Part shown: positions 1 to 42,847 of the stretch, piece after piece | Layout: every line of letters starts with the position of its first letter | Position numbering within the stretch: position 1 is the first letter of the stretch | Source of the DNA: a virus | Virus record (IMG/VR): IMGVR_UViG_3300021446_000309 | Length of the DNA stretch: 42,847 nucleotides | Direction: 5' to 3' (one strand) | Program-made: the position numbers and the translations under genes | Notes under the pieces: generated by a model | The model's input: only the letters and a program-made list of their open reading frames with translations | Databases searched by the model: none | Told to the model about the DNA's origin: nothing

Positions 1-55
1 TCGTCGCCAGTATCGTCGCCCGTGTCGTCACCGCTCGCGGTGACAGTGATCTCGC
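1..55. repeat. Terminal direct repeat, copy 1 (assembly overlap of a circular contig)
   Basis: 1-55 is identical to 42793-42847. An ORF reads in frame across the junction. Confidence 0.95.
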
Positions 56-131
56 CGCAGCTGACCGGGGCGCGACTCGTCGGTGTAGAGAGCTTGAATC
101 GGTCTTGTGAGCGCGTTAGTGTGCTACTCAT
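1..131 (-). CDS. 5' part of a junction-spanning 72-aa tail-anchored membrane protein (continues 42792->42705)
   Basis: Manual translation from ATG 131 through the junction: MSSTLTRSQDRFKLSTPTSRAPVSCGEITVTASGDDTGDDTGDEPTTTDGDTQALLLAGGGFVGLLLLLIVL*. GAACAC-TTTTC promoter lies about 30 nt upstream. Confidence 0.85.
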   Translation of the reverse strand, partial: MSSTLTRSQDRFKLSTPTSRAPVSCGEITVTASGDDTGDDTGD

Positions 132-172
132 ACGCCATCATCCGAGAGCGCCGATGAAAAGTGTTCCCCGGA

Positions 173-925
173 TCAGATACCGACCGCGAGAACCAACAGG
201 ATGACGAGTGCGATACCGCCACCGATGGCCGCCGCGCCGAACTGGGCGTTCGAGGGGAGCAGCACGTCGCTGATCGAGCAGTTCTGCTCGGTGAGTGCGT
301 CACCGAGCGTGTTGCAGTTCGGCTTCTCGCCCGAATCGTCGTCTTCGGGGGCACTGTCGTCCACCGTCACGACGACCGGGATCGTTCCGATGCTGTCGCC
401 CGTGTTCGCGTACTCGAAGACGTAGCGATAGGTGTAGTCGCCCGGTTCCGACGGGGCGCGCGCACTGAGCGACATTTCTCGCGTGTTGTCGGTGAGTGTC
501 GAGCCGGCGTACGCGACACAGGTGAGCTGCTGGTCGCGTTGGTTTCCGCCGGGACCGATGAGCTTCCCACGGATTCGGTAGCCCGGACGACCGACACCAG
601 CAGTACAGCCGTCGGGGTCGTTGATGATCGCGAGTGCGTTGTTCTTGATCTCGAACGTCGAGGAGAACTGAAGATTCGGTGGGGTAAACCGATTCACCTT
701 CAGTTCCGTCACTTCGACCTGTCCAGCGGAGACCGCAGACGCGCCGATAGCCGCCGTGTTCGACAGTCGCGACCGATCCCGAATCCGGGTGAGTGTCGTC
801 CGGCGGGCTGGCGACTGTGCCGACGGTGACGTCGTGGTGTCCGGGGGTGTCGTTTCCGCTGCGACAGCTTCGGCTTCGGGGGACGCCGCACCCGACCGTG
901 GGTAGGAGGCTGCGTGTGTGCTCAT
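173..925 (-). CDS. Membrane-anchored protein with Ig-like beta domain and C-terminal TM helix
   Basis: 250 aa; T/S/P-rich N-terminus, beta-rich core with Cys pairs, C-terminal AAAIGGGIALVILLVLAVGI. Confidence 0.7.
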   Translation of the reverse strand: MSTHAASYPRSGAASPEAEAVAAETTPPDTTTSPSAQSPARRTTLTRIRDRSRLSNTAAIGASAVSAGQVEVTELKVNRFTPPNLQFSSTFEIKNNALAIINDPDGCTAGVGRPGYRIRGKLIGPGGNQRDQQLTCVAYAGSTLTDNTREMSLSARAPSEPGDYTYRYVFEYANTGDSIGTIPVVVTVDDSAPEDDDSGEKPNCNTLGDALTEQNCSISDVLLPSNAQFGAAAIGGGIALVILLVLAVGI

Positions 926-927
926 CG

Positions 928-1182
928 TCAGTTGATGTTGACTCGCGGTGCACCGTCATTGCTACCGCCGCCGACCGTCGCGACGAGAAGGACGAGCACG
1001 AGGAGGGCGGCTCCACCGGCAGCGAGCACCGTCGGGACGTCCCCGACGAGGGGAAGCGAAACCGCCTGTGCGCGAACGGGCTGTCTGTTCACCGGTGGCG
1101 TGGACGTGAGCTGAAAGCGCCCCATCGCTCGGTCGAGGGAGCCAGCGGCGGCGGCTGCTTCAGCAGTGGTCGAATTGCTCAT
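928..1182 (-). CDS. Small membrane protein
   Basis: 84 aa with a TM segment VLAAGGAALLVLVLLVATVG; carries SLDRAMGRF; preceded by a CGAACG-CTTTTG promoter (1211-1222). Confidence 0.75.
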   Translation of the reverse strand: MSNSTTAEAAAAAGSLDRAMGRFQLTSTPPVNRQPVRAQAVSLPLVGDVPTVLAAGGAALLVLVLLVATVGGGSNDGAPRVNIN

Positions 1183-1239
1183 ATACGGCTATGCATACAG
1201 GGTATCACGGCAAAAGCGTTCGCCCGTCGAGCGTCGGCG

Positions 1240-2073
1240 TCACGAGAAGAAGCCACCGACCGCGTTCCCCACGACCGTCCCGACCGTTACCGAGACCGTC
1301 TGTGAGACGACTTCCTGCTTCAGTCCGAGGTCACTCATCTGGTCTTTCATCATCCGGCTGATCTCCCGCGACTGCTTCCGCAGCCCGGCGGCGTCCGGGC
1401 CGTGCATCGCGTTCTGTCCGAGTTCGGGAGCGGCGTCCGTGATGACACCACCGATGGGGACGTCTCCGGATTCGGTGAGTCGCTGGTACAGATCGTCATA
1501 GTCGGTGCGAAACCGGGCGGTGCAGTCTCCGAATGCATCACGGACGCGCTCGCGGGCCGCCGCAGGGTCGGTGATCTGTCCGGTCGTGAGTGCGCGGGCA
1601 ACATCGCGAGTCGTATCGACTTGCACACCGAGGGCTTCGCGGAACGCAGCCCGCATCGCGGCGTCGTTCGTCGCCTGAAACACGACTTCCGCCGACCGCG
1701 TGCCGACGACGATGGAGACGGTGACGTCGTGGAACGCGACGTTCGCGAGATCGGGGAGCGAGTGCTCGGCGTCCGTGAGCTGTGGCTTCGAGGCGTGCGT
1801 ATGGAACGCTCCCGTGCCGACGCGCGGGCAGCCGCGCAGGTCCACCGCCTGTGGGAACCGAGAGATCGGCGGCTTGGGTGTCGTGTTCGGCCCGCAGACC
1901 GTGCGGCCAGATTCGAGGAGTCGGCCCTCGCGTGCCGAGTCGAGCGTCTCCTCGATGATCGTTCGCATCGTCGAGTCGGACTCGCGCATGAACTCAAATA
2001 GCTCCTCGGCGTGCTGTGTCGGCGTTAGCTCGCCACTCAGCGGCGGGGTATCTGACGGGGTGAACGCGCTCAT
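1240..2073 (-). CDS. JAB/MPN-like metalloprotease-domain protein
   Basis: Upstream Glu (LESGRTV) plus FHTH-x11-SLPD resembles the JAMM E...HxH-xn-SxxD motif with a longer spacer; hydrophobic C-terminus. Confidence 0.55.
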   Translation of the reverse strand: MSAFTPSDTPPLSGELTPTQHAEELFEFMRESDSTMRTIIEETLDSAREGRLLESGRTVCGPNTTPKPPISRFPQAVDLRGCPRVGTGAFHTHASKPQLTDAEHSLPDLANVAFHDVTVSIVVGTRSAEVVFQATNDAAMRAAFREALGVQVDTTRDVARALTTGQITDPAAARERVRDAFGDCTARFRTDYDDLYQRLTESGDVPIGGVITDAAPELGQNAMHGPDAAGLRKQSREISRMMKDQMSDLGLKQEVVSQTVSVTVGTVVGNAVGGFFS

Positions 2074-2343
2074 GGGTGTAGATCGGTTGCTATCCGTTTC
2101 AATCTATGCAACGGAATGGGGTGGGGGGAGAAACCCACCCGACCGTTTCGAGAACCCGACCGACTATGGCCCGACTGACGCTCCGACGGAACCGAAGCAG
2201 AGTGACTGGCGAACGATCCACTCCTACACGGTGGGCGTCCATGTCTGCCACGACCAAACGCGACCGAGTAGGGGGCACACCCGACGACAAGTGTGCAACT
2301 CACACACGGAGTCGTGGTGGTTTCAATGTTTCGCGGGAGGGGG

Positions 2344-3084
2344 CTACTCGTCCCGTGGGGCGAACGAGACACCCTCGCGCTGCTCGATCCAGTCATCGCG
2401 AGGATAGTGTCCGAAGCGGTCGAACGCGCGGTTGAGCTTGTCCTTCCACCGGCGCATATCGTTCCGGACCACAGCCTTCGGCGCAGTCTCGACGACGCCG
2501 TGTTGGGCAACACGGTCGCGGAAGTCGAACTCCTCTTCCTGTCGAACAGCGGCGAGATCGGTTTGTGACCGACTGGTGTCGAACGGGCCAGCTTCGTCCC
2601 ACGCAGTCGCCGTGAACGCACTGAACTGGCCGGGGAGGTGCAGTCCAGCCTCCGTGCCGACGCGTTGGCCGAGGTCTACGAGTGCCGAGAGGCCGGGCAC
2701 GCCGGCTGCCTTCGGTCGCCCGGCGACCGCCGCAGTATCCTCGTCGCGGAACGGGGCGAGCAGCTGTGCCAGCGAGTCGCTGCGAAGCGGTGGCGCATCC
2801 GCATCAGCGACGGCGATCACGTCGTACTCCGATTCGACAGCGGCGTTGTGGGCGGCGTTGCGGGCCGCGAGCTTTCCCTCCGGTGCTTCGTGTACCTCGA
2901 ACCCGCGTGCTTCGAGGGCTGCCTGCCACGTCGTACACAGCTCCCGCTCGGGCGGTGAGAGTGTAACCCATACCTGTCTGTCTACGGTGATCCCCTCGGG
3001 CGTCGGCTGATTCCCCCATGCCCGGAGGACGGGGAGCATCTCCGGCTCGCGATACGCGGGAACCTGCAAGACAGCGCGGATCAT
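2344..3084 (-). CDS. Glycosyltransferase, GT-A fold (GT2-like)
   Basis: N-terminal VPAYRE, EGKLAARN and YDVIAVADAD (DxD) motifs. Confidence 0.85.
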   Translation of the reverse strand: MIRAVLQVPAYREPEMLPVLRAWGNQPTPEGITVDRQVWVTLSPPERELCTTWQAALEARGFEVHEAPEGKLAARNAAHNAAVESEYDVIAVADADAPPLRSDSLAQLLAPFRDEDTAAVAGRPKAAGVPGLSALVDLGQRVGTEAGLHLPGQFSAFTATAWDEAGPFDTSRSQTDLAAVRQEEEFDFRDRVAQHGVVETAPKAVVRNDMRRWKDKLNRAFDRFGHYPRDDWIEQREGVSFAPRDE

Positions 3085-3344
3085 CGGCGGCGAGAAGGGC
3101 GGCGCGCATCGCTTGAGACGGCGTACAGGCTCTTGCGCCCGTCTCGTGGATGATCGCGGATCGAGAAGTGTTCTGCCGTGGCGTCGAGTTCGGCGGCTTT
3201 GTTCCGGACCGTGCGTTCGGAGAGGCCAGCCCGGTTCACGAGTTCCTGTTGAGTCATCTCGTCGCCGTAGTACAGGAGCGTGTAGATGAGTCCCGCCGAT
3301 GGGGATACATCACCGACCTGTTCAGGGATCGCGAGGGTCGTCAT
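3081..3344 (-). CDS. Winged-helix transcription regulator (MarR/TrmB-like)
   Basis: MTQQELVNRAGLSERTVRNK helix-turn-helix followed by a DGRKSLY wing. Confidence 0.8.
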   Translation of the reverse strand: MTTLAIPEQVGDVSPSAGLIYTLLYYGDEMTQQELVNRAGLSERTVRNKAAELDATAEHFSIRDHPRDGRKSLYAVSSDARRPSRRR

Positions 3345-3576
3345 CGTGTTCGTGTGTGTTCACCCCAAGGTCAAAACGGTTGTCGCTGGCTGTGTCCTCC
3401 GAAGAACTGCTGTCGTTGGAGATACTGCCAGTCGGTGATGGACCAGCGGGCATGAGGAGATCGAATAGTGGCTTGAAGTACGGTTGGAGGGCGACCGCAG
3501 CGGTGAGGATCGCCAGTAGCGTGCCGGTGAACGAACACGCGATGATGAGGACCGCGCCGAGGAGCGACACCATCAC
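3322..3576 (-). CDS. Small membrane protein
   Basis: Hydrophobic N-terminal half (about 40 aa) and an acidic tail; overlaps both neighbours. Confidence 0.65.
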   Translation of the reverse strand: MMVSLLGAVLIIACSFTGTLLAILTAAVALQPYFKPLFDLLMPAGPSPTGSISNDSSSSEDTASDNRFDLGVNTHEHDDDPRDP

Positions 3577-4127
3577 TCGTCGTCCTCGTGCTCGTCGGCG
3601 CTGTCGTAGTCGTCGGCTGTCCGGAGTTCGTGTGCGCGCTGACGGCCACCCGGCGGGTAGATCGTGTACTCCGCGAGCGTGTCGTCGGGGTCGCTCTCCG
3701 GAATGATGTCGTGTGGGTCGATAGGGAGATCGAGCCGCACCTCACCTTCCATCGAGCGGATGAGCACCTGCTTCCCGTCGCGGGAGCGGAACACATCGAC
3801 CGACGTGGGCGTCGCGTCGACGATGAGCCGGAGTCCGTACACGCGGTCGTCATCGTCGACGAGGAGGTTCGTCGTGAACGGCGTGTAGTCGTACTGATCT
3901 GCGGCTGGTTCCTGCGCCGACTCCCAGCCCCCGGCTGCGCTTTCGACACCAGCCGAGATGCCGACCTGAAGCGCGTTCTCGACTTCTTCCGCGCCGAATC
4001 GGTCAACAACAGCATCGAACTGGTCGGCAGCGGTGGGTGACACCTTCGAGAGCGCGTTCCGGGCGATTGATGTGAGCGGTTCCCTATCGCCGGGAGCGAG
4101 ATCGTCTTCTGAGGACTTGTCAGACAT
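3573..4127 (-). CDS. Acidic hypothetical protein (C-terminal beta domain)
   Basis: Halophilic amino-acid composition; CGAACG-GTTTTG promoter (4153-4164) about 30 nt upstream of ATG 4127. Confidence 0.7.
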   Translation of the reverse strand: MSDKSSEDDLAPGDREPLTSIARNALSKVSPTAADQFDAVVDRFGAEEVENALQVGISAGVESAAGGWESAQEPAADQYDYTPFTTNLLVDDDDRVYGLRLIVDATPTSVDVFRSRDGKQVLIRSMEGEVRLDLPIDPHDIIPESDPDDTLAEYTIYPPGGRQRAHELRTADDYDSADEHEDDE

Positions 4128-4172
4128 CACCAGTACCCTCGTGGGGGAGGGACAAAACCGTTCGTGCGAGCA

Positions 4173-5060
4173 CTACACCGACTCGGAAAACTGATCGAAG
4201 GTGTAGTTCTCAACACGACGTCGGACGTACTCGCGACACGCCAGACAGTTCGGGTGATACTCGCGAACCGTCACCGCCGTCGTCTGATAGTAGCCGGGAG
4301 GCCCCCGGCGGCCATCAATCGTCACCGTCTCCGGGGCGTGTCGGAGTAGCTCGCCGCACCACGGACAGACGAGTTCCATGTTCGTCGCTTGCGGCGCGAA
4401 CTGGTCGTACTCGTCTTTCGGGTCGCGGATCGCGTTCTCGTGGGGTGTTCGGTCACGGTGGAGTCGTTCGGGGACACCGCTGCCGGCAGACGGGCGCGGT
4501 CGCGGCGGCACGGGTGTCCCACCGTCGGTGACTGGCTCTGCCGTCTCCTCAGTGACCGGCGTCCCATCCTCGATCTCCGTGTCGTGGAGATGGTGGCCGT
4601 AGTGCTCCTCATGTTCGACTTGCACGAGGTTCTCCGGGCGATTATCCCACTCGATTCCCGACTCGTGGTGTATCTGATACCGCCCGTTCGAGAACACGTT
4701 GTAGGGGCAGACACCGGGGGCAGTGCAGCCGGGGGCTTCGAGACACTCCGGGTGCGGCTCGTCGCCGTCGTGCTGGCCGACAGCGAGTGCGAGGAGCTGA
4801 TGGGCATAACAGCCGCGTCGCGTTCCATCGGGGTCGCGCTGTCGGAGTTCGACGTAGCCGAGACTCGAATGGGTCGCGTAGCCGACGATCGGCGTTGGTG
4901 ACTGACCGCGATTCCGGCGTTCGATGCCGTGTTTCTGCATCCACGTTCGGATCGTGCTGGCTGCACAGTCCCACTGGGCTGCGATCTCCGCAGTCGTCTG
5001 TCGCTCGTCCCAGTAGGCAGCGTAGAGGCGTTCCGGGTCGGTGTACGGACGGTCGCTCAT
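4173..5060 (-). CDS. HTH-HNH endonuclease fused to a C-terminal Zn-finger domain
   Basis: N-terminal HTH (TTAEIAAQWDCAASTIRTWM); HNH core YAHQL...IHH..GIEWDNRPENL...H; C-terminal CPWC...CLAC. Confidence 0.8.
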   Translation of the reverse strand: MSDRPYTDPERLYAAYWDERQTTAEIAAQWDCAASTIRTWMQKHGIERRNRGQSPTPIVGYATHSSLGYVELRQRDPDGTRRGCYAHQLLALAVGQHDGDEPHPECLEAPGCTAPGVCPYNVFSNGRYQIHHESGIEWDNRPENLVQVEHEEHYGHHLHDTEIEDGTPVTEETAEPVTDGGTPVPPRPRPSAGSGVPERLHRDRTPHENAIRDPKDEYDQFAPQATNMELVCPWCGELLRHAPETVTIDGRRGPPGYYQTTAVTVREYHPNCLACREYVRRRVENYTFDQFSESV

Positions 5061-5953
5061 ACGGACGCACCTCGTTTCGTCTCGTAGAGGATCGAGATGG
5101 CTTCCTCGGGAGTCGATCCAGACGAACGAGCGCGGAACGCTCGAACGACTGCAGGATCACGTTCTCGCGAACAGCCGTCGCCGCACAACGTCATCTGCTC
5201 GTGTCCCTGCTTCCGTGCGCGCTGTTCCTCAGTTGTGAGTCCACTCCAGCCGAGTGTTCCCTTCAGTCCGTCATGGGTGATCGACTCCTCCCACTCGCGG
5301 AGCCGTTGGCCGAACTCGGGGAACCGTCCGAGTGTCTTCTGTAACTCGGAGGGGTCGCCGTTCGCGAGACAGCCGCAGTCCGAGATGACACCCGGCATCT
5401 CCCACAGCGGGTTCCGGGGGCACTCCTCGTGTCGGAGGATAATCTCGGCTCGTTCCTTCCGTGAGAGACGATGGGCCGGGTAGACTTCGAGGTGGCGGCC
5501 TACCTTCCGGGCCTTATCGAAGCCGGCGCGGGTATCGGACTCATCGGCTGCAAGACCCATCACCATCGTTGGATTCTCAGCGATGGTTGTGAGCTTCGAT
5601 GCTTGCCGGTCCTTCAGTTCATTCCGGACTTCCTGATGCGCGCCAGCACCCGGTGCGCCGTCGCGTTGCAGCCAGTCGCGGAACGACTCATCCGTGCGTA
5701 GCGTCCATAGTTGGACGTTGTACGTGTCGCACAGCTCCTCGACGTAGAAGCGGTTGAGTGGGACACCGACGCGAGTGTCGAGGTAGATGCCGAGAGGTTT
5801 CTTCGCGAAGTTGCCGCCGCTCTGGTCAGACCGGAGAGCGTCTTTCGTGAGCAAGAACGCAGCCACGGAGTCGATCCCTCCTGAGAGGCTCCAGAACCAG
5901 TCGGGATGATCGCTAACGTGGCCGGGTGCGCGCTTGCGGAAGGTGTCACTCAT
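5057..5953 (-). CDS. PAPS-reductase family / DndC-like PP-loop enzyme
   Basis: SLSGGIDS PP-loop, YLDT, GLAADES, NPLW...SDCGC. Start refined to ATG 5953 (ATGA overlap with the upstream stop). Confidence 0.8.
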   Translation of the reverse strand: MSDTFRKRAPGHVSDHPDWFWSLSGGIDSVAAFLLTKDALRSDQSGGNFAKKPLGIYLDTRVGVPLNRFYVEELCDTYNVQLWTLRTDESFRDWLQRDGAPGAGAHQEVRNELKDRQASKLTTIAENPTMVMGLAADESDTRAGFDKARKVGRHLEVYPAHRLSRKERAEIILRHEECPRNPLWEMPGVISDCGCLANGDPSELQKTLGRFPEFGQRLREWEESITHDGLKGTLGWSGLTTEEQRARKQGHEQMTLCGDGCSRERDPAVVRAFRARSSGSTPEEAISILYETKRGASV

Positions 5954-6714
5954 TCGGACCCACCTCGCTCTCTTACTCGTATTTCCGACGGAAACCAATT
6001 CTGTTGACGCTCAGTGTGCTTGTCGCAGAGCTGCTCACGGCGGCGTTCGGTCGTCCAGTTGACGGTGTGGGTGGCCGCTTGTTCGCAGTTCGTGTGGTGG
6101 CAGGTACTCGCGTCTGCTGGTTCCCCACCGTCGGCAACGATTTGTTGACGGTCGTTGTCCGGGTCGAACTTCGGCGGGACCTCAGCCATGATCTCGCCGG
6201 TGTCGGGGACGTCGAGTTCGTCGGGGATGCCGTCACCTCGACGTCGGAACCGCGACAGATACTCACTGGCCGTCCGATCACCAATGTCCATCAGTTGAGC
6301 GATCTCGTCTCGTCTGCGTCCGCGAACGTACAGCCACGCGGCGACGGCGGGTTTCCCGTCGACGGCGACAGCGACCGGAACACCGTTTCGCACTGGGTGT
6401 CGCTGCATATTCCCTCTGTCTGTGGTCAGATCGCTCCCGTCGAACTCCTCCAGTAAGACCGCAGCAATATCTGCACGATCCGGGTCATCGGCGGTGAACA
6501 TCGCGTCTATGCCGATGACGCGATAGCTACGAACCTCCCACTCAGAATCGGCGTTTCGTGACCGTTTCGCGTAGATCAACAATTCGTCGTCGTCTCGGAT
6601 GATGGGGGCGTGGGTCGTTGGAGTCGCATGATCGCCGCTGAACGTCAACAAATCGTTGAACGTCTCCATCGAAATCGAAGACCGGTCGATTTTGTCTGTG
6701 GAGTGGTCACTCAT
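5950..6714 (-). CDS. HTH DNA-binding protein with C-terminal Zn-finger module
   Basis: RRDEIAQLMDIGDRTASEYLSR HTH, then an ADGG linker, then C-x4-C...C-x2-H. Start refined to ATG 6714. Confidence 0.7.
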   Translation of the reverse strand: MSDHSTDKIDRSSISMETFNDLLTFSGDHATPTTHAPIIRDDDELLIYAKRSRNADSEWEVRSYRVIGIDAMFTADDPDRADIAAVLLEEFDGSDLTTDRGNMQRHPVRNGVPVAVAVDGKPAVAAWLYVRGRRRDEIAQLMDIGDRTASEYLSRFRRRGDGIPDELDVPDTGEIMAEVPPKFDPDNDRQQIVADGGEPADASTCHHTNCEQAATHTVNWTTERRREQLCDKHTERQQNWFPSEIRVRERGGSE

Positions 6715-6967
6715 CGTCAGTATCCTCGTTGTAGTCGCTTGGTGTGTACGATTCGCGAGGTTTACACGCCGCACAGCACAGGCAGTTATCCCGTCTGTCG
6801 TCGCCGGGGGCTGTGCATTTCTCGTAGACGAAGACGTGTGTCGCCTCGTTCCCGCACGGCGACGGTTCGTGGCCCGTCCAGAGCGTACATTCTCGACCGT
6901 ACTCGATCTTCGAGAGTGATACGACGTCGTAGATTTCCGGTGCGCGTTTGATGGTGTCGTCATTCAT
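6707..6967 (-). CDS. Cys-rich Zn-finger protein
   Basis: MNDDTIK start; C...CGNEATH...CCAAC; overlaps both neighbours. Confidence 0.7.
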   Translation of the reverse strand: MNDDTIKRAPEIYDVVSLSKIEYGRECTLWTGHEPSPCGNEATHVFVYEKCTAPGDDRRDNCLCCAACKPRESYTPSDYNEDTDDE

Positions 6968-7088
6968 TGCGATCACTCGGCTTGCTGCCGTCGTTCGGAG
7001 AGACTGCCGTACTGCACTTCCAGCAGTATCCTTCGAGGAGATCGTTTCCAGTGAGCCACTGGCCGCAGTTCCAGCACTCACCGGGCAT
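6960..7088 (-). CDS. 42-aa CxxC...CxxC micro-protein (not in the ORF track)
   Basis: Manual translation MPGECWNCGQWLTGNDLLEGYCWKCSTAVSPNDGSKPSDRNE*; fills the operon gap with overlaps. Confidence 0.75.
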   Translation of the reverse strand: MPGECWNCGQWLTGNDLLEGYCWKCSTAVSPNDGSKPSDRNE

Positions 7089-7239
7089 AGGCGTTCCCTC
7101 CAGTGTTCGTGCAGTCCTCGCAGAACGCGAGGGTCACGATTCCCCGATAGCCACGATAGCTCTCGGTCGTCGCCGGGTCGTCTATCTCGCTTCCACACTG
7201 CTCGCACTGGTACGTCTCCGCTGTGGGCTGGTCACTCAT
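7078..7239 (-). CDS. 53-aa CxxC...CxxC micro-protein (not in the ORF track)
   Basis: Manual translation MSDQPTAETYQCEQCGSEIDDPATTESYRGYRGIVTLAFCEDCTNTGGNAYAR*. Confidence 0.75.
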   Translation of the reverse strand: MSDQPTAETYQCEQCGSEIDDPATTESYRGYRGIVTLAFCEDCTNTGGNAYAR

Positions 7240-8173
7240 CGTCGCGTCCTCCGTGTTGTGTCGTGTCCATGTTCGGTGATCGGGGGGTCACGCCGTCCGT
7301 CGACGCGGCTAACGTCTGTTGCTTTCCATCGGTGAACAGCGGTACTGTGGCCGGATCGTAGCTCAGATACAGCCGTTCGATCCGATCCGAGTTCTCCTTT
7401 GCAGCCGACCGGTTGTATGAGCGTTCGATCACAGTCCTCGCGAGGGCATCAAGCCCCTCCGGTGGGTCTTGATACGATACCATCCAGTGCCCGTCGACGT
7501 TCGCCAGCGTCTCCACGAGGCGGGCGTGGTCGAATGATGGGCCACGGTAGTAGCTGCCGTTTGCCTCGATGTACGGCGGATCGAGGTAGTACAGCGTCTC
7601 TGCGTCTTTGTCGTCGTACCGACCGAGAATATCGGCGTAGTCGAGCGACTCGATAGAGACGCCACGGAACCGGTCGCGAATCTCGATGATCCGCTCCGGC
7701 ATCTGTTGCCAGATACGTGACTTCTGCGGGCCGCGTTGTGGGGTATCTGTCGCGAAACCGGCTCGCTGTCCGTAGCGACCGCTAAAGCTGGCGTACCGGA
7801 GATAAACCCATCTGGCCGCCCGCTCGACGACGTTCTCAGGCCAGCCGTCACCGTTCCTGAACTGATCTGCCCACTCGTTGTAGGTGGTTCGCGAGAACGG
7901 GATGTTCCGCACCCGCTCGGCCAGTGCTTCGGGATGCTCACGACACGCGCGGAAGAACTCGACGATTGCGTCGTCACGGTCGTTGTATATCTCGCACCCT
8001 GACCGTGGTTTGTTGAGCAGGACGCCGGCTGCCCCGCCGAACGGGACGACGAAGTTGTCGTGTGTACGCAGATTCTCAACGATCCACGACGCGAGATAGG
8101 TCTTCGAGCCGATGTAGGGGAATGCGGAGAACGTCGAGCCGCGAGACGAACTGCCTGTGGACTGGTCGCTCAT
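7232..8173 (-). CDS. dam: Dam-like (D12 class) N6-adenine DNA methyltransferase
   Basis: FPYIGSK, VVPFGGAAGV (motif I), YNDRD and YYLDPPY (motif IV). The target sequence cannot be determined from sequence alone. Confidence 0.9.
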   Translation of the reverse strand: MSDQSTGSSSRGSTFSAFPYIGSKTYLASWIVENLRTHDNFVVPFGGAAGVLLNKPRSGCEIYNDRDDAIVEFFRACREHPEALAERVRNIPFSRTTYNEWADQFRNGDGWPENVVERAARWVYLRYASFSGRYGQRAGFATDTPQRGPQKSRIWQQMPERIIEIRDRFRGVSIESLDYADILGRYDDKDAETLYYLDPPYIEANGSYYRGPSFDHARLVETLANVDGHWMVSYQDPPEGLDALARTVIERSYNRSAAKENSDRIERLYLSYDPATVPLFTDGKQQTLAASTDGVTPRSPNMDTTQHGGRDDE

Positions 8174-8544
8174 CGGCTGTCCTCCGCGTATGGGTGGTCG
8201 GTGAGGAGGGTCGCGAGTCGGTCGGCCTCGCGTGCGATGATTTCACCGTGGCACGCTGGCTCGTCCTCGTCGAGTCGCTGACACCAGCACCCGAGCGTCT
8301 GCCCGGCGAGTCCTGCGATCTCCGTCCGGAACGCCGGGTCAACGCGAAGCCGTCGCAAAAACTCCTCGCGGAACAGTGTGAGAGACTCCTCGCGAGTGTG
8401 CGTGTCGAGGGGGTACGGGTTGCCGAGCCACCCACGGTCGCCGATTGGCGTCTTCGTGATGTCACGCCCGCCGGGACCACGCCCGATATAGACGTCGGTC
8501 GAGTCGGCTTTGCAGTGGCCGACCTGTGTCTCGTCGGGAGCCAT
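8170..8544 (-). CDS. DUF4326-family protein
   Basis: VYIGRG...LGNPY...LAGQTLGCWC...CHGEII signature. Start refined to ATG 8544. Confidence 0.8.
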   Translation of the reverse strand: MAPDETQVGHCKADSTDVYIGRGPGGRDITKTPIGDRGWLGNPYPLDTHTREESLTLFREEFLRRLRVDPAFRTEIAGLAGQTLGCWCQRLDEDEPACHGEIIAREADRLATLLTDHPYAEDSR

Positions 8545-8981
8545 CACTCGCTCCCCCCGAGCAGATCGTGTTTCTGGAGCCACGTCGAGGAGACTGCACA
8601 CTCCCGGTCTGTCTGCTCCAGTGCCTTGCGCTGTGCCTCAAGTGGGGACGTCGCCGTCACGGTCTCGTCCCATCCGACGCCCTGATCGCCGCCGATTCCG
8701 ACCATCGGAACACGGTATTCCCGTGCGGCGTCGTCGGCAGGCTCGCCGCCGTCTATCGCCAGTTCACCGATGTAGCGACGGCGTTTCGAGCCACAGTCAG
8801 GGCAGCCGTCGGAACCGTCGTCGAGGTATTCGGTCTCGCACACAGAGCAGCGGTACTCGTTCGGCTCAGATGCCGTCATGTCGGCGTCGGCATCTCGATC
8901 CGGAGTGTGGGTCTCGATGATCGAACACTGCTTGCACAGCGCGTTCCGGGGCGTTCGAGAGCCGCAGTTGTTGCAGGTCAT
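8544..8981 (-). CDS. Double Zn-finger protein
   Basis: CNNC...CKQC and CSVC...CPDCG, followed by an IDGGEPAD linker. Start refined to 8981. Confidence 0.7.
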   Translation of the reverse strand: MTCNNCGSRTPRNALCKQCSIIETHTPDRDADADMTASEPNEYRCSVCETEYLDDGSDGCPDCGSKRRRYIGELAIDGGEPADDAAREYRVPMVGIGGDQGVGWDETVTATSPLEAQRKALEQTDRECAVSSTWLQKHDLLGGSE

Positions 8982-9148
8982 CGGCGGGACCCACAGGAAT
9001 CGCACTTCCAGTGCGTGCCGGTCCAGCTGTGGAGCGTGTCGCCGCAACACCGCTCACAGTAGCACAGCTTTGGTTCATCGTCGGTCGGATGGTACGATAC
9101 GTCGTCGGGGGTCGGAATCGGGTATATTGGGTCGTCTGAGTTACTCAT
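8978..9148 (-). CDS. 56-aa Zn-ribbon micro-protein (not in the ORF track)
   Basis: Manual translation MSNSDDPIYPIPTPDDVSYHPTDDEPKLCYCERCCGDTLHSWTGTHWKCDSCGSRR*. Confidence 0.75.
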   Translation of the reverse strand: MSNSDDPIYPIPTPDDVSYHPTDDEPKLCYCERCCGDTLHSWTGTHWKCDSCGSRR

Positions 9149-9169
9149 GGTCGTGGCAGATTGGTTAGT

Positions 9170-9718
9170 TTAGGCGCTGTACCCGCCGTCTGTGTAGTCG
9201 GAGAGTTCGGGCGCTGACTCGTCTGGTTCGGGAACGAGCGGTGGTCGCTTGTCCTCGCGGGTGTGTGCGGTGAGTGCGATCCCGTCTCGAAGCGGGAGTT
9301 CACGCCACTCCGCGTCGGGTTGTTGCTTCGAGCTACCGACGGAGTGCTCGCCCTCGCTCGCGACGTACTTCGGATCGAAGCACCACAGCGACCCCTGCGA
9401 GTGACGGTAGAACACCAGAAAGCACCGTGGACGGGTGTCGTCGTCGCCCTCCGGGGGTCGGCCATCAGCCGTGCTCGTGTCAGCCGCGAGCTTTCGGTCA
9501 CGGGCCAGCGCGGTCGTCAGTGCCCGCAGCAGGAATGACGCCTTTTCGAGGTGGGCGGTCTCCTTCGCGACGCAGATGTATCGGTGCGGAAGGTGCGGCT
9601 GGATCGCAACACTGCCGTAGTGCCCGTAGGAATCCTTGAGGTGGTGTCGGTGGACGAGTCCGGCCTTCGAGAGTGCTTTCGCCATGTATCGCAGCAGCTC
9701 GCCGTGGTCGTCGCTCAT
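9170..9718 (-). CDS. Hypothetical protein
   Basis: In the operon with an ATGA overlap; start refined to MSDDHG; ends in TDGGYSA. Confidence 0.65.
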   Translation of the reverse strand: MSDDHGELLRYMAKALSKAGLVHRHHLKDSYGHYGSVAIQPHLPHRYICVAKETAHLEKASFLLRALTTALARDRKLAADTSTADGRPPEGDDDTRPRCFLVFYRHSQGSLWCFDPKYVASEGEHSVGSSKQQPDAEWRELPLRDGIALTAHTREDKRPPLVPEPDESAPELSDYTDGGYSA

Positions 9719-9990
9719 GACTCGATTTCCTCCGTGACTCGGGTGTTGATCTGTCCGACGAGTGGCTTGCACTCGCCACACAGCGACTCGCCGGGGCACG
9801 CGTCGATGAGCGCCTCGATCAGTGCGGTCGCTCGCTCGTGGGTTCGCAGTCCACGGATGAGCGGATCGAGCGCGTGGCTGGCGTCGTCGTACAGGCGGTC
9901 GGGAGGGCGGTGGGGGCCGTACACCGCGACGAACCGCTCGGGGCCGCTCGACGGCAACGGCTGGACCTCACGGCGTCGTGTGCTCGTCAC
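9715..9990 (-). CDS. Hypothetical protein (C-x5-C-x2-C)
   Basis: GTG start, tightly packed in the operon. Confidence 0.6.
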   Translation of the reverse strand: MTSTRRREVQPLPSSGPERFVAVYGPHRPPDRLYDDASHALDPLIRGLRTHERATALIEALIDACPGESLCGECKPLVGQINTRVTEEIES

Positions 9991-10215
9991 TCACACCACC
10001 CGAACCCGGTTGTCCCCGGTGGTGTAGAAGTACCCACACTTGATGAGTCGCGAGAGGGCGGCTGTGGCCTCGCGTTTGTTCGCGAATGGACGGGTGTCTG
10101 CGGCAGCCGTCGCGACAGCGACCGGATCAGCGCCCTGTGTCTGTGTCGCGCGGGTGGCGATCTCCTCGCGGAGCACTTCGCGTTTGCGCTGTGGGTTCTC
10201 GACAGCTGGTGTCAT
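9991..10215 (-). CDS. Small winged-helix-like protein
   Basis: Helical region followed by LSRLIKCGYFYTTGDNRVRVV, a wing-like ending. Confidence 0.55.
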   Translation of the reverse strand: MTPAVENPQRKREVLREEIATRATQTQGADPVAVATAAADTRPFANKREATAALSRLIKCGYFYTTGDNRVRVV

Positions 10216-10868
10216 GATTCTACCTCACGATTATCGTCGTCATCGAAGAATCCATCGGGAGCGTGCGTCTCCCACCAGTCTTCGTCGTATGGATAGTAGC
10301 CCCCGGCGAAAACTTGACCCACTCGTTCATCCGAAAGCTCGTGTTCGACCGAGACGATCAGTGCTTCTGGTTCGGTGTACCACGCAGAGCGTTGTTCCGA
10401 TGGATGCGGATAGAGTTCGCGACGTTCCCGGAGGAGCGTTCGGTACTTCTTGACTGTCTTGTCCGTCGTGCCAGCAATCTCCCGGATAATCCGGTTGACG
10501 ACCACGACATCGACGTGGGGCCTGTCTCGCTCCCGTGCGTCGGCTCGAACCTCGGCAGCAATTGCCGCTACTTTCCGGAAGACCTCGCTGGATCGCTTCG
10601 GTTCTTCTCTATCCGCCTGTGTCTGAGAAACGCCCCCCGGGGGGGACGCCCCAATCTCGTTTAGACGTTTAAGCAGGTCTTCGTTTGACACGTTGGATTC
10701 GCTGGCTCCCTCGTCCCGCAACACCTTGATACGGTCTCGTAGGGCGTTCTCTACCTCGCTTCGGTAGTAGTTCCGAGTGCCGCCGTGGTAGTTCTTCACG
10801 GCTTGCTTGAACTCGTCTCGGAGTGACTCTGCAACTGGGGCCGGCCGAACGGTATTCTCGTTTACCAT
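10212..10868 (-). CDS. RHH plus HTH protein; candidate replication initiator or regulator
   Basis: N-terminal RHH-like (PAPVAESLRDEFKQAV...RSEVENALRD), second HTH (VNRIIREIAGTTDKTVKKYRTLL). Lies directly downstream of an origin-like region. The Rep role is inference. Confidence 0.5.
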   Translation of the reverse strand: MVNENTVRPAPVAESLRDEFKQAVKNYHGGTRNYYRSEVENALRDRIKVLRDEGASESNVSNEDLLKRLNEIGASPPGGVSQTQADREEPKRSSEVFRKVAAIAAEVRADARERDRPHVDVVVVNRIIREIAGTTDKTVKKYRTLLRERRELYPHPSEQRSAWYTEPEALIVSVEHELSDERVGQVFAGGYYPYDEDWWETHAPDGFFDDDDNREVES

Positions 10869-10919
10869 TCTACTGGGAGTTAGTGCACATTGCCACTTAG
10901 CTTTTGCTACCAAACAACC

Positions 10920-11075
10920 GCAAACAACAACTAACTGACAGTATAGTAGTAGTAGTAGTAGAACAATTGATGAGAGAGAGAGAGTATTACGGTAGTGGCA
11001 GTATGTGGTGTTGGTGTGTTACCGACCGCTGTCTGTGGGTGGGGGGTGTGGGGGGGAACCCCCCACCCCCACCGT
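10920..11075. other. Putative replication origin / control region
   Basis: AT-richer non-coding stretch with (TAG)6 at 10944-10961, (GA)6 at 10972-10983 and an imperfect G/C hairpin at 11038-11073. Confidence 0.45.
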
Positions 11076-11170
11076 CTCGCTCAGAGGCGGATAGAAACGA
11101 ACCGAACTTCGCTTGTGGCACTTATCGTGTCACACGAGAAAACTATCCTACCGACCGTCACCGCGTCGTG

Positions 11171-11530
11171 TTACTGGTACTCCGACAGATCGAGGACCAG
11201 CCGCTCTGCCGACTCGTCGTACTCGAACGGGACGCGATCCCGCGACTCTATCGTCACGCCGAGCTGTCCGAGCACCTGTCCACACGAGAACTGTCCACCG
11301 CTGCGAGTCCCACCCGGCTCTGATCGGGGCCACGTATCGTCGGCGTCGGGATCGGCTGGAACGACCGCCAGCCGCCCGGCGTCCTGATCGACCAGATACG
11401 ACACTGCCTCGACGCCGGTCATGTGCGTCTTCCACAGCGCCGCGTTGATGTAGAGGCTCCCCGGCCCGACGGAGACGAACTGATCCGACGCGTGATGCAC
11501 CCGTTCGACTTCGCTGAATGTATCGCTCAT
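11171..11530 (-). CDS. Hypothetical protein, possibly AbrB-like swapped-hairpin DNA-binding
   Basis: VSVGPGSLYINAAL...VSYLVDQDAGRLAVVP pattern; start refined to MSDTFS. Confidence 0.5.
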   Translation of the reverse strand: MSDTFSEVERVHHASDQFVSVGPGSLYINAALWKTHMTGVEAVSYLVDQDAGRLAVVPADPDADDTWPRSEPGGTRSGGQFSCGQVLGQLGVTIESRDRVPFEYDESAERLVLDLSEYQ

Positions 11531-11872
11531 AGCTACTGGAACACAAACGCCACGCATACATGAACGTACTGGTCGAAAACCGATACAAAAGGCTTAAACA
11601 CACGACACTGTATGGTACTCGTGGGTCGGTCACACACCGACTCGGGGGACCGCAACATCTCCCGCGCCGCACCCCTCTCCGGCGCAAATCACGCCCCTAC
11701 CCATCCCGCCGTTGCCGGATGGCTCTTGCGTCCCGCTGGCAACGCTCGGACACCCGGCGCTTTTCTCGCCGGCTCGAATCGCACCCATCCGACGAAAGCT
11801 TCAGTCGCGAGGTGGTCGGGGCGTACCACGGTTCCAAATCGAACACCACCCGCATAGTGCTGTTCTCGGCGC

Positions 11873-11952
11873 TTTTTGCCTGTTTACACGCCTTTTAGAT
11901 ACAGGCGTGTGTATATCAGAACGGGACGTGATCCCATGTCTGCCAACGACGA
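11873..11952 (+). promoter_or_regulatory. Repeated promoter module, copy 1 (class A)
   Basis: TTTTTGCCTGTTTAC; TTTTAG at offset +20; ATCCC-ATG-TCTGCCAACGAC with the ATG at offset +63. Confidence 0.8.
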
Positions 11953-12421
11953 CCCCGACGTGGGGACCGAATCCGACCGACGCACCGCCGACCACTCCGC
12001 GACAACACTGGCTGAGTGGCTCGATACCGACGAAACGACCGGACCGACCGACGCCGAACGCCGCGCCCACTACGTCGAGCGCCTTCGCGACCGCTGTGAT
12101 GAGCAGCTCCCCGAGTGTGCGACTACCGGCGTCTGGCCGGTCCACTTCGACCACTGCTTCCGCCGACTCTGCTACGACCGCGCCGTCGGCGGCGACTGGC
12201 GCGAACACGTCGATGGGCGTCCGTTCGTCGAGGCGGCCAGTCTCCGGCTGGTGCAGTCGGCGGCGGCCCATGCCGTCCGACTCCTGTACGACGGCCCGAC
12301 CGCCGCGTGGCGGTATCAGGAAATGTCGCTGCTGTGGCGCGGCGAGATCGAGCCGGCTGACTGCGAGCATATCGACCCGACCGTGGTCCTCGACGAGCCG
12401 ACAACCGGGGGCGACTGCTGA
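11936..12421 (+). CDS. Conserved hypothetical protein (WPxxxDHCFxR...SLxWRG family)
   Basis: WPVHFDHCFRRL...DW.EHV..RP...SLLWRG resembles, from memory, a small prokaryotic family often loosely annotated as acetyltransferase; function unknown. Confidence 0.55.
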   Translation: MSANDDPDVGTESDRRTADHSATTLAEWLDTDETTGPTDAERRAHYVERLRDRCDEQLPECATTGVWPVHFDHCFRRLCYDRAVGGDWREHVDGRPFVEAASLRLVQSAAAHAVRLLYDGPTAAWRYQEMSLLWRGEIEPADCEHIDPTVVLDEPTTGGDC

Positions 12422-12690
12422 TGGCGGAACCTATTGAGCTGATGGGGGAACCTGTTGTCACCGTTGCGAACGACCACAAGGGCAGACCGGGCGACCACAC
12501 GGCTCGGTCTCGGATCGACGAGGGACGACAGACGATCTGTGTCACTACGTCCGGCAACTACCGTCCGGCGGGTGATTGGGAGATCAGAACGGTGTATTTC
12601 GCGTCGGACGGCGAGACGCATATCCGACTCACCAACCCGGAGACCCGGTACAGCACAGACCCACCGGCTGCCTACGGCGTCGAGCTATAG
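12421..12690 (+). CDS. Hypothetical protein
   Basis: 89 aa, TGATG-coupled to the upstream gene. Confidence 0.7.
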   Translation: MAEPIELMGEPVVTVANDHKGRPGDHTARSRIDEGRQTICVTTSGNYRPAGDWEIRTVYFASDGETHIRLTNPETRYSTDPPAAYGVEL

Positions 12691-12724
12691 CCGGCAACCC
12701 GGAGTAGCAGGCTGTTATCGGTGT

Positions 12725-12784
12725 TTTTTGCCTATTTACAACCTACTAAGTGTGTGCGTGTGTAAGTGGGAGGTATGGGTGACA
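12725..12784 (+). promoter_or_regulatory. Repeated promoter module, copy 2 (class B)
   Basis: TTTTTGCCTATTTAC; ACTAAGT at +20; AAGTGGG at +39; ATGGGTGACA at +50. Confidence 0.8.
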
Positions 12785-13266
12785 CAACCCAAACCGACGA
12801 CGGTAACGTCTGGACGCAGCGAACGGTAGACGTCCGGCTGGCGAGCACTGGGCTGATCATCGAGGTACAGCTCCATCGCCTGACGAAGAACAGACACGGA
12901 ATCACGACGCCCGTTGGCCGGCAGAAGGTCGGTCCGTGGGCGTTCGTCCACGTCAACAGCGGGACGGCAGTCGATGTCGTGCGCGGCGACGTCCCCGACG
13001 CCGACGGTCCTGTCCTCGCCTACGTGGGCGATCACTTCGACCGCCACTACTACACCAGCAAACCGCGCGACGGGATGCCCGTAGACGTGTACGAGGCACT
13101 CGTAGAGCGCGACGTGCTGCTGCTCGAAGACGTCGATGGCGGCTGGAGCAACTGGGACGGACGCCCGGAGTGGTCGGAGACCTACATCGACCTGCGCGAC
13201 GCCGAGCCGGTCGATATGACCGGGATCATCGAACAGCGCCGCGACGACGGCGAGGGGGGCCGATGA
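12775..13266 (+). CDS. Hypothetical protein
   Basis: 163 aa acidic protein starting at the promoter-module ATG. Confidence 0.75.
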   Translation: MGDTTQTDDGNVWTQRTVDVRLASTGLIIEVQLHRLTKNRHGITTPVGRQKVGPWAFVHVNSGTAVDVVRGDVPDADGPVLAYVGDHFDRHYYTSKPRDGMPVDVYEALVERDVLLLEDVDGGWSNWDGRPEWSETYIDLRDAEPVDMTGIIEQRRDDGEGGR

Positions 13267-13424
13267 TGGGCGTCCCTGTTGGGCAGAGTGAGGGCGACCA
13301 CCCGGTGACGCTGGGGTGTCGCGAGTGCGGCAGCCGATACGAGACCGACGAGACGATGGGCAACGACTGCCCGGCCTGCGGGTTCGCCCGGTTCCGCGTC
13401 CTCGACGACGGGGAGGAAGCATGA
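13263..13424 (+). CDS. CPxCG-type Zn-finger micro-protein
   Basis: MMGVPV...CRECG...CPACGF; ATGA overlaps on both sides. Confidence 0.75.
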   Translation: MMGVPVGQSEGDHPVTLGCRECGSRYETDETMGNDCPACGFARFRVLDDGEEA

Positions 13425-13747
13425 GTGACTACCTCTACGCGCTCCAAGACCGCGAGCTAACCGACGACGAGGCGCAGATGCTCGCTGACTACGAGCAACC
13501 CGACTGGGCCGCGCGCGACCTTCACGCACGGAGTGTCGCCCCAGTCGTCTACATCGACGGCGAGATCAAGATTCGGTCGCCGCGAACCCTCGAAGGCAAT
13601 GTGACGGTTGAGTGGGCCGACGACGTGATCGGGACGGTCGGCGCTGGCGTCAACTCGCCTCATGAAGCGACAGAGGCGTTCAGAGCCTTCTGCGCCCGGA
13701 TCGAGGAGGCCAACATGGACCGCGATCCGTGGCCGTCGGGACCGTAG
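13421..13747 (+). CDS. Hypothetical protein
   Basis: GGAGG Shine-Dalgarno-like sequence before ATG 13421; acidic. Confidence 0.7.
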   Translation: MSDYLYALQDRELTDDEAQMLADYEQPDWAARDLHARSVAPVVYIDGEIKIRSPRTLEGNVTVEWADDVIGTVGAGVNSPHEATEAFRAFCARIEEANMDRDPWPSGP

Positions 13748-13848
13748 GACAGGCCGCTACCCCTCGGATTCACCCGCACAGGCATCTCACGCCGAGGTTC
13801 GATTCCTTGGGCGGGCTTCGGCGGCTGCGGTGGCCGCCACCTGCAACC

Positions 13849-14481
13849 ATGCCGACCGACGACCATACCGGCGATTCTGCCGGCACGACCGACGCACAGG
13901 ACGATGAACAGACAGCGGCGTACTCGCCGAACACTCACCCCGCGACCGATGTAACGACTATCGTCGTCGATCCAGATGATGTGATCGAGTCCATGCGGCG
14001 CAACGTGCGTGATCGCGATGAACAGCTGACACACGATCTCAGAATCAACCCGCCGCTGGAAGGGGAGAAGACAGCAACGCCGTACATCGCGGAGACGTAC
14101 GGCCGATACCCGCCGGAGATGGACCCCAAACCGGTCCACATCTCTCCGGCCTCGTTCGTCGTCGGTCACGTCTCAGGCAGCCGTCACCCGGACTGGCGCG
14201 ATGCGTGCAGGGTCCCGAGCCGCAACGAGCAGCGATCACTGTTCAGAGACGAGTACGAGCTATACGATGAACACGGCAACCCCCGACCCATGACTGACGA
14301 GGAAGAAGCAGAATGGGAGGACTGGTGGGCTACCACCGTCGAAGTGTGGGAGGACCATACACGTCACGAGATCGAGACTACAGACACGCTGACGCTCGGG
14401 AGCCGAAACCCCTACTACGAGACTACGACGGTCTCGATCCGTCTCACGGACACAGACGACGCGACCACGACCGACAACTGA
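13849..14481 (+). CDS. Hypothetical protein (haloarchaeal type)
   Basis: TIVVDPDDVI...LRINPP...DPKPVHISP; followed by a pyrimidine-rich terminator-like tract. Confidence 0.7.
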   Translation: MPTDDHTGDSAGTTDAQDDEQTAAYSPNTHPATDVTTIVVDPDDVIESMRRNVRDRDEQLTHDLRINPPLEGEKTATPYIAETYGRYPPEMDPKPVHISPASFVVGHVSGSRHPDWRDACRVPSRNEQRSLFRDEYELYDEHGNPRPMTDEEEAEWEDWWATTVEVWEDHTRHEIETTDTLTLGSRNPYYETTTVSIRLTDTDDATTTDN

Positions 14482-14573
14482 CGACCACCGCGTTCCTCTT
14501 TCTCCCGATCCGCTGCCCTACTGACACCAGCCGCCACACACACAATACTGCTATAGAACCCCACTACCGGCTG

Positions 14574-14633
14574 TTTTTGCCTATTTAGAGTGTACTAAGT
14601 AGGTAGGGGGACAAGTGGGGTGCATGGGTGACA
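14574..14633 (+). promoter_or_regulatory. Repeated promoter module, copy 3 (class B)
   Basis: TTTTTGCCTATTTAG; ACTAAGT at +20; AAGTGGG at +39; ATGGGTGACA at +50, identical spacing to copy 2. Confidence 0.8.
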
Positions 14634-15028
14634 TACCCAACGCAGCCGGCGACGCAGAGCAACGGAAGAACATCGTCGTGGACACCCGCGACCGCCTCGC
14701 AGTGATCGAGTCACTCGCGGACACGCCGTTCGGCGGGCTGTTCCACGCTGCCCGCACCGCCCGCACGTATCACAGTAGCGCGGTGGTGCAGGTCCGCGTC
14801 CGCGATGGAGCAATCGAGACGAGCGACCCAGTGATGCAGCGGTCCGGCGAGTCGCTCCGTGGTACTGACGCGTGGGACGGGATGATCTCACTCCCGACCG
14901 AGGCGTTCATGACGGTGCGTTCGGCGCGGAGCCAGATCAGCCACCAACTCCGCGATCTCCAACAGACATACGGGCGCGAGGCACAGCGGGCCAGAGAGGC
15001 TGAGCGCCGCGCGAGCACGAGCCGCTGA
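14624..15028 (+). CDS. Hypothetical protein with C-terminal coiled coil
   Basis: 134 aa starting at the promoter-module ATG. Confidence 0.7.
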   Translation: MGDIPNAAGDAEQRKNIVVDTRDRLAVIESLADTPFGGLFHAARTARTYHSSAVVQVRVRDGAIETSDPVMQRSGESLRGTDAWDGMISLPTEAFMTVRSARSQISHQLRDLQQTYGREAQRAREAERRASTSR

Positions 15029-15303
15029 CCGACACCGACCCACCGACAACCGTCTTCTTCTCACGAGCCTACCCGATCAGCAGCGCCGACGCCCCCCTAC
15101 TCGTACCCTCTCGGCAGGACGTCGAGCGGCGACGGCTACCCCCCGTCCAGCCGGGGGCAGGTGACGTGCCCGTGGCTGGTACGGCGAGCAGTCGCGTCAG
15201 TAGGGCCACAGTAGGTAGCCGACAGGAGCCGGGGTAGACCTCGGGCTGGTGATCTCACAGGCTCCTATGCAGGTTCTTGCGCGTAAGAAAAGTCGTCTGG
15301 TAG

Positions 15304-15603
15304 TTAGTCGAACGGCCCGGTCTCGACGTTGACCCGCGGCAGTCGCTCGGACACGTCCAGTACCTCCCGTGGTAGTGGCCGGCTGCCGTCGTCGAGCCGA
15401 TCATGGACAGCCGCGCCAGTCGGGCAGGCGTGAGGCATCCCGCCGTGCCAGCCGATGACGTGACCGGGCGGCAGTACGTCGATGACTGCGGGGTGGCCGT
15501 GTGGTGGGACGCTCGGATCGTCCTCGGCGTCGTCGTAGTCGCCCAACCTCGCTTGCTCCTCCGCGCCGAACTCGTCGAGCGTCGTGGCCGCGCCGAAGGC
15601 CAT
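15304..15603 (-). CDS. Small protein with PIP-box-like motif
   Basis: 99 aa; QARLGDY; coupled to the upstream gene. Confidence 0.6.
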   Translation of the reverse strand: MAFGAATTLDEFGAEEQARLGDYDDAEDDPSVPPHGHPAVIDVLPPGHVIGWHGGMPHACPTGAAVHDRLDDGSRPLPREVLDVSERLPRVNVETGPFD

Positions 15604-16055
15604 CAGATCGACAACCCCGGCAGCCGTCGGTTACTGTGGACCTCGCCGACCCTCTGCGAGTAGTCGTCCACCCGATTGATCTTGTCGATGGTGTCGTCCA
15701 CGCAGTCGGCGCAACTGAACCACAGCCGCCGTTGGTCTGCGCCGAGCGAGTATACGAGCACTCGATCCGCAGTCTCGTCACAGCCGCCCGCTCGACACGG
15801 GCGGTTCGAGACGTTGAACCGGACTGGTGCGTCGCCGTGGTGAGCGGCCTGCGCGTGATGGCGCACGATCTCGGCCATCGTCCAGTCGTCCGGGGCGCGT
15901 GCGATGCACTCCGCGAACAACGCGGCGCGGTTGTTCCACGCGAACGGAGGCGTCTCCGGTGGGTCCCACGGGGGCCACTTCTCGCGGTCTGCGAGCCGTT
16001 CGTTTCGATTCACTTCGTCGCCGTTCCCCTCCGCGGGGGCGTCGTTGGCAGACAT
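15603..16055 (-). CDS. Zn-finger protein
   Basis: MSANDAP start at the promoter module; CRAGGC...CADC. Confidence 0.7.
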   Translation of the reverse strand: MSANDAPAEGNGDEVNRNERLADREKWPPWDPPETPPFAWNNRAALFAECIARAPDDWTMAEIVRHHAQAAHHGDAPVRFNVSNRPCRAGGCDETADRVLVYSLGADQRRLWFSCADCVDDTIDKINRVDDYSQRVGEVHSNRRLPGLSI

Positions 16056-16118
16056 GGGATTACCTCCCGTCAGTACCCATGCACGGCTACCCCTAAAGGG
16101 TGTGTAAACAGGCAAAAA
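16039..16118 (-). promoter_or_regulatory. Repeated promoter module, copy 4 (class A)
   Basis: Reverse complement TTTTTGCCTGTTTACAC...CTTTAG...ATCCCATGTCTGCCAACGAC; ATG at +63 as in copy 1. Confidence 0.8.
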
Positions 16119-16135
16119 GAACCGCTAACGGTCGT

Positions 16136-16570
16136 CTACTGCTCTGACAGCCGGAGCAGGAACACGACTCGCCCAGTCCGTTGCGCGACGTACGCGTCCT
16201 CGACCCGGAACGACCAGCCGCGTTCGTCGCGAATCGGGCCGAAGTTCATGCCGGCTGTGGTCGTCTCGACGCGCAGTAGTCGCGTCTCGGAGACTACTCC
16301 TCCCTCGTCGTTCTGGCTCGTCTCTCCGACCGCGCGGTAGTGCTCGACTTGGCTCACACTCTCGAAGCTCGCGGCAAACCGCTCGAATCGGGAGTTCGCC
16401 CCACGCGCCGCGAGTGTTCGCTCCAGTCGGCTATCGTCGATTGTGTGATCGACGAGCTTTGTTCGCGTCGGACAGCCGTCCTGATGTTGTTCCGGCCCCG
16501 CTTCCGTCACGGGATACTCCTCGCCACAGTCTGCACACTGGATTTGCATGGTGGTGCTATTGTCGGCCAT
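16136..16570 (-). CDS. Zn-finger protein
   Basis: CADC...H-x3-C near the N-terminus; start refined to MADNS. Confidence 0.7.
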   Translation of the reverse strand: MADNSTTMQIQCADCGEEYPVTEAGPEQHQDGCPTRTKLVDHTIDDSRLERTLAARGANSRFERFAASFESVSQVEHYRAVGETSQNDEGGVVSETRLLRVETTTAGMNFGPIRDERGWSFRVEDAYVAQRTGRVVFLLRLSEQ

Positions 16571-16611
16571 CAGTTCGATACCTCCACACTGCACTGCGTC
16601 GTACTGCGTCG

Positions 16612-16686
16612 GTTGACAGACATGGGTATGCTACCCACCCGTACATAGACTCACAAGCACCTAAAACCAACACAAACGGCAATAAA
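16612..16686 (-). promoter_or_regulatory. Repeated promoter module, copy 5 (diverged class A)
   Basis: TTTATTGCCGTTTG; TTTTAG at +20; CCC-ATG-TCTGTCAAC at +63. Confidence 0.6.
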
Positions 16687-16833
16687 CACCGGTTTAGTGG
16701 TCATACGCGGTACACCGGGTGCAGTGTGATACGGTGGGTTCTCTCCCGGTGTTCTGTGAGCACACCCAGCCGGTTCGTTGGTATAAATGAGCGGGGGCGT
16801 ATGTTTTTCCGGTATCGGGGATACAGTGCTGGT

Positions 16834-18201
16834 ATGGGACTGTTAGATACCCTGTTCGGCACGCCCGGAAACCACGACGACGACGGTTCTCCATCCGGCA
16901 GCCACGGGGAGACTTCCGGCGACGGAGACGACGAGGATACCGACGACTGGACAACTGACCACTACACGGTCCGGAAACAGCCAATCGGCGGATCGGGGTG
17001 GGCAACTGTCGAGGGGTTCGAGAAGATGGACACCCCGATAGACGCCGAGACGTTCGAGTTCAACTGTGACGCGTTGGAGGTGAATACGAAATATATGCTG
17101 TTCGCGCTCGACGGGAGCCGGCTCCGACGACCAAAGGACCCCGACACCCGCTGGAAGATGAAAAACCAGCCAGTGCCGGACTCCTCGACGTCGGGCAGCA
17201 CCGACGAGATCGACAAGCTCGAACGGAAGGTGGACAAGCTGACGGCTGCCCTCCAAGCACAGCAGGACACCGAGGAGCAAACCCCGAACGACCCGGATAA
17301 GATGCTCAAGGCTGCACAGACGAATCTCGCGGTCGCGGCACTGAACAGCGAGCAGTTCGTCGCTGAGCACGGCGATAAGATCGCCCTCGGTGCGTTCGAG
17401 ACCGCCGGAATGGGAAGTGATAGTGATGCAGCCATCGACTTCGACAGCTTCCAGAACTCGCCGCTCTCCGCAGTCGCGTTTCAGGCACTCGACAACCCGA
17501 AGAAGATGGAAGAACTCGGGGAGGCAGCCGGCGGCTCGATGGGGGCGATGCTCAGTGGCGTCTCGCGAGGGATGGCCGACGGCGACACGGGAGCCGAGAC
17601 CGACGCCACAGCACAGGACGAGACAGGAACAACAGCCGACGACGAACACACGCCGCGTGACGGCGTATCGTCTGGCCCGTCGTCACTCGGTGATCTCGGC
17701 GGCGACTCTGAGGCAACCCAAACGATGCCGACACTCGACGAGGCATCACTGGACGACGCCCAACAGCAAGCCGCGTCGGACGCTGCGGCAGCCCAAAGCG
17801 AGGCAGAGCAGGCCGCAACAACAGCCACGACGTCGAGCAGCACGCGCGGTATGTCGGCTGGACCGACTGCGGAGCCATCGACAGACGCACCGACCCACGA
17901 ACGCGACGAGCCAGCACCCGAGCCGGACCCCGACACGCACAGCGACGATGCTGCGCCGTCTGAGAGCACGTCAGAACTCGCCGATGCTCCAGCCACAGCA
18001 GCATCCGAACCGGCACAGACGGACGAGGAAACGACCACAGAGCCGAAACAGCAGTGTGCTGCAATCGCGTCCACGGGCGACCAGTGTCAGAACACGGCTG
18101 TCGATGGGTCCGACTACTGTCATCTGGACGCGCACGCACCGGGCGACGAACACGACGAGGAGGAGAACCCGTCGGCGGATGATGTCGCAGCGGCACTGTA
18201 A
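16834..18201 (+). CDS. Acidic low-complexity protein with C-terminal CCCH Zn finger (DUF5763-like)
   Basis: Start refined to MGLLDTLFG, downstream of TATAAAT at 16782; ends with QCAAIASTGDQCQNTAVDGSDYCHLDAH. Confidence 0.65.
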   Translation: MGLLDTLFGTPGNHDDDGSPSGSHGETSGDGDDEDTDDWTTDHYTVRKQPIGGSGWATVEGFEKMDTPIDAETFEFNCDALEVNTKYMLFALDGSRLRRPKDPDTRWKMKNQPVPDSSTSGSTDEIDKLERKVDKLTAALQAQQDTEEQTPNDPDKMLKAAQTNLAVAALNSEQFVAEHGDKIALGAFETAGMGSDSDAAIDFDSFQNSPLSAVAFQALDNPKKMEELGEAAGGSMGAMLSGVSRGMADGDTGAETDATAQDETGTTADDEHTPRDGVSSGPSSLGDLGGDSEATQTMPTLDEASLDDAQQQAASDAAAAQSEAEQAATTATTSSSTRGMSAGPTAEPSTDAPTHERDEPAPEPDPDTHSDDAAPSESTSELADAPATAASEPAQTDEETTTEPKQQCAAIASTGDQCQNTAVDGSDYCHLDAHAPGDEHDEEENPSADDVAAAL

Positions 18202-18243
18202 TACCGATCAGCTCCGAACCCACACCACATACTACGACAATCC

Positions 18244-18837
18244 ATGTCAGGATCACAGAACGGCAATATGATGCGGATGGTACAGCAGGTGATGAACGGC
18301 GACCAGTCGATGGTCATTACGGCGATCTCGCAGACCCTCCCCGAGCTTCGGGGGCATCTCACCGATCTCCGAGCGGAAGTCGAGTACCGTGAGGAACACG
18401 AATGGGACGTACAGGGGTCTCGGCAGGCGGCGATGGGCGGCAACGTCACCACCGAGCAGACGGTGGGTGCGTGGTCCGATCTGATGGGTGCGGCCCTCCG
18501 GCTCACGAGCCGCACGCCACTGCTCCTGTCGGCTCCCGATGCGGCTGTCGAGGAGTATCGGGAGCTGTGGATCGACGCGCTGTATGAGTTCGTGCTCACG
18601 CTTCACAACCCGGTCGTCAAGTACGGGATCATCGGCGGGTTCGAGCCGCCGATCCGTGAGGACGCAGAGCAGTATTTCGAGCGGTTCGGAACCGAGATAT
18701 GGGGCACGCTCCTCGCGGTCACGCAGGCCGGCGAGATCGACGTGACCGACTTCCCGCCGGAGACTCGCAGTGTCATCGAGCAGGTTGCGGCTGAGTCGGA
18801 CGCTGACACGGCTGGACAGGGCGGTGAGAGCGCATGA
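18244..18837 (+). CDS. Hypothetical helical protein (morphogenesis operon)
   Basis: 197 aa; ATGA overlap with the next gene. Confidence 0.75.
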   Translation: MSGSQNGNMMRMVQQVMNGDQSMVITAISQTLPELRGHLTDLRAEVEYREEHEWDVQGSRQAAMGGNVTTEQTVGAWSDLMGAALRLTSRTPLLLSAPDAAVEEYRELWIDALYEFVLTLHNPVVKYGIIGGFEPPIREDAEQYFERFGTEIWGTLLAVTQAGEIDVTDFPPETRSVIEQVAAESDADTAGQGGESA

Positions 18838-19631
18838 GCGGCGCAGACCGCACCGAGCAGATCGAGAACATGATGCGCGTGTTCAACGAGGACTTAGACG
18901 ATCCCGACGTCACGCCGGAGAAGTTCGACCGCATCCTCGATATGCGCCCGGACGCAGAGATGCCGATGGTGGCCGACATCCTCGACTCGGCGGCGGAACA
19001 GGGGAAGGTCCCGAACGTCGATTACACCGAGCGACTGGCCGACCAGATGATGACAGACGGCGATCTCGGTGGTGTCTCGAAGCGGTCTGTCATCGAGGGA
19101 CTGTCTGCCGAGCAGCAAGCCGACAATAACAACTTCCGGTCACAGGCGATGCAGGCGGTCCGGTCGGACGATATTCGCGAGATCGTCGATCTATACAACA
19201 AACTCGCAAAGCTGGCCGACGACTCGCTCAAATCCCCGTCGCGAACGTCGATCCCTGAGAACGTGAAAGAGCCGATGATGCTGTTGAGCACGACGATGCG
19301 AGATCGCGTGTTCGACATTGCCGCCGAAGACGGCAAGACGGGTATCCAGCAGTATCAGGACGCTGTACAAGGGATACAGGAAGACGAGTTCCGGACTCGA
19401 ATCGTCGGACAGGCACAGACGGCAAAGCGGATGGTGGACTCGAACGGTACAGAGTTCGAGTCGGCAAAGTCGGCACTACTCGACGAGGAGCAGACCCTCG
19501 GAGAGCATCAGCAGACGCTTCGAGCGATCCGACAGGGCGAGTTCGACATCTCCCTCGACCAGTTCCGCGAGCTGCTCGACAGCGCCGAGCAGTGGCAACA
19601 GGAGTTCCTGAACCCCGAACAGGCGGTGTAG
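18834..19631 (+). CDS. Hypothetical helical/coiled-coil protein
   Basis: 265 aa, acidic. Confidence 0.75.
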   Translation: MSGADRTEQIENMMRVFNEDLDDPDVTPEKFDRILDMRPDAEMPMVADILDSAAEQGKVPNVDYTERLADQMMTDGDLGGVSKRSVIEGLSAEQQADNNNFRSQAMQAVRSDDIREIVDLYNKLAKLADDSLKSPSRTSIPENVKEPMMLLSTTMRDRVFDIAAEDGKTGIQQYQDAVQGIQEDEFRTRIVGQAQTAKRMVDSNGTEFESAKSALLDEEQTLGEHQQTLRAIRQGEFDISLDQFRELLDSAEQWQQEFLNPEQAV

Positions 19632-19701
19632 TCGCCGCCACACCGTTCTGCGACGGGCTGGCGGGCGGAAGCTTTTCTCTCGCGGCGCGTAACCCGGTCG
19701 T

Positions 19702-21930
19702 ATGGAACTCGGTGCGAAGGCAACAGCGATACGACAGCTCACACAGGCGGTCACAGCCGGGCGCATCACAGCGACCGAGACGCCGGCTCGGATCGAGCGC
19801 GCCCTCTCCGACGCTCGCGATGCAACCCGACTCACGGAGGGAGCCGCCGACGATATTCGGGCGCAGATACCCTCTGACCCGCCATACGAGCGTACTGCGG
19901 TGCGGGACCTGTACGACGTGATCGACAAGAAACTCGGGACGGTCCCGATCAACCGTACCGACGTCCCCGATCCGTCTGCAACTGCTGTCGCGACCGCCGA
20001 GGCAATCGGCTCGCTCGATGTGTTCCGCGATGCAGACGCCGCGTATGAGTTCTTCGAGGAGTGGCTCGACCGGAACCGCCCGTTCTTCAACGAGACCGTC
20101 CCACGCCGGGCGTTCTCGGGTGCGGGCGGTGTCTCCGAACAGTCGGCTGCGGCACTCATCGAGTTCGCGGACGAACTGTTTCCGCTCACGCTGTCGCAGC
20201 AGCTTTCCGAAGACGTCCTCGGTGATGCTGGCGGTGACGGACAGGCGACACTCGGCAGCGGTCGCTCGCAGTCATCGACAGCCACCGACGCCCCGACGAC
20301 TGAGCCAGCCGAGACGACGAGCGAGAGCCGACAGTTCCAGCTCGGAGACGCGTCGACGCTCTCGGGCGCACCCGACCAGATCGGGGAGTTCAGCCTTCTC
20401 GGTCTCATCTCGCCGCAGGCAGAGAGCGATCTCGAACGCGTCGTCTACACCGGCCCACGCATGAGCCGACTCGCCCCCGACGGCGACAGCGACGAGTCGC
20501 TCGCGGTCTACGCACAGGAGATGGAACAGACCGGCTGGAACATCACTGTCGGAACGATCAACGCCGACGACTCACTCGGTCGACTGCTGTTCGTCGAGGA
20601 GTTCAACATTCCATCACGCGACGCCGCGATCAACGGGCTGGTGACGTACATCCGCGAGGACGCACTCGATACAGTGCTCAGTCGTCGTGGGCTGTCGTCG
20701 CTCCCCGATGCCGGCGGCCCGTCCCCCGTCGAGTTTCAGGAACCGATGAACGAAGCTACCCGCGACCGCTTCGCGTTCCTCGATGAGATGAACGAATCTA
20801 TGACGATTCCAATCGACCCCACCACCACCGGCCTCCCGACGAGTATCGGCAACTTCCGACTTGTGCAGGACGACGACGACCGAATCGGGTATCAGGGACC
20901 GCTCACGTCGGACGGGCTTCAGTTCGTCGCTGATCCCGAGTCGGTGTCTCGTCGAGACGCAAACGAGCGGCTCTACGTCGAGGCAGCGACGTTCAGTGGT
21001 CGCGGGAACGCCGCCGACCCGACGGTCAACCGCCGGACGGAGTTCACCGAGGGCTACACCGTGTTCTTCCATCAGGCGACGTCCCCCGACGCACAGGTCA
21101 CGCCCGGTACACCCGTCTCCGATGGTGGTCTCTCGCGACAGGAGGCCATCGCCCGACTCACCAACTTCCTCGCGCAACGTGGGTCGCTCCTCACCGACGG
21201 GCAATCCGCCGACCAGATGGAGGCGATCCTGCTGTCGGGTGATGCACAGTCGTTCGGTGATCTCGAAGCACAGGTCGTATCCGACGGCACGACCGAGGAG
21301 ACAGCCGAGCAGATGACTCTCACCGACGACACGGACACGAGCGGCGAACCACGACGAGCTGATACGGAGTCGTTCGGTGATCTCCGCGCCGAGCGTGCGA
21401 GCACCGAGGAAACCACCGACCAGATGGGACTCGATGGCCCTGCCCGCGAGGAGACTGTTCGAGCGACCGAGGCGGCAGAATCTCGCCAGAACACGACCGA
21501 GGATGACACTGACGAGGGACAGTCTACGCTCATGGACAACGCGAAAGCTGATATTGAGGTTCGCGTCCGTGCCGACGGCAGCCGTGAAGTCTGTCTCGTG
21601 AACGCCTCTGAACCGCTTCCCGACAGCGCAATCGCCGAGGCGTCGATGCAGGTCACGCGCGTTCTCGGTGGCGGGATCAACGCCTACGACGAGACCATTC
21701 GGATCGGGACCGCACGGTTCAACGACGCGAAAGCGTTCGTGAACGTGGACTTCAATCCCGATCTCGTCCCGCTCACGTACGAGGGAAGCGACGGCGACGA
21801 CAGTATCATCGGTAGTCCCGAGGAACGCGAGGAGGCGCGTCGGCGGTACAAAGCCGCTCGCGATGACGCCCACGACAGCATCGAGGAGTTAGGGCTGACA
21901 GACAACGCGCTGAACAGCCGAGACCGATGA
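19702..21930 (+). CDS. Large acidic protein, probable virion/core component
   Basis: 742 aa; internal repeat SFGDL...TEET.(E/D)QM.L; several QxxL motifs; GGAAG-CTTTTC promoter 30 nt upstream. Confidence 0.7.
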   Translation: MELGAKATAIRQLTQAVTAGRITATETPARIERALSDARDATRLTEGAADDIRAQIPSDPPYERTAVRDLYDVIDKKLGTVPINRTDVPDPSATAVATAEAIGSLDVFRDADAAYEFFEEWLDRNRPFFNETVPRRAFSGAGGVSEQSAAALIEFADELFPLTLSQQLSEDVLGDAGGDGQATLGSGRSQSSTATDAPTTEPAETTSESRQFQLGDASTLSGAPDQIGEFSLLGLISPQAESDLERVVYTGPRMSRLAPDGDSDESLAVYAQEMEQTGWNITVGTINADDSLGRLLFVEEFNIPSRDAAINGLVTYIREDALDTVLSRRGLSSLPDAGGPSPVEFQEPMNEATRDRFAFLDEMNESMTIPIDPTTTGLPTSIGNFRLVQDDDDRIGYQGPLTSDGLQFVADPESVSRRDANERLYVEAATFSGRGNAADPTVNRRTEFTEGYTVFFHQATSPDAQVTPGTPVSDGGLSRQEAIARLTNFLAQRGSLLTDGQSADQMEAILLSGDAQSFGDLEAQVVSDGTTEETAEQMTLTDDTDTSGEPRRADTESFGDLRAERASTEETTDQMGLDGPAREETVRATEAAESRQNTTEDDTDEGQSTLMDNAKADIEVRVRADGSREVCLVNASEPLPDSAIAEASMQVTRVLGGGINAYDETIRIGTARFNDAKAFVNVDFNPDLVPLTYEGSDGDDSIIGSPEEREEARRRYKAARDDAHDSIEELGLTDNALNSRDR

Positions 21931-23342
21931 GCCGGTTCGGTGGCCTCCCCGAGGACATGACCACGCTGAGTGGCCTGTCTGTTGCCGTACAGAATCTTTC
22001 AGAGGCACTGCAACGCCCCGTGGAGTCAGCGAGCATCTTCTACTCGCTGTTGTATCTCAACAACATCGCCGAGATGCCGGGCGCGTCCTTCGACTTCAGC
22101 GTACAGACGGACCGCCTCTACGACGCGTTTGAGCTATTCTCCTTCGCGACGATCATCCGCGAAGCCTCCGTACTCGAACAGGGCTTCTACCTCGATGGCT
22201 TCCGGGGACAGGGATTCTACTCACAGAACAGCGAGTATGAGCTATCACGACTCGTCCGACACTTCCGCGAGACAGTCCCCGAACACCGTGGACGGGTGGG
22301 GAAGTTCATCCGCGCCGCACGGAGACTTCGGGCTTCCTCTGGCGAGAAGCCGGGGGACATTAACGAGATGCTTCGATACGCCGAACGCGAGTTTTCCGCC
22401 GTCTCTGAGCCGGACCAAACCGTGCGGATGATCCAGCGAATGTTCGATGCTCACCCGACCATCACGACCGAGGACCTTGACGAGAATCCGGCAACGATGG
22501 ATACTGGACCAATTCCACAGGGACCGACCGGATGGATTGCTGGCTACGACGGCCCGGCGTGGGTCGGTATCTGTGACCACTTCCTCCGTCGCGAGGAGTT
22601 CTCCAAGCCGGTGTGGGTTGACCAGTCGTGGTCCATCGAGCACAACAATAGCGTCTGGCTCGATAAGATCGACGCGACACCTGACCAGCAAGACACCGCC
22701 GATGAACACCTCACAAACGCACTCTACATCGGCGACACAGGCCCACAAGTCGAACCACCGGCGACGGTGGCGACGAAGCGGCTCCTCGACGCGAACCAGA
22801 ACGGAAACCTCCGAACGGTGATGACTGTCGCACAGACCTACGACGATGCCATCTCACTCGATCTCTCGCGCGTCCTCCGTCGCCGGGAGATTCCGGGCAC
22901 AATCCCGAACTACCGGACACAGACCTACCCCGCGACCCTCGAACTGACCAGTCAGGCACAGGCGTTCGCGGCGTACGCCACCGTCTCATGGGGGCGGTCG
23001 GAACTCGACACCCGACGGGATGCGCTGTTCTGGCTGTACGGCGATACCGAGGAGGCACGAGAGACAACTATCGTCACCGAACGAACGACGCTCGGACAGA
23101 TCAAGTCGAAGCTCCCACGAGCGATCATACGCGACAGCGAGACGGTCCCCCCGCCGGTCGGACTCTCGCTCACCGAGAAACAGCTCACAACGCTGTACGA
23201 ACTCGCACAGAAGATGCGCGCTGAACTCACCGTCATGGGACCGGGCGTAAACGATCTCCTCCGAGAGATCGACGAGGACGCACTCGCGACGGTGCTGGAA
23301 CGGTCGGGGCAACTCTTAGGACGAGTCCCGACAAACCCATAG
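21927..23342 (+). CDS. Hypothetical protein with GYxGxAWxxI...D...HNN...DK motif
   Basis: 471 aa; motif seen directly; function unknown. Confidence 0.65.
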   Translation: MSRFGGLPEDMTTLSGLSVAVQNLSEALQRPVESASIFYSLLYLNNIAEMPGASFDFSVQTDRLYDAFELFSFATIIREASVLEQGFYLDGFRGQGFYSQNSEYELSRLVRHFRETVPEHRGRVGKFIRAARRLRASSGEKPGDINEMLRYAEREFSAVSEPDQTVRMIQRMFDAHPTITTEDLDENPATMDTGPIPQGPTGWIAGYDGPAWVGICDHFLRREEFSKPVWVDQSWSIEHNNSVWLDKIDATPDQQDTADEHLTNALYIGDTGPQVEPPATVATKRLLDANQNGNLRTVMTVAQTYDDAISLDLSRVLRRREIPGTIPNYRTQTYPATLELTSQAQAFAAYATVSWGRSELDTRRDALFWLYGDTEEARETTIVTERTTLGQIKSKLPRAIIRDSETVPPPVGLSLTEKQLTTLYELAQKMRAELTVMGPGVNDLLREIDEDALATVLERSGQLLGRVPTNP

Positions 23343-23347
23343 TCGAG

Positions 23348-23554
23348 ATGACGCAGTACAATCCAGACGACGAACACGCGTTCCTCCGGGGCGTCTGCCG
23401 GCGTGTCGGAATCGACCCCGATACCGACACCGCTCCCGATTTGGAGGCGCTGGCACACGACGACTCGAAGACCCTTCGCGAGAAGATGGAGGCAATCGGC
23501 GGACACGCCGCCGAGCAGCTCGCCACCCGTCGCAAAGCCACTGAAACACGATGA
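23348..23554 (+). CDS. Small hypothetical protein
   Basis: 68 aa; ATGA overlap with the next gene. Confidence 0.65.
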   Translation: MTQYNPDDEHAFLRGVCRRVGIDPDTDTAPDLEALAHDDSKTLREKMEAIGGHAAEQLATRRKATETR

Positions 23555-24471
23555 GTGGCGCACAGAACGAGGACATTGGGGCGATTGCCGAGCAAATCAT
23601 CAACTGGGTTTCTGGCGTCCGGTGGGGCGACCAGCAGGACGAGAAGGCAGAGCGACTAATCGAGTCGCTGAACGCCGGACCTGATGCGTACATCGACCCG
23701 GCGCTGTCGGCCTCCACGAACTACGAGATGCTGAAAGAGGAGTTCGGACTCCAGACGGCGCGCGACCGCGAGAAGATCGCCCGTGATACTCGCGAGCAGG
23801 ACCGCCGACGAGCGTTCGATGAGATTCGTGACCAACTGGAGACCTTCGGCGTCGAGAGCGTCATCACCGCCGTCGCAGAGGACGACCCGGAAGCCGTCCC
23901 CACCGAACTCGAACAGCGCGTGGACGACGTACTCGAAGTCCTTCCGCCGGACGCATACGACGGCGTGATACAGGACCACCTCTCCGACGTCCTCGCTACC
24001 ATCGCCCCCGATCTCGTCGTCCTCGACCGCGCGAACCTCGACAGAGAACGGGAGGCTGGCCGACTGGCTGGCCGTCGTGAGTCCCGCGAGATACTCGAAG
24101 ATGCGTTCGGTGAGGAGTTCGGGTCGATGGAGGCTGCGGCTGACTTCTTCGACTCTCGCGTTCGCGAGGTTATCGAGAACGAAACCGAGCTTCGCGAGGC
24201 GGCAGAACGTGCGGCCCGACAGGACATTCTCGATGGGTTAGGCGAGACGTTCAACGGCTCGTTCGATACCGTGGCCGACGCACGACAGAACATCCGGCAG
24301 CGAGCACAACGCGAGGGCGAACAGGCGGTGTTGAACGAACTCGCGACGATTCTCAACCGCGAGATACTCACCGTGGACGACGCCCTCGATGCACTGCGGG
24401 ACGAGTTGGGGATCGTCCCGGACGAACCGAACGACCGCGCCGAGCGAGCAATCGACCTACTGCAACAGTAA
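23551..24471 (+). CDS. Coiled-coil-rich acidic protein
   Basis: 306 aa; R/E/A-rich helices. Confidence 0.75.
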   Translation: MSGAQNEDIGAIAEQIINWVSGVRWGDQQDEKAERLIESLNAGPDAYIDPALSASTNYEMLKEEFGLQTARDREKIARDTREQDRRRAFDEIRDQLETFGVESVITAVAEDDPEAVPTELEQRVDDVLEVLPPDAYDGVIQDHLSDVLATIAPDLVVLDRANLDREREAGRLAGRRESREILEDAFGEEFGSMEAAADFFDSRVREVIENETELREAAERAARQDILDGLGETFNGSFDTVADARQNIRQRAQREGEQAVLNELATILNREILTVDDALDALRDELGIVPDEPNDRAERAIDLLQQ

Positions 24472-24474
24472 CAC

Positions 24475-25215
24475 ATGAGCTTACAAGACCTTGCAGACGA
24501 GTTCTCCGCCGACGAGATCGAAGCCCTCGCCGCCGATATTCGATCCGACGAGGTTGACGACGACCGCGCCGAACAACTCGAATCGTTGATCGACGAGGCG
24601 ACAGCCGACGAGGAAGCAACAGCCCTCGAATCCAACACGGGGCTGCTCGACCTGTACGCGACACTCGATCTCCTGCCACCGGAGTCGTTCGGCACGACGC
24701 CCCCCATCGAGGAGGAACCCGATGACGACTTCGTGGTTGATGTGAGCGACGCTGACGTCGAGTTCGAGATCGAAGACCCGGAGCCGGAACTCGACGACGA
24801 TCAGGTGAACTCCGCGCTGGATGCGCGACGGGCGGCCACCGACGACGACGAGGCAGCACCGACCGATGCGTCGGACCTGTTCGGTGGGCGCGGCATCGAG
24901 CGACTTGACGAGAGTGAGGCCCTCCGACAGATCGACCAACGACTGCCCGACACGCGGTTTTCGGTGACGGATCGACCGACTGCGGCGGCGACTGACCGGG
25001 CGCTACTCAACCAGCGATTCCCGACGCCGAACAAGAAGTCAGAGTACGAGCGCGTCGAGGGGACGCGACTCGACCGACCGAACCCGCCGGACCCGATCTC
25101 GTGGTGGGAACTGGTCGCGGAGAACGCACCGGGGCTGACGACCGAGGAGTATCTCGCGGCCCAACAGGGGCGGTTCATCGGCGGTCGTGATGACAACGCT
25201 GGACTACTCCCGTAG
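24475..25215 (+). CDS. Highly acidic hypothetical protein
   Basis: 246 aa; D/E-rich N-terminal half. Confidence 0.75.
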   Translation: MSLQDLADEFSADEIEALAADIRSDEVDDDRAEQLESLIDEATADEEATALESNTGLLDLYATLDLLPPESFGTTPPIEEEPDDDFVVDVSDADVEFEIEDPEPELDDDQVNSALDARRAATDDDEAAPTDASDLFGGRGIERLDESEALRQIDQRLPDTRFSVTDRPTAAATDRALLNQRFPTPNKKSEYERVEGTRLDRPNPPDPISWWELVAENAPGLTTEEYLAAQQGRFIGGRDDNAGLLP

Positions 25216-25229
25216 GAGACAGCCGCTAC

Positions 25230-25266
25230 CGGCAGATTGCGCGGGGTACTACGCCGAACGCTTTTG
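25230..25266 (+). promoter_or_regulatory. Structural-operon promoter: CGGCAG element plus BRE/TATA
   Basis: GGCAGATT at 25231 and CTTTTG at 25261. The same 30-nt spacing recurs at 27795/27825, 30099/30129 and 32862/32892. Confidence 0.6.
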
Positions 25267-25295
25267 GTAGTTTGGTGGCAACCACAAGATGCATC

Positions 25296-25736
25296 ATGGC
25301 AGACAGAATGAGCATGCAGGTCGCTCCGGGGGCGAAGAACCTCGATCCGAGCGAGCTGCTTGGCGATGTAGACGCCCGCGACATCCAAGTCGGTGTCGAG
25401 CACGGGCCGTCCGGAACGCAGTACAACCGGATGGCGGCTCCGTGGGCGGGTGCGGCATACGTCGTCAACGGCGACGGTAGTATCACCAAGATCGCAGGGC
25501 GCGACGGCGCGCTGACGGGTGAGGAACTGGAGAACCAGTATCCGAACCTTCGCGACGTGTGGGTGCAGTTCGCACGCGCACAGCAGAACCGAGACGCCAG
25601 CCCCGGTTCCTTCGAGGCACTCCTCACCGATCTTCAGAGTGTCGCGTCGAACCTCTCGGACGTCGGCCAGATGGCCGAGTCCGAAGGGCAGAGTCTCGCT
25701 GCGCGAAAGATGGCGGCCCGACAGGGGAGTCTCTGA
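25296..25736 (+). CDS. Hypothetical protein, probable virion protein
   Basis: First gene after the capsid-operon promoter; start refined to MADRMS. Confidence 0.7.
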   Translation: MADRMSMQVAPGAKNLDPSELLGDVDARDIQVGVEHGPSGTQYNRMAAPWAGAAYVVNGDGSITKIAGRDGALTGEELENQYPNLRDVWVQFARAQQNRDASPGSFEALLTDLQSVASNLSDVGQMAESEGQSLAARKMAARQGSL

Positions 25737-25747
25737 GGTAGCCTCTC

Positions 25748-26236
25748 ATGGCTTCCATCGTCACTCGCGAGGCGTCCTCCATCGCACGCGAAACCCAAGA
25801 TGCGCTGGTCGCACGCGACATTCAGGGTCTCGCGTTCGTCGCACTCTCGGCGGCAGCCGGTGTCGTCGTCGCACAGGAGATCGCAGACCGCGTGCTCCCG
25901 CTCCTCGGCTTCAGTCGTGAGCCGACGACTTCGAGCGGCTTCGCCGTCTCCGGTCTCGTGAAGTTCGTCGTCGCACTCGGTGCGGGCGTCGCGGCGACGT
26001 CGCTCTCGGGCGCAGCACTCGCCGTCGTCGCCTTCGTCGGTCTCGGGCATCTCGCCGGAGCCGGCGCAGACGCGTTCAACGCCATCCAGCGAACGGGCTT
26101 CTTCGCGGAAGCACCGTCGATGGGCGGCAACGAACAGACGGCGACCCGCACCCGAGCGGCGAACACGGCGCGACAGCAGTCGCAGCCGACCGCCGCGAGC
26201 GGGGCAGACGGCACGGCGACGGTGCAGGTCGGGTAA
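25748..26236 (+). CDS. Gly/Ala-rich multi-pass membrane protein, candidate internal-membrane virion protein
   Basis: Three to four hydrophobic segments; immediately precedes the putative capsid gene. Confidence 0.7.
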   Translation: MASIVTREASSIARETQDALVARDIQGLAFVALSAAAGVVVAQEIADRVLPLLGFSREPTTSSGFAVSGLVKFVVALGAGVAATSLSGAALAVVAFVGLGHLAGAGADAFNAIQRTGFFAEAPSMGGNEQTATRTRAANTARQQSQPTAASGADGTATVQVG

Positions 26237-26337
26237 CGCACCCACCGACACCACTGCTCGCCTTCTGAACGCGTCGGACTGGAACGTATCCGACGTACAC
26301 CATCAACTGCGCGGAAACGCACACACATCACATCAAC

Positions 26338-27546
26338 ATGAGCACAAACGGTAACGGCGGCTCCCCCGGTCCAGCTGGACAAGCTGGAACGAACGTGGCC
26401 GTCCCTGACACAATCGACTTCGTATACGAGGTCGGGACCGATGGCAACATCGCCCCGAATCAGATCGTTCGCGGTGAGGACGACTACACACTCGTCGACG
26501 GAGACCCACAGACAGATACCAACGAAGTGATGGAGGTGTTCAAAGTCGAGATCGACCCGGCTGAGGACACCACCACCACCCCCAACAGTCTGTCCACAGT
26601 CGATTCGATCCGGCTGTGGAACGGCGATTCGTACTACGATCACGTCCGGTTCCGCGAGTTCCAGTCGCGGCTGTTCGGTCCCACCGAGAACAACAGCACG
26701 CCGATGCTCGGACAGCCGGTACTCGCCGGGACGAACAACCCCGCGAGCGATCCCATCGGAACCGCGACGCCGAAGTACGGTCCCTCGGAGACCATCACGC
26801 CGGCCATCATCAACGACGGCACGGCGATCTCCGAAGGGACGTTCACGATCCGCTTCCACGTCTACCGCTGGAAGGGGTCGAACGCCGAGTTCGTGGACTT
26901 CTTCAACGACGTCTACGGTCGCACGTCGTTCCAGCAGAACATCTCGTTCTCCAACCCGTACACGGGCGAGTCGCAGACCTACACGCGATCCGATCCGGCG
27001 AACATCGCAGAGGGAACCTCCGAGTCAACGCTCGGAGCCTTCACGAAGCTGGCTGGCGGCGTGAACCAGTCACTTCCGAAGGTCTATCCGTGGGTCACAC
27101 ACGCCGAGAACGGCAACGACACCCGCCCCAACCGGGAGTACGAGTTCACCACGCGGAACGGCAACGTCGCCAACCAGTACGAGCGACTGGAGTTCGACTA
27201 CACCGACCGCGAGAACGCCGTTCTGTTCGAGCACATCGCTGTCCAGCAGAACAGCGACCTCGACAGCGGGACGTTCGTCGTCGAGGAGCGCGATGAGGAC
27301 CCGGACGTCAATCTCGGGTCCGGCGTGCGCCACGAGCTGCCGCTGCTTCGCGATCCGGACGACACGAGTACGGTCGAGGAGTTCGACGCCGGGCAGGTCC
27401 CGGTCTCGGTCGCAGACCGCTTCAACTCCAAGCAGGCGATCTGGAGCGACGGCGGTGGGTTCCGCGTCATGGACGACGGGACCAGTATCCCGGCTGGCGA
27501 CATCCTGATCGGTGTCCACGGTCGGAAGCTCGAACTCACGACGTAA
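26338..27546 (+). CDS. Putative major capsid protein, probably a (double) jelly-roll
   Basis: 402 aa; beta-strand pattern throughout, no TM; strongly C/G-ending codons; position after a membrane protein and before a T-tract. The mid-protein TFTIRFHVYR...LPKVY segment recalls a DJR inter-domain region. Fold not verified. Confidence 0.6.
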   Translation: MSTNGNGGSPGPAGQAGTNVAVPDTIDFVYEVGTDGNIAPNQIVRGEDDYTLVDGDPQTDTNEVMEVFKVEIDPAEDTTTTPNSLSTVDSIRLWNGDSYYDHVRFREFQSRLFGPTENNSTPMLGQPVLAGTNNPASDPIGTATPKYGPSETITPAIINDGTAISEGTFTIRFHVYRWKGSNAEFVDFFNDVYGRTSFQQNISFSNPYTGESQTYTRSDPANIAEGTSESTLGAFTKLAGGVNQSLPKVYPWVTHAENGNDTRPNREYEFTTRNGNVANQYERLEFDYTDRENAVLFEHIAVQQNSDLDSGTFVVEERDEDPDVNLGSGVRHELPLLRDPDDTSTVEEFDAGQVPVSVADRFNSKQAIWSDGGGFRVMDDGTSIPAGDILIGVHGRKLELTT

Positions 27547-27554
27547 CCCGCTAC

Positions 27555-27572
27555 AGCCCCTTCGTTTTTTGC
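27555..27572 (+). terminator. Pyrimidine/T-tract after the capsid gene
   Basis: GCCCCTTCGTTTTTTG just after the stop; may double as the TATA for 27596. Confidence 0.5.
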
Positions 27573-27595
27573 CGCGTGCGCCCACAGCGAGTAGC

Positions 27596-27793
27596 ATGGC
27601 GTCCAACAGCTTCCATCGCGGCGACCGCGTTCGTGTCACTGATCCCGAGACCGGCGAGACAACTGTCGCGACCGTCCATCGTGCTGATGACGGATACTCC
27701 CCCCGGATTCAGTACGGCAACAACCAGTACGACCGCGCCGAGCCGACGACGCTCACGATCATCGAGGAGACCGACGACGACGAGACCGAGTAG
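27596..27793 (+). CDS. Small SH3/KOW-like beta protein
   Basis: FHRGDRVRVTDPETGETTVATV pattern. Confidence 0.6.
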   Translation: MASNSFHRGDRVRVTDPETGETTVATVHRADDGYSPRIQYGNNQYDRAEPTTLTIIEETDDDETE

Positions 27794-27856
27794 CGGCAGA
27801 TTTCCCGCGTTCTCCGGGCAACGACTTTAGCCTGTGCTACGCAACCAACGGGTAGA

Positions 27857-28948
27857 ATGACAATCAGTAGCGAATACACGCCGCTCTCGCGTGTGGCACT
27901 GGCCCCGATCCGCGCGGTCGCGGCTGATGCGTTCGACCTGCCGGGGAACGACTCGCGAACCATCCTCGACCAGCAATTCCCCCGGTCACAGGCCGTGTTC
28001 CCGACACGGATCGGCGCACGACCGGACGACGGGGTGCGTGTCACCGTCGAATCTACCCGAAAGACAGAGCGCGGCGAAACGAGCGAGACGGTGGACGTCG
28101 AATCTACCGCGCTCACCGCCCTCGACGAGCCAGTCGATGCCGGCCCCGCCGCAACCGAACGGCTTCAACTGGAGGTATCGAATCGGAGCGGACAGGACTA
28201 CACGACGGCTGCGGCTGGTGTCAGCCCGTATCAGACGTTCACTGAGTACGAGGTTCGCCAGCCGACCGTCCTCGACAAGCTCCGGCGGAACATCCCGCTC
28301 ACGCAGCGCGAGCAGCAGCTTGCAGAGCAGTTCGACCTCTCGATGCGCGAGCGACTCCACATCCCACTCGATGAGGGCGACTACTTCGAGCCGACACTCA
28401 GCGGCAAAAGCGTCATCGAGACGGATGCCGAGACAGCGACCCTCGATCTCCCCGGCGAGGGCGCGACCGCCGCCACGCCCGTCGTGAACGAGACGGTACG
28501 CGGTGAGGAAGTCCTCTACGTCACCGGTGTACGCATCAACGGCGACGACTACGCGCCGTCTGCCGACCCGACGGTCGTGTTCACTCGTGGTGAGACGGAC
28601 GAGTTCTACCGGCTGAAGGCGTCTGGCCTCCCGTCGAACCCGTTCGAGGCCGACCTGCACCTGCCGTTCCTGCGAAGTGCGAACGTCGCCGTCTACGCTG
28701 AATCGTCTATCAACGCCGTCGACGTCGTGATCGAGACGGCGCGCGTCCGGCGGAACCTCCCCGAGAAGGCGCTGTACGGGCTGAAGAACGAAGTGCAGTC
28801 GAACGACAGCCTCTCGGAGCAGCGCGCCCGCATCTACACGGAACTGCGCGAGCGACTGCGCGCAGGGGTGTCCATCCAGCCGGCACTCGACCGCCTCGGT
28901 GACGCGACCACCAGCAGCACACCGGCAACACGACCACAGTCACGATGA
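27857..28948 (+). CDS. Second capsid-like protein with two repeated beta domains
   Basis: 363 aa; both halves end in similar motifs (EYEVRQPTVLDKLRRNIPL / ETARVRRNLPEKALYGL). Confidence 0.5.
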   Translation: MTISSEYTPLSRVALAPIRAVAADAFDLPGNDSRTILDQQFPRSQAVFPTRIGARPDDGVRVTVESTRKTERGETSETVDVESTALTALDEPVDAGPAATERLQLEVSNRSGQDYTTAAAGVSPYQTFTEYEVRQPTVLDKLRRNIPLTQREQQLAEQFDLSMRERLHIPLDEGDYFEPTLSGKSVIETDAETATLDLPGEGATAATPVVNETVRGEEVLYVTGVRINGDDYAPSADPTVVFTRGETDEFYRLKASGLPSNPFEADLHLPFLRSANVAVYAESSINAVDVVIETARVRRNLPEKALYGLKNEVQSNDSLSEQRARIYTELRERLRAGVSIQPALDRLGDATTSSTPATRPQSR

Positions 28949-29637
28949 GTGGGAGCGAACAACCGCGACTCGGGAGCGTCGTCGAGGAAGCCCGCGAGCT
29001 GCTGGCCTACCCGTTCGAGGCCGATGAGCGGAATGATATGCAACTCGAACTGCTGCGACAACAGACCGAACTCCTCACCGAGATCGGCGCGCAACTCGGC
29101 GGGCAACAGCAGACCACCGGCCCATCCACGGTTCCCCGTAGTGGTGGTAGCAGCGGGAGCGGAAACCGGAGTCGGGTCGGCGGCGTCCAGCGAGTCAGCG
29201 GCGACACGTTCGTCTACCGTGGCGAGGAGTACGCCGTCCCGTCCGTGGTGGATCGTGGAGACGCCATCGCGACGTCGAACCAGTCCTACTCCACCGCCAC
29301 CGATACATACGAGAACGAAGGCGCGAGCGTCGATGCCGGAGAGCGGAAGCTGGCTGCCGCCGTGGAGACGACCGGGCGTGAGGTGTTCCTTCTGCGTGCG
29401 ACGAACGCCACGCTCCACTCTACGATTCGGTACGAATACGTGTTCAACGATGCCGCTGCACCCGACCCTGCACTGTCTGGCTCGACACCGTGGGCGACGC
29501 CGCCGGACCTCTACACCGTCGGGTCACCGTTCGTCCTCGTCGAGGATTCAGTCGAACTCTACCTGAACGAACAGAGTGGGAACACCGAATACGACGAGAC
29601 AGCGGGCGCACTGATCGGCGTTCGCGTGGAGGTATAG
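28945..29637 (+). CDS. Penton/vertex-like protein (C-terminal single beta-sandwich)
   Basis: N-terminal helix, G/S linker and a beta-rich C-terminal domain. Confidence 0.45.
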   Translation: MSGSEQPRLGSVVEEARELLAYPFEADERNDMQLELLRQQTELLTEIGAQLGGQQQTTGPSTVPRSGGSSGSGNRSRVGGVQRVSGDTFVYRGEEYAVPSVVDRGDAIATSNQSYSTATDTYENEGASVDAGERKLAAAVETTGREVFLLRATNATLHSTIRYEYVFNDAAAPDPALSGSTPWATPPDLYTVGSPFVLVEDSVELYLNEQSGNTEYDETAGALIGVRVEV

Positions 29638-29641
29638 CACG

Positions 29642-30061
29642 ATGGCGCTCGGTGCTGGACTACTGGAAGGCGCGCGCGTCTCGAAGCTCGTCGGTATCCG
29701 CCCCGACGACTTCGCCTACCAATCGCACTCCGGGCTGGTCTTCCACCCGCAGGACGAGAACAACACCGGCAACATCCCGTTCTACGAGGTGACAGCGGCA
29801 GGGGACAGCATCACCGTCGATCTCGCGGCAGCTGTTCGTGAGTTCGACAGTCCGGCCCTCCAACTCAACTTCGTGTTCGGATCAACGAGCTTCACCGTAC
29901 AGAACGCCGCTGGACAGACGGTGGTCGATGAGCTATCCGGTTTCGACACCGACAACTTCCATGCCTCACTCGCTGCGACAGACAAGGAACTCACGGTGAC
30001 GTCGTTCGACGATACGACGGCTGGCCTCTACGCGTTCCAGCTCGTCTACGATCAGGAGTAG
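29642..30061 (+). CDS. Small beta-rich structural protein, paralog A
   Basis: GIRP...HPQDENNTGNIPFYE shared with 30157-30558. Confidence 0.7.
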   Translation: MALGAGLLEGARVSKLVGIRPDDFAYQSHSGLVFHPQDENNTGNIPFYEVTAAGDSITVDLAAAVREFDSPALQLNFVFGSTSFTVQNAAGQTVVDELSGFDTDNFHASLAATDKELTVTSFDDTTAGLYAFQLVYDQE

Positions 30062-30156
30062 TCCGGCGCGCGACGGGGAAATTCTGCGTCGGACAACCGG
30101 CAGGTTTGCAGGGTACGAGGACGGACGACTAAGGGCACGGACACACGAGTAGCAGT

Positions 30157-30558
30157 ATGCTCATCGGCATTCGACCGCAAGACGAGGCGTACTACGGCTC
30201 CGACGGCGTTGTCTACCACCCACAGGACGAGAACAACACCGGCAACATCCCGTTCTACGAGATTACCGACACAGCCGACTCTATCGAGTTCGATCTCACC
30301 GGCCACCTCGGAGGTCTCGACACGCCTATCGCTGTCTTACACACGGCGTTCGGCACGACTGACTTCGATCTACGCGACCGCGAGACCGACGATGCGATCA
30401 TCTCCGAGCAGTCCGGCTTCGATCAGGATACGTGGATCGTCGATCTCTCCGGCACGTCCGGACGGTACGAACTCACGCAGTTCGACACGACGAACGGCGT
30501 CGATGGAACACAGGCCGGCTGGCAGGCGTACATAACGCTCCTCGGCGCGGAGACGTAG
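30157..30558 (+). CDS. Small beta-rich structural protein, paralog B
   Basis: Same motif as 29642-30061; has its own promoter. Confidence 0.7.
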   Translation: MLIGIRPQDEAYYGSDGVVYHPQDENNTGNIPFYEITDTADSIEFDLTGHLGGLDTPIAVLHTAFGTTDFDLRDRETDDAIISEQSGFDQDTWIVDLSGTSGRYELTQFDTTNGVDGTQAGWQAYITLLGAET

Positions 30559-30631
30559 CCCCAGATGGTATAGTCGGGGGAATTGCCGGAAGTGACCAAA
30601 CTGCTTTGTGAGCGCGCGCTCTCGGACGCCT

Positions 30632-31534
30632 ATGGGCAATGAGTCACCAGAGACCGCGCTCGATAACCGACTCTCCGAGGTAGAAACCGCTATCGTCTAC
30701 GTCGAAACCCCGGCTGGTCGGAACGTGCCACTCCGCGTCGACGGTGAAGGCCGGCTCGTGACGAACCTCGATGCAGCCACGCTGCTCGAAACCGATCTTC
30801 AGGAAATCGGTGGGCAGCCACAGTCAGGCGTGGACGTCGCCGCACGGATCGACGCGCTCGTGGCTGCACTCGTCTCGAACGGTGGGGATGCACTGCGAAT
30901 CAGTTCACCAGCTCCGCTCGACGTCTCAAGTTCGGAGGTGGACGTCAATCTCACAACACAGACAGCATCACCGCTCACGATTACCGACGACGGCAGTCTC
31001 GCCGTCGCGTCGCTTCCAGAGCCACTCGACGTTTCGAGCGCAGAGGTGGACGTCGATCTAAACACACAGACGCTCGGGGCAGTCACGGTGACAGATGATG
31101 GGAGTCTCGTGCTGGATGCCGCGAATCAGTCCACACTCCCCGTGGAGCAGCAGTCCCCGGTCGGGATCGAGGACTCCACCGGTACACAGACTGACCCCGC
31201 TATCGCGACCGCGTACCTCGACTACCAGAACACCGGGTACGATCTGATCGCGTCCGGTGATCTCGTTATCGGCCCCAGTGCGGTCGAACGCGGGACAGCC
31301 GTCGTCATCGCCGCGTCGTCGGTAGACAACAACGCGTTCTCTGTCTCTGTCCAGTGGGAAGACGGGTCTGGAAACGTGTTTCAGAGCGAGAGTGCCGCAG
31401 ATATAGGCCTCGATAACGTCACCGAGGACTACGCTCGGCTGGTCCGGAAGGCTCCACAGGTTGAACTCACCATCACCGACGAGTCCGGGGCTGCACAGAA
31501 CAACATCAACATCCATACCGACACGGAGCGGTGA
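30632..31534 (+). CDS. Spike/fibre-like protein with a 36-aa tandem repeat and C-terminal beta domain
   Basis: PLDVSSSEVDVNL...TDDGSL occurs twice. Confidence 0.6.
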   Translation: MGNESPETALDNRLSEVETAIVYVETPAGRNVPLRVDGEGRLVTNLDAATLLETDLQEIGGQPQSGVDVAARIDALVAALVSNGGDALRISSPAPLDVSSSEVDVNLTTQTASPLTITDDGSLAVASLPEPLDVSSAEVDVDLNTQTLGAVTVTDDGSLVLDAANQSTLPVEQQSPVGIEDSTGTQTDPAIATAYLDYQNTGYDLIASGDLVIGPSAVERGTAVVIAASSVDNNAFSVSVQWEDGSGNVFQSESAADIGLDNVTEDYARLVRKAPQVELTITDESGAAQNNINIHTDTER

Positions 31535-31540
31535 GCACTG

Positions 31541-32860
31541 ATGCCCTACGATCAAATCGCGAACATCGGAACGCCGGCTGGCGGGCAGGTATCCGATACA
31601 CCCTACCGCGCCCGTAAGACCGCCCCACAGACAGTCCAGTTCTCCATCGACCCCGACTTCCCACTCTCGAAGAAGCGGTGGTTCTACGCCTCGAATGGAA
31701 CGGCGTTCGATGCGACCAACTTCGACGGACGTCCGGGCGAGATACGGCTCTCAACGACGGCCACCGGGAGCGACACCGCCCGACTCCGAACGGCGATCTC
31801 CGGCGAGTACGTCTCTCACGCGCTCGCAGAGCCGGGGCAAGCCGTCCGTATCCCGACAGACCATCTCGACTACCGAACGAACGGCGGTGTGCAACTGACA
31901 CACGGGCGCATCATTTGGGGTGCGTTCACCTACGATGCTGCTACGAACAGCATCGAGAACGGCTTAGGACTGGTGATCGACAACAACGGTATCTCGGCGT
32001 TCCTCCGCAAGAACTCGGCTCACGTCAGTAACTCACCAGTGCAACAGGAAGACTGGAATCTCACCACCGTACTCGATCCCGGCGAAGGGGGCGGTACACT
32101 GTCACTGCAAGACGGACTGACGTGGAACGAGCCGTACACATGGTACAACGCGAATCCGCTGACCATCGGCTACGTCGACGCGCAACTCGACCGCCTCCGC
32201 CCGGTTCACCAGTTTCGTCCGGAGACGTCTCCCACGATGGGGACGCCGAATCTTCCGATTCAGTTCGTCGTTGAGAATCAGGGAACCGCCGACCCGCTGG
32301 AGCTGTTCACCGGCGGTGTCCAGTACAGCACGTTCGGCGCGTCACCGGAAGCGCGGAATATCCGGCGTACAGTCACCGGACGCAGTACGTCGAACAGCTT
32401 CATCAACACCGCAGCCGTCGCGAACAACAACGCAGTCGATCCGTTCGCTGAAGCCGGTGTCCCGCTACTCGCCGTCCGTCGTCGAGGGAGACAGACGATG
32501 CCGCTCAACACAGAGAGCTTCGAGATACGGCCAACGAACGACATCTACGCGTTTGTGTGGGACGAGTACGACGAGGGGGCTGCCCTCACCGGCGCGAACT
32601 TCAGACAGCCACACGGCGACAACACAGGCGTTGAGAGCCAAGTCGAAGTCGATACAGAGGCGACGGCGTACGCACCGGGGACAGCTGTCTTACGCGAGGT
32701 AATTCCCCTTCGCGGCGGTGACACTGTTCCAATCGAGTTCGCTGATGACCGGACTGGAAACGATGTACCTGATCGGGCTGCAAGACTTGTGACGGCGGTT
32801 CATCGTGGAAGCGGCTGTGATGTTGACCCGATTCGTGCGCGGCTGACTGAGGGATACTAA
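31541..32860 (+). CDS. Concanavalin/lectin-like virion protein
   Basis: 439 aa, beta-rich; ...QEDWN...YTWY...HQF...PNLPIQFVVEN resembles a widespread viral beta-sandwich protein. Confidence 0.5.
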   Translation: MPYDQIANIGTPAGGQVSDTPYRARKTAPQTVQFSIDPDFPLSKKRWFYASNGTAFDATNFDGRPGEIRLSTTATGSDTARLRTAISGEYVSHALAEPGQAVRIPTDHLDYRTNGGVQLTHGRIIWGAFTYDAATNSIENGLGLVIDNNGISAFLRKNSAHVSNSPVQQEDWNLTTVLDPGEGGGTLSLQDGLTWNEPYTWYNANPLTIGYVDAQLDRLRPVHQFRPETSPTMGTPNLPIQFVVENQGTADPLELFTGGVQYSTFGASPEARNIRRTVTGRSTSNSFINTAAVANNNAVDPFAEAGVPLLAVRRRGRQTMPLNTESFEIRPTNDIYAFVWDEYDEGAALTGANFRQPHGDNTGVESQVEVDTEATAYAPGTAVLREVIPLRGGDTVPIEFADDRTGNDVPDRAARLVTAVHRGSGCDVDPIRARLTEGY

Positions 32861-32919
32861 CGGCAGTCTACCACGGGAAACTGGCACACAGTAATAGTAT
32901 TCCAGCGTAAAATAGCAGT

Positions 32920-33900
32920 ATGGCACAAGAGAGAGTTCCGCAGTCTCCGAAAGTAGGCTCCAAACAGGGATATACATGGGGCGACGAACCCGCGAGATTA
33001 GAAGATCGGCTAAGTTACACAGCTGTTGCGTCCACCGACTCGAAACTCTATATTGTCGGTGGTCGGTCGGTAGCGCGCAATGATCCAACGCCGTTAGTAC
33101 AACGGTACGATCCCGCCGATAACACGGTGGAAACACTACAACAGATGTCGACAGATCGAGAGCGGGCGGCTGTCGGAGTTATTGATGGTAAAATCTACGC
33201 CGTCGGTGGATTCAGCGGCGGTTTCCCACGTTGGAAGGACGTACTGGAGCGGTATGATCCTGACAGCGACTCATGGACCACGCTTGAACCGATGCCGACA
33301 CCGCGAGATGGACTATCTGCTGAGGTTATCGACGGGAAACTGTACGCTATTGGCGGGCGAGACAGTGACAACAACGACTTAGATGTAGTGCGAGTATATG
33401 ATCCGGATAGCGATTCATGGACGACGCGCACCCCCATGTCGAACGCGCGAAAGAAGTTCGCCACGGGTGTCATCGACGGAGAGATATATGTTGCGGGAGG
33501 GGATCAAACCGTATACAGCGACCCCATACAATCGGTAGAACGATACGATCCCAAGAGTGATTCGTGGACGGCGCTGGAACCTATACCAGACCATTCAGAC
33601 GCCTCTAACGGCCCGTACTATCCGTTTGTTCATGGCGGTGCTGTCCTCAACGGAGAGCTGCACACAGTTGGTGGATATAATGCCAGCGAGAGCGATGAAG
33701 CGGATACAAACGTGTCTTCCGTGCAGTCGTACGATCCCACCACAGATAGATGGACAGAGAGACAGGCGTACTCTACCCGTCGTGCCGGTGTTGGAGTTAC
33801 AACAGTGGAGCAGACACTCTATGTCGTTGGTGGATACCCCTTCTACGAAGTTGACACAGAACAAGATGACATCATTTCATACTTCCAGCCGATAGCATAG
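32920..33900 (+). CDS. Kelch-repeat beta-propeller protein
   Basis: Six repeats of the form K(L/I)Y(A/I)(V/I)GG...V(E/Q)(R/S)YDP..(D/N).W. Confidence 0.9.
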   Translation: MAQERVPQSPKVGSKQGYTWGDEPARLEDRLSYTAVASTDSKLYIVGGRSVARNDPTPLVQRYDPADNTVETLQQMSTDRERAAVGVIDGKIYAVGGFSGGFPRWKDVLERYDPDSDSWTTLEPMPTPRDGLSAEVIDGKLYAIGGRDSDNNDLDVVRVYDPDSDSWTTRTPMSNARKKFATGVIDGEIYVAGGDQTVYSDPIQSVERYDPKSDSWTALEPIPDHSDASNGPYYPFVHGGAVLNGELHTVGGYNASESDEADTNVSSVQSYDPTTDRWTERQAYSTRRAGVGVTTVEQTLYVVGGYPFYEVDTEQDDIISYFQPIA

Positions 33901-33959
33901 AGCAATTCGTGTATAGAACTGGAGATTCGGCAAATCGCGGATTATAGCCAACAGATTTA

Positions 33960-33970
33960 CCCCCCCCCCC
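33960..33970 (+). repeat. C11 homopolymer between the TATA-like box and the fibre start codon
   Basis: ATTTA followed by C11, 13 nt before ATG 33984. Confidence 0.85.
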
Positions 33971-33983
33971 GCTATGTGTACGT

Positions 33984-34967
33984 ATGGCACAAAAACGGGT
34001 TCCTCCTGATGCAGTCTCAACCGACCCATTCGAGGCGACGTCGATTAAGTCAGAAGAAGGCGTCACCATCACATCGGATAAGACAATTACCTACGGTCGC
34101 GACCACGGTGCGACTGGTGATGGGAGAAGCGTCGTCATCGGTGTCGGTGCTCGTGCGCTTGCACCTGCGAACGATGTGGATGATCCTAACGGCGGCGATC
34201 CACGAAAAGTCGCTATTGGCTATGAAGCGTCGAAAAACGACGAGGTATTCGGGAGTACAGTAGTTGGGTATCAGGCTGCGCGAGATATTTCATTTAGTTC
34301 ATTCGATTCTGGCAGGTATACAGCAATGGGGTATCAGGCGGCGCAGTATGCTGACAATGAACGGATGGTAGCGGTCGGTTATCAAGCATCAAAAAATAAC
34401 ACTTCTGGAGGTGCTGTCTTTGGGTATAAAGCGGCAGAGGAAAACAGCGGAGGTTCTCTGACAGCGGTAGGAAACTACGCCGCACGGAATAACGCAGGAT
34501 ACCGCGTTACTGCGGTGGGCCGGAGAGCAGCGAATGAGAACACAGTACGGAGTGTCGTTGCAGTCGGGTTTAGCGCAGCAAACCGCAATACAGGTCGGTA
34601 TTCAACGTTGGTCGGAAACAGCGCAGGATACGACAACACAGGAGAGTTTAGCGTAGGGATTGGGTACAATGCGCTGGAGGATAACACTGGAAACTACGTT
34701 ACAGGAATAGGAATGAGTGTGGCAGATGGAGATGGCCTCGATGACACGATGACAATGGGCGACAACAACGTCGCTGTTGGATATAAGGCCATCCAAAATA
34801 ATCAGGCATCGGGTCTCATCGCCATCGGTCAATATGCTGGTCAAGATGCACAGACAGACGATCAGCTCATCATTACGCAACAGGATGGAACTCGCCGGAT
34901 GGTGATGGACCTGACGACCGGCGATTTACAGATCACCGGAACACTCACAGAGAACGCAGCACTCTAA
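33984..34967 (+). CDS. Beta-roll fibre/adhesin (YadA-head-like 14-aa repeats)
   Basis: Many (V/T)A(V/I)GYQA..NNT repeats with about 14-aa period. Confidence 0.75.
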   Translation: MAQKRVPPDAVSTDPFEATSIKSEEGVTITSDKTITYGRDHGATGDGRSVVIGVGARALAPANDVDDPNGGDPRKVAIGYEASKNDEVFGSTVVGYQAARDISFSSFDSGRYTAMGYQAAQYADNERMVAVGYQASKNNTSGGAVFGYKAAEENSGGSLTAVGNYAARNNAGYRVTAVGRRAANENTVRSVVAVGFSAANRNTGRYSTLVGNSAGYDNTGEFSVGIGYNALEDNTGNYVTGIGMSVADGDGLDDTMTMGDNNVAVGYKAIQNNQASGLIAIGQYAGQDAQTDDQLIITQQDGTRRMVMDLTTGDLQITGTLTENAAL

Positions 34968-34979
34968 GCAGATACGACA

Positions 34980-35264
34980 ATGACACAGACACTCACATAC
35001 AGCGGCGAGCAGACCACAGACGTATCGACGACACAGACAGTCATCGAGCAGAGCGTGGAAATACACACCGACGAGACGCCGACCGAAGTCAGCAGTGTCT
35101 CTCTCCGGCTGACTGACGACGGGGACGTCCGAACCATCATCTCGATCAGTGCGACCGGAGAGATCGAGGCACTGGAGGAACTTCGAGCACAGGTCGCACA
35201 GACAGCAGTCGATCTCGGCTTCGAGTCGGACGCAGAGACGCTTGAGGTAGACGTCGAATCATGA
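34980..35264 (+). CDS. Small acidic protein (possible fibre chaperone)
   Basis: 94 aa directly after the fibre gene. Confidence 0.6.
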   Translation: MTQTLTYSGEQTTDVSTTQTVIEQSVEIHTDETPTEVSSVSLRLTDDGDVRTIISISATGEIEALEELRAQVAQTAVDLGFESDAETLEVDVES

Positions 35265-35416
35265 CGGAGACGCTCACCATCACGGTCGGTGAACCGTACG
35301 CAGCGATGCTCGCAGAGCTACGAGAGATGGACGGAGCCGACCCGGACGGCGACCTGCGGGAGTTAGTCGAAGACGCGATCCATAACGGCTACCAGCAGTC
35401 GCAGAGCGAGGACTAA
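35261..35416 (+). CDS. 51-aa protein, RHH-like (not in the ORF track)
   Basis: MTETLTITVGEPYAAMLAELREMDGADPDGDLRELVEDAIHNGYQQSQSED*; ATGA overlap. Confidence 0.65.
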   Translation: MTETLTITVGEPYAAMLAELREMDGADPDGDLRELVEDAIHNGYQQSQSED

Positions 35417-35447
35417 CCCTTACACGCCTACGGACCAGTGGGTAGCC

Positions 35448-35933
35448 ATGGGCGTTGACCAACTTTCGGGCGGCTCGGGCGGTGATCCCGCCGAGTGGAC
35501 AGTAGATGCGAACGGAAATCTCGTCCCTATCGACGGTGAACCAGTCGGAGATGGAACGACGACAGCGGAGTATCAATCGGTCGATGTAGCTGAAGGAGTG
35601 GTGGTTGGAGACAACAGGCGTAATGCAGTCCGAGGAGATAGTTTCATCCTTGACGACCAGCAAACCAAAGCGTATGCCATCGGTGCGAACAATTCGCTTG
35701 TCTATCTTCAGTGTATTAGTTCTCGTTTTCACGCATTCGTCGCGCTCCGCTCCGGTGGCGCAAGTGTGAATATCTCGGCTGAGTTCGATCTTAATGGCTT
35801 CGGGTCATCCTCCGGACAGGCGGCGCACAATATCTACGGAAGTGGTGGCGACCTTATTGTCGAGAATAACTCCACTTCAAATGGACAACAATACCGGATG
35901 ATCGCTCTCGGAGATGCGGAGTGGCTTCTGTAA
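35448..35933 (+). CDS. Short fibre/receptor-binding-like protein
   Basis: N-terminal WTVDANGNLVPID; beta-rich C-terminal domain with lower GC. Confidence 0.55.
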   Translation: MGVDQLSGGSGGDPAEWTVDANGNLVPIDGEPVGDGTTTAEYQSVDVAEGVVVGDNRRNAVRGDSFILDDQQTKAYAIGANNSLVYLQCISSRFHAFVALRSGGASVNISAEFDLNGFGSSSGQAAHNIYGSGGDLIVENNSTSNGQQYRMIALGDAEWLL

Positions 35934-35993
35934 TCATGTGCTGACCACCGAGGCATACAGTGAAGTTCGTGCAAGTAGTAACTCAATAAATCT

Positions 35994-36407
35994 ATGAGCG
36001 ATACAGACGAGAGCACGGACGAGACGGTCGAAATGGGGACGATCCGCAGCTCCGCACAGCGACTCATCGCGTGGCTTCGAGGCGTTCTTACCGGGGATGC
36101 GAGCGCACCAGTCGCGCCTGTGTCGGAGTCCGACAGAGATCGAGACGGATTCCTGTCGTACACCGCCGAGTGGCACGCACTCAGTGTCGGACTGTTCGCC
36201 GGGATCACCTACGCCATCACCGGACGTGAGGCTATCGCGGGCGTCGTCGCTGCGACAGTCTTCGGACTCCGAGAGGCTCGCACAGGCCACATGAAGGACG
36301 TTCGGAAGGAAGCAGGATACACGGGTGGTGGCTTTCTCTTTGGTGTCGGTGCGGGTGTTCTCCTTCGTGAACTCACCGGGCTGTTCGGTGGGCTTCCCTT
36401 CGGATAA
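35994..36407 (+). CDS. Membrane protein, possible holin/egress protein
   Basis: Two to three TM segments; EWHAL...H.KD..KE..Y..GG; located at the end of the structural operon. Confidence 0.55.
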   Translation: MSDTDESTDETVEMGTIRSSAQRLIAWLRGVLTGDASAPVAPVSESDRDRDGFLSYTAEWHALSVGLFAGITYAITGREAIAGVVAATVFGLREARTGHMKDVRKEAGYTGGGFLFGVGAGVLLRELTGLFGGLPFG

Positions 36408-36468
36408 CCCCCATACAGTGCCGGTGACGGGGGAACGTGTTTCCCGTGGCCGTATCGAATAGCTGGTA

Positions 36469-36861
36469 ATGGTCTCATTCGCGCAGGCAGCCAGTGTCGT
36501 CGGCGCAGTGGCGTCTCTCATCACCATCCTCGCGTTGGCAGTCCAACTCGGTCGCGTGCTCGAACAGAAGACCGCGACCGACGAACAGCTCACCGCGAAC
36601 ACAGCCGCGCTCGAAACGGTGAACGATACCGTGACAGAGCTTGCACAGGACCAGAGCACGAACGCCGCTGCGATGGCGCGACTCGCCGCACGCGTCGAGA
36701 CGCAGGGGAACGAACAGGATAAGCAGTACGCGGCGGTCTACGAGGCGTTACAGGGGATCGAGGGCGTCGAGGTATCCGAAGACCTTCCAGCACCGAAGCG
36801 ATACCCACCCATCAACATCTCGTTCACATCGACACAGCGGGACGGGAGCGACGGCGAGTAG
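36469..36861 (+). CDS. N-terminal TM plus coiled-coil protein, possible egress protein
   Basis: AASVVGAVASLITILALAVQLG followed by heptad-like repeats. Confidence 0.6.
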   Translation: MVSFAQAASVVGAVASLITILALAVQLGRVLEQKTATDEQLTANTAALETVNDTVTELAQDQSTNAAAMARLAARVETQGNEQDKQYAAVYEALQGIEGVEVSEDLPAPKRYPPINISFTSTQRDGSDGE

Positions 36862-36878
36862 CTCCGACGCAGCTACTC
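36856..36878. terminator. Hairpin joining convergent stop codons
   Basis: GAGTAGCT-N7-AGCTACTC contains both TAG stops. Confidence 0.55.
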
Positions 36879-37211
36879 CACGTCGTCGCCGTCGTCGAGT
36901 TCGGCTGCGTCGATGAACTCACCACAGGCCGGACACCACACGTCTGCCGGCTGTGTCTTCAACATCCCGCCGGTCGTGAGAAGCGGGTGGTCGAAGTCCG
37001 GGGCCTGTTCACGCAGTCGGTTTCGCAACATGGTTCGTGCGCCGAAGTCGCCGGTCGCGGCTCGGACGTGGAGATCGTCGCGCGACAGATCGAGGCGTTG
37101 TCGTGCCTGTCGGACGGTGTAGAGACCGTGTGAGCCACATCGCGGGCAGGGTGTCGTATCATCCACGGTCGGCTCCCAGTGCTTGTTCGACGTCGTGAGT
37201 AGATCGCTCAT
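36873..37211 (-). CDS. CPxCG Zn-finger protein
   Basis: CPRCG...CPACG; start refined to MSDLL. Confidence 0.7.
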   Translation of the reverse strand: MSDLLTTSNKHWEPTVDDTTPCPRCGSHGLYTVRQARQRLDLSRDDLHVRAATGDFGARTMLRNRLREQAPDFDHPLLTTGGMLKTQPADVWCPACGEFIDAAELDDGDDVE

Positions 37212-37495
37212 AGCTCCACCTTCCCCGACCACTCGCGGTCGTGAACATCGACGTCATCCGGTTCACCGTGCTCGTTACACCGTGAGACTGTGATGAGCGA
37301 GTTTCCGTCGAACAGGACGACCGAGTGGGTCGCGTCATCGCCGCACTGCTTGATCTCTCCGTCATCGCGTTCGGGAAACTCGCCGCACTGCTCGTTACCG
37401 ATGAAGCTGAGTGCGCCGACGTACTCGTGTAGCTCCGGGTCATCAGCGGCCCGTCGTGCCCGCTTACAGCTCGTCAGCGTCTCGTCGTTACTCAT
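37208..37495 (-). CDS. Zn-finger protein
   Basis: C...CGDDATH...CNEH. Confidence 0.65.
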   Translation of the reverse strand: MSNDETLTSCKRARRAADDPELHEYVGALSFIGNEQCGEFPERDDGEIKQCGDDATHSVVLFDGNSLITVSRCNEHGEPDDVDVHDREWSGKVEL

Positions 37496-37880
37496 CGGAC
37501 TCACCCTCCGGCGACACGTCCAGATCGCCATTCAGGTACGCGTAGCGAACGTCCTCGACGACATCAGTGCCGTCGGGGTATCGCGGTGGGAGCAGCCGGC
37601 CAGTAGCCGAGAGCCGGTACATCGACCCGTCGCAGTCGAACACGCAGGCGTGTCGCCCGCATCCGGGCGCACCACACTCGCAGATTTCGGTCGCTGGATC
37701 GTCGCAGCACGCACACGGGAACCCGCGTTCGTAGACTGCATCGAGTACCTCGGTCGTGAACGCGGTCGTGTCCACGCGGTAGACGGTTCCGTCGCGAATG
37801 GCTGTTCGCGGGGCGTCACTCCGGGCGGTACGCTTGATGAAGCTGTCCTCCTCTGCCGTTGTCGTGAGTTCACTCGTCAT
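37488..37880 (-). CDS. Cys-rich (B-box-like) Zn-finger protein
   Basis: CACCDDPATEICECGAPGCGRHAC. Confidence 0.65.
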   Translation of the reverse strand: MTSELTTTAEEDSFIKRTARSDAPRTAIRDGTVYRVDTTAFTTEVLDAVYERGFPCACCDDPATEICECGAPGCGRHACVFDCDGSMYRLSATGRLLPPRYPDGTDVVEDVRYAYLNGDLDVSPEGESDE

Positions 37881-38232
37881 CGGTAGGGGTGTCGTCGGTA
37901 AGGGCCATCTCCATCCGGCGGAGATGGTATTGTGCGAACAGTGCGGCCTCATAGGTCTCGTAGTAGGCTTCGAGAGCGCGCTCGGAGGTCTCTGGCTGGT
38001 GCTGCTGGACTGCGTTCGTCCACGACGACAGCGTTTCTCGCATAGCCGCTGGCGACGAGTGCGCCTCGAACAGTTCGTCTAACAGCTCGTCGGCGGGTGC
38101 GCTGCCGATGTCTTCGTACCGCGCACCGTTCGATGGCTGTCGTTGGGCAACCACCATGAGCTGTTCGTCGTTCGTCGTCTTGACTGCGAACCGGATGTGT
38201 GATGTGAGCGCGATGGTCGGGTACGACGCCAT
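37870..38232 (-). CDS. Hypothetical protein
   Basis: 120 aa in a coupled operon. Confidence 0.65.
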   Translation of the reverse strand: MASYPTIALTSHIRFAVKTTNDEQLMVVAQRQPSNGARYEDIGSAPADELLDELFEAHSSPAAMRETLSSWTNAVQQHQPETSERALEAYYETYEAALFAQYHLRRMEMALTDDTPTDDE

Positions 38233-38480
38233 CAGTTACCCTCCGTTTCGTGCGCCTTCACTCGACTGGACGCCAGTGTGAGAATCCCACTGAGGAAGAC
38301 GAGGAGCGCCACTGATTCGGTGTTCGGACTCGATAGGGAGACGTCGACGGTGACGGCTGATCCGACCAGCGCACCGAGTTGATACCCTACCAGACCCACT
38401 GACAGCCACATAACGACTGCCCACGTCGTGTGCGGGGTGGGGAACAACGACCGTGTAGTGTTCGGCTGTGGGTCGCTCAT
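38232..38480 (-). CDS. Two-TM membrane protein
   Basis: Two hydrophobic segments. Confidence 0.7.
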   Translation of the reverse strand: MSDPQPNTTRSLFPTPHTTWAVVMWLSVGLVGYQLGALVGSAVTVDVSLSSPNTESVALLVFLSGILTLASSRVKAHETEGN

Positions 38481-39034
38481 GCGTCCGTCTCACCCGTCAG
38501 TCGGTCGCGTGCGGTCTTGAGCGCCTGAATATCAGCATCACCGCCCTGATCGGCGTGCCCCTCCTTCACGAGTTGTTTGAACCGGGCACGGACGACCGGA
38601 TCAGACGCGTCTTTCGGCAGGCCGAGTATCTCGTGTGGCGGGCGGGCGAGACCATCGTCGTCTCCGGAGCCGGACGGGAGCGCGGCTGCGGCCAGTGCGT
38701 CGCTCCCCGCTGTCGCGATGTTCCGGTCGTCGCTCTTGCGCTGTGCGCGGAGCCACAGATAGCAGTTCCGGAGGTTCGCCTTCTTCGAGTTGTACTGGTC
38801 GTCTGCGATGGTGTGTGGCCCGTGCTCGTCGGTCCACGTCAGGACGACACCGGGGTCAGAGCGGCTTCCGGAGACGGTGTGGAGCTGCCACTCGGTGACG
38901 CCCATCCGCTCGAAGGTATCTCCGATCTCGCGTTTGGTCCGGCGGAAGCCGACGTCGAACCGCCCGCTCTCCCGCTCGGCTGCCGGGGTTCGGGAGTCAG
39001 TTTCGGGCCACGGAAGGGACTGCTGTGCGCTCAT
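38477..39034 (-). CDS. Protein with C-terminal J-domain (HPD changed to HAD)
   Basis: PPHEILGL...VRARFKQLVKEGHADQGG...LKTARD. Confidence 0.8.
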   Translation of the reverse strand: MSAQQSLPWPETDSRTPAAERESGRFDVGFRRTKREIGDTFERMGVTEWQLHTVSGSRSDPGVVLTWTDEHGPHTIADDQYNSKKANLRNCYLWLRAQRKSDDRNIATAGSDALAAAALPSGSGDDDGLARPPHEILGLPKDASDPVVRARFKQLVKEGHADQGGDADIQALKTARDRLTGETDA

Positions 39035-39228
39035 TGGTCTGCCCCCGGTCGGTATGCAGCCGTTTCGTAGATCGGAAGTGTTCCGCCGTACTGCTCAGAC
39101 TGCCGTAGTGCGTCGTTGATCATCGCGACTGCCGAGCCGAAGTGGTCGTAGTCGGCTGCGGGAACGGATAGTGTGATCTCGATTCGTCCATCGTCGGCGT
39201 AGTCGGTGATGGTGGTGTGTTCTCCCAT
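39031..39228 (-). CDS. Small hypothetical protein
   Basis: Start refined to MGEHTT; ATGA overlap. Confidence 0.6.
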   Translation of the reverse strand: MGEHTTITDYADDGRIEITLSVPAADYDHFGSAVAMINDALRQSEQYGGTLPIYETAAYRPGADQ

Positions 39229-39238
39229 GATTGATACG

Positions 39239-39472
39239 CTATTTGCGTCGTGTCGGGGTGGTGACGGAGATTGCATCGCCACTCAGTTCGTTCGCTCGCT
39301 CGCGAAGTTCCTCAGCCTGTGCTTCTGTGATCTCGTCGAGTTGGATCGCGGCTTTGAGTCCGGTGTCGATTGCGGCTGCGAAGCCATCGACCTCGGGGTA
39401 TCGGTCCTCGACGGCGGCGATCAACTGCTCTCGTTCCGGTGTGACCCGGATGGTTGTGCGGTCGGATGCCAC
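39239..39472 (-). CDS. Ribbon-helix-helix regulator
   Basis: RTTIRVTPEREQLIAAV...FAAAIDTGL; first gene of the operon; GTG start. Confidence 0.6.
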   Translation of the reverse strand: MASDRTTIRVTPEREQLIAAVEDRYPEVDGFAAAIDTGLKAAIQLDEITEAQAEELRERANELSGDAISVTTPTRRK

Positions 39473-39832
39473 ACTCTAATGTATGCACAGGGGGTGAAGA
39501 ATCTGCCGGTAGTGGGGGAAAGCCAGTGATCGGAGGGGTCGTCAGGGCGGGATTCCGGCTCGATTCGTGCCGGTGGTGGTGTGGTGGGGTCGTGATGGGC
39601 ACGATTCGTGCATACGCGTATCTCGATAATTCTGCCGGAAGTGAATCGCGGGCGGGGCGAATCGTATGCACGGGGCGTGGAGCCGTGACAGTTCCCGTCT
39701 GACTATGTGACTGAGAGTGCGACGATCCCTGAGCGCAAACCTACAGCGCCCGCTCACCGGGTATCAAGCACCGCGAAGAAGCCGCAGTCCCTCCCGACGT
39801 CGAGAAGATGGCCGACTACCGACGCCCCGTGC

Positions 39833-40207
39833 TCACCGCAGGATATTGACACCGGAGTTCCGCATCGTCGTCGAGAAGTCGTTCTCGCTCACGAACCCGA
39901 CGACCGTCTCGGTGGTTGAGGCTCCGAGTACACTGGTGAACTCCCGCGTCCCGCTCGCGAGCGCGTTCGCATCCTCCTGAAGCGGGAGCGTATCGTAGCG
40001 GAAGCCACCCATCAGAAGCGGTCCTCGCCCGGCGACCCCGGTGACGCTATACCCACTGTACTCCAGCCGGCTCGCCTTCGCGAAGCCCCACACGTCGGCG
40101 TCGAGCATCCGCTGGTCGGTATTGCGTGCGATCCGTTCGAGGTCGTCGGCGTCCGGATTGATCTCGGACGTGTAGCCTGTCGCGGCGATGAAGACGTTTC
40201 CACTCAC
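39833..40207 (-). CDS. Hypothetical protein
   Basis: 124 aa, just downstream of the TGT-like gene. Confidence 0.6.
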   Translation of the reverse strand: MSGNVFIAATGYTSEINPDADDLERIARNTDQRMLDADVWGFAKASRLEYSGYSVTGVAGRGPLLMGGFRYDTLPLQEDANALASGTREFTSVLGASTTETVVGFVSENDFSTTMRNSGVNILR

Positions 40208-40228
40208 ACGCTCCGCTTGCGCGGGCAG

Positions 40229-41284
40229 CTACTTAGAACCAAAGCCATCGAGTGACGACTGTGCCGGGTCGTCGGCGTCGGCACGCCGGGCGCGAAGTGC
40301 AGCATCAAGCTTGTTGCCGATAGTCTCGACCGAAGGCGGTCGTCGAACGCCGTCGATCTGGATTGTAGTCGCGCCGCGAGTCGCCTCGACGTCGAGTGTG
40401 TAGTCCTCGCCCAGTAGCGTCGTAAGCTCATCAGCCGGGTCGCCGCCCGTCGCACTCGCCGGTGCGGTCACGAGCAGCGAGTCACGGGCTACGGTGTCGA
40501 TCGTAAACTCAGGGTTCACCGCGCGAACAGTCTCGCGCACATCGTCCATCGTCGGGTACGCTGCTTCGATGAGTTCCGGCGTCGTGGTCGTCTCGCCACT
40601 GAACAGCCCGCCGAGGAGCTTCGAGCCGCCGAGTTGTCGCATCCCGAGCTGATGCGCGTAGAGTCGGGCAGAGATCGTAATGCGAGCATATGCACCGTCG
40701 AACGGCCAGTCAAGCCACTTGTCGCCGGCCCATATCTGTCCACCACGGAACGACTGGCGGATGATACTCGCGGAGTCGAACGAGGACGCGCCCGGAACGT
40801 AGTTCAGCCGGTCGAGTTGTGCGTTCGGTGAGCCGCCGAGAACGTGGACGTCGTGGAGTCGGGCGTACTCGGTGATCGAGTACGGCGCAGTGCCCCACGA
40901 CTGCTGTGTCGGGAGGCCGACTCGAAAGCGGTCTGGAACGTCCACAGGTTTCACCTCCTGTTTCGGCGTCACGACAACATCGCGTGCGTGTTCCAACAGC
41001 TCATCAGCGACCGTGTACGCGTTCGCAGCAGAGATGTTGCCGGTAATGTCGGGGGCGACAGCGATACGCGGGCGGTGCGCCTCACACGCCGTTCGCATTC
41101 GCTCGCGCGCCTGTCCGAAGGTGAGGTCTCCAGCCCGAATCGCACGGAACGGCCAGTCAACGAAATCGTAGTCGAATCCACTCGGCGGATTCGTTCCGAT
41201 CCGATACCCGAGGAACACAGGTGTCGCAGCGAGTGCAGATGCCGCCGGACGAGACCCCTCAACCGTGACTGCGAGGTCGGACAT
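40229..41284 (-). CDS. TGT/DpdA-like TIM-barrel protein (DUF6610-like) with C-terminal PIP box
   Basis: FVDWPF, AVAPD, DVHVLGGSPNAQ...SSFDSAS correspond to the H.LG...SxD motifs of guanine transglycosylases; C-terminus QSSLDGF. Confidence 0.6.
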   Translation of the reverse strand: MSDLAVTVEGSRPAASALAATPVFLGYRIGTNPPSGFDYDFVDWPFRAIRAGDLTFGQARERMRTACEAHRPRIAVAPDITGNISAANAYTVADELLEHARDVVVTPKQEVKPVDVPDRFRVGLPTQQSWGTAPYSITEYARLHDVHVLGGSPNAQLDRLNYVPGASSFDSASIIRQSFRGGQIWAGDKWLDWPFDGAYARITISARLYAHQLGMRQLGGSKLLGGLFSGETTTTPELIEAAYPTMDDVRETVRAVNPEFTIDTVARDSLLVTAPASATGGDPADELTTLLGEDYTLDVEATRGATTIQIDGVRRPPSVETIGNKLDAALRARRADADDPAQSSLDGFGSK

Positions 41285-41315
41285 ACGTCACTGTCGGGAG
41301 CACCACACTTAGAGG

Positions 41316-41675
41316 CTACTGGAGATCGCGGTCGCCCATGTACGGCGAGACCAGCACGTAACAGCCGAACGTGAAGCACACCGCCGCGAACAGGGCCGTC
41401 CACAGCCCCATGACCGCAGAGTTGAACGCGAACAGTCCCGCTAAGAACGTGAGGAACAGCATCGGAACGCCTGTGCCGAATAGATAGCCACTCACGTCGG
41501 TCCAGCCGATCTTCGCGGTGCGTGCTGCGTGCTGGCGCGAGTGTGTCGTGTCGGCGGTCTCATCCGAGACGCGAACCGCGATCACGTCGTCTTTCGCCCT
41601 GCTGTCGCCGTGCTCTGCGGGTGACTGTTCGGCGTCGCGATACGCGTACTTCGAGACCGGGTTGCGGTCGCTCAT
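41316..41675 (-). CDS. Two-TM membrane protein
   Basis: C-terminal hydrophobic hairpin. Confidence 0.7.
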   Translation of the reverse strand: MSDRNPVSKYAYRDAEQSPAEHGDSRAKDDVIAVRVSDETADTTHSRQHAARTAKIGWTDVSGYLFGTGVPMLFLTFLAGLFAFNSAVMGLWTALFAAVCFTFGCYVLVSPYMGDRDLQ

Positions 41676-42265
41676 GTCGCTGTCACATCAGTAACGTCGA
41701 TGGTGAGCGAGAGCGTCCGTTCGCTCGATACGGTCGGAGCAACGATGTCGATGAACTTCACGTCCTGCTCGCCGCTGCTGAGTGTGAACTGCTCCTGACC
41801 GACGACACTGCTCCCCAATGTCGCCTCTGCGGTCACGGTGAGCGTGGTACTCGTCTGATTCTCGAACGTCGTCGAGACGGTATCGCGTGCGCCCGACGAG
41901 AGGTTAGGTGTGTATCCGCAGCCACCGAACAGCCGAATATCGCTCGCGTCATAGGTCCGTGGCTCGGAGTCACCACTGCCTCCGTCGTCACCGCCGCTGC
42001 CTCCACCGCCACCGCCGGGGTCGCGCAGCGGTTCGTCGTCGGTCTGTGTCGAGGTATCCGATGACGTGTCCACTACTGACGTATCCGTCGAGGTGTCGTC
42101 GGTACTGTCGCTGCCATCATCGTAGTCCCCGATTAGATCGAGGGGCGACTCAGTGTAGTCGTCGGTGCTGTCGCCGCTGTCGGTGGAGAGCGACCCATCG
42201 GGGGAGATGAGTGCGCTGAAGCTGATCGCCTCGAACCGATCTTGCGAGCGTTTCAGTGAATCCAT
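41672..42265 (-). CDS. D/S/T/G low-complexity protein with C-terminal Ig-like domain
   Basis: Starts SLKRSQDRF; GGGGGGSGG linker; beta-rich C-terminus. Confidence 0.7.
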   Translation of the reverse strand: MDSLKRSQDRFEAISFSALISPDGSLSTDSGDSTDDYTESPLDLIGDYDDGSDSTDDTSTDTSVVDTSSDTSTQTDDEPLRDPGGGGGGSGGDDGGSGDSEPRTYDASDIRLFGGCGYTPNLSSGARDTVSTTFENQTSTTLTVTAEATLGSSVVGQEQFTLSSGEQDVKFIDIVAPTVSSERTLSLTIDVTDVTAT

Positions 42266-42274
42266 GATGATCCC

Positions 42275-42649
42275 TCAGAACCGACCCATCGCACGCCCGA
42301 CGCGTGAGCCGTCTACCTTCGCGGTGGCGAAGGTACTCGATCCCTCAGACGCGTTCGTGATCTGCGACGTGACTTGGATGTTCTCACCGGGGGAGGACAC
42401 CGTGATCGTCTGTGTCGCCTCGCGGGAGCCGTCAGCCGGGACCGTGGTCGAGGCAGTGGCTTCGGTGGAACCGTTCAGCGAGAAGGACAGCTCGACGTCG
42501 GCGGCCTGTGGATTGTCGTTCTGAAGCACCACATCGACAGTGATGGTGTTGCCGGCGACGATCTCGTCCTCTCGGACGTTACACGTCGAGATGCTCACGT
42601 TCGATGCGGTGAACTCGGGCGTGACCGTGATGGTTCCGCAGTCTACCAT
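42275..42649 (-). CDS. CARDB/Ig-like domain protein
   Basis: AGNTITVDVVLQNDN...VELSFSLNG...TTVPADGS.E; ends GRAMGRF. Confidence 0.7.
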   Translation of the reverse strand: MVDCGTITVTPEFTASNVSISTCNVREDEIVAGNTITVDVVLQNDNPQAADVELSFSLNGSTEATASTTVPADGSREATQTITVSSPGENIQVTSQITNASEGSSTFATAKVDGSRVGRAMGRF

Positions 42650-42704
42650 GCCTCAACAACGAGGGGCTATCGGCAAAACAGTTCTGGCGAACGGAATCGG
42701 GGGG

Positions 42705-42792
42705 TTACAGCACGATGAGGAGGAGCAGTAGTCCGACGAACCCGCCGCCAGCGAGGAGGAGCGCCTGTGTGTCGCCGTCCGTGGTCGTCGGC
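42705..42792 (-). CDS. 3' part of the junction-spanning membrane protein (starts at 131)
   Basis: ...EPTTTDGDTQALLLAGGGFVGLLLLLIVL, TAA at 42705-42707. Confidence 0.85.
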
Positions 42793-42847
42793 TCGTCGCC
42801 AGTATCGTCGCCCGTGTCGTCACCGCTCGCGGTGACAGTGATCTCGC
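42793..42847. repeat. Terminal direct repeat, copy 2
   Basis: Identical to 1-55. Confidence 0.95.

Follow-up and report, generated by a model that had tools for sequence, protein, structure and literature searches.

The window, meaning the whole stretch of 42,847 nt that was analysed, comes from salt-rock (halite) and rock metagenomes and is a closed circle with a unit length of 42,792 bp, because its last 55 bases are the same as its first 55. An identical coat protein is recorded on a 42,933-bp contig, a length of 42,792 + 141 that fits a circular overlap with k=141. In addition, a 38,612-bp Logan contig (run X1) runs from 33960 to the end and on from 1 to 29779 (8,833 + 29,779 = 38,612) and therefore spans the circle junction, which is also straddled by a 72-aa ORF on the minus strand. 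The first-pass annotation had described a closed genome packed with genes, and both points are borne out, the second by 64 gene calls that make 90% of the circle coding. The GC content is 63% and the median pI of the predicted proteins is 4.7. A tRNA scan and an Rfam scan of the genome found nothing, and a megablast search with positions 16000-37000 gave no match among 50,697 phage records. The entire case is computational. The terminal overlap and the features of the plus strand are as follows:

1-55, no strand: assembly overlap, identical to 42793-42847, which marks the circle closure
16834-25215, plus strand: eight genes for very acidic proteins of 455, 197, 265, 742, 471, 68, 306 and 246 aa
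25272-25736, plus strand: 154-aa protein; a similar-sized gene is at this place in relatives (synteny only)
25748-26236, plus strand: 162-aa membrane protein encoded immediately before the coat gene; it may sit in an internal membrane or anchor the capsid
26338-27546, plus strand: major capsid protein candidate of 402 aa with a double jelly-roll fold in its predicted structure
27857-28948, plus strand: 363-aa vertex or penton-base candidate; residues 18-134 and 183-301 are modelled as two beta-sandwich (jelly-roll-like) domains
28945-29637, plus strand: 230-aa protein, beta-rich in its C-terminal half, a minor capsid or vertex candidate
29642-30558, plus strand: two paralogous small beta-rich proteins of 139 aa (29642-30061) and 133 aa (30157-30558), related by jackhmmer at 2e-63
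30608-31534, plus strand: 308-aa fibre-like protein with repeated PLDVSS-EVDV units in its sequence and a weak Adeno_shaft hint
31541-32860, plus strand: 439-aa spike or vertex candidate; its relative phrog_1645 is a virion structural protein from Halogranum tailed virus 1
32920-33900, plus strand: Kelch beta-propeller protein, candidate receptor-binding
33984-34967, plus strand: tail-spike-like protein, candidate receptor-binding

The 402-aa protein is directly predicted, from its structural model, to be a double jelly-roll protein like the coat proteins of PRD1 (P3), STIV (MCP) and PM2, and this capsid hallmark is visible by structure only. Its gene has the top codon-usage score per residue in the genome, and the protein is the most conserved and the best codon-adapted among the structural genes. 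No sequence similarity to the STIV, PRD1 or PM2 coat proteins was found by tblastn against phages or by PDB sequence search; the tblastn search, which also covered 72,556 plasmids, gave no match at all, and the PDB search with the coat profile gave nothing useful. An ESM Atlas fold search with the coat model returned noise only, and pattern scans of 185,579 GTDB species genomes and of IMG/VR confirmed no relatives.

A conserved module, its parts either shown or directly predicted, contains the membrane protein, the coat gene, the two-jelly-roll protein and its partner, and then the fibre, Kelch and tail-spike-like genes. The 162-aa membrane protein is 52-56% identical in relatives and its position is always the same. 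A contig of 1,224 nt in an RNA library made from halite spans 25291-26511, and this part of the module is possibly expressed. The two-jelly-roll protein (27857-28948) is conserved in the related loci L001, L002, L007 and L009 and distantly in L010; its model is weak (pLDDT 60.9) and its structural matches have ordinary jelly-roll scores. An LSGKS sequence in this protein, with a conserved GK[ST], was considered as a Walker A motif and rejected, because it lies in a beta-rich domain with no preceding hydrophobic strand or glycine-rich loop. In L001, L007 and L009 the gene after the 27857-type one encodes a distant homologue of the 230-aa protein. The Kelch and tail-spike-like genes (32920-34967) lie in a low-GC stretch (52-56%), and PDB sequence searches with the 31541 and 33984 proteins gave nothing useful.

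The first of the eight acidic proteins had been listed as an ORF from 16414, and its start is most likely 16834 instead. Judged by eye, the eight proteins look mostly helical, of low complexity and poorly conserved, and no family, PDB-sequence or Atlas match was obtained for any of them. Relatives have counterparts of two, those at 21927-23342 and 23551-24471. PDB sequence searches with the 21927, 16834 and 19702 proteins gave nothing useful, and ESM Atlas feature searches with the 21927 and 19702 proteins gave no usable match. The Atlas model of the 742-aa protein (19702) is disordered (pLDDT 0.41), and tblastn of this protein against phages found no match. Possibly these are internal, scaffold or genome-condensing proteins.

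The minus strand carries the following features:

173-3084, minus strand: family-wide conserved genes, neighbours of the coat gene in relatives
173-925, minus strand: 250-aa protein, C-terminally anchored
928-1182, minus strand: 84-aa membrane protein
1240-2073, minus strand: 277-aa protein
2344-3084, minus strand: 246-aa protein, weakly glycosyl/nucleotidyl-transferase-like
4173-8601, minus strand: DNA-modification and nuclease cluster
4173-5060, minus strand: HNH endonuclease
5057-5998, minus strand: PAPS-reductase-like PP-loop protein
5950-6963, minus strand: HTH protein
7232-8173, minus strand: Dam-type N6-adenine methyltransferase
8170-8601, minus strand: DUF4326 protein
40229-41284, minus strand: DUF6610 (DpdA4-type) protein (PF20314), a candidate DNA guanine transglycosylase that would insert 7-deazaguanine
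42275-42649, minus strand: 124-aa protein with relatives in L004 and L008
42705-42792 into 1-131, minus strand: the 72-aa protein across the junction, a membrane protein with relatives in L004 and L008

The predicted DNA-modification genes of the genome are the Dam methylase, the DpdA4-type transglycosylase and the PAPS-reductase-like protein. The DUF6610 protein scores 96.4 bits to PF20314 (gathering cut-off 27), which places it in the family named DpdA4 in bioRxiv 10.1101/2023.04.13.536721. It is 42-43% identical to haloarchaeal myovirus proteins (43% to Halorubrum and Haloarcula virus proteins), and a genome scan with it found nothing.

Scans of 63 ORFs with Pfam, PHROGs and NCBIfam found no terminase, portal, HK97 capsid, tape measure or integrase, and no DNA polymerase, primase, helicase or ATPase family. 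The Walker A pattern [AG]xxxxGK[ST] does not occur in any of the six frames, and relaxed P-loop patterns brought up no plausible candidate; a nucleotide-binding loop is present only in the PAPS-reductase-like protein (PP-loop SGGIDS). As judged from its sequence, the genome encodes no P-loop NTPase of any kind and so would be without the packaging motor usual for such viruses. An A32-like packaging ATPase is found in the majority of double jelly-roll viruses, though some do without it; here the three HMM libraries and the Walker A scan found no FtsK/HerA-superfamily ATPase of this type, while the other feature of these viruses, a major capsid protein with the double jelly-roll fold, is predicted by the model. 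The first-pass annotation had described a genome lacking every expected hallmark engine gene. In that form the statement does not hold, since 26338-27546 would encode the capsid hallmark by which double jelly-roll viruses (Bamfordvirae type) are defined. The listed absences stand for the terminase, portal, HK97 capsid, tape measure, integrase, polymerase, primase/helicase and Walker A motif, but not for the genes at 31541-34967 that resemble tail-spike, fibre and virion structural protein genes. With a double jelly-roll capsid present, the missing terminase, portal, HK97 capsid and tail are expected and not strange. The related suggestion that no motor is recognisable is supported, in that the genome lacks a P-loop and no relative has one adjoining its coat gene; an ATPase, terminase or portal match, named at the time as refuting, did not come from any of the three HMM libraries.

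The coat gene is retained in 14 related metagenomic loci of 39-67% GC, and in many of them the membrane protein before it is kept as well, along with a small ORF after it and the 27857-type protein; this two-jelly-roll protein is present downstream in several. The survey covered 195 kb around the coat gene, which is no more than roughly half of any one relative's contig (the contigs include a 41.9-kb JGI contig for L001 and contigs of 37 kb and 59 kb for L013 and L010), and the relatives of the 27857 and 21927 proteins were taken from neighbour genes on these coat-gene contigs. Within the 195 kb no packaging ATPase was found beside the coat gene, and the sole credible P-loop ORF is AAA_24-like in a recombination/replication context. 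Close relatives of the coat protein number at least 15 in hypersaline metagenomes, and beyond these, contigs of 39-47% GC carry more distant relatives that form about 100 clusters at 50% identity. The genes neighbouring the coat gene in relatives encode integrases, methylases, HNH proteins, VapBC and a PrimPol-type protein. These neighbours, together with the failure to find the coat protein in the species genomes scanned, suggest that it belongs to mobile elements rather than to cells.

In the literature that we searched, no double jelly-roll virus of haloarchaea is described. Double jelly-roll viruses without an ATPase have precedent (PMC5894146, PMC8328091), and the closest described is the Odin group, putative double jelly-roll viruses known from metagenomes only and with no detectable packaging ATPase (Yutin et al. 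2018, PMC5894146). The likeness extends to a predicted coat protein most like those of STIV and PM2, a candidate jelly-roll minor protein, the metagenome-only record and a small conserved gene directly upstream of the coat gene, the coat protein and the upstream gene being likened by description and not by sequence homology. Unlike the Odin group's, the upstream gene here encodes a membrane protein. Odin genomes are 7-11 kb, come from marine sediments and carry ParB and PD-(D/E)XK nucleases, whereas this genome is 42.8 kb, comes from hypersaline rock and has neither family according to Pfam, PHROGs and NCBIfam.

The Turriviridae (STIV) and the Tectiviridae/Corticoviridae (PRD1, PM2) are tailless, inner-membrane, double jelly-roll viruses. 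Their genomes are 10-18 kb, compared with 42.8 kb here, and they have an FtsK/HerA (A32-like) ATPase adjoining the capsid genes, which this genome does not. To our knowledge, all known tailless icosahedral haloarchaeal viruses use two single jelly-roll coat proteins. The Halopanivirales (SH1, HHIV-2, HCIV-1, SNJ1), with which the genome had been compared at the outset, resemble it in the probable host group, in coming from hypersaline habitats and in a probable inner membrane that goes with spikes at the vertices. However, the major capsid of these viruses is built from two single jelly-roll proteins and they encode an A32-like ATPase, and the genome is therefore not SH1/SNJ1-like: it has one fused protein, no ATPase and no PHROG match to Halopanivirales proteins. 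The initial reading of a tailless, membrane-containing virus of an unusual lineage agrees with the double jelly-roll coat and the conserved membrane protein upstream; an internal lipid membrane is probable, judging indirectly from the conserved membrane-protein genes that adjoin the coat gene.

We infer a halophilic archaeal host from the GC content, the acidic pI, the halite source and the genes common to haloarchaeal tailed viruses, among them the structural protein 31541-32860, which is common to this genome and Halogranum virus HGTV-1. Overall, we think it reasonably probable that the window represents the entire genome, a dsDNA circle, of a tailless icosahedral virus with a probable internal membrane, a halophilic archaeal host and no virus-encoded FtsK/HerA motor. 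In such a virus, trimers of the coat protein would assemble on a vesicle bearing virus-encoded membrane proteins, and the jelly-roll proteins and spikes would make up the fivefold vertices and attach to the host. The host replisome would presumably carry out replication, a suggestion that comes from the absence of replication genes alone. The genome might be enclosed as the shell and membrane form around condensed DNA, a course proposed for the Odin and FLiP groups, which also lack the ATPase, or a host ATPase might be borrowed; the eight acidic helical proteins would be the best candidates for helpers in this step.

Such a virus could still package with a motor, either a novel non-P-loop protein encoded in 16834-25215 or one that the host or a helper virus provides in trans. 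With genomes of this size, dsDNA viruses normally fill preformed shells by pumping in the DNA (as argued in PMC5894146), and eight sizeable proteins without an annotated function, two of them conserved in relatives, lie upstream of the capsid module. Even so, we consider this unlikely: the eight proteins have no nucleotide-binding motif of any common class, and their acidity, low complexity, poor conservation by eye and, for the 742-aa protein, disordered model all argue against it.

The structural score of the coat model raises another question, because GH172/DUF2961 proteins, which are cellular double jelly-roll enzymes, tie with viral coat proteins. The element could then be a plasmid or other mobile element, spread for example by membrane vesicles, with a GH172/DUF2961-like enzyme or surface lectin in place of a coat protein. 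Many membrane and carbohydrate-binding-type proteins (Kelch here; PKD and beta-helix in relatives) and the lack of an IMG/VR relative fit this idea. We nevertheless give it a rather low probability, since Pfam DUF2961 matches neither the 402-aa protein nor any of 86 relatives, and the protein occurs on mobile-element-like contigs only and never in the species genomes or plasmids scanned. There is also no plasmid replication or partition gene (ParA carries a P-loop), and synteny with the jelly-roll and fibre/spike genes, including the homologue of the HGTV-1 virion protein, is kept. The same homologue, with the tail-spike-like match and the DNA-modification genes common to haloarchaeal myoviruses, might instead point to a head-tail virus in which the genes for terminase, portal and HK97 capsid have diverged past profile detection. 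The double jelly-roll protein would then be a tail or decoration protein, and some BFVD minor tail proteins do have a similar double beta-barrel. This is very improbable. The HK97-fold capsid, portal and large terminase of Caudoviricetes were not recognised by the three HMM libraries, no frame holds a P-loop, and the sequence would thus fall outside that class; moreover, no gene has the size of a tape measure, and the most conserved and best codon-adapted structural gene is the one for the double jelly-roll protein.

Returning to the tailless double jelly-roll virus, we see about even chances that it represents an undescribed lineage of family level or higher, the first of its kind in haloarchaea, with 40-kb-class dsDNA genomes that lack P-loop NTPases and are encapsidated without a virus-encoded ATP-driven motor, and invisible to hallmark-gene detectors (absent from IMG/VR and Pfam). 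If this is true, a fused double jelly-roll lineage in haloarchaea fills a gap in the archaeal distribution of an ancient capsid type. Among the partners of the double jelly-roll coat protein, the packaging ATPase is the most stable. That the Odin and FLiP groups lack it had been put down to their very small genomes, an explanation that a 43-kb dsDNA genome without a P-loop NTPase would remove, and motor-less or host-driven packaging becomes a testable question with such a genome. Contigs of this type slip past hallmark-based virus callers and may explain part of the hallmark-less fraction reported for hypersaline viromes (PMC13600414). As to scale, motor-free co-assembly was proposed for genomes of 7-11 kb, and 43 kb is four times larger.

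The last 55 bases of the window are a copy of the first 55, which gives a unit of 42,792 bp. An identical coat protein (402 aa, 26338-27546, + strand) is recorded on a contig of 42,933 bp, i.e., 42,792 + 141, and this contig supports a circle because an assembler working at k=141 on a circle gives this sum. A 38,612-bp Logan contig from sequencing run X1 maps from 33960 to the end of the window and from 1 to 29779 (8,833 + 29,779 = 38,612), so the junction is bridged; a 72-aa ORF also spans it. Supported by the overlap, the two contigs and the junction ORF, the genome is a closed circle. The largest non-coding gap (718 bp, 16116-16833) separates divergent transcription units. Mechanical ORF calling picks 16414 as a start in this stretch, but the resulting N-terminus, rich in Arg and Cys, is implausible, so translation probably begins at the ATG at 16834.

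The 64 proteins called have a median pI of 4.7, and in 45 of them the value is below 5. Such an acidic proteome is a signature of 'salt-in' halophiles. The sequence recurs in metagenomes of halite and rock across several studies, and we infer that the hosts are haloarchaea.

As the first-pass annotation had claimed, the genome is closed, gene dense (90% of the circle is covered) and without engine genes. Scans of 63 ORFs against Pfam, PHROGs and NCBIfam, most of them also run one by one, found no terminase, portal, HK97 capsid or tape measure, and no integrase, polymerase, primase, helicase or ATPase. The Walker A motif [AG]xxxxGK[ST] is absent from all six frames of the window, and relaxed P-loop patterns gave nothing credible over the genome; the one nucleotide-binding loop found, SGGIDS, is a PP-loop and belongs to the PAPS-reductase-like protein. 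No replication protein was recognized in the genome, and tRNA and Rfam scans of it had no match. The family scans did identify the following features:

2344-3084, weak glycosyl/nucleotidyl-transferase signal
4173-5060, HNH endonuclease
5057-5998, PAPS-reductase-like protein
5950-6963, HTH protein
7232-8173, Dam methyltransferase
8170-8601, DUF4326
8544-9050, zinc ribbon
31541-32860, phrog_1645 'virion structural protein'
32920-33900, Kelch propeller
33984-34967, tail-spike-like protein
40229-41284, DUF6610

The DUF6610 protein is 42-43% identical to Halorubrum and Haloarcula myovirus proteins. DUF6610 is now called DpdA4 and forms the archaeal-virus subgroup of the DNA guanine transglycosylases, enzymes inserting 7-deazaguanines (bioRxiv 10.1101/2023.04.13.536721). 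Taken with the Dam methylase and the PAPS-reductase-like protein, it points to a predicted DNA modification against host restriction. Despite the DpdA4-type transglycosylase, the genome has no preQ0/preQ1 synthesis genes, and so the 7-deazaguanine base would come from the host archaeosine pathway.

The earlier statement that every hallmark is lacking does not hold, because 26338-27546 encodes what appears to be the capsid hallmark of double jelly-roll viruses. The protein is rich in beta-strand-forming residues, its gene has the best codon-usage score per residue, and its 15 relatives (45-53% identity) are all unannotated metagenome proteins. A confident AlphaFold2 model built on an alignment of these relatives (pLDDT 84.5, pTM 0.84) was compared with the PDB by Foldseek. 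The STIV coat protein ranks first (2bbd_A, E 7.6e-5, probability 1.0), ahead of PBCV-1, PRD1/PR772 P3 and PM2 P2. Structure comparison with BFVD gives the same picture, and from this agreement the predicted fold is a double jelly-roll. The fold alone cannot decide the role, since cellular GH172/DUF2961 enzymes tie with viral coat proteins in Z against the model. As for an enzyme, neither the 402-aa protein nor 86 relatives have a Pfam DUF2961 match, and searches of 185,579 species genomes and 72,556 plasmids yielded no relative. The gene is always on mobile-element-like contigs, with neighbors that are integrases, methylases, HNH, VapBC, a PrimPol-type protein or a histone. This context and the conserved module around the gene favor a coat protein.

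Immediately upstream of the coat gene, that module has a gene for a 162-aa membrane protein (the relatives' version is 52-56% identical). Downstream are a small ORF and a 363-aa two-jelly-roll protein (27857-28948, + strand), which is kept in four related loci (L001, L002, L007 and L009) and distantly in a fifth, L010 (43% GC); its assignment as a vertex protein is uncertain. An L-x-GK[ST] motif at its residues 181-185, present in all homologues, was considered as a P-loop and rejected, as it sits in a beta-rich region, with no hydrophobic strand or glycine-rich loop ahead of it, and does not look like one. A conserved 230-aa partner (28945-29637, + strand), two small paralogues and a repeat-bearing fiber-like protein follow, and further downstream are an HGTV-1 virion protein homologue, the Kelch propeller and the tail-spike-like protein. 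The genes beside the coat gene in relatives (membrane proteins, transferase-like) are here at 173-3084 and 42275-131.

Several observations touch on this region. Run X3, a halite metagenome from a different study, contains a strain that is ~95% identical elsewhere but carries 4,197 unrelated letters in place of 27844-30806. The stretch exchanged spans the genes of the two-jelly-roll protein and its partner, both small paralogues and the beginning of the fiber gene, so a cassette for the vertex or spike appears to have been swapped. GC is ~63% over the genome and dips to 52-56% at 32000-36000, which covers the Kelch and tail-spike-like genes and the small genes that follow, and this is compatible with recent exchange of receptor-binding genes. 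A halite RNA-seq library yielded a 1,224-nt contig that spans 25291-26511 (a 154-aa gene, the membrane-protein gene and the coat-gene start) with 29 mismatches, a hint that the capsid module is transcribed in nature; DNA carry-over is the other possible source.

A double jelly-roll capsid would explain the absence of terminase, portal and tail. The remaining anomaly, as judged from the sequence, is a 43-kb dsDNA genome with no packaging ATPase and no P-loop NTPase at all. The first-pass reading of a tailless virus of unusual lineage without a recognizable motor was largely right. The eight acidic proteins at 16834-25215 could harbor an unconventional motor. The surroundings of the coat gene at 14 related loci (195 kb read in all, GC 39%-67%) contain a single credible P-loop ORF, AAA_24-like and surrounded by recombination and replication genes (L011), and no precomputed Pfam ATPase adjoins the coat gene at any locus. 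Judged around the coat gene in these 14 loci, the absent motor would be a family trait.

Accessory genes of the relatives suggest that some family members are probably temperate and that their hosts are probably archaeal. Tyrosine integrases (L001, 395-1291; L007, 2748-3644) and a 1,209-aa protein that matches Prim-Pol faintly (L007, 1-1564) are absent from the window genome. A VapBC toxin-antitoxin pair adjoins the coat gene in L004 (11341-11968), and L013 encodes a histone-fold protein (3351-3590). An exhaustive profile search with the coat protein gave 116 clusters at 50% identity, none with a named protein; most are non-acidic, and so the family extends far beyond halophiles. No relative of the coat protein was found in the 2.9 million viral contigs of IMG/VR, although related 42-kb contigs occur in JGI metagenomes; virus detection that relies on hallmark genes appears to miss this lineage. 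The whole case for the virus reading is computational.

The known tailless haloarchaeal viruses (SH1, HHIV-2, SNJ1) encode a canonical ATPase and two coat proteins, each a single jelly-roll; these match only halves of the model. Full-text literature searches turned up no account of haloarchaeal viruses with a double jelly-roll. In double jelly-roll viruses, an FtsK/HerA ATPase normally accompanies the coat protein. Two exceptions have been described, the ssDNA phage FLiP and the metagenomic 'Odin group'. Odin genomes measure 7-11 kb and have a small conserved gene immediately upstream of the coat gene, and it was their very small size that led to the proposal that Odin particles assemble around the genome (PMC5894146; PMC8328091). 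The window genome resembles the Odin group in lacking an ATPase and in the upstream-gene arrangement; it differs in being four times larger and in having no Odin nucleases. Large circular viral genomes were described in an early metagenome study of halite (bioRxiv 10.1101/029934); apart from a few HGTV-1-like proteins they had almost no recognized homologues, and they may be elements of the same kind.

Follow-up and report, generated by a model that had tools for sequence, protein, structure and literature searches.

In an uncultured, circular, 42.8-kb haloarchaeal virus-like genome (the window, the whole 42,847-nt stretch analysed here), five repeated modules probably form a virus-specific family of archaeal promoters for a block of accessory genes, a reading to which we assign a probability of roughly 0.7. 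The block consists of small genes between a leftward DNA-modification arm and a rightward structural arm, and its GC content (0.60-0.68 across 11-17 kb) is similar to that of the remaining genome. The modules offer a clean and testable promoter family in an otherwise unreadable virus: the 14-bp box that heads them and the two alternative halves downstream of it could be used directly in Haloferax reporters, and the box could serve as bait for a regulator. No tailed-virus genes were recognisable in the element, ARAGORN found no tRNA and Rfam returned a single, sub-threshold miRNA match. Searches for relatives of the 742-aa and 455-aa proteins yielded nothing or the same genome only, and tblastn searches of plasmids or phages with B2, the 144-aa protein and the DUF8009 protein (Table 1) were without a match. 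A sigma-70 promoter scan was set aside as irrelevant for archaea.

Five modules with a common anatomy

The box TTTTTGCCTRTTTA occurs exactly at four sites, 11873+, 12725+, 14574+ and 16118−. Shuffled sequences gave a chance expectation of 0.03 sites at up to two mismatches and 0.45 at up to three, and the window holds no further site up to three mismatches. A fifth copy, TTTATTGCCGTTTG at 16686−, differs from TTTTTGCCTRTTTA by five ungapped mismatches, or by one insertion and one deletion, and holds the register, with TTTTAG at +20 and the ATG at +63. All five modules are intergenic and point toward the next gene. The array of four exact copies and one diverged copy is thus as the first-pass annotation had described it.

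In every module a TATA-like box lies at +20, and the ATG follows at +50 in class B and at +63 in class A; the two-class register that had been proposed was found in 5/5 copies. In class A (11873+, 16118− and 16686−), (C/T)TTTAG at +20/+21 is followed by 37 nt and then by CCC-ATG-TCT-G(C/T)C-AAC; the gap is exactly 37 nt in all three copies despite differing spacer sequence. Class B (12725+ and 14574+) has ACTAAGT at +20, AAGTGGG at +39 and ATGGGTGACA at +50. A CGG lies three bases 5' of the T-run in each of the five. Together, the 11873+ and 16118− modules constitute the two longest inverted repeats genome-wide (~108 nt). Conservation is blockwise: the cores are identical at 14/14 positions, the 22-nt TATA-to-leader spacers are roughly half identical, and runs of exact identity between modules are short (≤21 nt).

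Scanning viral, metagenome and genome collections for the module pattern returned only single matches, in low-GC DNA (19-46% GC). These were rejected as chance occurrences: none had further copies, and tblastx of L007-L009 against the window gave no matches.

Table 1. Modules, the units that follow them and other repeated gene fronts of the window.
Feature	Positions	Strand	Content
M1 (class A)	11862..11969	+	CGG; T5 run 11873; TTTTAGA 11893; ATG 11936; ~11 shared codons (MSANDDP...)
M1 unit	11936..12690	+	A1 (161 aa, 11936-12421); overlapping 89-aa gene (12421-12690)
M2 (class B)	12717..12795	+	CGG; T6 run; ACTAAGT 12745; leaderless-type ATG 12775 (MGDT...)
M2 unit	12775..14481	+	B1 (163 aa); 52-aa zinc ribbon; 108-aa gene; 210-aa DUF8009 gene
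M3 (class B)	14566..14644	+	T5 run 14574; ACTAAGT 14594; ATG 14624 (MGDI...)
M3 unit	14624..15028	+	B2 (134 aa)
M4 (class A)	16022..16129	−	T5 run 16118; CTTTAG; GGAGGT; ATG 16055 (MSANDAP...); inverted partner of M1
M4 unit	15304..16055	−	A2 (150 aa, 15603-16055); overlapping 99-aa gene (15304-15603)
M5 (diverged class A)	16612..16698	−	TTTATTGCCGTTTG at 16686; TTTTAG +20; ATG 16623 (MSVN...)
M5 leader ORF	16570..16623	−	17 codons, started by M5; stop overlaps ATG of 144-aa gene (TGATG)
M5 unit cargo	16136..16570	−	144-aa CxxC protein
Shine-Dalgarno-plus-start block (3 copies)	6696..8177	−	GATGAGYGACCA..CCACAG; MSD(Q/H)xT; starts 6714, 7239, 8173
Class C gene front	13792..13918	+	tRNA T-arm-like sequence; CACCTGCAACC; ATG; first ~15-23 codons

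Genes behind the modules

Past their first codons, the genes behind the modules are unrelated, as had been claimed: in BLASTP comparisons, only the first 4-11 residues were common. A1 and A2 shared residues 1-11 and nothing else, while B1 and B2 shared MGD and nothing further. Elsewhere, homologues of A1 and B1 lie inside operons and have N-termini other than MSAND or MGD; A2 is known solely from the window genome and its relative L011, described below. The predicted model of B1 had a mean pLDDT of 90, and its residues 1-10 averaged 58. Because the homologues of A1 and B1 begin differently and the first residues of the B1 model are of low pLDDT, the module start does not appear to be a protein feature. 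On these sequence comparisons, the first codons common within a class are a property of the module, not of a protein family. The model further suggests that the module-encoded codons may occupy N-terminal tails whose disorder makes them tolerant of such additions.

Within the M2 unit, the DUF8009 gene has an upstream block of its own. The function of the cargo was sought with Pfam, PHROGs and PADLOC, which gave nothing usable and no evidence for or against the host-takeover or anti-defence role that the first-pass annotation had thought probable. The B1 model had no Foldseek match, and its best score in VIA-align, to acyltransferase-like folds (Z 5.0), was below a meaningful level.

Conservation of the modules in a close relative

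L011, the only relative found, is ~90% identical to the window (88-93%). It retains each of the five modules in place, in the same orientation and before the same genes, and the gene content and order behind them are identical. Even the 17-codon leader ORF of M5 has the same length. Between the two genomes, 13 substitutions fell among 254 paralog-conserved positions and 15 among 104 variable ones (Fisher p=0.0046; one relative, 28 substitutions), which suggests that substitutions in L011 avoid the positions common to paralogous modules. Except at the R position, the four exact modules and their orthologues show no variation in GCCTRTTTA, and the second box keeps a fixed distance of 20 nt in all ten copies from the two genomes.

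That the modules are neutral, functionless remnants of recent local duplications is very improbable: the copies do lie within 4.8 kb and M1 and M4 have ~108 nt in common, but the identical cores beside half-identical spacers, the exact spacing in every copy, the avoidance of shared blocks by L011 substitutions and the unrelated gene bodies led us to reject it.

Predicted promoter architecture

The ordinary promoters of this genome have GAACGCTTTTG-type boxes that end 22-28 nt before the ATG. The CTAAGT of class B ends 23 nt before its ATG, inside this range. In silico, the modules are promoter-like in this class B spacing, in their intergenic position and co-orientation with genes, and in their conservation and constraint in L011, in agreement with the first-pass annotation.

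The order of the elements suggests how such a promoter would be built. The T5-T6 run would come first and probably also stops transcription arriving from upstream. GCCTRTTTA follows, at roughly −45 to −37 relative to the predicted start, and is probably bound by a common factor of viral or host origin. Within the module, T-tracts lie at 0, +10 and +20, with one helical turn between each. The annotation had placed a common regulatory site upstream of a BRE; a shared element upstream of the TATA-like box is probable from the in silico evidence. Unlike the ordinary promoters of this genome, the modules have no recognisable GAAC-type BRE. The predicted TATA-like box at +20 would be followed by an initial transcribed region specific to the class. 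In class B, this would be a leaderless mRNA beginning at ATGGGTGACA; in class A, a leader of ~13 nt (GGGA-N5-TCCC) would precede ATGTCTGYCAAC. Folding of the class A leader into a hairpin was no better than that of shuffled sequences (z −0.6 to −1.2). We found no convincing DNA-binding regulator in the genome: Pfam yielded only weak HTH matches (3081-3344 and 5950-6714) and several small zinc ribbons.

Oligo-T runs and the 14-bp box

T-runs fit the terminator role proposed within the promoter reading. They are very rare: the 42.8 kb contain 11 runs of at least five T, four of which belong to modules, and 3/4 of the module runs sit 17-92 nt past a co-directional stop codon. In Haloferax volcanii, T5C ended 95% of transcripts (PMC7237163). 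The box also admits a different account. Two ordinary promoters of the window carry CTTTTGCCG and GTTTTGCCG, a TATA flavour that TTTTTGCC resembles, so the box could be a second, upstream promoter. The TTTTTGCCTRTTTA 14-mer would then be no factor site but a composite, in which an oligo-T terminator serving the preceding unit is joined to an additional TATA-like box (TTTTTG or TRTTTA), and would provide tandem promoters or simply insulated units that need no dedicated regulator.

This composite accounts for several observations. Two ordinary promoters use (C/G)TTTTGCCG as a TATA-like box, and T-runs, otherwise near-absent from the genome, sit after stop codons. Moreover, TTTTTGCCGCG ends two genes that have no module behind them: in the window, the run at 27565 (TTTTTTGCCGCG) comes after a 402-aa gene, and in L011 the sequence lies downstream of the 99-aa gene (L011 13153). 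M5, whose T-run is broken, also lacks a co-directional upstream gene. M1, however, keeps a perfect T5 run with no co-directional gene upstream, which weakens the terminator reading. Further, a bare T-run terminator needs no invariant GCCTRTTTA, and the offset of 20 nt to the second box is constant in ten copies. A hairpin before the T-run was significant in M1 alone (z −2.5; others 0.8 to −1.1). Overall, we consider the composite unlikely.

Rearrangements at repeated gene fronts

Comparison of the window with L011 provided base-resolved cases in which archaeal viruses gained, lost or replaced genes at repeated starts. The two genomes differ by three rearrangements, at 6714, 7239/8173 and 13255-13919, and no breakpoint of the three, in this one relative, lies in a TTTTTGCC module. 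A methyltransferase gene (7232-8173) is missing from L011. It was lost exactly between two copies of the Shine-Dalgarno-plus-start block, and in L011 the 7239 and 8173 start blocks are fused into one hybrid junction. The end of a second replacement coincides exactly with the ATG at 6714. The class C gene front is absent at its site in L011. In HCIV-1, an unrelated virus, the sequence that leads into ORF45 and starts it is 76% identical to this front; the gene bodies that follow in the window and in HCIV-1 are unrelated. One front block is common across virus families, which bears on how mosaic genomes are assembled. The methyltransferase indel and the HCIV-1-shared block show that crossovers in this lineage do take place at repeated gene fronts.

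The modules as proposed recombination sites

The first-pass annotation had proposed that the array is an integron-like or moron-like platform in which the module is a recombination handle, and had named invariant cassette content and order among relatives as the finding that would speak against it. Content and order are invariant in L011, the one relative compared, and 0/3 breakpoints fall in TTTTTGCC modules. With no L011 breakpoint inside any module, the handle idea is unsupported for the modules; of the broader notion of recombination at shared fronts, what survives is the activity nearby, at the methyltransferase indel and the HCIV-1-shared block. An integron was rejected: the units are spread over both strands, each behind a promoter-like module of its own, Pfam scans of the 61 predicted proteins revealed no integrase or recombinase, and no attC-like elements were seen at the 3' ends of units. 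Morons were likewise rejected, as L011 contains every module-led unit and the GC content of the block is not deviant.

A related view is that the modules are mobile cassettes like the promoter-early stem-loop (PeSL) elements of T4-type phages, in which terminator, promoter and first codons would serve mainly as a handle for homologous recombination, letting the virus swap, invert, delete and capture accessory genes. It is compatible with promoter function and has precedents in T4-type phages (PMC2839356, PMC4122927) and halovirus HGTV-1 (PMC3950731). Within a class, similarity passes the ATG by 4-11 codons and then ends abruptly, and M5 resembles a module set before a gene that had its own start, with the 17-codon leader ORF left over. 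Crossovers of the lineage also occurred at repeated fronts (the 8173/7239 hybrid in L011, the 6714 replacement and the HCIV-1-shared block). In L011, M1 and M4 share an A-to-G substitution at +15, which hints at gene conversion but is not significant. Against this view, L011 is unchanged behind all five modules, no rearrangement breakpoint falls in one, and neither a deletion between M2 and M3 nor an inversion between M1 and M4 was seen between L011 and the window. The short exact identities (≤21 nt) and the missing consistent stem-loop also count against it, and blockwise conservation suggests selection on function over recent copying. We regard cassettes of this kind as improbable.

It is equally doubtful, but conceivable, that the modules are an archaeal counterpart of PeSLs, a portable, insulated 'gene front' that includes the start codon and first codons. 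Such a front would comprise an oligo-T stop, a factor site, a TATA box and a fixed leader and start, and short-homology recombination could graft it onto any gene whose N-terminus tolerates the addition. With a single upstream box for both classes and a choice of two leaders, genes could be expressed in two modes. Footprints of the same grafting process would be seen in the methyltransferase indel, the M5 leader ORF and the HCIV-1-shared front.

Comparison with known repeats

The promoter reading places the modules beside repeats already described, and they represent no new category: the principle has been shown by HF2, HGTV-1 and T4-type phages. The class I repeats of HF2, which contain an upstream motif, a TATA box and a start-site motif in the same layout, have proven promoter function and keep their positions in related viruses (PMC8707807). 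Like the class I and II repeats of HF2 and other haloferacalesviruses (Russ, Pfeiffer & Dyall-Smith 2021, PMC8707807), the modules are virus-specific, lie only between genes and comprise two classes. In the repeats, a conserved motif precedes a TATA box and a conserved start-site block, and the modules have the same motif arrangement with a predicted TATA box and a predicted transcription start; by analogy, both may bind virus-encoded temporal regulators, as is thought for the repeats. There is no sequence similarity between them. In contrast to the repeats, the modules use one upstream box for both classes, which differ only past the TATA-like box; their conservation reaches the start codon and first codons; and they occur in a circular element of 42.8 kb that has no recognisable genes of tailed viruses.

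PeSL cassettes (Arbiol et al. 2010, PMC2839356; Comeau et al. 2014, PMC4122927) are likewise composites that run from an upstream stop or terminator signal via a promoter to the start codon, recur ahead of ORFans within a plastic region, and have a proposed double role as regulatory unit and recombination site. In HGTV-1, a PeSL-like motif of TATA plus inverted repeat precedes most left-arm ORFs (Sencilo et al. 2013, as cited in PMC3950731). The modules differ from PeSLs in having no consistent stem-loop, only five copies and no rearrangement at the modules in L011.

The rearrangements resemble those of the halosphaeroviruses SH1 and PH1, in which repeat-mediated deletions and replacements extend from ORF starts (Porter et al. 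2013, PMC3622292). In both pairs, genes were gained, lost or replaced between close relatives, with short border repeats and breakpoints at gene starts. By contrast with SH1/PH1, the repeats of the methyltransferase indel are longer (~23-34 nt) and themselves form a family of ribosome-site-plus-start blocks.

Module anatomy

The 14-mer TTTTTGCCTRTTTA occurs at four exact sites in the window and at no other site, even at three mismatches, against an expectation from shuffled sequences of 0.03 sites at up to two mismatches. A fifth, diverged copy (M5) has one base inserted in its T-run and one deleted after GCC, so TTTTAG at +20 and the ATG at +63, counted from the start of the 14-mer, are retained in the same register. 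The five spacing-conserved modules in two classes, described in the first-pass annotation, were thus recovered. CGG sits three bases 5' of the T-run in all five. The 37-nt spacer of class A is fixed in length and variable in sequence. By direct reading of the sequence, the T-tracts at 0, +10 and +20 are spaced by one helical turn. At ~108 nt, M1 and M4 together make up the genome's longest inverted repeat.

Positions of modules and other features in the window (L011, relative contig)
Feature	Position	Strand	Description
M1, class A	11873	+	(C/T)TTTAG, then exactly 37 nt, then CCC-ATG-TCT-G(C/T)C-AAC
M4, class A	16118	-	as M1
M5, class A	16686	-	as M1; diverged copy
M2, class B	12725	+	ACTAAGT at +20, ATGGGTGACA at +50
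M3, class B	14574	+	as M2
B1, first gene behind M2	12775-13266		
Stop/ATG overlaps	12418-12425, 15600-15606, 16567-16573		CTGATGGC
Stretch before M1	11558-11872		315 nt; TTAAAC box near 11594
Further T-run	27565		TTTTTTGCCGCG, 3' of 402-aa gene
Most diverged stretch	10869-11170		65% identity to L011
32-nt inverted repeat	10597-10628, 11075-11106		arms in 218-aa gene and in diverged stretch, respectively
MSD(Q/H)xT gene fronts	6696-8177	-	GGAGGAC-N5-GATGAGYGACCAGYCCACAG, ~23-34 nt
D12 methyltransferase gene	7232-8173		missing from L011
Second rearrangement	5071-6715		replaced in L011
Third rearrangement	13255-13919		replaced in L011
T-arm-like element	13792-13830		CGAGG-TTCGATT-CCTTG-GGCGGGC
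CGGCAG(A/G/T)(T/C)T	25231, 27795, 30099, 32862		structural-operon promoters
CGGCAG(A/G/T)(T/C)T	~39506-39514	-	before minus-strand gene 39239-39472
Kelch-repeat gene and next gene	32920, 33984		both start ATGGCACAA
Zinc-ribbon gene	L011:11325-11510		61 aa

Gene fronts, comprising the upstream block, start codon and first codons, 65 in all, were compared from -12 to +21. The first genes behind M1 and M4 (A1 and A2) were identical at 30/33 positions and those behind M2 and M3 (B1 and B2) at 23/33. These pairs were clear outliers, most pairs lying near 11/33. As had been claimed, the genes are unrelated downstream of the first codons: according to BLASTP, A1 and A2 have only MSAND.P..G in common, and B1 and B2 have no similarity past MGD. 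An A1 homologue on a JGI contig (56% identical) lies inside an operon and has the N-terminus MSDTEQ. The B1 family has 47 representatives, of ~150 aa with an invariant GGW..W.GRPE.S motif; none of the 12 sequences inspected starts with MGD, and the one homologue inspected for context is inside an operon. The predicted model of B1 is confident (mean pLDDT 90), with residues 1-10 as its poorly ordered part. The different N-termini of the homologues and the disorder of these residues argue that the shared first codons belong to the DNA module and not to the protein families. Structural comparison of the B1 model yielded no clear match, the best being to acyl-homoserine-lactone synthase/GNAT-like folds (Z 5.0). 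In each of the three first ORFs led by a class A module, the stop codon overlaps the ATG of the second gene, which suggests translational coupling.

Conservation of the modules in a relative

The window is a closed contig of ~63% GC whose first 55 bases are repeated as its last 55, giving a unit of 42,792 bp; two independent assemblies carry identical copies. Family matches were obtained for few of its proteins: a D12 methyltransferase, a PAPS-reductase-like protein, an HNH protein, DUF4326, DUF6610, a Kelch protein and one PHROG 'virion structural protein'. The 5-kb module block separates two gene arms, running leftward from ~11557 and rightward from 16834. At the DNA level, similarity to known viruses is confined to 103 nt in common with Haloarcula californiae icosahedral virus 1 (HCIV-1).

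A search with A1 led to a relative, L011, an ENA contig of 20.7 kb to which Logan contig L012 is identical. Across ~15 kb, it is 88-93% identical to the window, and it carries all five modules at the same sites, in the same orientation and heading the same genes. The 14-mer of the exact modules differs only at its R position, in two of the four; the box of M5 has no change. At positions shared among the modules of the window, the TATA boxes are unaltered, and the starts and first codons are identical, substitutions being concentrated in the spacers. In M1-M4, substitutions affected 13/254 positions conserved among the modules and 15/104 variable ones (Fisher p=0.0046). Whole-module identity (84-98%) is not above that of neighbouring genes; constraint therefore acts on blocks, a property shared with the HF2 repeats. 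Overall, the modules have a genuine and constrained anatomy.

The most diverged stretch between the two genomes contains one arm of a 32-nt inverted repeat; the neighbouring 218-aa gene, containing the other, is only 75% identical.

Proposed promoter and terminator elements

Other upstream regions of the window contain a recurrent GAACGCTTTTG-type box, whose T-rich hexamer ends 22-28 nt before the ATG. This distance is the geometry of leaderless haloarchaeal mRNAs. The class B CTAAGT, ending 23 nt before the ATG, conforms to this geometry. In class A, 37 nt separate the end of the box from the ATG, implying a leader of ~10-14 nt: GGGA-N5-TCCC, or GGGTA-N3-TACCC in M5. A hairpin in this leader is an idea only; in a fold test, folding was no better than chance. 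A GAAC-type BRE is present in 0/5 modules, which would fit promoters needing a factor bound just upstream. Most likely, the modules are a virus-specific promoter family with one upstream control box and two leader types. Of the proposal that the promoter-plus-start block is both a regulatory site and a recombination handle, promoter geometry and block constraint, both read from sequence, favour the first part; for the second, comparison with L011 gave no breakpoint in a module.

In structural-operon promoters, CGGCAG(A/G/T)(T/C)T lies ~30 nt 5' of the TATA-like box; it also precedes one minus-strand gene and would be a second, distinct promoter class.

T-runs of at least five are very rare (11 in the window on both strands), and four of them are in modules. 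Those of M2, M3 and M4 lie 34, 92 and 17 nt, respectively, past a co-directional stop codon. Another T-run follows a 402-aa gene, and in L011 TTTTTGCCGCG lies 3' of a 99-aa gene at the end of a leftward unit. Termination between genes in Haloferax volcanii is signalled by a stretch of T, and in vivo 95% of transcripts ended at T5C (PMC7237163). On the strength of this rarity, position and precedent, we think that the module T-run probably also insulates its own unit from the upstream one. M5, with no upstream gene on its strand, has a broken run (TTTATT), as would fit a terminator. M1 also lacks an upstream gene, yet its T5 is intact, a misfit unless the preceding 315 nt are transcribed. This stretch is non-coding and 92% identical to L011, with substitutions lacking codon periodicity and a fold z of -2.9; it may be a non-coding RNA gene. 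At its end, a hairpin (z -2.5) precedes the M1 T-run.

Recombination at gene fronts

The expectation that cassette content would vary among relatives, with breakpoints in the module, was not borne out at the five modules, at least in L011, the sole relative found. The region is nevertheless plastic, and three rearrangements distinguish the two genomes. In the first, the L011 junction at the missing methyltransferase gene joins the upstream half of the 8173 start block to the downstream half of the 7239 gene, and the crossover therefore fell within a repeated block heading three consecutive genes (MSDQST, MSDQPT and MSDHST). The second has its breakpoints at gene borders, the right-hand one exactly at ATG 6714; the window has a PAPS-reductase-like gene and a 254-aa weak-HTH gene where L011 has a single 346-aa gene. 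In the third, the window has a 52-aa zinc ribbon, a 108-aa gene and a 100-nt intergenic block before a DUF8009 gene that is extended N-terminally by 23 codons; L011 has another zinc ribbon, of 61 aa, and an 89-aa gene that abuts a DUF8009 gene of 189 aa. The intergenic block and first 15 codons (MPTDDHTGDSAGTTD) are 76% identical to the HCIV-1 ORF45 upstream/start region (MTTDDHTGTDAGTTD); the remainder of ORF45 is unrelated. Together, the rearrangements and this sharing indicate that crossovers in this lineage do take place at repeated or shared gene fronts.

Recombination at the TTTTTGCC modules themselves was not caught in these three rearrangements. Two features hint at it. M5 starts a 17-codon leader ORF, of the same length in L011, whose stop overlaps the ATG of a 144-aa gene, and looks like a module set ahead of a gene already owning a start. 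M1 and M4 of L011 have the same A-to-G change at +15, estimated not significant. A cassette platform is mechanistically plausible in this lineage and unproven for these modules. Its integron-like or moron-like form was not upheld: the former label was rejected for want of an integrase and attC, and the latter because the units are kept in L011 and have ordinary base composition.

Recombination at promoter modules is already a published idea. PeSLs of T4-type phages are terminator-promoter units, from upstream stop codon to downstream start codon, that mediate ORFan shuffling (PMC2839356, PMC4122927). Halovirus HGTV-1 is reported to have a PeSL-like TATA-plus-inverted-repeat motif before most of its left-arm ORFs (PMC3950731). 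For SH1 and PH1, both deletions mediated by repeats and breakpoints at the starts of ORFs have been documented (PMC3622292). Among systems studied by experiment, the intergenic repeats of HF2 come closest. Those of class I are built from three motifs: alpha, which lies upstream and is dispensable for basal activity; beta, which contains the TATA box; and gamma, located at the start site. In a reporter, 9/9 repeats were active; their position is conserved among haloferacalesviruses, and virus-encoded temporal regulators are thought to act on them (PMC8707807). The modules add one more case to a known type of system, not a new category.

The T-arm-like element, which lies upstream of the DUF8009 gene and resembles a tRNA T-arm plus acceptor, recurs in HCIV-1 with compensatory stem changes (CGTGG...CCACG), and 23 nt are identical to a tRNA-Gln gene of a Microcystis phage. 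ARAGORN called no tRNA there; the remnant of an att site and a tRNA-like processing signal are two possible identities. The 61-aa zinc ribbon of L011 has a weak Lar restriction-alleviation match, and GDLTGTTDAQADKQTAA, at its C terminus, matches the tail with which the DUF8009 protein of the window begins. A further shared front (MAQ.RVP; 20/33 identical) is that of the Kelch-repeat gene and the 327-aa gene after it.

Follow-up and report, generated by a model that had tools for sequence, protein, structure and literature searches.

A co-conserved pair of internally duplicated, beta-rich proteins in a haloarchaeal virus suggests a tailless virion module without a packaging ATPase

The genome of a haloarchaeal virus (IMG/VR record IMGVR_UViG_3300021446_000309) carries adjacent genes for two beta-rich, internally duplicated proteins of 402 and 363 aa, which are co-conserved in elements of bacteria and archaea. 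We suggest that these genes and their neighbours are the core virion module of a tailless virus with a double jelly-roll coat protein and a two-barrel vertex protein, representing an undescribed lineage of large viruses without an ATPase, and put the probability of this reading at about one half. The wider proposal, i.e. a domain-spanning lineage with 35-60-kb dsDNA genomes whose tailless capsids are made of two proteins with tandem beta-barrel duplications and that has no packaging ATPase, is more tentative and in our view doubtful.

Results

Gene layout

In the ORF list of the window, i.e. the whole stretch of 42,847 bases that was analysed, the module comprises seven ORFs on the plus strand between positions 25748 and 30558 (Table 1). 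The gene order proposed in an earlier note on this DNA is borne out, the products being a membrane protein (162 aa), a beta protein of 402 aa, proteins of 363 and 230 aa and two paralogues of 13x aa; the 93-aa ORF is absent from that description. The module ORFs have GC3 values of 0.74-0.84 vs GC2 values of 0.41-0.57 and thus look like real genes. The GC3 of the 402-aa gene (0.84) is the highest of 57 ORFs scored, as expected for the most expressed late gene, and the 363-aa gene, too, has a high value (0.79).

Table 1 Features of the putative virion module and the adjoining gene string
Feature	Position	Strand
162-aa G/A-rich membrane protein, immediately 5' of the coat-like gene	25748..26236	+
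402-aa beta protein, coat-like	26338..27546	+
93-aa small ORF between the 402-aa and 363-aa genes; 65 aa from internal ATG at 27596	27512..27793	+
363-aa protein, two homologous ~160-residue units; candidate vertex (penton/turret) or second shell protein	27857..28948	+
230-aa protein, N-terminal segment conserved and C-terminal part variable, with a G/S-rich linker; candidate vertex-anchored spike	28945..29637	+
139-aa protein, paralogue 1	29642..30061	+
133-aa protein, paralogue 2	30157..30558	+
308-aa repeat protein and 439-aa virion structural protein, same gene string, 3' of the module	30608..32860	+

The 402-aa protein, a candidate coat protein

The 402-aa protein has 14 homologues with 45-53% identity, and its family comprises 116 representative clusters at E<=1e-3 (clusters at 50% identity; library of 1.84 billion representatives), a spread that suggests hallmark-like conservation. 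Members come from contigs of 27-61 kb, the largest being 60.7 kb. Among 99 members not a single relevant Pfam family was found, P2_N and P2_C included, PHROGs and NCBIfam gave no match, and a profile search against the PDB yielded no sequence match (best E 0.76). Moreover, neither the 402-aa nor the 363-aa protein has a tblastn match in 50,697 phage records, and no sequence method ties the 402 family to any known coat protein.

The earlier note had described the 402-aa protein as two-part, and the halves do align (E ~5e-5): when profiles of the family (99 members) are compared with each other, the N half (~57-180) matches the C half (~285-399) with an hhalign probability of 66-71% and E 4-6e-5 over 102-117 columns. 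The score of 33 compares with 12-14 for reversed controls and was reached by none of 40 block shuffles, by none of 200 with gap columns pruned and by 2 of 150 when gap columns were left unpruned; the signal is absent from 15 close homologues alone. We consider the internal repeat of the family moderately supported by these comparisons. A crude propensity profile is beta-rich with ~5% helix, so that an HK97 fold does not fit.

The ESM Atlas model of the 402-aa protein is of low confidence (mean pLDDT 0.43, pTM 0.42). The five family sets nearest to it are its own family (TM 0.63) and four of double jelly-roll proteins, namely GH172 (TM by query 0.48, by row 0.57), a giant-virus cluster of the Nucleocytoviricota (0.50/0.50, 286 residues aligned) and a pair of coat clusters of the PM2 P2 type (0.48/0.63 and 0.51/0.59); rows 6-10 fall to TM <=0.32. 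Judged by this one low-confidence public model, with TM values of ~0.5 being borderline, the 402-aa protein would look like a double jelly-roll coat protein. The HK97 or non-capsid fold named in the earlier note as refuting its idea was not seen here.

The 363-aa protein, a candidate vertex protein

In the 363-aa protein a ~160-residue unit is clearly duplicated in tandem (hhalign probability 96.8%, E 2.6e-10, 142 columns), and the score was reached in 0 of 40 and 0 of 150 shuffles. This test used nine diverse members of the family; with four sequences nothing was detectable. Where the earlier note had seen duplicated domain ends, the duplication stands, but it is the whole ~160-residue unit that is doubled and not the ends only.

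Homologues of the 363-aa protein in three related loci (L003, L004 and L005) are 38-40% identical, as compared with 46-51% for the 402 family in the same loci, and six genome loci have homologues of 303-326 aa. In the Atlas residues 185-300 match viral proteins of 111-113 aa (TM by row 0.72-0.73), and the neighbours span just one sandwich of ~115 residues. A GH172 cluster is found among them, weakly matching residues 169-337 (TM 0.29 by query, 0.22 by row), and they include no P2-type or other coat cluster.

These data could also be read, though we regard it as unlikely, as showing two different double-barrel proteins that both form the shell and are the fused-gene counterpart of the single-barrel pair of the SH1/P23-77 type. 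Both proteins are internally duplicated, beta-rich and similar in size, their families are adjacent and universally co-conserved, and the high GC3 of the 363-aa gene as well as the GH172 cluster among the structural neighbours of its product would agree with this assignment. However, the GH172 match is weak and covers one half only, coat clusters are missing from the neighbours, and the 363 and 402 families have no detectable sequence relationship. Moreover, the 363 family diverges faster than the 402 family and thus fits a vertex or minor protein better. STIV (Turriviridae), an archaeal virus, has one double jelly-roll coat protein, B345, and vertex proteins, A223 and C381, of tandem jelly-roll domains, and these turret proteins are the model on which we base our interpretation of the 363-aa protein, which may be explained by a two-barrel vertex protein like STIV A223 at least as well as by a second shell protein. 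Of the two double jelly-roll-sized capsid proteins that the earlier note had envisaged, two duplicated, beta-rich proteins are left, but nothing shows the 363-aa protein to be a second double jelly-roll shell protein.

Co-conservation of the gene pair

Genome contigs with relatives of the pair come from Orenia, Dehalococcoidia, Culexarchaeia, Desulfurococcales, Syntrophoarchaeum and Methanoperedens, and a Parcubacteria contig has a truncated 402-family gene. In an all-against-all comparison the 402 and 363 families are each present in nine of ten elements, the next most shared family in four, and they are the sole families common to the loci having both (nine of ten distinct loci). In all eight distinct loci with sufficient downstream DNA the 402-family gene is followed, at a distance of 0.3-2.3 kb, by a 363-family gene; in Methanoperedens the two are ~9 kb apart. 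Other genes of the Orenia contig with the pair, i.e. those for an integrase, a beta-helix protein and an Amidase_3 lysin, point to a viral context, and a cultured isolate, Orenia metallireducens MSL40, carries the 402 family. Five protein or profile scans and one motif scan of IMG/VR found none of these unannotated elements. As judged from sequence relatives, the pair marks a lineage found in bacteria and archaea and is not peculiar to the haloarchaeal virus.

This conservation also bears on the question whether the pair belongs to the capsid at all. The two proteins might instead be an adsorption/adhesin or accessory module, the coat being the 742-, 595-, 471- or 306-aa protein or of a novel kind, and the missing sequence link of the 402 family to coat proteins, the low confidence of its Atlas model and the fact that jelly-roll-like sandwiches are common in receptor-binding proteins and glycosidases, GH172 itself being an enzyme family, would be in line with such a role. 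As a rule, however, no part of a virus is less conserved than its adsorption proteins, yet the pair represents the sole genes common to the bacterial and archaeal elements. Obviously variable adhesin-like genes sit downstream, and even in L005, the closest relative, conservation does not extend to any other large protein, all of which renders this explanation quite improbable.

Flanking genes

The 162-aa protein deserves the name G/A-rich membrane protein given to it earlier, having a G+A fraction of 0.33 and three hydrophobic windows that overlap and correspond to ~2-3 membrane-spanning segments. No other ORF among 22 tested in the 16-36 kb region has such segments, and the protein is 52% identical to the equivalently placed ORF of L003/L004. 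Neither this nor the 230-aa protein matches a Pfam or PHROG family. ORFs of 94-96 aa are placed like the 93-aa ORF in the Orenia, Culexarchaeal and Desulfurococcales loci and have no detectable sequence similarity to it; the 93-aa ORF weakly matches a 309-aa ORF of L003 (E 0.004).

With residues 7-55 of the 230-aa protein blastp finds the ORF that comes after the 363 homologue, both in L003 (E 3e-4) and in L005 (E 0.009); phmmer finds the same ORFs with the N-terminal ~50 residues (E 8.5e-5 and 3e-5, respectively), the rest not being conserved. The designation of this protein as penton-like is an interpretation and not an observation, and its role is putative. The two small proteins are twins as claimed, the 139-aa and 133-aa proteins sharing 45% identity over 111 residues (E 1e-32); the former weakly matches phrog_37389 (E 0.0038), the latter has no homologue in the related loci. 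The 439-aa protein encoded just downstream has a match in phrog_1645, 'virion structural protein' (E 1.3e-16), as well as in gp4 of Sulfitobacter phage phiGT1 and gp10 of Halovirus HGTV-1, which supports a viral context for the module.

Packaging and tailed-virus signatures

The P-loop motif [AG]xxxxGK[ST] is absent from all six frames of the 42.8-kb genome, and the 73 ORFs of the window match no ATPase, terminase, portal or capsid family in Pfam; the earlier statement that the module comes with no ATPase therefore holds for the complete window, and an FtsK-HerA (A32/P9-type) packaging ATPase as in Varidnaviria/Bamfordvirae was not found. PHROGs, applied to 10 of the 73 ORFs, gave phrog_1645 and no terminase, portal or HK97 coat protein, i.e. 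the Caudoviricetes set of terminase large subunit, portal and HK97-fold coat is not detected at the sequence level. The 742-aa and 471-aa proteins have neither a Pfam or PHROG match nor a tblastn match in the 50,697 phage records, and the 595-aa protein has no Pfam match. Likewise, terminase, portal, HK97 capsid and packaging ATPase were not found by Pfam in the 35.7-kb Culexarchaeal contig or among the 25 of 36 matched families listed for the Orenia contig.

The lack of an ATPase in a complete genome and the conserved membrane protein gene adjoining the 402-aa gene could indicate an enveloped or vesicle-like virion instead of a rigid icosahedron, with the 402-type protein being a double-barrel lattice or scaffold on a membrane, like poxvirus D13; such a particle would explain why a packaging motor is not needed. 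We consider this very unlikely, as Pfam and PHROGs detect no envelope-fusion, pleolipovirus-type spike or ATPase genes, and the downstream string of fibre, Kelch and lectin-like genes with its tailed-virus structural homologue resembles the spikes of rigid shells. Least probable is a tailed virus so divergent that profile searches miss its terminase, portal and HK97 coat: the homologues of the 439-aa protein are found only in tailed viruses, beside their portal genes, the order of a 742-aa protein and, after it, a helical and acidic one of 306 aa is similar, by size only, to a portal-scaffold order, and the Atlas tags neighbouring clusters 'Uroviricota', but no frame holds a P-loop, the 742-, 471- and 595-aa proteins lack matches as given above, the Orenia and Culexarchaeal relatives likewise lack the hallmarks, and the Atlas taxon labels are unreliable since PM2 P2-like clusters are called 'Uroviricota', too.

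Discussion

Based on our findings we favour a tailless virion with a double jelly-roll coat and a two-barrel vertex protein. The 402-aa protein would be the major coat protein, its two related beta-barrels forming trimers that tile a presumably icosahedral shell as pseudo-hexamers. Its co-conserved partner, the 363-aa protein with its doubled ~160-residue unit, probably a beta-sandwich plus helix, would most likely occupy the five-fold vertex as penton or turret base. The 230-aa protein might plug into this vertex via its conserved N-terminus and bear an exchangeable spike in its variable remainder, and the twin 13x-aa proteins as well as the downstream repeat, lectin-like, Kelch and fibre proteins may likewise be located at the vertex or spike. 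The small membrane protein may join the shell to a lipid layer or help assembly. As a complete genome without a P-loop ATPase suggests, the DNA may become enclosed as the particle assembles, or through help from the host, rather than being pumped by a viral motor. Further points count against this explanation: we know of no precedent for enclosing 43 kb without a motor, and the module has a single membrane protein, whereas PRD1 and PM2 have many.

Viruses of the SH1 type have two single jelly-roll coat proteins of ~185 and 230 aa and an FtsK-type ATPase. SH1, HHIV-2 and SNJ1 (Singelaviria) resemble the virus studied here in host group, habitat, two conserved adjoining coat-type genes and, presumably, the lack of a tail; in contrast, each protein here is a double unit, there is no ATPase, and no tblastn match exists in the 50,697 phage records. 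Thus, the set of two single jelly-roll coats and FtsK-type ATPase of Sphaerolipoviridae and Simuloviridae is not present. STIV has a genome of 17.6 kb that encodes a packaging ATPase, B204. To PM2 (Corticoviridae) the module is linked by the P2-type coat clusters among the nearest Atlas neighbours of the 402-aa protein and by the order of the PM2 gene map, i.e. coat gene, small proteins and a multi-domain vertex protein, P1, which is the spike. However, P2 and the 402 family have no sequence similarity (hhalign probability 0.6%), the 402-aa protein is ~130 residues longer than P2, and the PM2 genome has 10 kb and encodes an ATPase, P9.

The survey by Yutin et al. 2018 (PMC5894146) gives 7-18 kb for genomes of prokaryotic double jelly-roll viruses and 7-11 kb for those without ATPase, a range that the window, with 42,847 bases, exceeds. 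According to the same source, a packaging ATPase is missing from the Odin group and from FLiP, whose coats are of the double jelly-roll type, and is thus not strictly universal in double jelly-roll viruses; moreover, the coat gene of the Odin group has a small conserved gene in front of it (PMC5894146). The Odin group and Huginn share with the present lineage a double jelly-roll coat (a candidate here), the lack of an ATPase, a small conserved gene 5' of the coat gene, a further conserved minor protein of jelly-roll type (again a candidate here) and the intermixing of bacterial and archaeal members (Tamarit et al. 2022, PMC9246712; PMC5894146). The Odin-group genomes of 7-11 kb differ from the 42.8 kb found here and from the relatives' contigs of up to ~60 kb, and the coats are compared by description only. 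Coyopavirales (Chaacviridae and Ixchelviridae) of ANME-1 are, according to Laso-Perez et al. 2023 (PMC9894754), tailless viruses whose coats are unlike known sequences and were recognised by structure modelling alone; chaacviruses have linear genomes of 10-11 kb and a protein-primed polymerase (PMC9894754). They resemble the present case, with its candidate coat protein, as archaeal tailless viruses with double jelly-roll coats that have no sequence similarity to known ones, and the comparison of their MCP-1 to MCP-3 with the 402 family, by description only, is the main uncertainty regarding novelty. The isolate name of the Syntrophoarchaeum MAG with one of the relatives (L022), 12019_3, contains the number of a mineral sample mentioned in that paper (PMC9894754).

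The tailless icosahedral haloarchaeal viruses named in the literature consulted all have two single jelly-roll coat proteins (bioRxiv 10.1101/2025.02.15.638363), and our literature searches found no double jelly-roll virus of haloarchaea. A double-barrel coat in haloarchaeal viruses, if true, would be a second capsid lineage in that host group. The pair ties the haloarchaeal virus to unannotated elements of Firmicutes-type halophiles, Chloroflexota, candidate-phyla bacteria, methane-cycling archaea and Thermoproteota. As these elements are missed by Pfam, PHROGs, NCBIfam and IMG/VR scans, marker-based virus detection may miss them as well, and Orenia metallireducens MSL40 offers an entry point to the family in culture. 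Genomes two to four times the 7-18 kb given in PMC5894146, together with the lack of a detectable motor, raise the question of how 40 kb of DNA enters the particle. Finally, as the two putative barrels of each protein can still be aligned, the lineage may represent an early or independent transition from single to double barrels and, if true, would bear directly on the origin of double jelly-roll capsids.

Results

The ORFs that an earlier note had read as a capsid module all exist where it placed them (Table) and form the middle of a string of genes at ~18.2-35 kb, where the + strand carries most of the plausible genes. Third-position G+C is high in all module ORFs and highest (0.84) in the 402-aa gene; the genome has a G+C content of 52-68% in 1-kb windows and its proteins are mostly acidic. 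The G/A-rich membrane protein and the twin small proteins of that note were likewise recovered, i.e. the 162-aa protein has a G+A content of 0.33 and, alone among 22 ORFs tested at 16-36 kb, hydrophobic segments of the membrane type, and the 139-aa and 133-aa proteins are paralogous (45% identity, E 1e-32). The 93-aa ORF between the pair genes was rejected as a conserved family, as its position and size are kept across loci and its sequence is not. Other Pfam matches in the window are a DUF6610/DpdA-type enzyme, a Dam-type methylase, a PAPS-reductase-like protein and an HNH nuclease. Two helix-prone proteins of 306 and 246 aa are very acidic, with a D+E content of 0.24-0.27; by composition alone, they may be scaffold-like or DNA-mimic-like.

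Positions of the module ORFs and of further features in the window and in related loci
Feature	Position	Strand	Remark
162-aa protein	25748-26236	+	ORF
402-aa protein	26338-27546	+	ORF
93-aa ORF	27512-27793	+	absent from the list of the earlier note
363-aa protein	27857-28948	+	ORF
230-aa protein	28945-29637	+	ORF
139-aa protein	29642-30061	+	ORF; one of the twin paralogues
133-aa protein	30157-30558	+	ORF; one of the twin paralogues
306- and 246-aa proteins	23551-25215	+	upstream of the module
308-aa protein	30608-31534	+	two tandem ~37-residue segments
439-aa protein	31541-32860	+	phrog_1645
Gene with L005 homologue	173-925	-	L005 8106-8702 (+)
Gene with L005 homologue	1240-2073	-	L005 7230-8060 (+)
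Third shared family (197-249 aa)	2344-3084	-	also L005 3830-4579, L062 (Culexarchaeal contig) 6754-7347, L067 (Desulfurococcales contig) 418-1014
402-family gene, Dehalococcoidia MAG	G004:C86:397-1473		missed by ORF calling

A scan of JGI metagenomes yielded three related loci (G+C 59-65%), namely L003 and L004, two near-identical loci of 7 kb, and L005, which covers 21 kb of a contig of 41.9 kb. Common to the window and all three are the 402-aa protein (46-51% identity) and the 363-aa protein (38-40% by tblastn); the 162-aa membrane protein (52%) is shared with L003 and L004 only, and the first ~50 residues of the 230-aa protein are also shared between the window and related metagenome loci. 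With one genome taken for each prokaryotic species, a motif scan returned 51 loci, seven of which encode true 402-family members: MAGs of Dehalococcoidia, Desulfurococcales and Parcubacteria (in the last, the gene runs off the contig), the isolate Orenia metallireducens MSL40, Ca. Culexmicrobium, Ca. Syntrophoarchaeum and Ca. Methanoperedens. All five contigs examined at greater length contain a 363-family gene (303-308 aa), and in all 8 distinct loci whose sequence extends far enough downstream, this gene follows the 402-family gene at a distance of 0.3-2.3 kb; in Methanoperedens, the distance between the two is ~9 kb. In Orenia, the homologues of the 402- and 363-aa proteins measure 364 and 308 aa. 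In an all-against-all comparison of 10 elements, the 402 and 363 families each occur in nine, and the next most shared family, a different kind of gene (the third shared family of the Table), in four. The adjacent, co-conserved, beta-rich pair is all that these otherwise unrelated virus-like elements have in common.

In a sample of the phylum of the Methanoperedens MAG the 402 family occurs in 4 of 401 genomes; the other genomes searched gave no member. IMG/VR scans with alignment A1 and the proteins P0019, P0018 and P0138 gave no relative, the only match of an IMG/VR motif scan (L008) is due to chance, and neither a genome-contig scan with A1 nor megablast of window 19000-35000 against phages gave a match.

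Three side observations concern these loci. The third shared family may correspond to the PAPS-reductase-like protein that Pfam finds in the window and the Culexarchaeal contig. The two genes near the start of the window may belong to the virion module, since their L005 homologues lie directly upstream of the coat-like module. The Dehalococcoidia gene contains one in-frame TAG; the gene may be broken or the stop codon reassigned, or the sequence may contain an error.

In the protein database, the 402-aa protein is listed from a contig of 42,933 bases. It has 14 homologues with 45-53% identity, and a profile built from them retrieved 116 representative clusters at E<=1e-3 from 1.84 billion representatives (73 at E 1e-10 or better, 7 at 1e-30 or better). 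Of these, 99 constitute the family alignment A2, with 16 fragments of <280 residues and one 510-residue protein left out. Acidic proteins are a minority in the family, which is therefore not restricted to halophiles; the source contigs of 10 members looked up range from 1.7 to 60.7 kb. None of the 99 members has a match in PHROGs or a relevant one in Pfam or NCBIfam, tblastn of the 402-aa protein and two further members (P0022, P0025) against 50,697 phage records and of the 402-aa protein against plasmids gave no match, and hhalign of A2 with PM2 P2 yields a probability of 0.6%. The best PDB match of A2 has an E of 0.76, and PDB searches with A1, A2, the 363-family alignment A7 and the 742- and 439-aa proteins returned nothing or chance matches at E >=0.43.

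The earlier note had described the 402-aa protein as two-part, which is borne out as probable: the N-terminal half of the family (~57-180) aligns to the C-terminal half (~285-399) with an hhalign probability of 66-71% (E 4-6e-5, 102-117 columns) at every split point tried. Reversed halves score 12-14 as compared to 33 for the real ones, and the real score is reached by 0/40 block shuffles and by 0/200 with gap columns pruned; with gap-rich columns included, 2/150 shuffles lie above it, one at an implausible 132. The 15 close homologues alone give no repeat signal (score 15.4, reached in 9/60 shuffles). Judged from these alignments, an internal duplication is likely but falls short of certainty. 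By a crude propensity profile based on Chou-Fasman values, the family is beta-rich with almost no helix.

The ESM Atlas contains the exact 402-aa protein, albeit as a poor model (pLDDT 0.43, pTM 0.42). Its first neighbour, a viral 373-aa cluster (TM 0.63), is probably the same family. Neighbours two to five are, in this order, GH172 (DUF2961), which is reported to be the cellular double jelly-roll family, a Nucleocytoviricota cluster and two PM2 P2-type coat clusters (TM 0.48-0.51 by query and 0.50-0.63 by row, 248-286 residues aligned); all others have a TM of 0.32 or below. On this model, the only meaningful neighbours of the fold would be four double jelly-roll groups, a good lead, not proof. 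The half-to-half alignment, which is independent of the Atlas model, agrees with a two-barrel build.

A single-sequence homologue search with the 363-aa protein found only itself, tblastn against the 50,697 phage records gave no match, and a homologue search with alignment A5 gave at least three proteins. The breadth of the family is drawn from nine loci and an Atlas hint. An internal repeat is not detectable with the 363-aa protein and its L003-L005 homologues only; in A7, comprising nine sequences including distant ones, the two halves align to each other with a probability of 96.8% (E 2.6e-10, 142 columns), and the real score of 65 is reached by 0/40 and 0/150 shuffles (maximum 30). The duplicated domain ends noted earlier are thus right but understated, as a whole ~160-residue unit is repeated, both copies ending in approximately T-V-x-E-K-L-x-Y-G-I-x-L-T-x-x-E. 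In the Atlas (pLDDT 0.56) the nearest neighbour is the protein's own family (TM 0.57), residues 185-300 align to small viral proteins of 111-113 aa (TM by row 0.72-0.73), and residues 169-337 match GH172 weakly. None of the nine members matches Pfam, a PDB search with A7 gave no match, and homology between the 363 and 402 families is not detectable.

The strangest feature of the 42.8-kb genome is that it encodes no P-loop protein: in line with the ATPase reported missing before, [AG]xxxxGK[ST] is absent from all frames. Pfam finds no ATPase, terminase, portal or capsid family among 73 window ORFs, PHROGs has no match for seven scanned module proteins, the 742-aa protein or the 471-aa protein, and tblastn of the latter two against phages gave no match. 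The picture in the relatives is similar. The Culexarchaeal contig (35.7 kb) encodes PAPS reductase, DUF5131, helicase, Cas4, radical SAM and zinc-finger proteins, and terminase, portal, HK97 coat and FtsK-type ATPase were not found by Pfam. In the Orenia contig the same four were not found among the Pfam matches listed (alignment mode, 25 of 36 matched families), which include integrase, Amidase_3 lysin, ArdA, RadC, a ParM-like actin and a beta-helix protein; no family was assigned to the ORFs flanking the pair, and no Pfam family to the 'GINLIGKS' protein. The only canonical P-loop proteins nearby in the relatives are RecA/KaiC-like by look or without family. One of them, a 235-aa Culexarchaeal protein, was rejected as packaging ATPase, being RecA/KaiC-like by eye, 11 kb from the pair and sharing with PM2 P9 the P-loop alone.

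The Orenia contig (L060+L061, 37,231 bases) may be circular; at least its first 60 bases are repeated close to its end, at position 37136. It also bears host-like genes beside the virus-like element (Na/Ca exchanger, spore germination permease, FliE).

Among the structural-module proteins, only the 439-aa protein has known relatives. It belongs to phrog_1645 'virion structural protein' (E 1.3e-16), and its homologues, e.g. Sulfitobacter phage phiGT1 gp4 (25% identity, 82% of query) and Halovirus HGTV-1 gp10, all come from tailed viruses, where they are encoded close or adjacent to the portal gene. This distribution suggests that tailed viruses and the tailless-looking window virus have exchanged genes. 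The 308-aa protein, with the repeat P-x-P-L-D-V-S-S-x-E-V-D-V-x-L-x-T-Q-T ... T-D-D-G-S-L and a very weak match to adenovirus fibre shaft (E 0.3), may be a short fibre shaft.

Discussion

Being all that its elements have in common, the gene pair resembles a morphogenetic hallmark module. Its Atlas neighbours make the 402-aa protein a candidate double jelly-roll protein, and the role of major shell protein would agree with its codon bias and stronger conservation. STIV A223 and PM2 P1 are vertex proteins, and the 363-aa protein, with two tandem sandwich units, may be their counterpart; alternatively, it may be a second shell protein, as the earlier note had proposed. The 230-aa protein may be a spike plugging into a vertex, since its layout of conserved N-terminal segment, G/S-rich linker and non-conserved remainder is the usual build of such spikes. 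The twin small proteins, together with the repeat, lectin-like, Kelch and fibre genes further downstream, would form an exchangeable host-recognition set.

In the accessible text of the literature searched, a haloarchaeal double jelly-roll virus was not found, and among double jelly-roll viruses the lack of an ATPase is described for just two cases, the Odin group (7-11 kb) and the ssDNA virus FLiP (PMC5894146). The coat proteins of Coyopavirales are structurally defined (PMC9894754). If the 402 family were the coat protein of Coyopavirales or of the Odin group, the elements found here would be a branch with large genomes within a group already described, and not a new lineage.

Follow-up and report, generated by a model that had tools for sequence, protein, structure and literature searches.

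The open reading frame at positions 40229-41284 on the minus strand of the window (the whole stretch of 42,847 nucleotides analysed here, recorded as IMGVR_UViG_3300021446_000309 and derived from a halite metagenome) encodes a protein of 351 residues plus a stop codon, which we judge to be a real gene product. Its N-terminus, MSDLAVTVEG, lines up with those of the homologs and supports the start codon. The following features can be placed on it:

40229..41284 (-): coding sequence of the DpdA4/DUF6610 family with a C-terminal extension (ORF list, Pfam PF20314, phrog_16059)
40640..41284 (-): predicted catalytic TIM-barrel-like DUF6610 domain, residues 1-215 (AlphaFold2, VIA, BFVD, hhalign)
41156..41158 (-): D43 (FVDWPF), near-invariant Asp, candidate general acid/base (at least 90% conserved in 128 sequences)
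41048..41050 (-): D79 (VAPDI), near-invariant Asp aligned with the base-recognition Asp of TGT (hhalign and conservation)
40826..40846 (-): HVLGGSP motif, residues 147-153 (hhalign to TGT YLMGVGKP, and conservation)
40766..40783 (-): SFDSAS motif, residues 168-173, with D170 the candidate nucleophile (hhalign and conservation)
40553..40639 (-): low-confidence linker, residues 216-244 (pLDDT <50 at residues 218-242)
40265..40552 (-): extra C-terminal alpha/beta domain, residues 245-340 (few relatives, AlphaFold2 pLDDT 70-86)
40232..40264 (-): disordered acidic tail with a PIP-like motif, residues 341-351 (pLDDT <50 at 344-351)
40241..40261 (-): QSSLDGF, putative PCNA-interacting peptide, residues 342-348 (match to QxxLxxFx, PolB tails, family enrichment, complex model)

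The core residues of DUF6610 (F41, D43, D79, K108, H147, L149, G150, G151, S168 and D170) are all present, each at least 90% conserved in an alignment of 128 sequences. Two stretches that a sequence-only reading of this DNA had singled out as resembling tRNA-guanine transglycosylase (TGT), HVLGGSP..Q (within HVLGGSPNAQ, residues 147-156) and SFDSAS, lie where it placed them and prove to be the best conserved motifs of the family, contributing H147, L149, G150, G151, S168 and D170 to that core. The same reading reported no queC/D/E or folE genes, and this holds in Pfam scans of 40 ORFs, none of which matched QueC, QueD, QueE, QueF, FolE, a DNA polymerase or PCNA. What Pfam does identify among these ORFs is a Dam methylase, a PAPS-reductase-like protein, an HNH nuclease, a DUF4326 protein and a Kelch propeller; PHROGs adds one virion structural protein.

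Membership of the DUF6610 (DpdA4) family

The protein matches Pfam DUF6610 (PF20314) over residues 37-198 with an E-value of 2.2e-27 (96.4 bits, against a cut-off of 27) and phrog_16059 with an E-value of 2.6e-41. Homologs were found by tblastn in 46 haloviruses (HF1, HF2, HRTV, HCTV and others), with 41-43% identity that is confined to residues 33-190; an exhaustive phmmer search gave 116 representatives, and the Pfam assignment holds for all 128 short relatives. NCBIfam has no family matching the 351-residue protein, the PDB sequences contained nothing relevant by phmmer or by the family HMM, a single-protein search of IMG/VR returned no close relative, and megablast of positions 30000-42847 against a phage collection gave no DNA match.

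In the literature searched, DUF6610 is discussed in one paper (Cui, Hutinet et al., NAR 2023; PMC10516641), where it was renamed DpdA4 and presumed to be the 7-deazaguanine DNA transglycosylase of archaeal viruses. The prototype, HVTV1_69 of Halovirus HVTV-1, scored 100% for DUF6610 and 92.5% for TGT in HHpred, and attempts at demonstrating DpdA4 activity in Escherichia coli failed (PMC10516641). In the HVTV-1 genome its gene adjoins those of FolE, QueE, QueD, QueC and QueF, and HVTV-1 DNA carries 30% dPreQ1. Like our protein, this predicted archaeal-virus transglycosylase is a DUF6610 protein with the core motifs HxLGG.P, SxD and VVPx, and the two are 26% identical over 139 residues (E 3e-10). 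They differ in that HVTV1_69 has VGGDY in place of our VAPDI, is extended at its N-terminus by a long acidic segment and ends without a QxxLxxF tail, whereas the protein described here has a different C-terminal domain and a PIP-type tail, and belongs to a virus lacking the synthesis genes.

Another counterpart is found in the HF2-like haloferacalesviruses, whose copies (e.g., HrrHF2_365) also stand alone without que genes and fall in the same VAPDI branch (41-43% identity, residues 33-190). The HrrHF2_365 gene lies in a replication module beside PolB; these viruses encode their own PolB, which itself carries a PIP tail, whereas in the DUF6610 proteins of HF2 type the C-terminus is a conserved PFPGREYFY...PAYL region that has no PIP motif. 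Since DpdA4 homologs have been reported as singleton modification genes in HF2 and other viruses (PMC10516641), the missing linkage to que genes does not disqualify the protein as a DpdA4. By its sequence, then, the gene adds a further member to a known family. The earlier description of a stand-alone transglycosylase-like enzyme stands in so far as this is a DUF6610/DpdA4 homolog with TGT-like active-site motifs in a virus without preQ0 genes, but the arrangement is not new: DpdA4, its stand-alone occurrence (HF2) and the capture of preQ0 from the host have all appeared in print before (PMC10516641, PMC8651126, PMC6884629). What is new is the PIP-type tail, together with its recurrence in the DUF6610 family. 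A point against the base exchange proposed below is that the protein falls in the VAPDI branch, only 26% identical to the DpdA4 of HVTV-1, the one DpdA4 from a virus known to have dPreQ1.

Fold and likeness to tRNA-guanine transglycosylases

AlphaFold2 predicts residues 1-215 with pLDDT mostly above 90, followed by a disordered linker, the domain at 245-340 and a disordered end. Structural alignment with VIA superimposed 211-218 of the 219 residues on Zymomonas mobilis TGT (1P0B), with Z 12.4-12.8 and an rmsd of 3.5-4.0; for class II aldolases and PdxJ, Z was 13.1-13.5 over 182-192 residues. Because these other TIM barrels score as well as TGT, the fold alone is not decisive. Foldseek against the PDB likewise returned generic TIM barrels, with one AP endonuclease family 2 entry among the matches. 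In BFVD, the top matches were the DUF6610 homolog of HCTV-1 (E 7.8e-12) and a phage protein annotated as ParB/sulfiredoxin (E 3.6e-11), and they are followed by, among others, several phage proteins of the queuine tRNA-ribosyltransferase/DpdA type. Also in this group of matches are uncharacterized proteins from Cellulophaga phage phiST and Vibrio phage nt-1, both of them phages with known 7-deazaguanine modifications.

The likeness to TGT at the sequence level is distant. hhalign against a profile of about 30 archaeal and bacterial TGTs gave a P-value of 8.5e-4 with an HHsuite probability of only 23.7% over residues 61-188, and this alignment places D79 on D143 of the E. coli enzyme, HVLGGSP on YLMGVGKP, and D170 on D264 (MFDCV), which we take to be equivalent to D280 of Z. 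mobilis, the nucleophile. Low-diversity templates, either E. coli TGT alone or 114 near-identical bacterial TGTs (relatives all more than 83% identical), gave non-significant alignments. With HMMER, none of the 128 members matched Pfam TGT even at E-values up to 10; in a viral-contig scan and a tblastn search of phages, an E. coli TGT query did not reach the phage DpdAs. TGT and DpdA enzymes have three invariant active-site aspartates, serving as general acid/base, in base recognition and as nucleophile (PMC10164549). D43 is a candidate for the general acid/base here, although its equivalence to TGT D102/D89 could not be mapped. The structural Zn site common to TGT and bacterial DpdA (PMC10164549) is absent, as there is one Cys in 351 residues and no conserved Cys/His cluster in the family alignment. 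The comparison with bacterial DpdA (S. Montevideo, 7UI4) and Z. mobilis TGT (1P0B) can thus be drawn as follows: the TIM-barrel scaffold and the LGxG.P...FD pair are alike, and aspartates here align with the base-recognition and nucleophile residues, but the domain here has about 215 residues against 350-400, lacks the Zn site and the large Ins8/C-terminal subdomain, and has no DpdB-like ATPase partner, and sequence similarity shows up in profile-profile comparison alone.

In giant relatives, DUF6610 is joined to other domains, namely helix-hairpin-helix (HhH) motifs, DUF6884 (a YaaA-like putative base-flipping domain, fused to DUF6610 in one relative) and DpdA PF23859. These partners point to DNA as the substrate of DUF6610 proteins. 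In one giant relative, DUF6610 and a separate DpdA domain reside in the same protein, so their functions may differ. It is here that a different DNA transaction has to be weighed, in which a PCNA-tethered DUF6610 protein would act as a glycosylase, process AP sites or exchange some other base. The absence of any known biochemical activity for DUF6610 proteins (PMC10516641) leaves room for it, as do the generic TIM barrels, AP endonuclease included, that match as well as TGT, the lack of a Zn site, the perhaps non-redundant DUF6610 and DpdA domains, the fusion to a putative base-flipping repair domain, and the fact that archaeal PCNA clients are typically repair and replication enzymes (PMC4929162). 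Against these stand the HVTV-1 homolog, which sits inside a preQ1 synthesis cluster in a virus with 30% dPreQ1, the two near-invariant aspartates that fall on the base-recognition and nucleophile residues of TGT, and the phage DpdA proteins among the closest viral structural matches. On balance we consider another transaction unlikely, and 7-deazaguanine exchange by a viral DpdA4 likely.

The distant relationship to TGT could also suggest an enzyme acting on host or viral tRNA. Such a substrate would fit poorly with a protein that has neither the Zn subdomain nor the tRNA-binding C-terminal domains of ArcTGT, that ends in a PCNA-type tail, and whose family includes members fused to DNA-binding HhH motifs and, in HF2-like viruses, encoded beside PolB. 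Moreover, ArcTGT proteins of about 500 residues are already encoded in both haloarchaeal genomes probed. We regard a tRNA-guanine transglycosylase as highly improbable, and return below to DNA base exchange.

The C-terminal extension and its PIP-type tail

The extra C-terminal domain noted in the sequence-only reading does exist, at about residues 245-340, and is common to only some six relatives (P0031-34, P0044 and P0068). Folded alone, it forms an alpha/beta sandwich of order a-b-b-a-b-b-a (pLDDT 70-86) with a conserved ATRGxT motif. Its best structural match, with Z 7.9, lies inside the noise range and gives no assignable fold, and the domain matches no Pfam family and gave no lead in the Atlas; a role in dimerisation or in DNA contact would be a guess.

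Beyond this domain the protein ends in ...DDPAQSSLDGFGSK at the stop codon, that is, in QSSLDGF (342-348) followed by GSK. The PIP boxes of Haloferax volcanii have the form QxxLxxFx (PMC7776575), and the archaeal consensus peptide is KTTQSTLDSFFK (PMC4929162); Q342-S-S-L345-D-G-F348-G fits both. The motif was earlier called a canonical PIP box, and QSSLDGF is indeed found exactly at 40241-40261, three residues before the stop; the word canonical is too strong, since there is a single aromatic residue, F348, followed by G349, and the form is the haloarchaeal one. The motif lies on a flexible acidic segment (pLDDT <50 at residues 344-351) after a low-confidence helix. A disordered acidic tail is also the setting of known PIP peptides.

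How specific such an ending is can be judged from the 405 six-frame ORFs of at least 80 residues in 187 kb of DNA (the window and the halovirus loci), in which we counted Qxx[LIM]xx[FY] within the last 11 residues. The only carriers are nine viral PolBs, one ORF of 144 residues beside PolB, and the DpdA4 protein; every PolB among the halovirus loci counted has the motif, HF2 PolB ending in ...QSQTGLAAFC. This distribution indicates that the tail format is specific and is used by bona fide viral PCNA clients. The format is in fact identical in our protein and in halovirus PolB, where an acidic stretch is followed by Q-x-x-L-x-x-F and then, up to the stop, by one to three further residues, although PolB is a classic client of PCNA and a base-exchange enzyme is not.

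The tail also recurs within the family. Standard tails are present in 5 of 138 DUF6610 representatives (P0001; P0061, ending QTGLSDY; P0074, QQTLGDF; P0078, QYALTQF; and P0109, QSFIGEFI), against an expectation of 0.2 from shuffling to 0.63 from the rate in the protein body. None of 2000 shuffles reached five tails, and the enrichment is roughly 8- to 25-fold, so that the terminal motif exceeds chance. Variants with F at the hydrophobic position occur at the ends of P0032, P0086 and P0031, and P0114 ends in QRTLAELWGE. Two further sequences in a loose motif count, P0104 (QIDLARL) and P0121 (QFWIQLL), are probable false positives and are outside the curated set; the same set omits P0105 (QKKVLDY), a third member of the loose count, whose motif is probably part of the fold, and the similar P0115, which did not enter that count. 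Most tailed relatives come from contigs of 4.8-30 kb, which makes it probable that most of these ends are real. On the tree, the tailed members are spread over separate lineages, and well-supported branches force at least four gains or losses.

Most DUF6610 members have no PIP tail, including all the copies of HF2-like viruses and two chromosomal copies, which implies that clamp docking is not needed for the function of the family. Judging from the sequences, docking is an add-on of some lineages and not a DUF6610-wide property. PIP tails on host DpdA-like proteins were considered and ruled out, the haloarchaeal proteins of about 352 residues being without them. Nor do the sequences support a PCNA-docked modification toolkit in this virus, as had been suggested from similar motifs in the Dam and PAPS-like proteins; these are rejected because QQTLAAS lies 29 and QMTLCGD 46 residues before the stop, so that both are internal, and neither contains an aromatic residue.

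In a model with a sliding clamp, the tail comes to lie in the pocket of PCNA. The partner was PCNA of Halorubrum lacusprofundi (PCNA_HALLT), a stand-in from another organism, and the complex scored 0.61, against 0.00 for the best of three controls; among solved complexes, 51 of 78 attain the mark used for such models, as do 2 of 108 mismatched pairs. The runs had at least 51% of their contacts in common, with a partner pLDDT of at least 47. The modelled contacts run from Q342-F348 to PCNA residues 39-46, 120-125 and 239-246, which form the classical PIP pocket. As PCNA-PIP complexes have already been solved and the PCNA is a stand-in, the model speaks for likeness to a PIP peptide and not for binding.

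It could be that QSSLDGF is fortuitous or serves some other purpose, and that a DpdA4-type DNA transglycosylase acts untethered, after replication. Most DUF6610 proteins do without such a tail, the motif has a single aromatic residue, the complex model may score by its likeness to solved PCNA-PIP complexes, and all DpdA modifications have been argued to be post-replicative (PMC10516641). Yet the motif is missing from about 390 other halovirus ORFs and present in every PolB there, its enrichment in the family is beyond all the shuffles made, and it is carried on a disordered acidic tail in the manner of known PIP peptides. A fortuitous tail thus appears improbable, and we think there is a good probability that this one is a functional PCNA tail. 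The DpdA4 paper makes no mention of PCNA or PIP (PMC10516641), and no paper linking DpdA to PCNA was found in the literature searched.

A proposed base exchange and the host clamp

Taken together, these observations could be explained by a DpdA4 7-deazaguanine exchanger docked on the PCNA of the host by its PIP tail. We hold this combination to be slightly favoured when the tail and the exchange are treated as positively linked, and slightly disfavoured if the two are independent. A minimal TIM-barrel relative of TGT and DpdA would replace guanine in the double-stranded DNA of the virus with a 7-deazaguanine base, probably preQ0 from the archaeosine pathway of the host, and this exchange would shield the viral genome from restriction. 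The disordered QSSLDGFGSK tail, as a PIP motif of haloarchaeal type, would dock the enzyme on host PCNA; a virus without a replisome of its own must use the clamp of the host. Carried along by the clamp as the viral DNA is replicated, the enzyme would act at the fork or immediately behind it, which suggests that the camouflage of the DNA may take place at the replication fork itself.

That the preQ0 is probably host-derived follows from the lack of synthesis genes among the ORFs scanned. H. volcanii makes preQ0 for archaeosine (PMC3017900), and the use of host preQ0 has been proposed for viruses that have DpdA only, namely HRTV-29 and Salmonella phage 7-11. Speaking against the proposal, the modification in DpdA-only phages is very low in 7-11 (0.02% of G) and none was found in Orion.

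We put forward tentatively, at somewhat less than even chances, that docking evolved repeatedly and independently as an addition to DpdA4, in the form of C-terminal tails (at least four lineages) and perhaps, elsewhere, of internal GQQxLxxF loops. In some archaeal viruses, 7-deazaguanine hypermodification would then be coupled to the host clamp. The enzyme would be the first base exchanger for DNA to be tethered to a clamp, and a polymerase-less virus would have its DNA modified in the course of copying by the host replisome. The prevailing view is that DpdA enzymes act post-replicatively, and we know of no link between them and the replisome. Bacterial DpdA needs an ATPase partner, DpdB, for its action on DNA. 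A PIP tail could provide, first, access to DNA and, second, processivity, both by way of the sliding clamp. Dependence on PCNA might also explain why expression of some DpdA4 proteins may fail in a bacterium without PCNA such as E. coli. Among cellular enzymes, Dnmt1 and UNG2 of eukaryotes and UDG of archaea ride on PCNA by a PIP box, directing their action to bases of newly replicated DNA. These enzymes methylate or excise bases; to our knowledge, no inserter of a 7-deazaguanine and no anti-restriction enzyme of a virus is among them. If the tail is inert, the gene is one more stand-alone DpdA4. If it is functional, the list of PCNA clients grows by a viral anti-restriction enzyme, and a virus without an identifiable polymerase has a way to exploit the clamp of its host.

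PIP-type tails of halovirus polymerases and a small neighbouring protein

In the fetched loci, each of the nine halovirus family B DNA polymerases (PolB) closes with the sequence Q-[TV]-G-L-x-[AS]-F, after which comes a single C, V or L, or nothing; this is a conserved C-terminal PCNA-interacting peptide (PIP) tail. Directly upstream of one of these viral polymerase genes, in locus L007, lies an ORF whose product ends in a perfect PIP-type tail (...GDQSGLAAFQ*), and which may encode a further small halovirus protein that docks on PCNA.

Genes with PIP-type tails in halovirus PolB loci
L001:5540-8104, PolB with PIP tail; likewise the PolB genes of L002 and L004-L010
L007:2149-2583, plus strand, 144-aa ORF of no known family

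Variant motifs among DUF6610 homologs

The C-termini of the homologs P0007, P0059 and P0050, which form a single, well-supported clade, stop at or near Q-x-x-L (...GQTTL, ...TQQSTL and ...EQETLQL, respectively), and these ends may mean either that the gene calls are truncated or that the motif is shortened. Seven other homologs (P0014, P0017, P0026, P0068, P0099, P0101 and P0096) have no terminal tail and carry internal inserts that start with G/D-Q-Q/T-x-L, for example GQQQLGAF, GQQTLESF, DQAGLGAFG, GQQTLGAA and GQTTLGG. Some of these inserts match QxxLxxF in full and others are missing the aromatic residue; they could be internal PIP-like loops.

Architecture and distribution of DUF6610 proteins

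Unlike the protein of the window, the HF2-type DpdA4 proteins (L001:3851-4765 and those of L003, L004, L006 and L010) have in common a conserved C-terminal motif, PFPGR(E/A)YFYRDD...(P)EW. In three giant relatives of 1366-2247 aa the DUF6610 domain is N-terminal or internal, and is joined to a DpdA domain (PF23859) in P0042, to HhH motifs and DUF6884 in P0049, and to HhH motifs in P0040; the rest of each protein, about 1000 or more residues, has no Pfam match. Two chromosomal DUF6610 genes from different genera are nearly identical, which suggests a provirus or mobile element in common.

Chromosomal DUF6610 genes
L018:7935-8786, Halospeciosus flavus
L019:7935-8789, Halorubrum sp. F4

Other genes of the window

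The large plus-strand genes at 12000-36000, which include ones of 595, 742, 471, 402 and 363 aa, have no match in Pfam or PHROG except for 31541-32860 (plus strand), which matches phrog_1645, 'virion structural protein' (E 1.3e-16); none of them could be assigned to a terminase, portal or capsid family. The Dam methylase gene (7232-8173) has a DUF4326 gene directly upstream of it. A Kelch gene lies where the GC content of the window is lowest (0.54-0.56 versus about 0.63), which suggests that this module is exchangeable or recently acquired.

Further genes of the window
8170-8601, minus strand, DUF4326 protein (PF14216, E 3.7e-14)
32920-33900, plus strand, Kelch beta-propeller protein with five to six blades (Kelch_1, E 8.7e-62)
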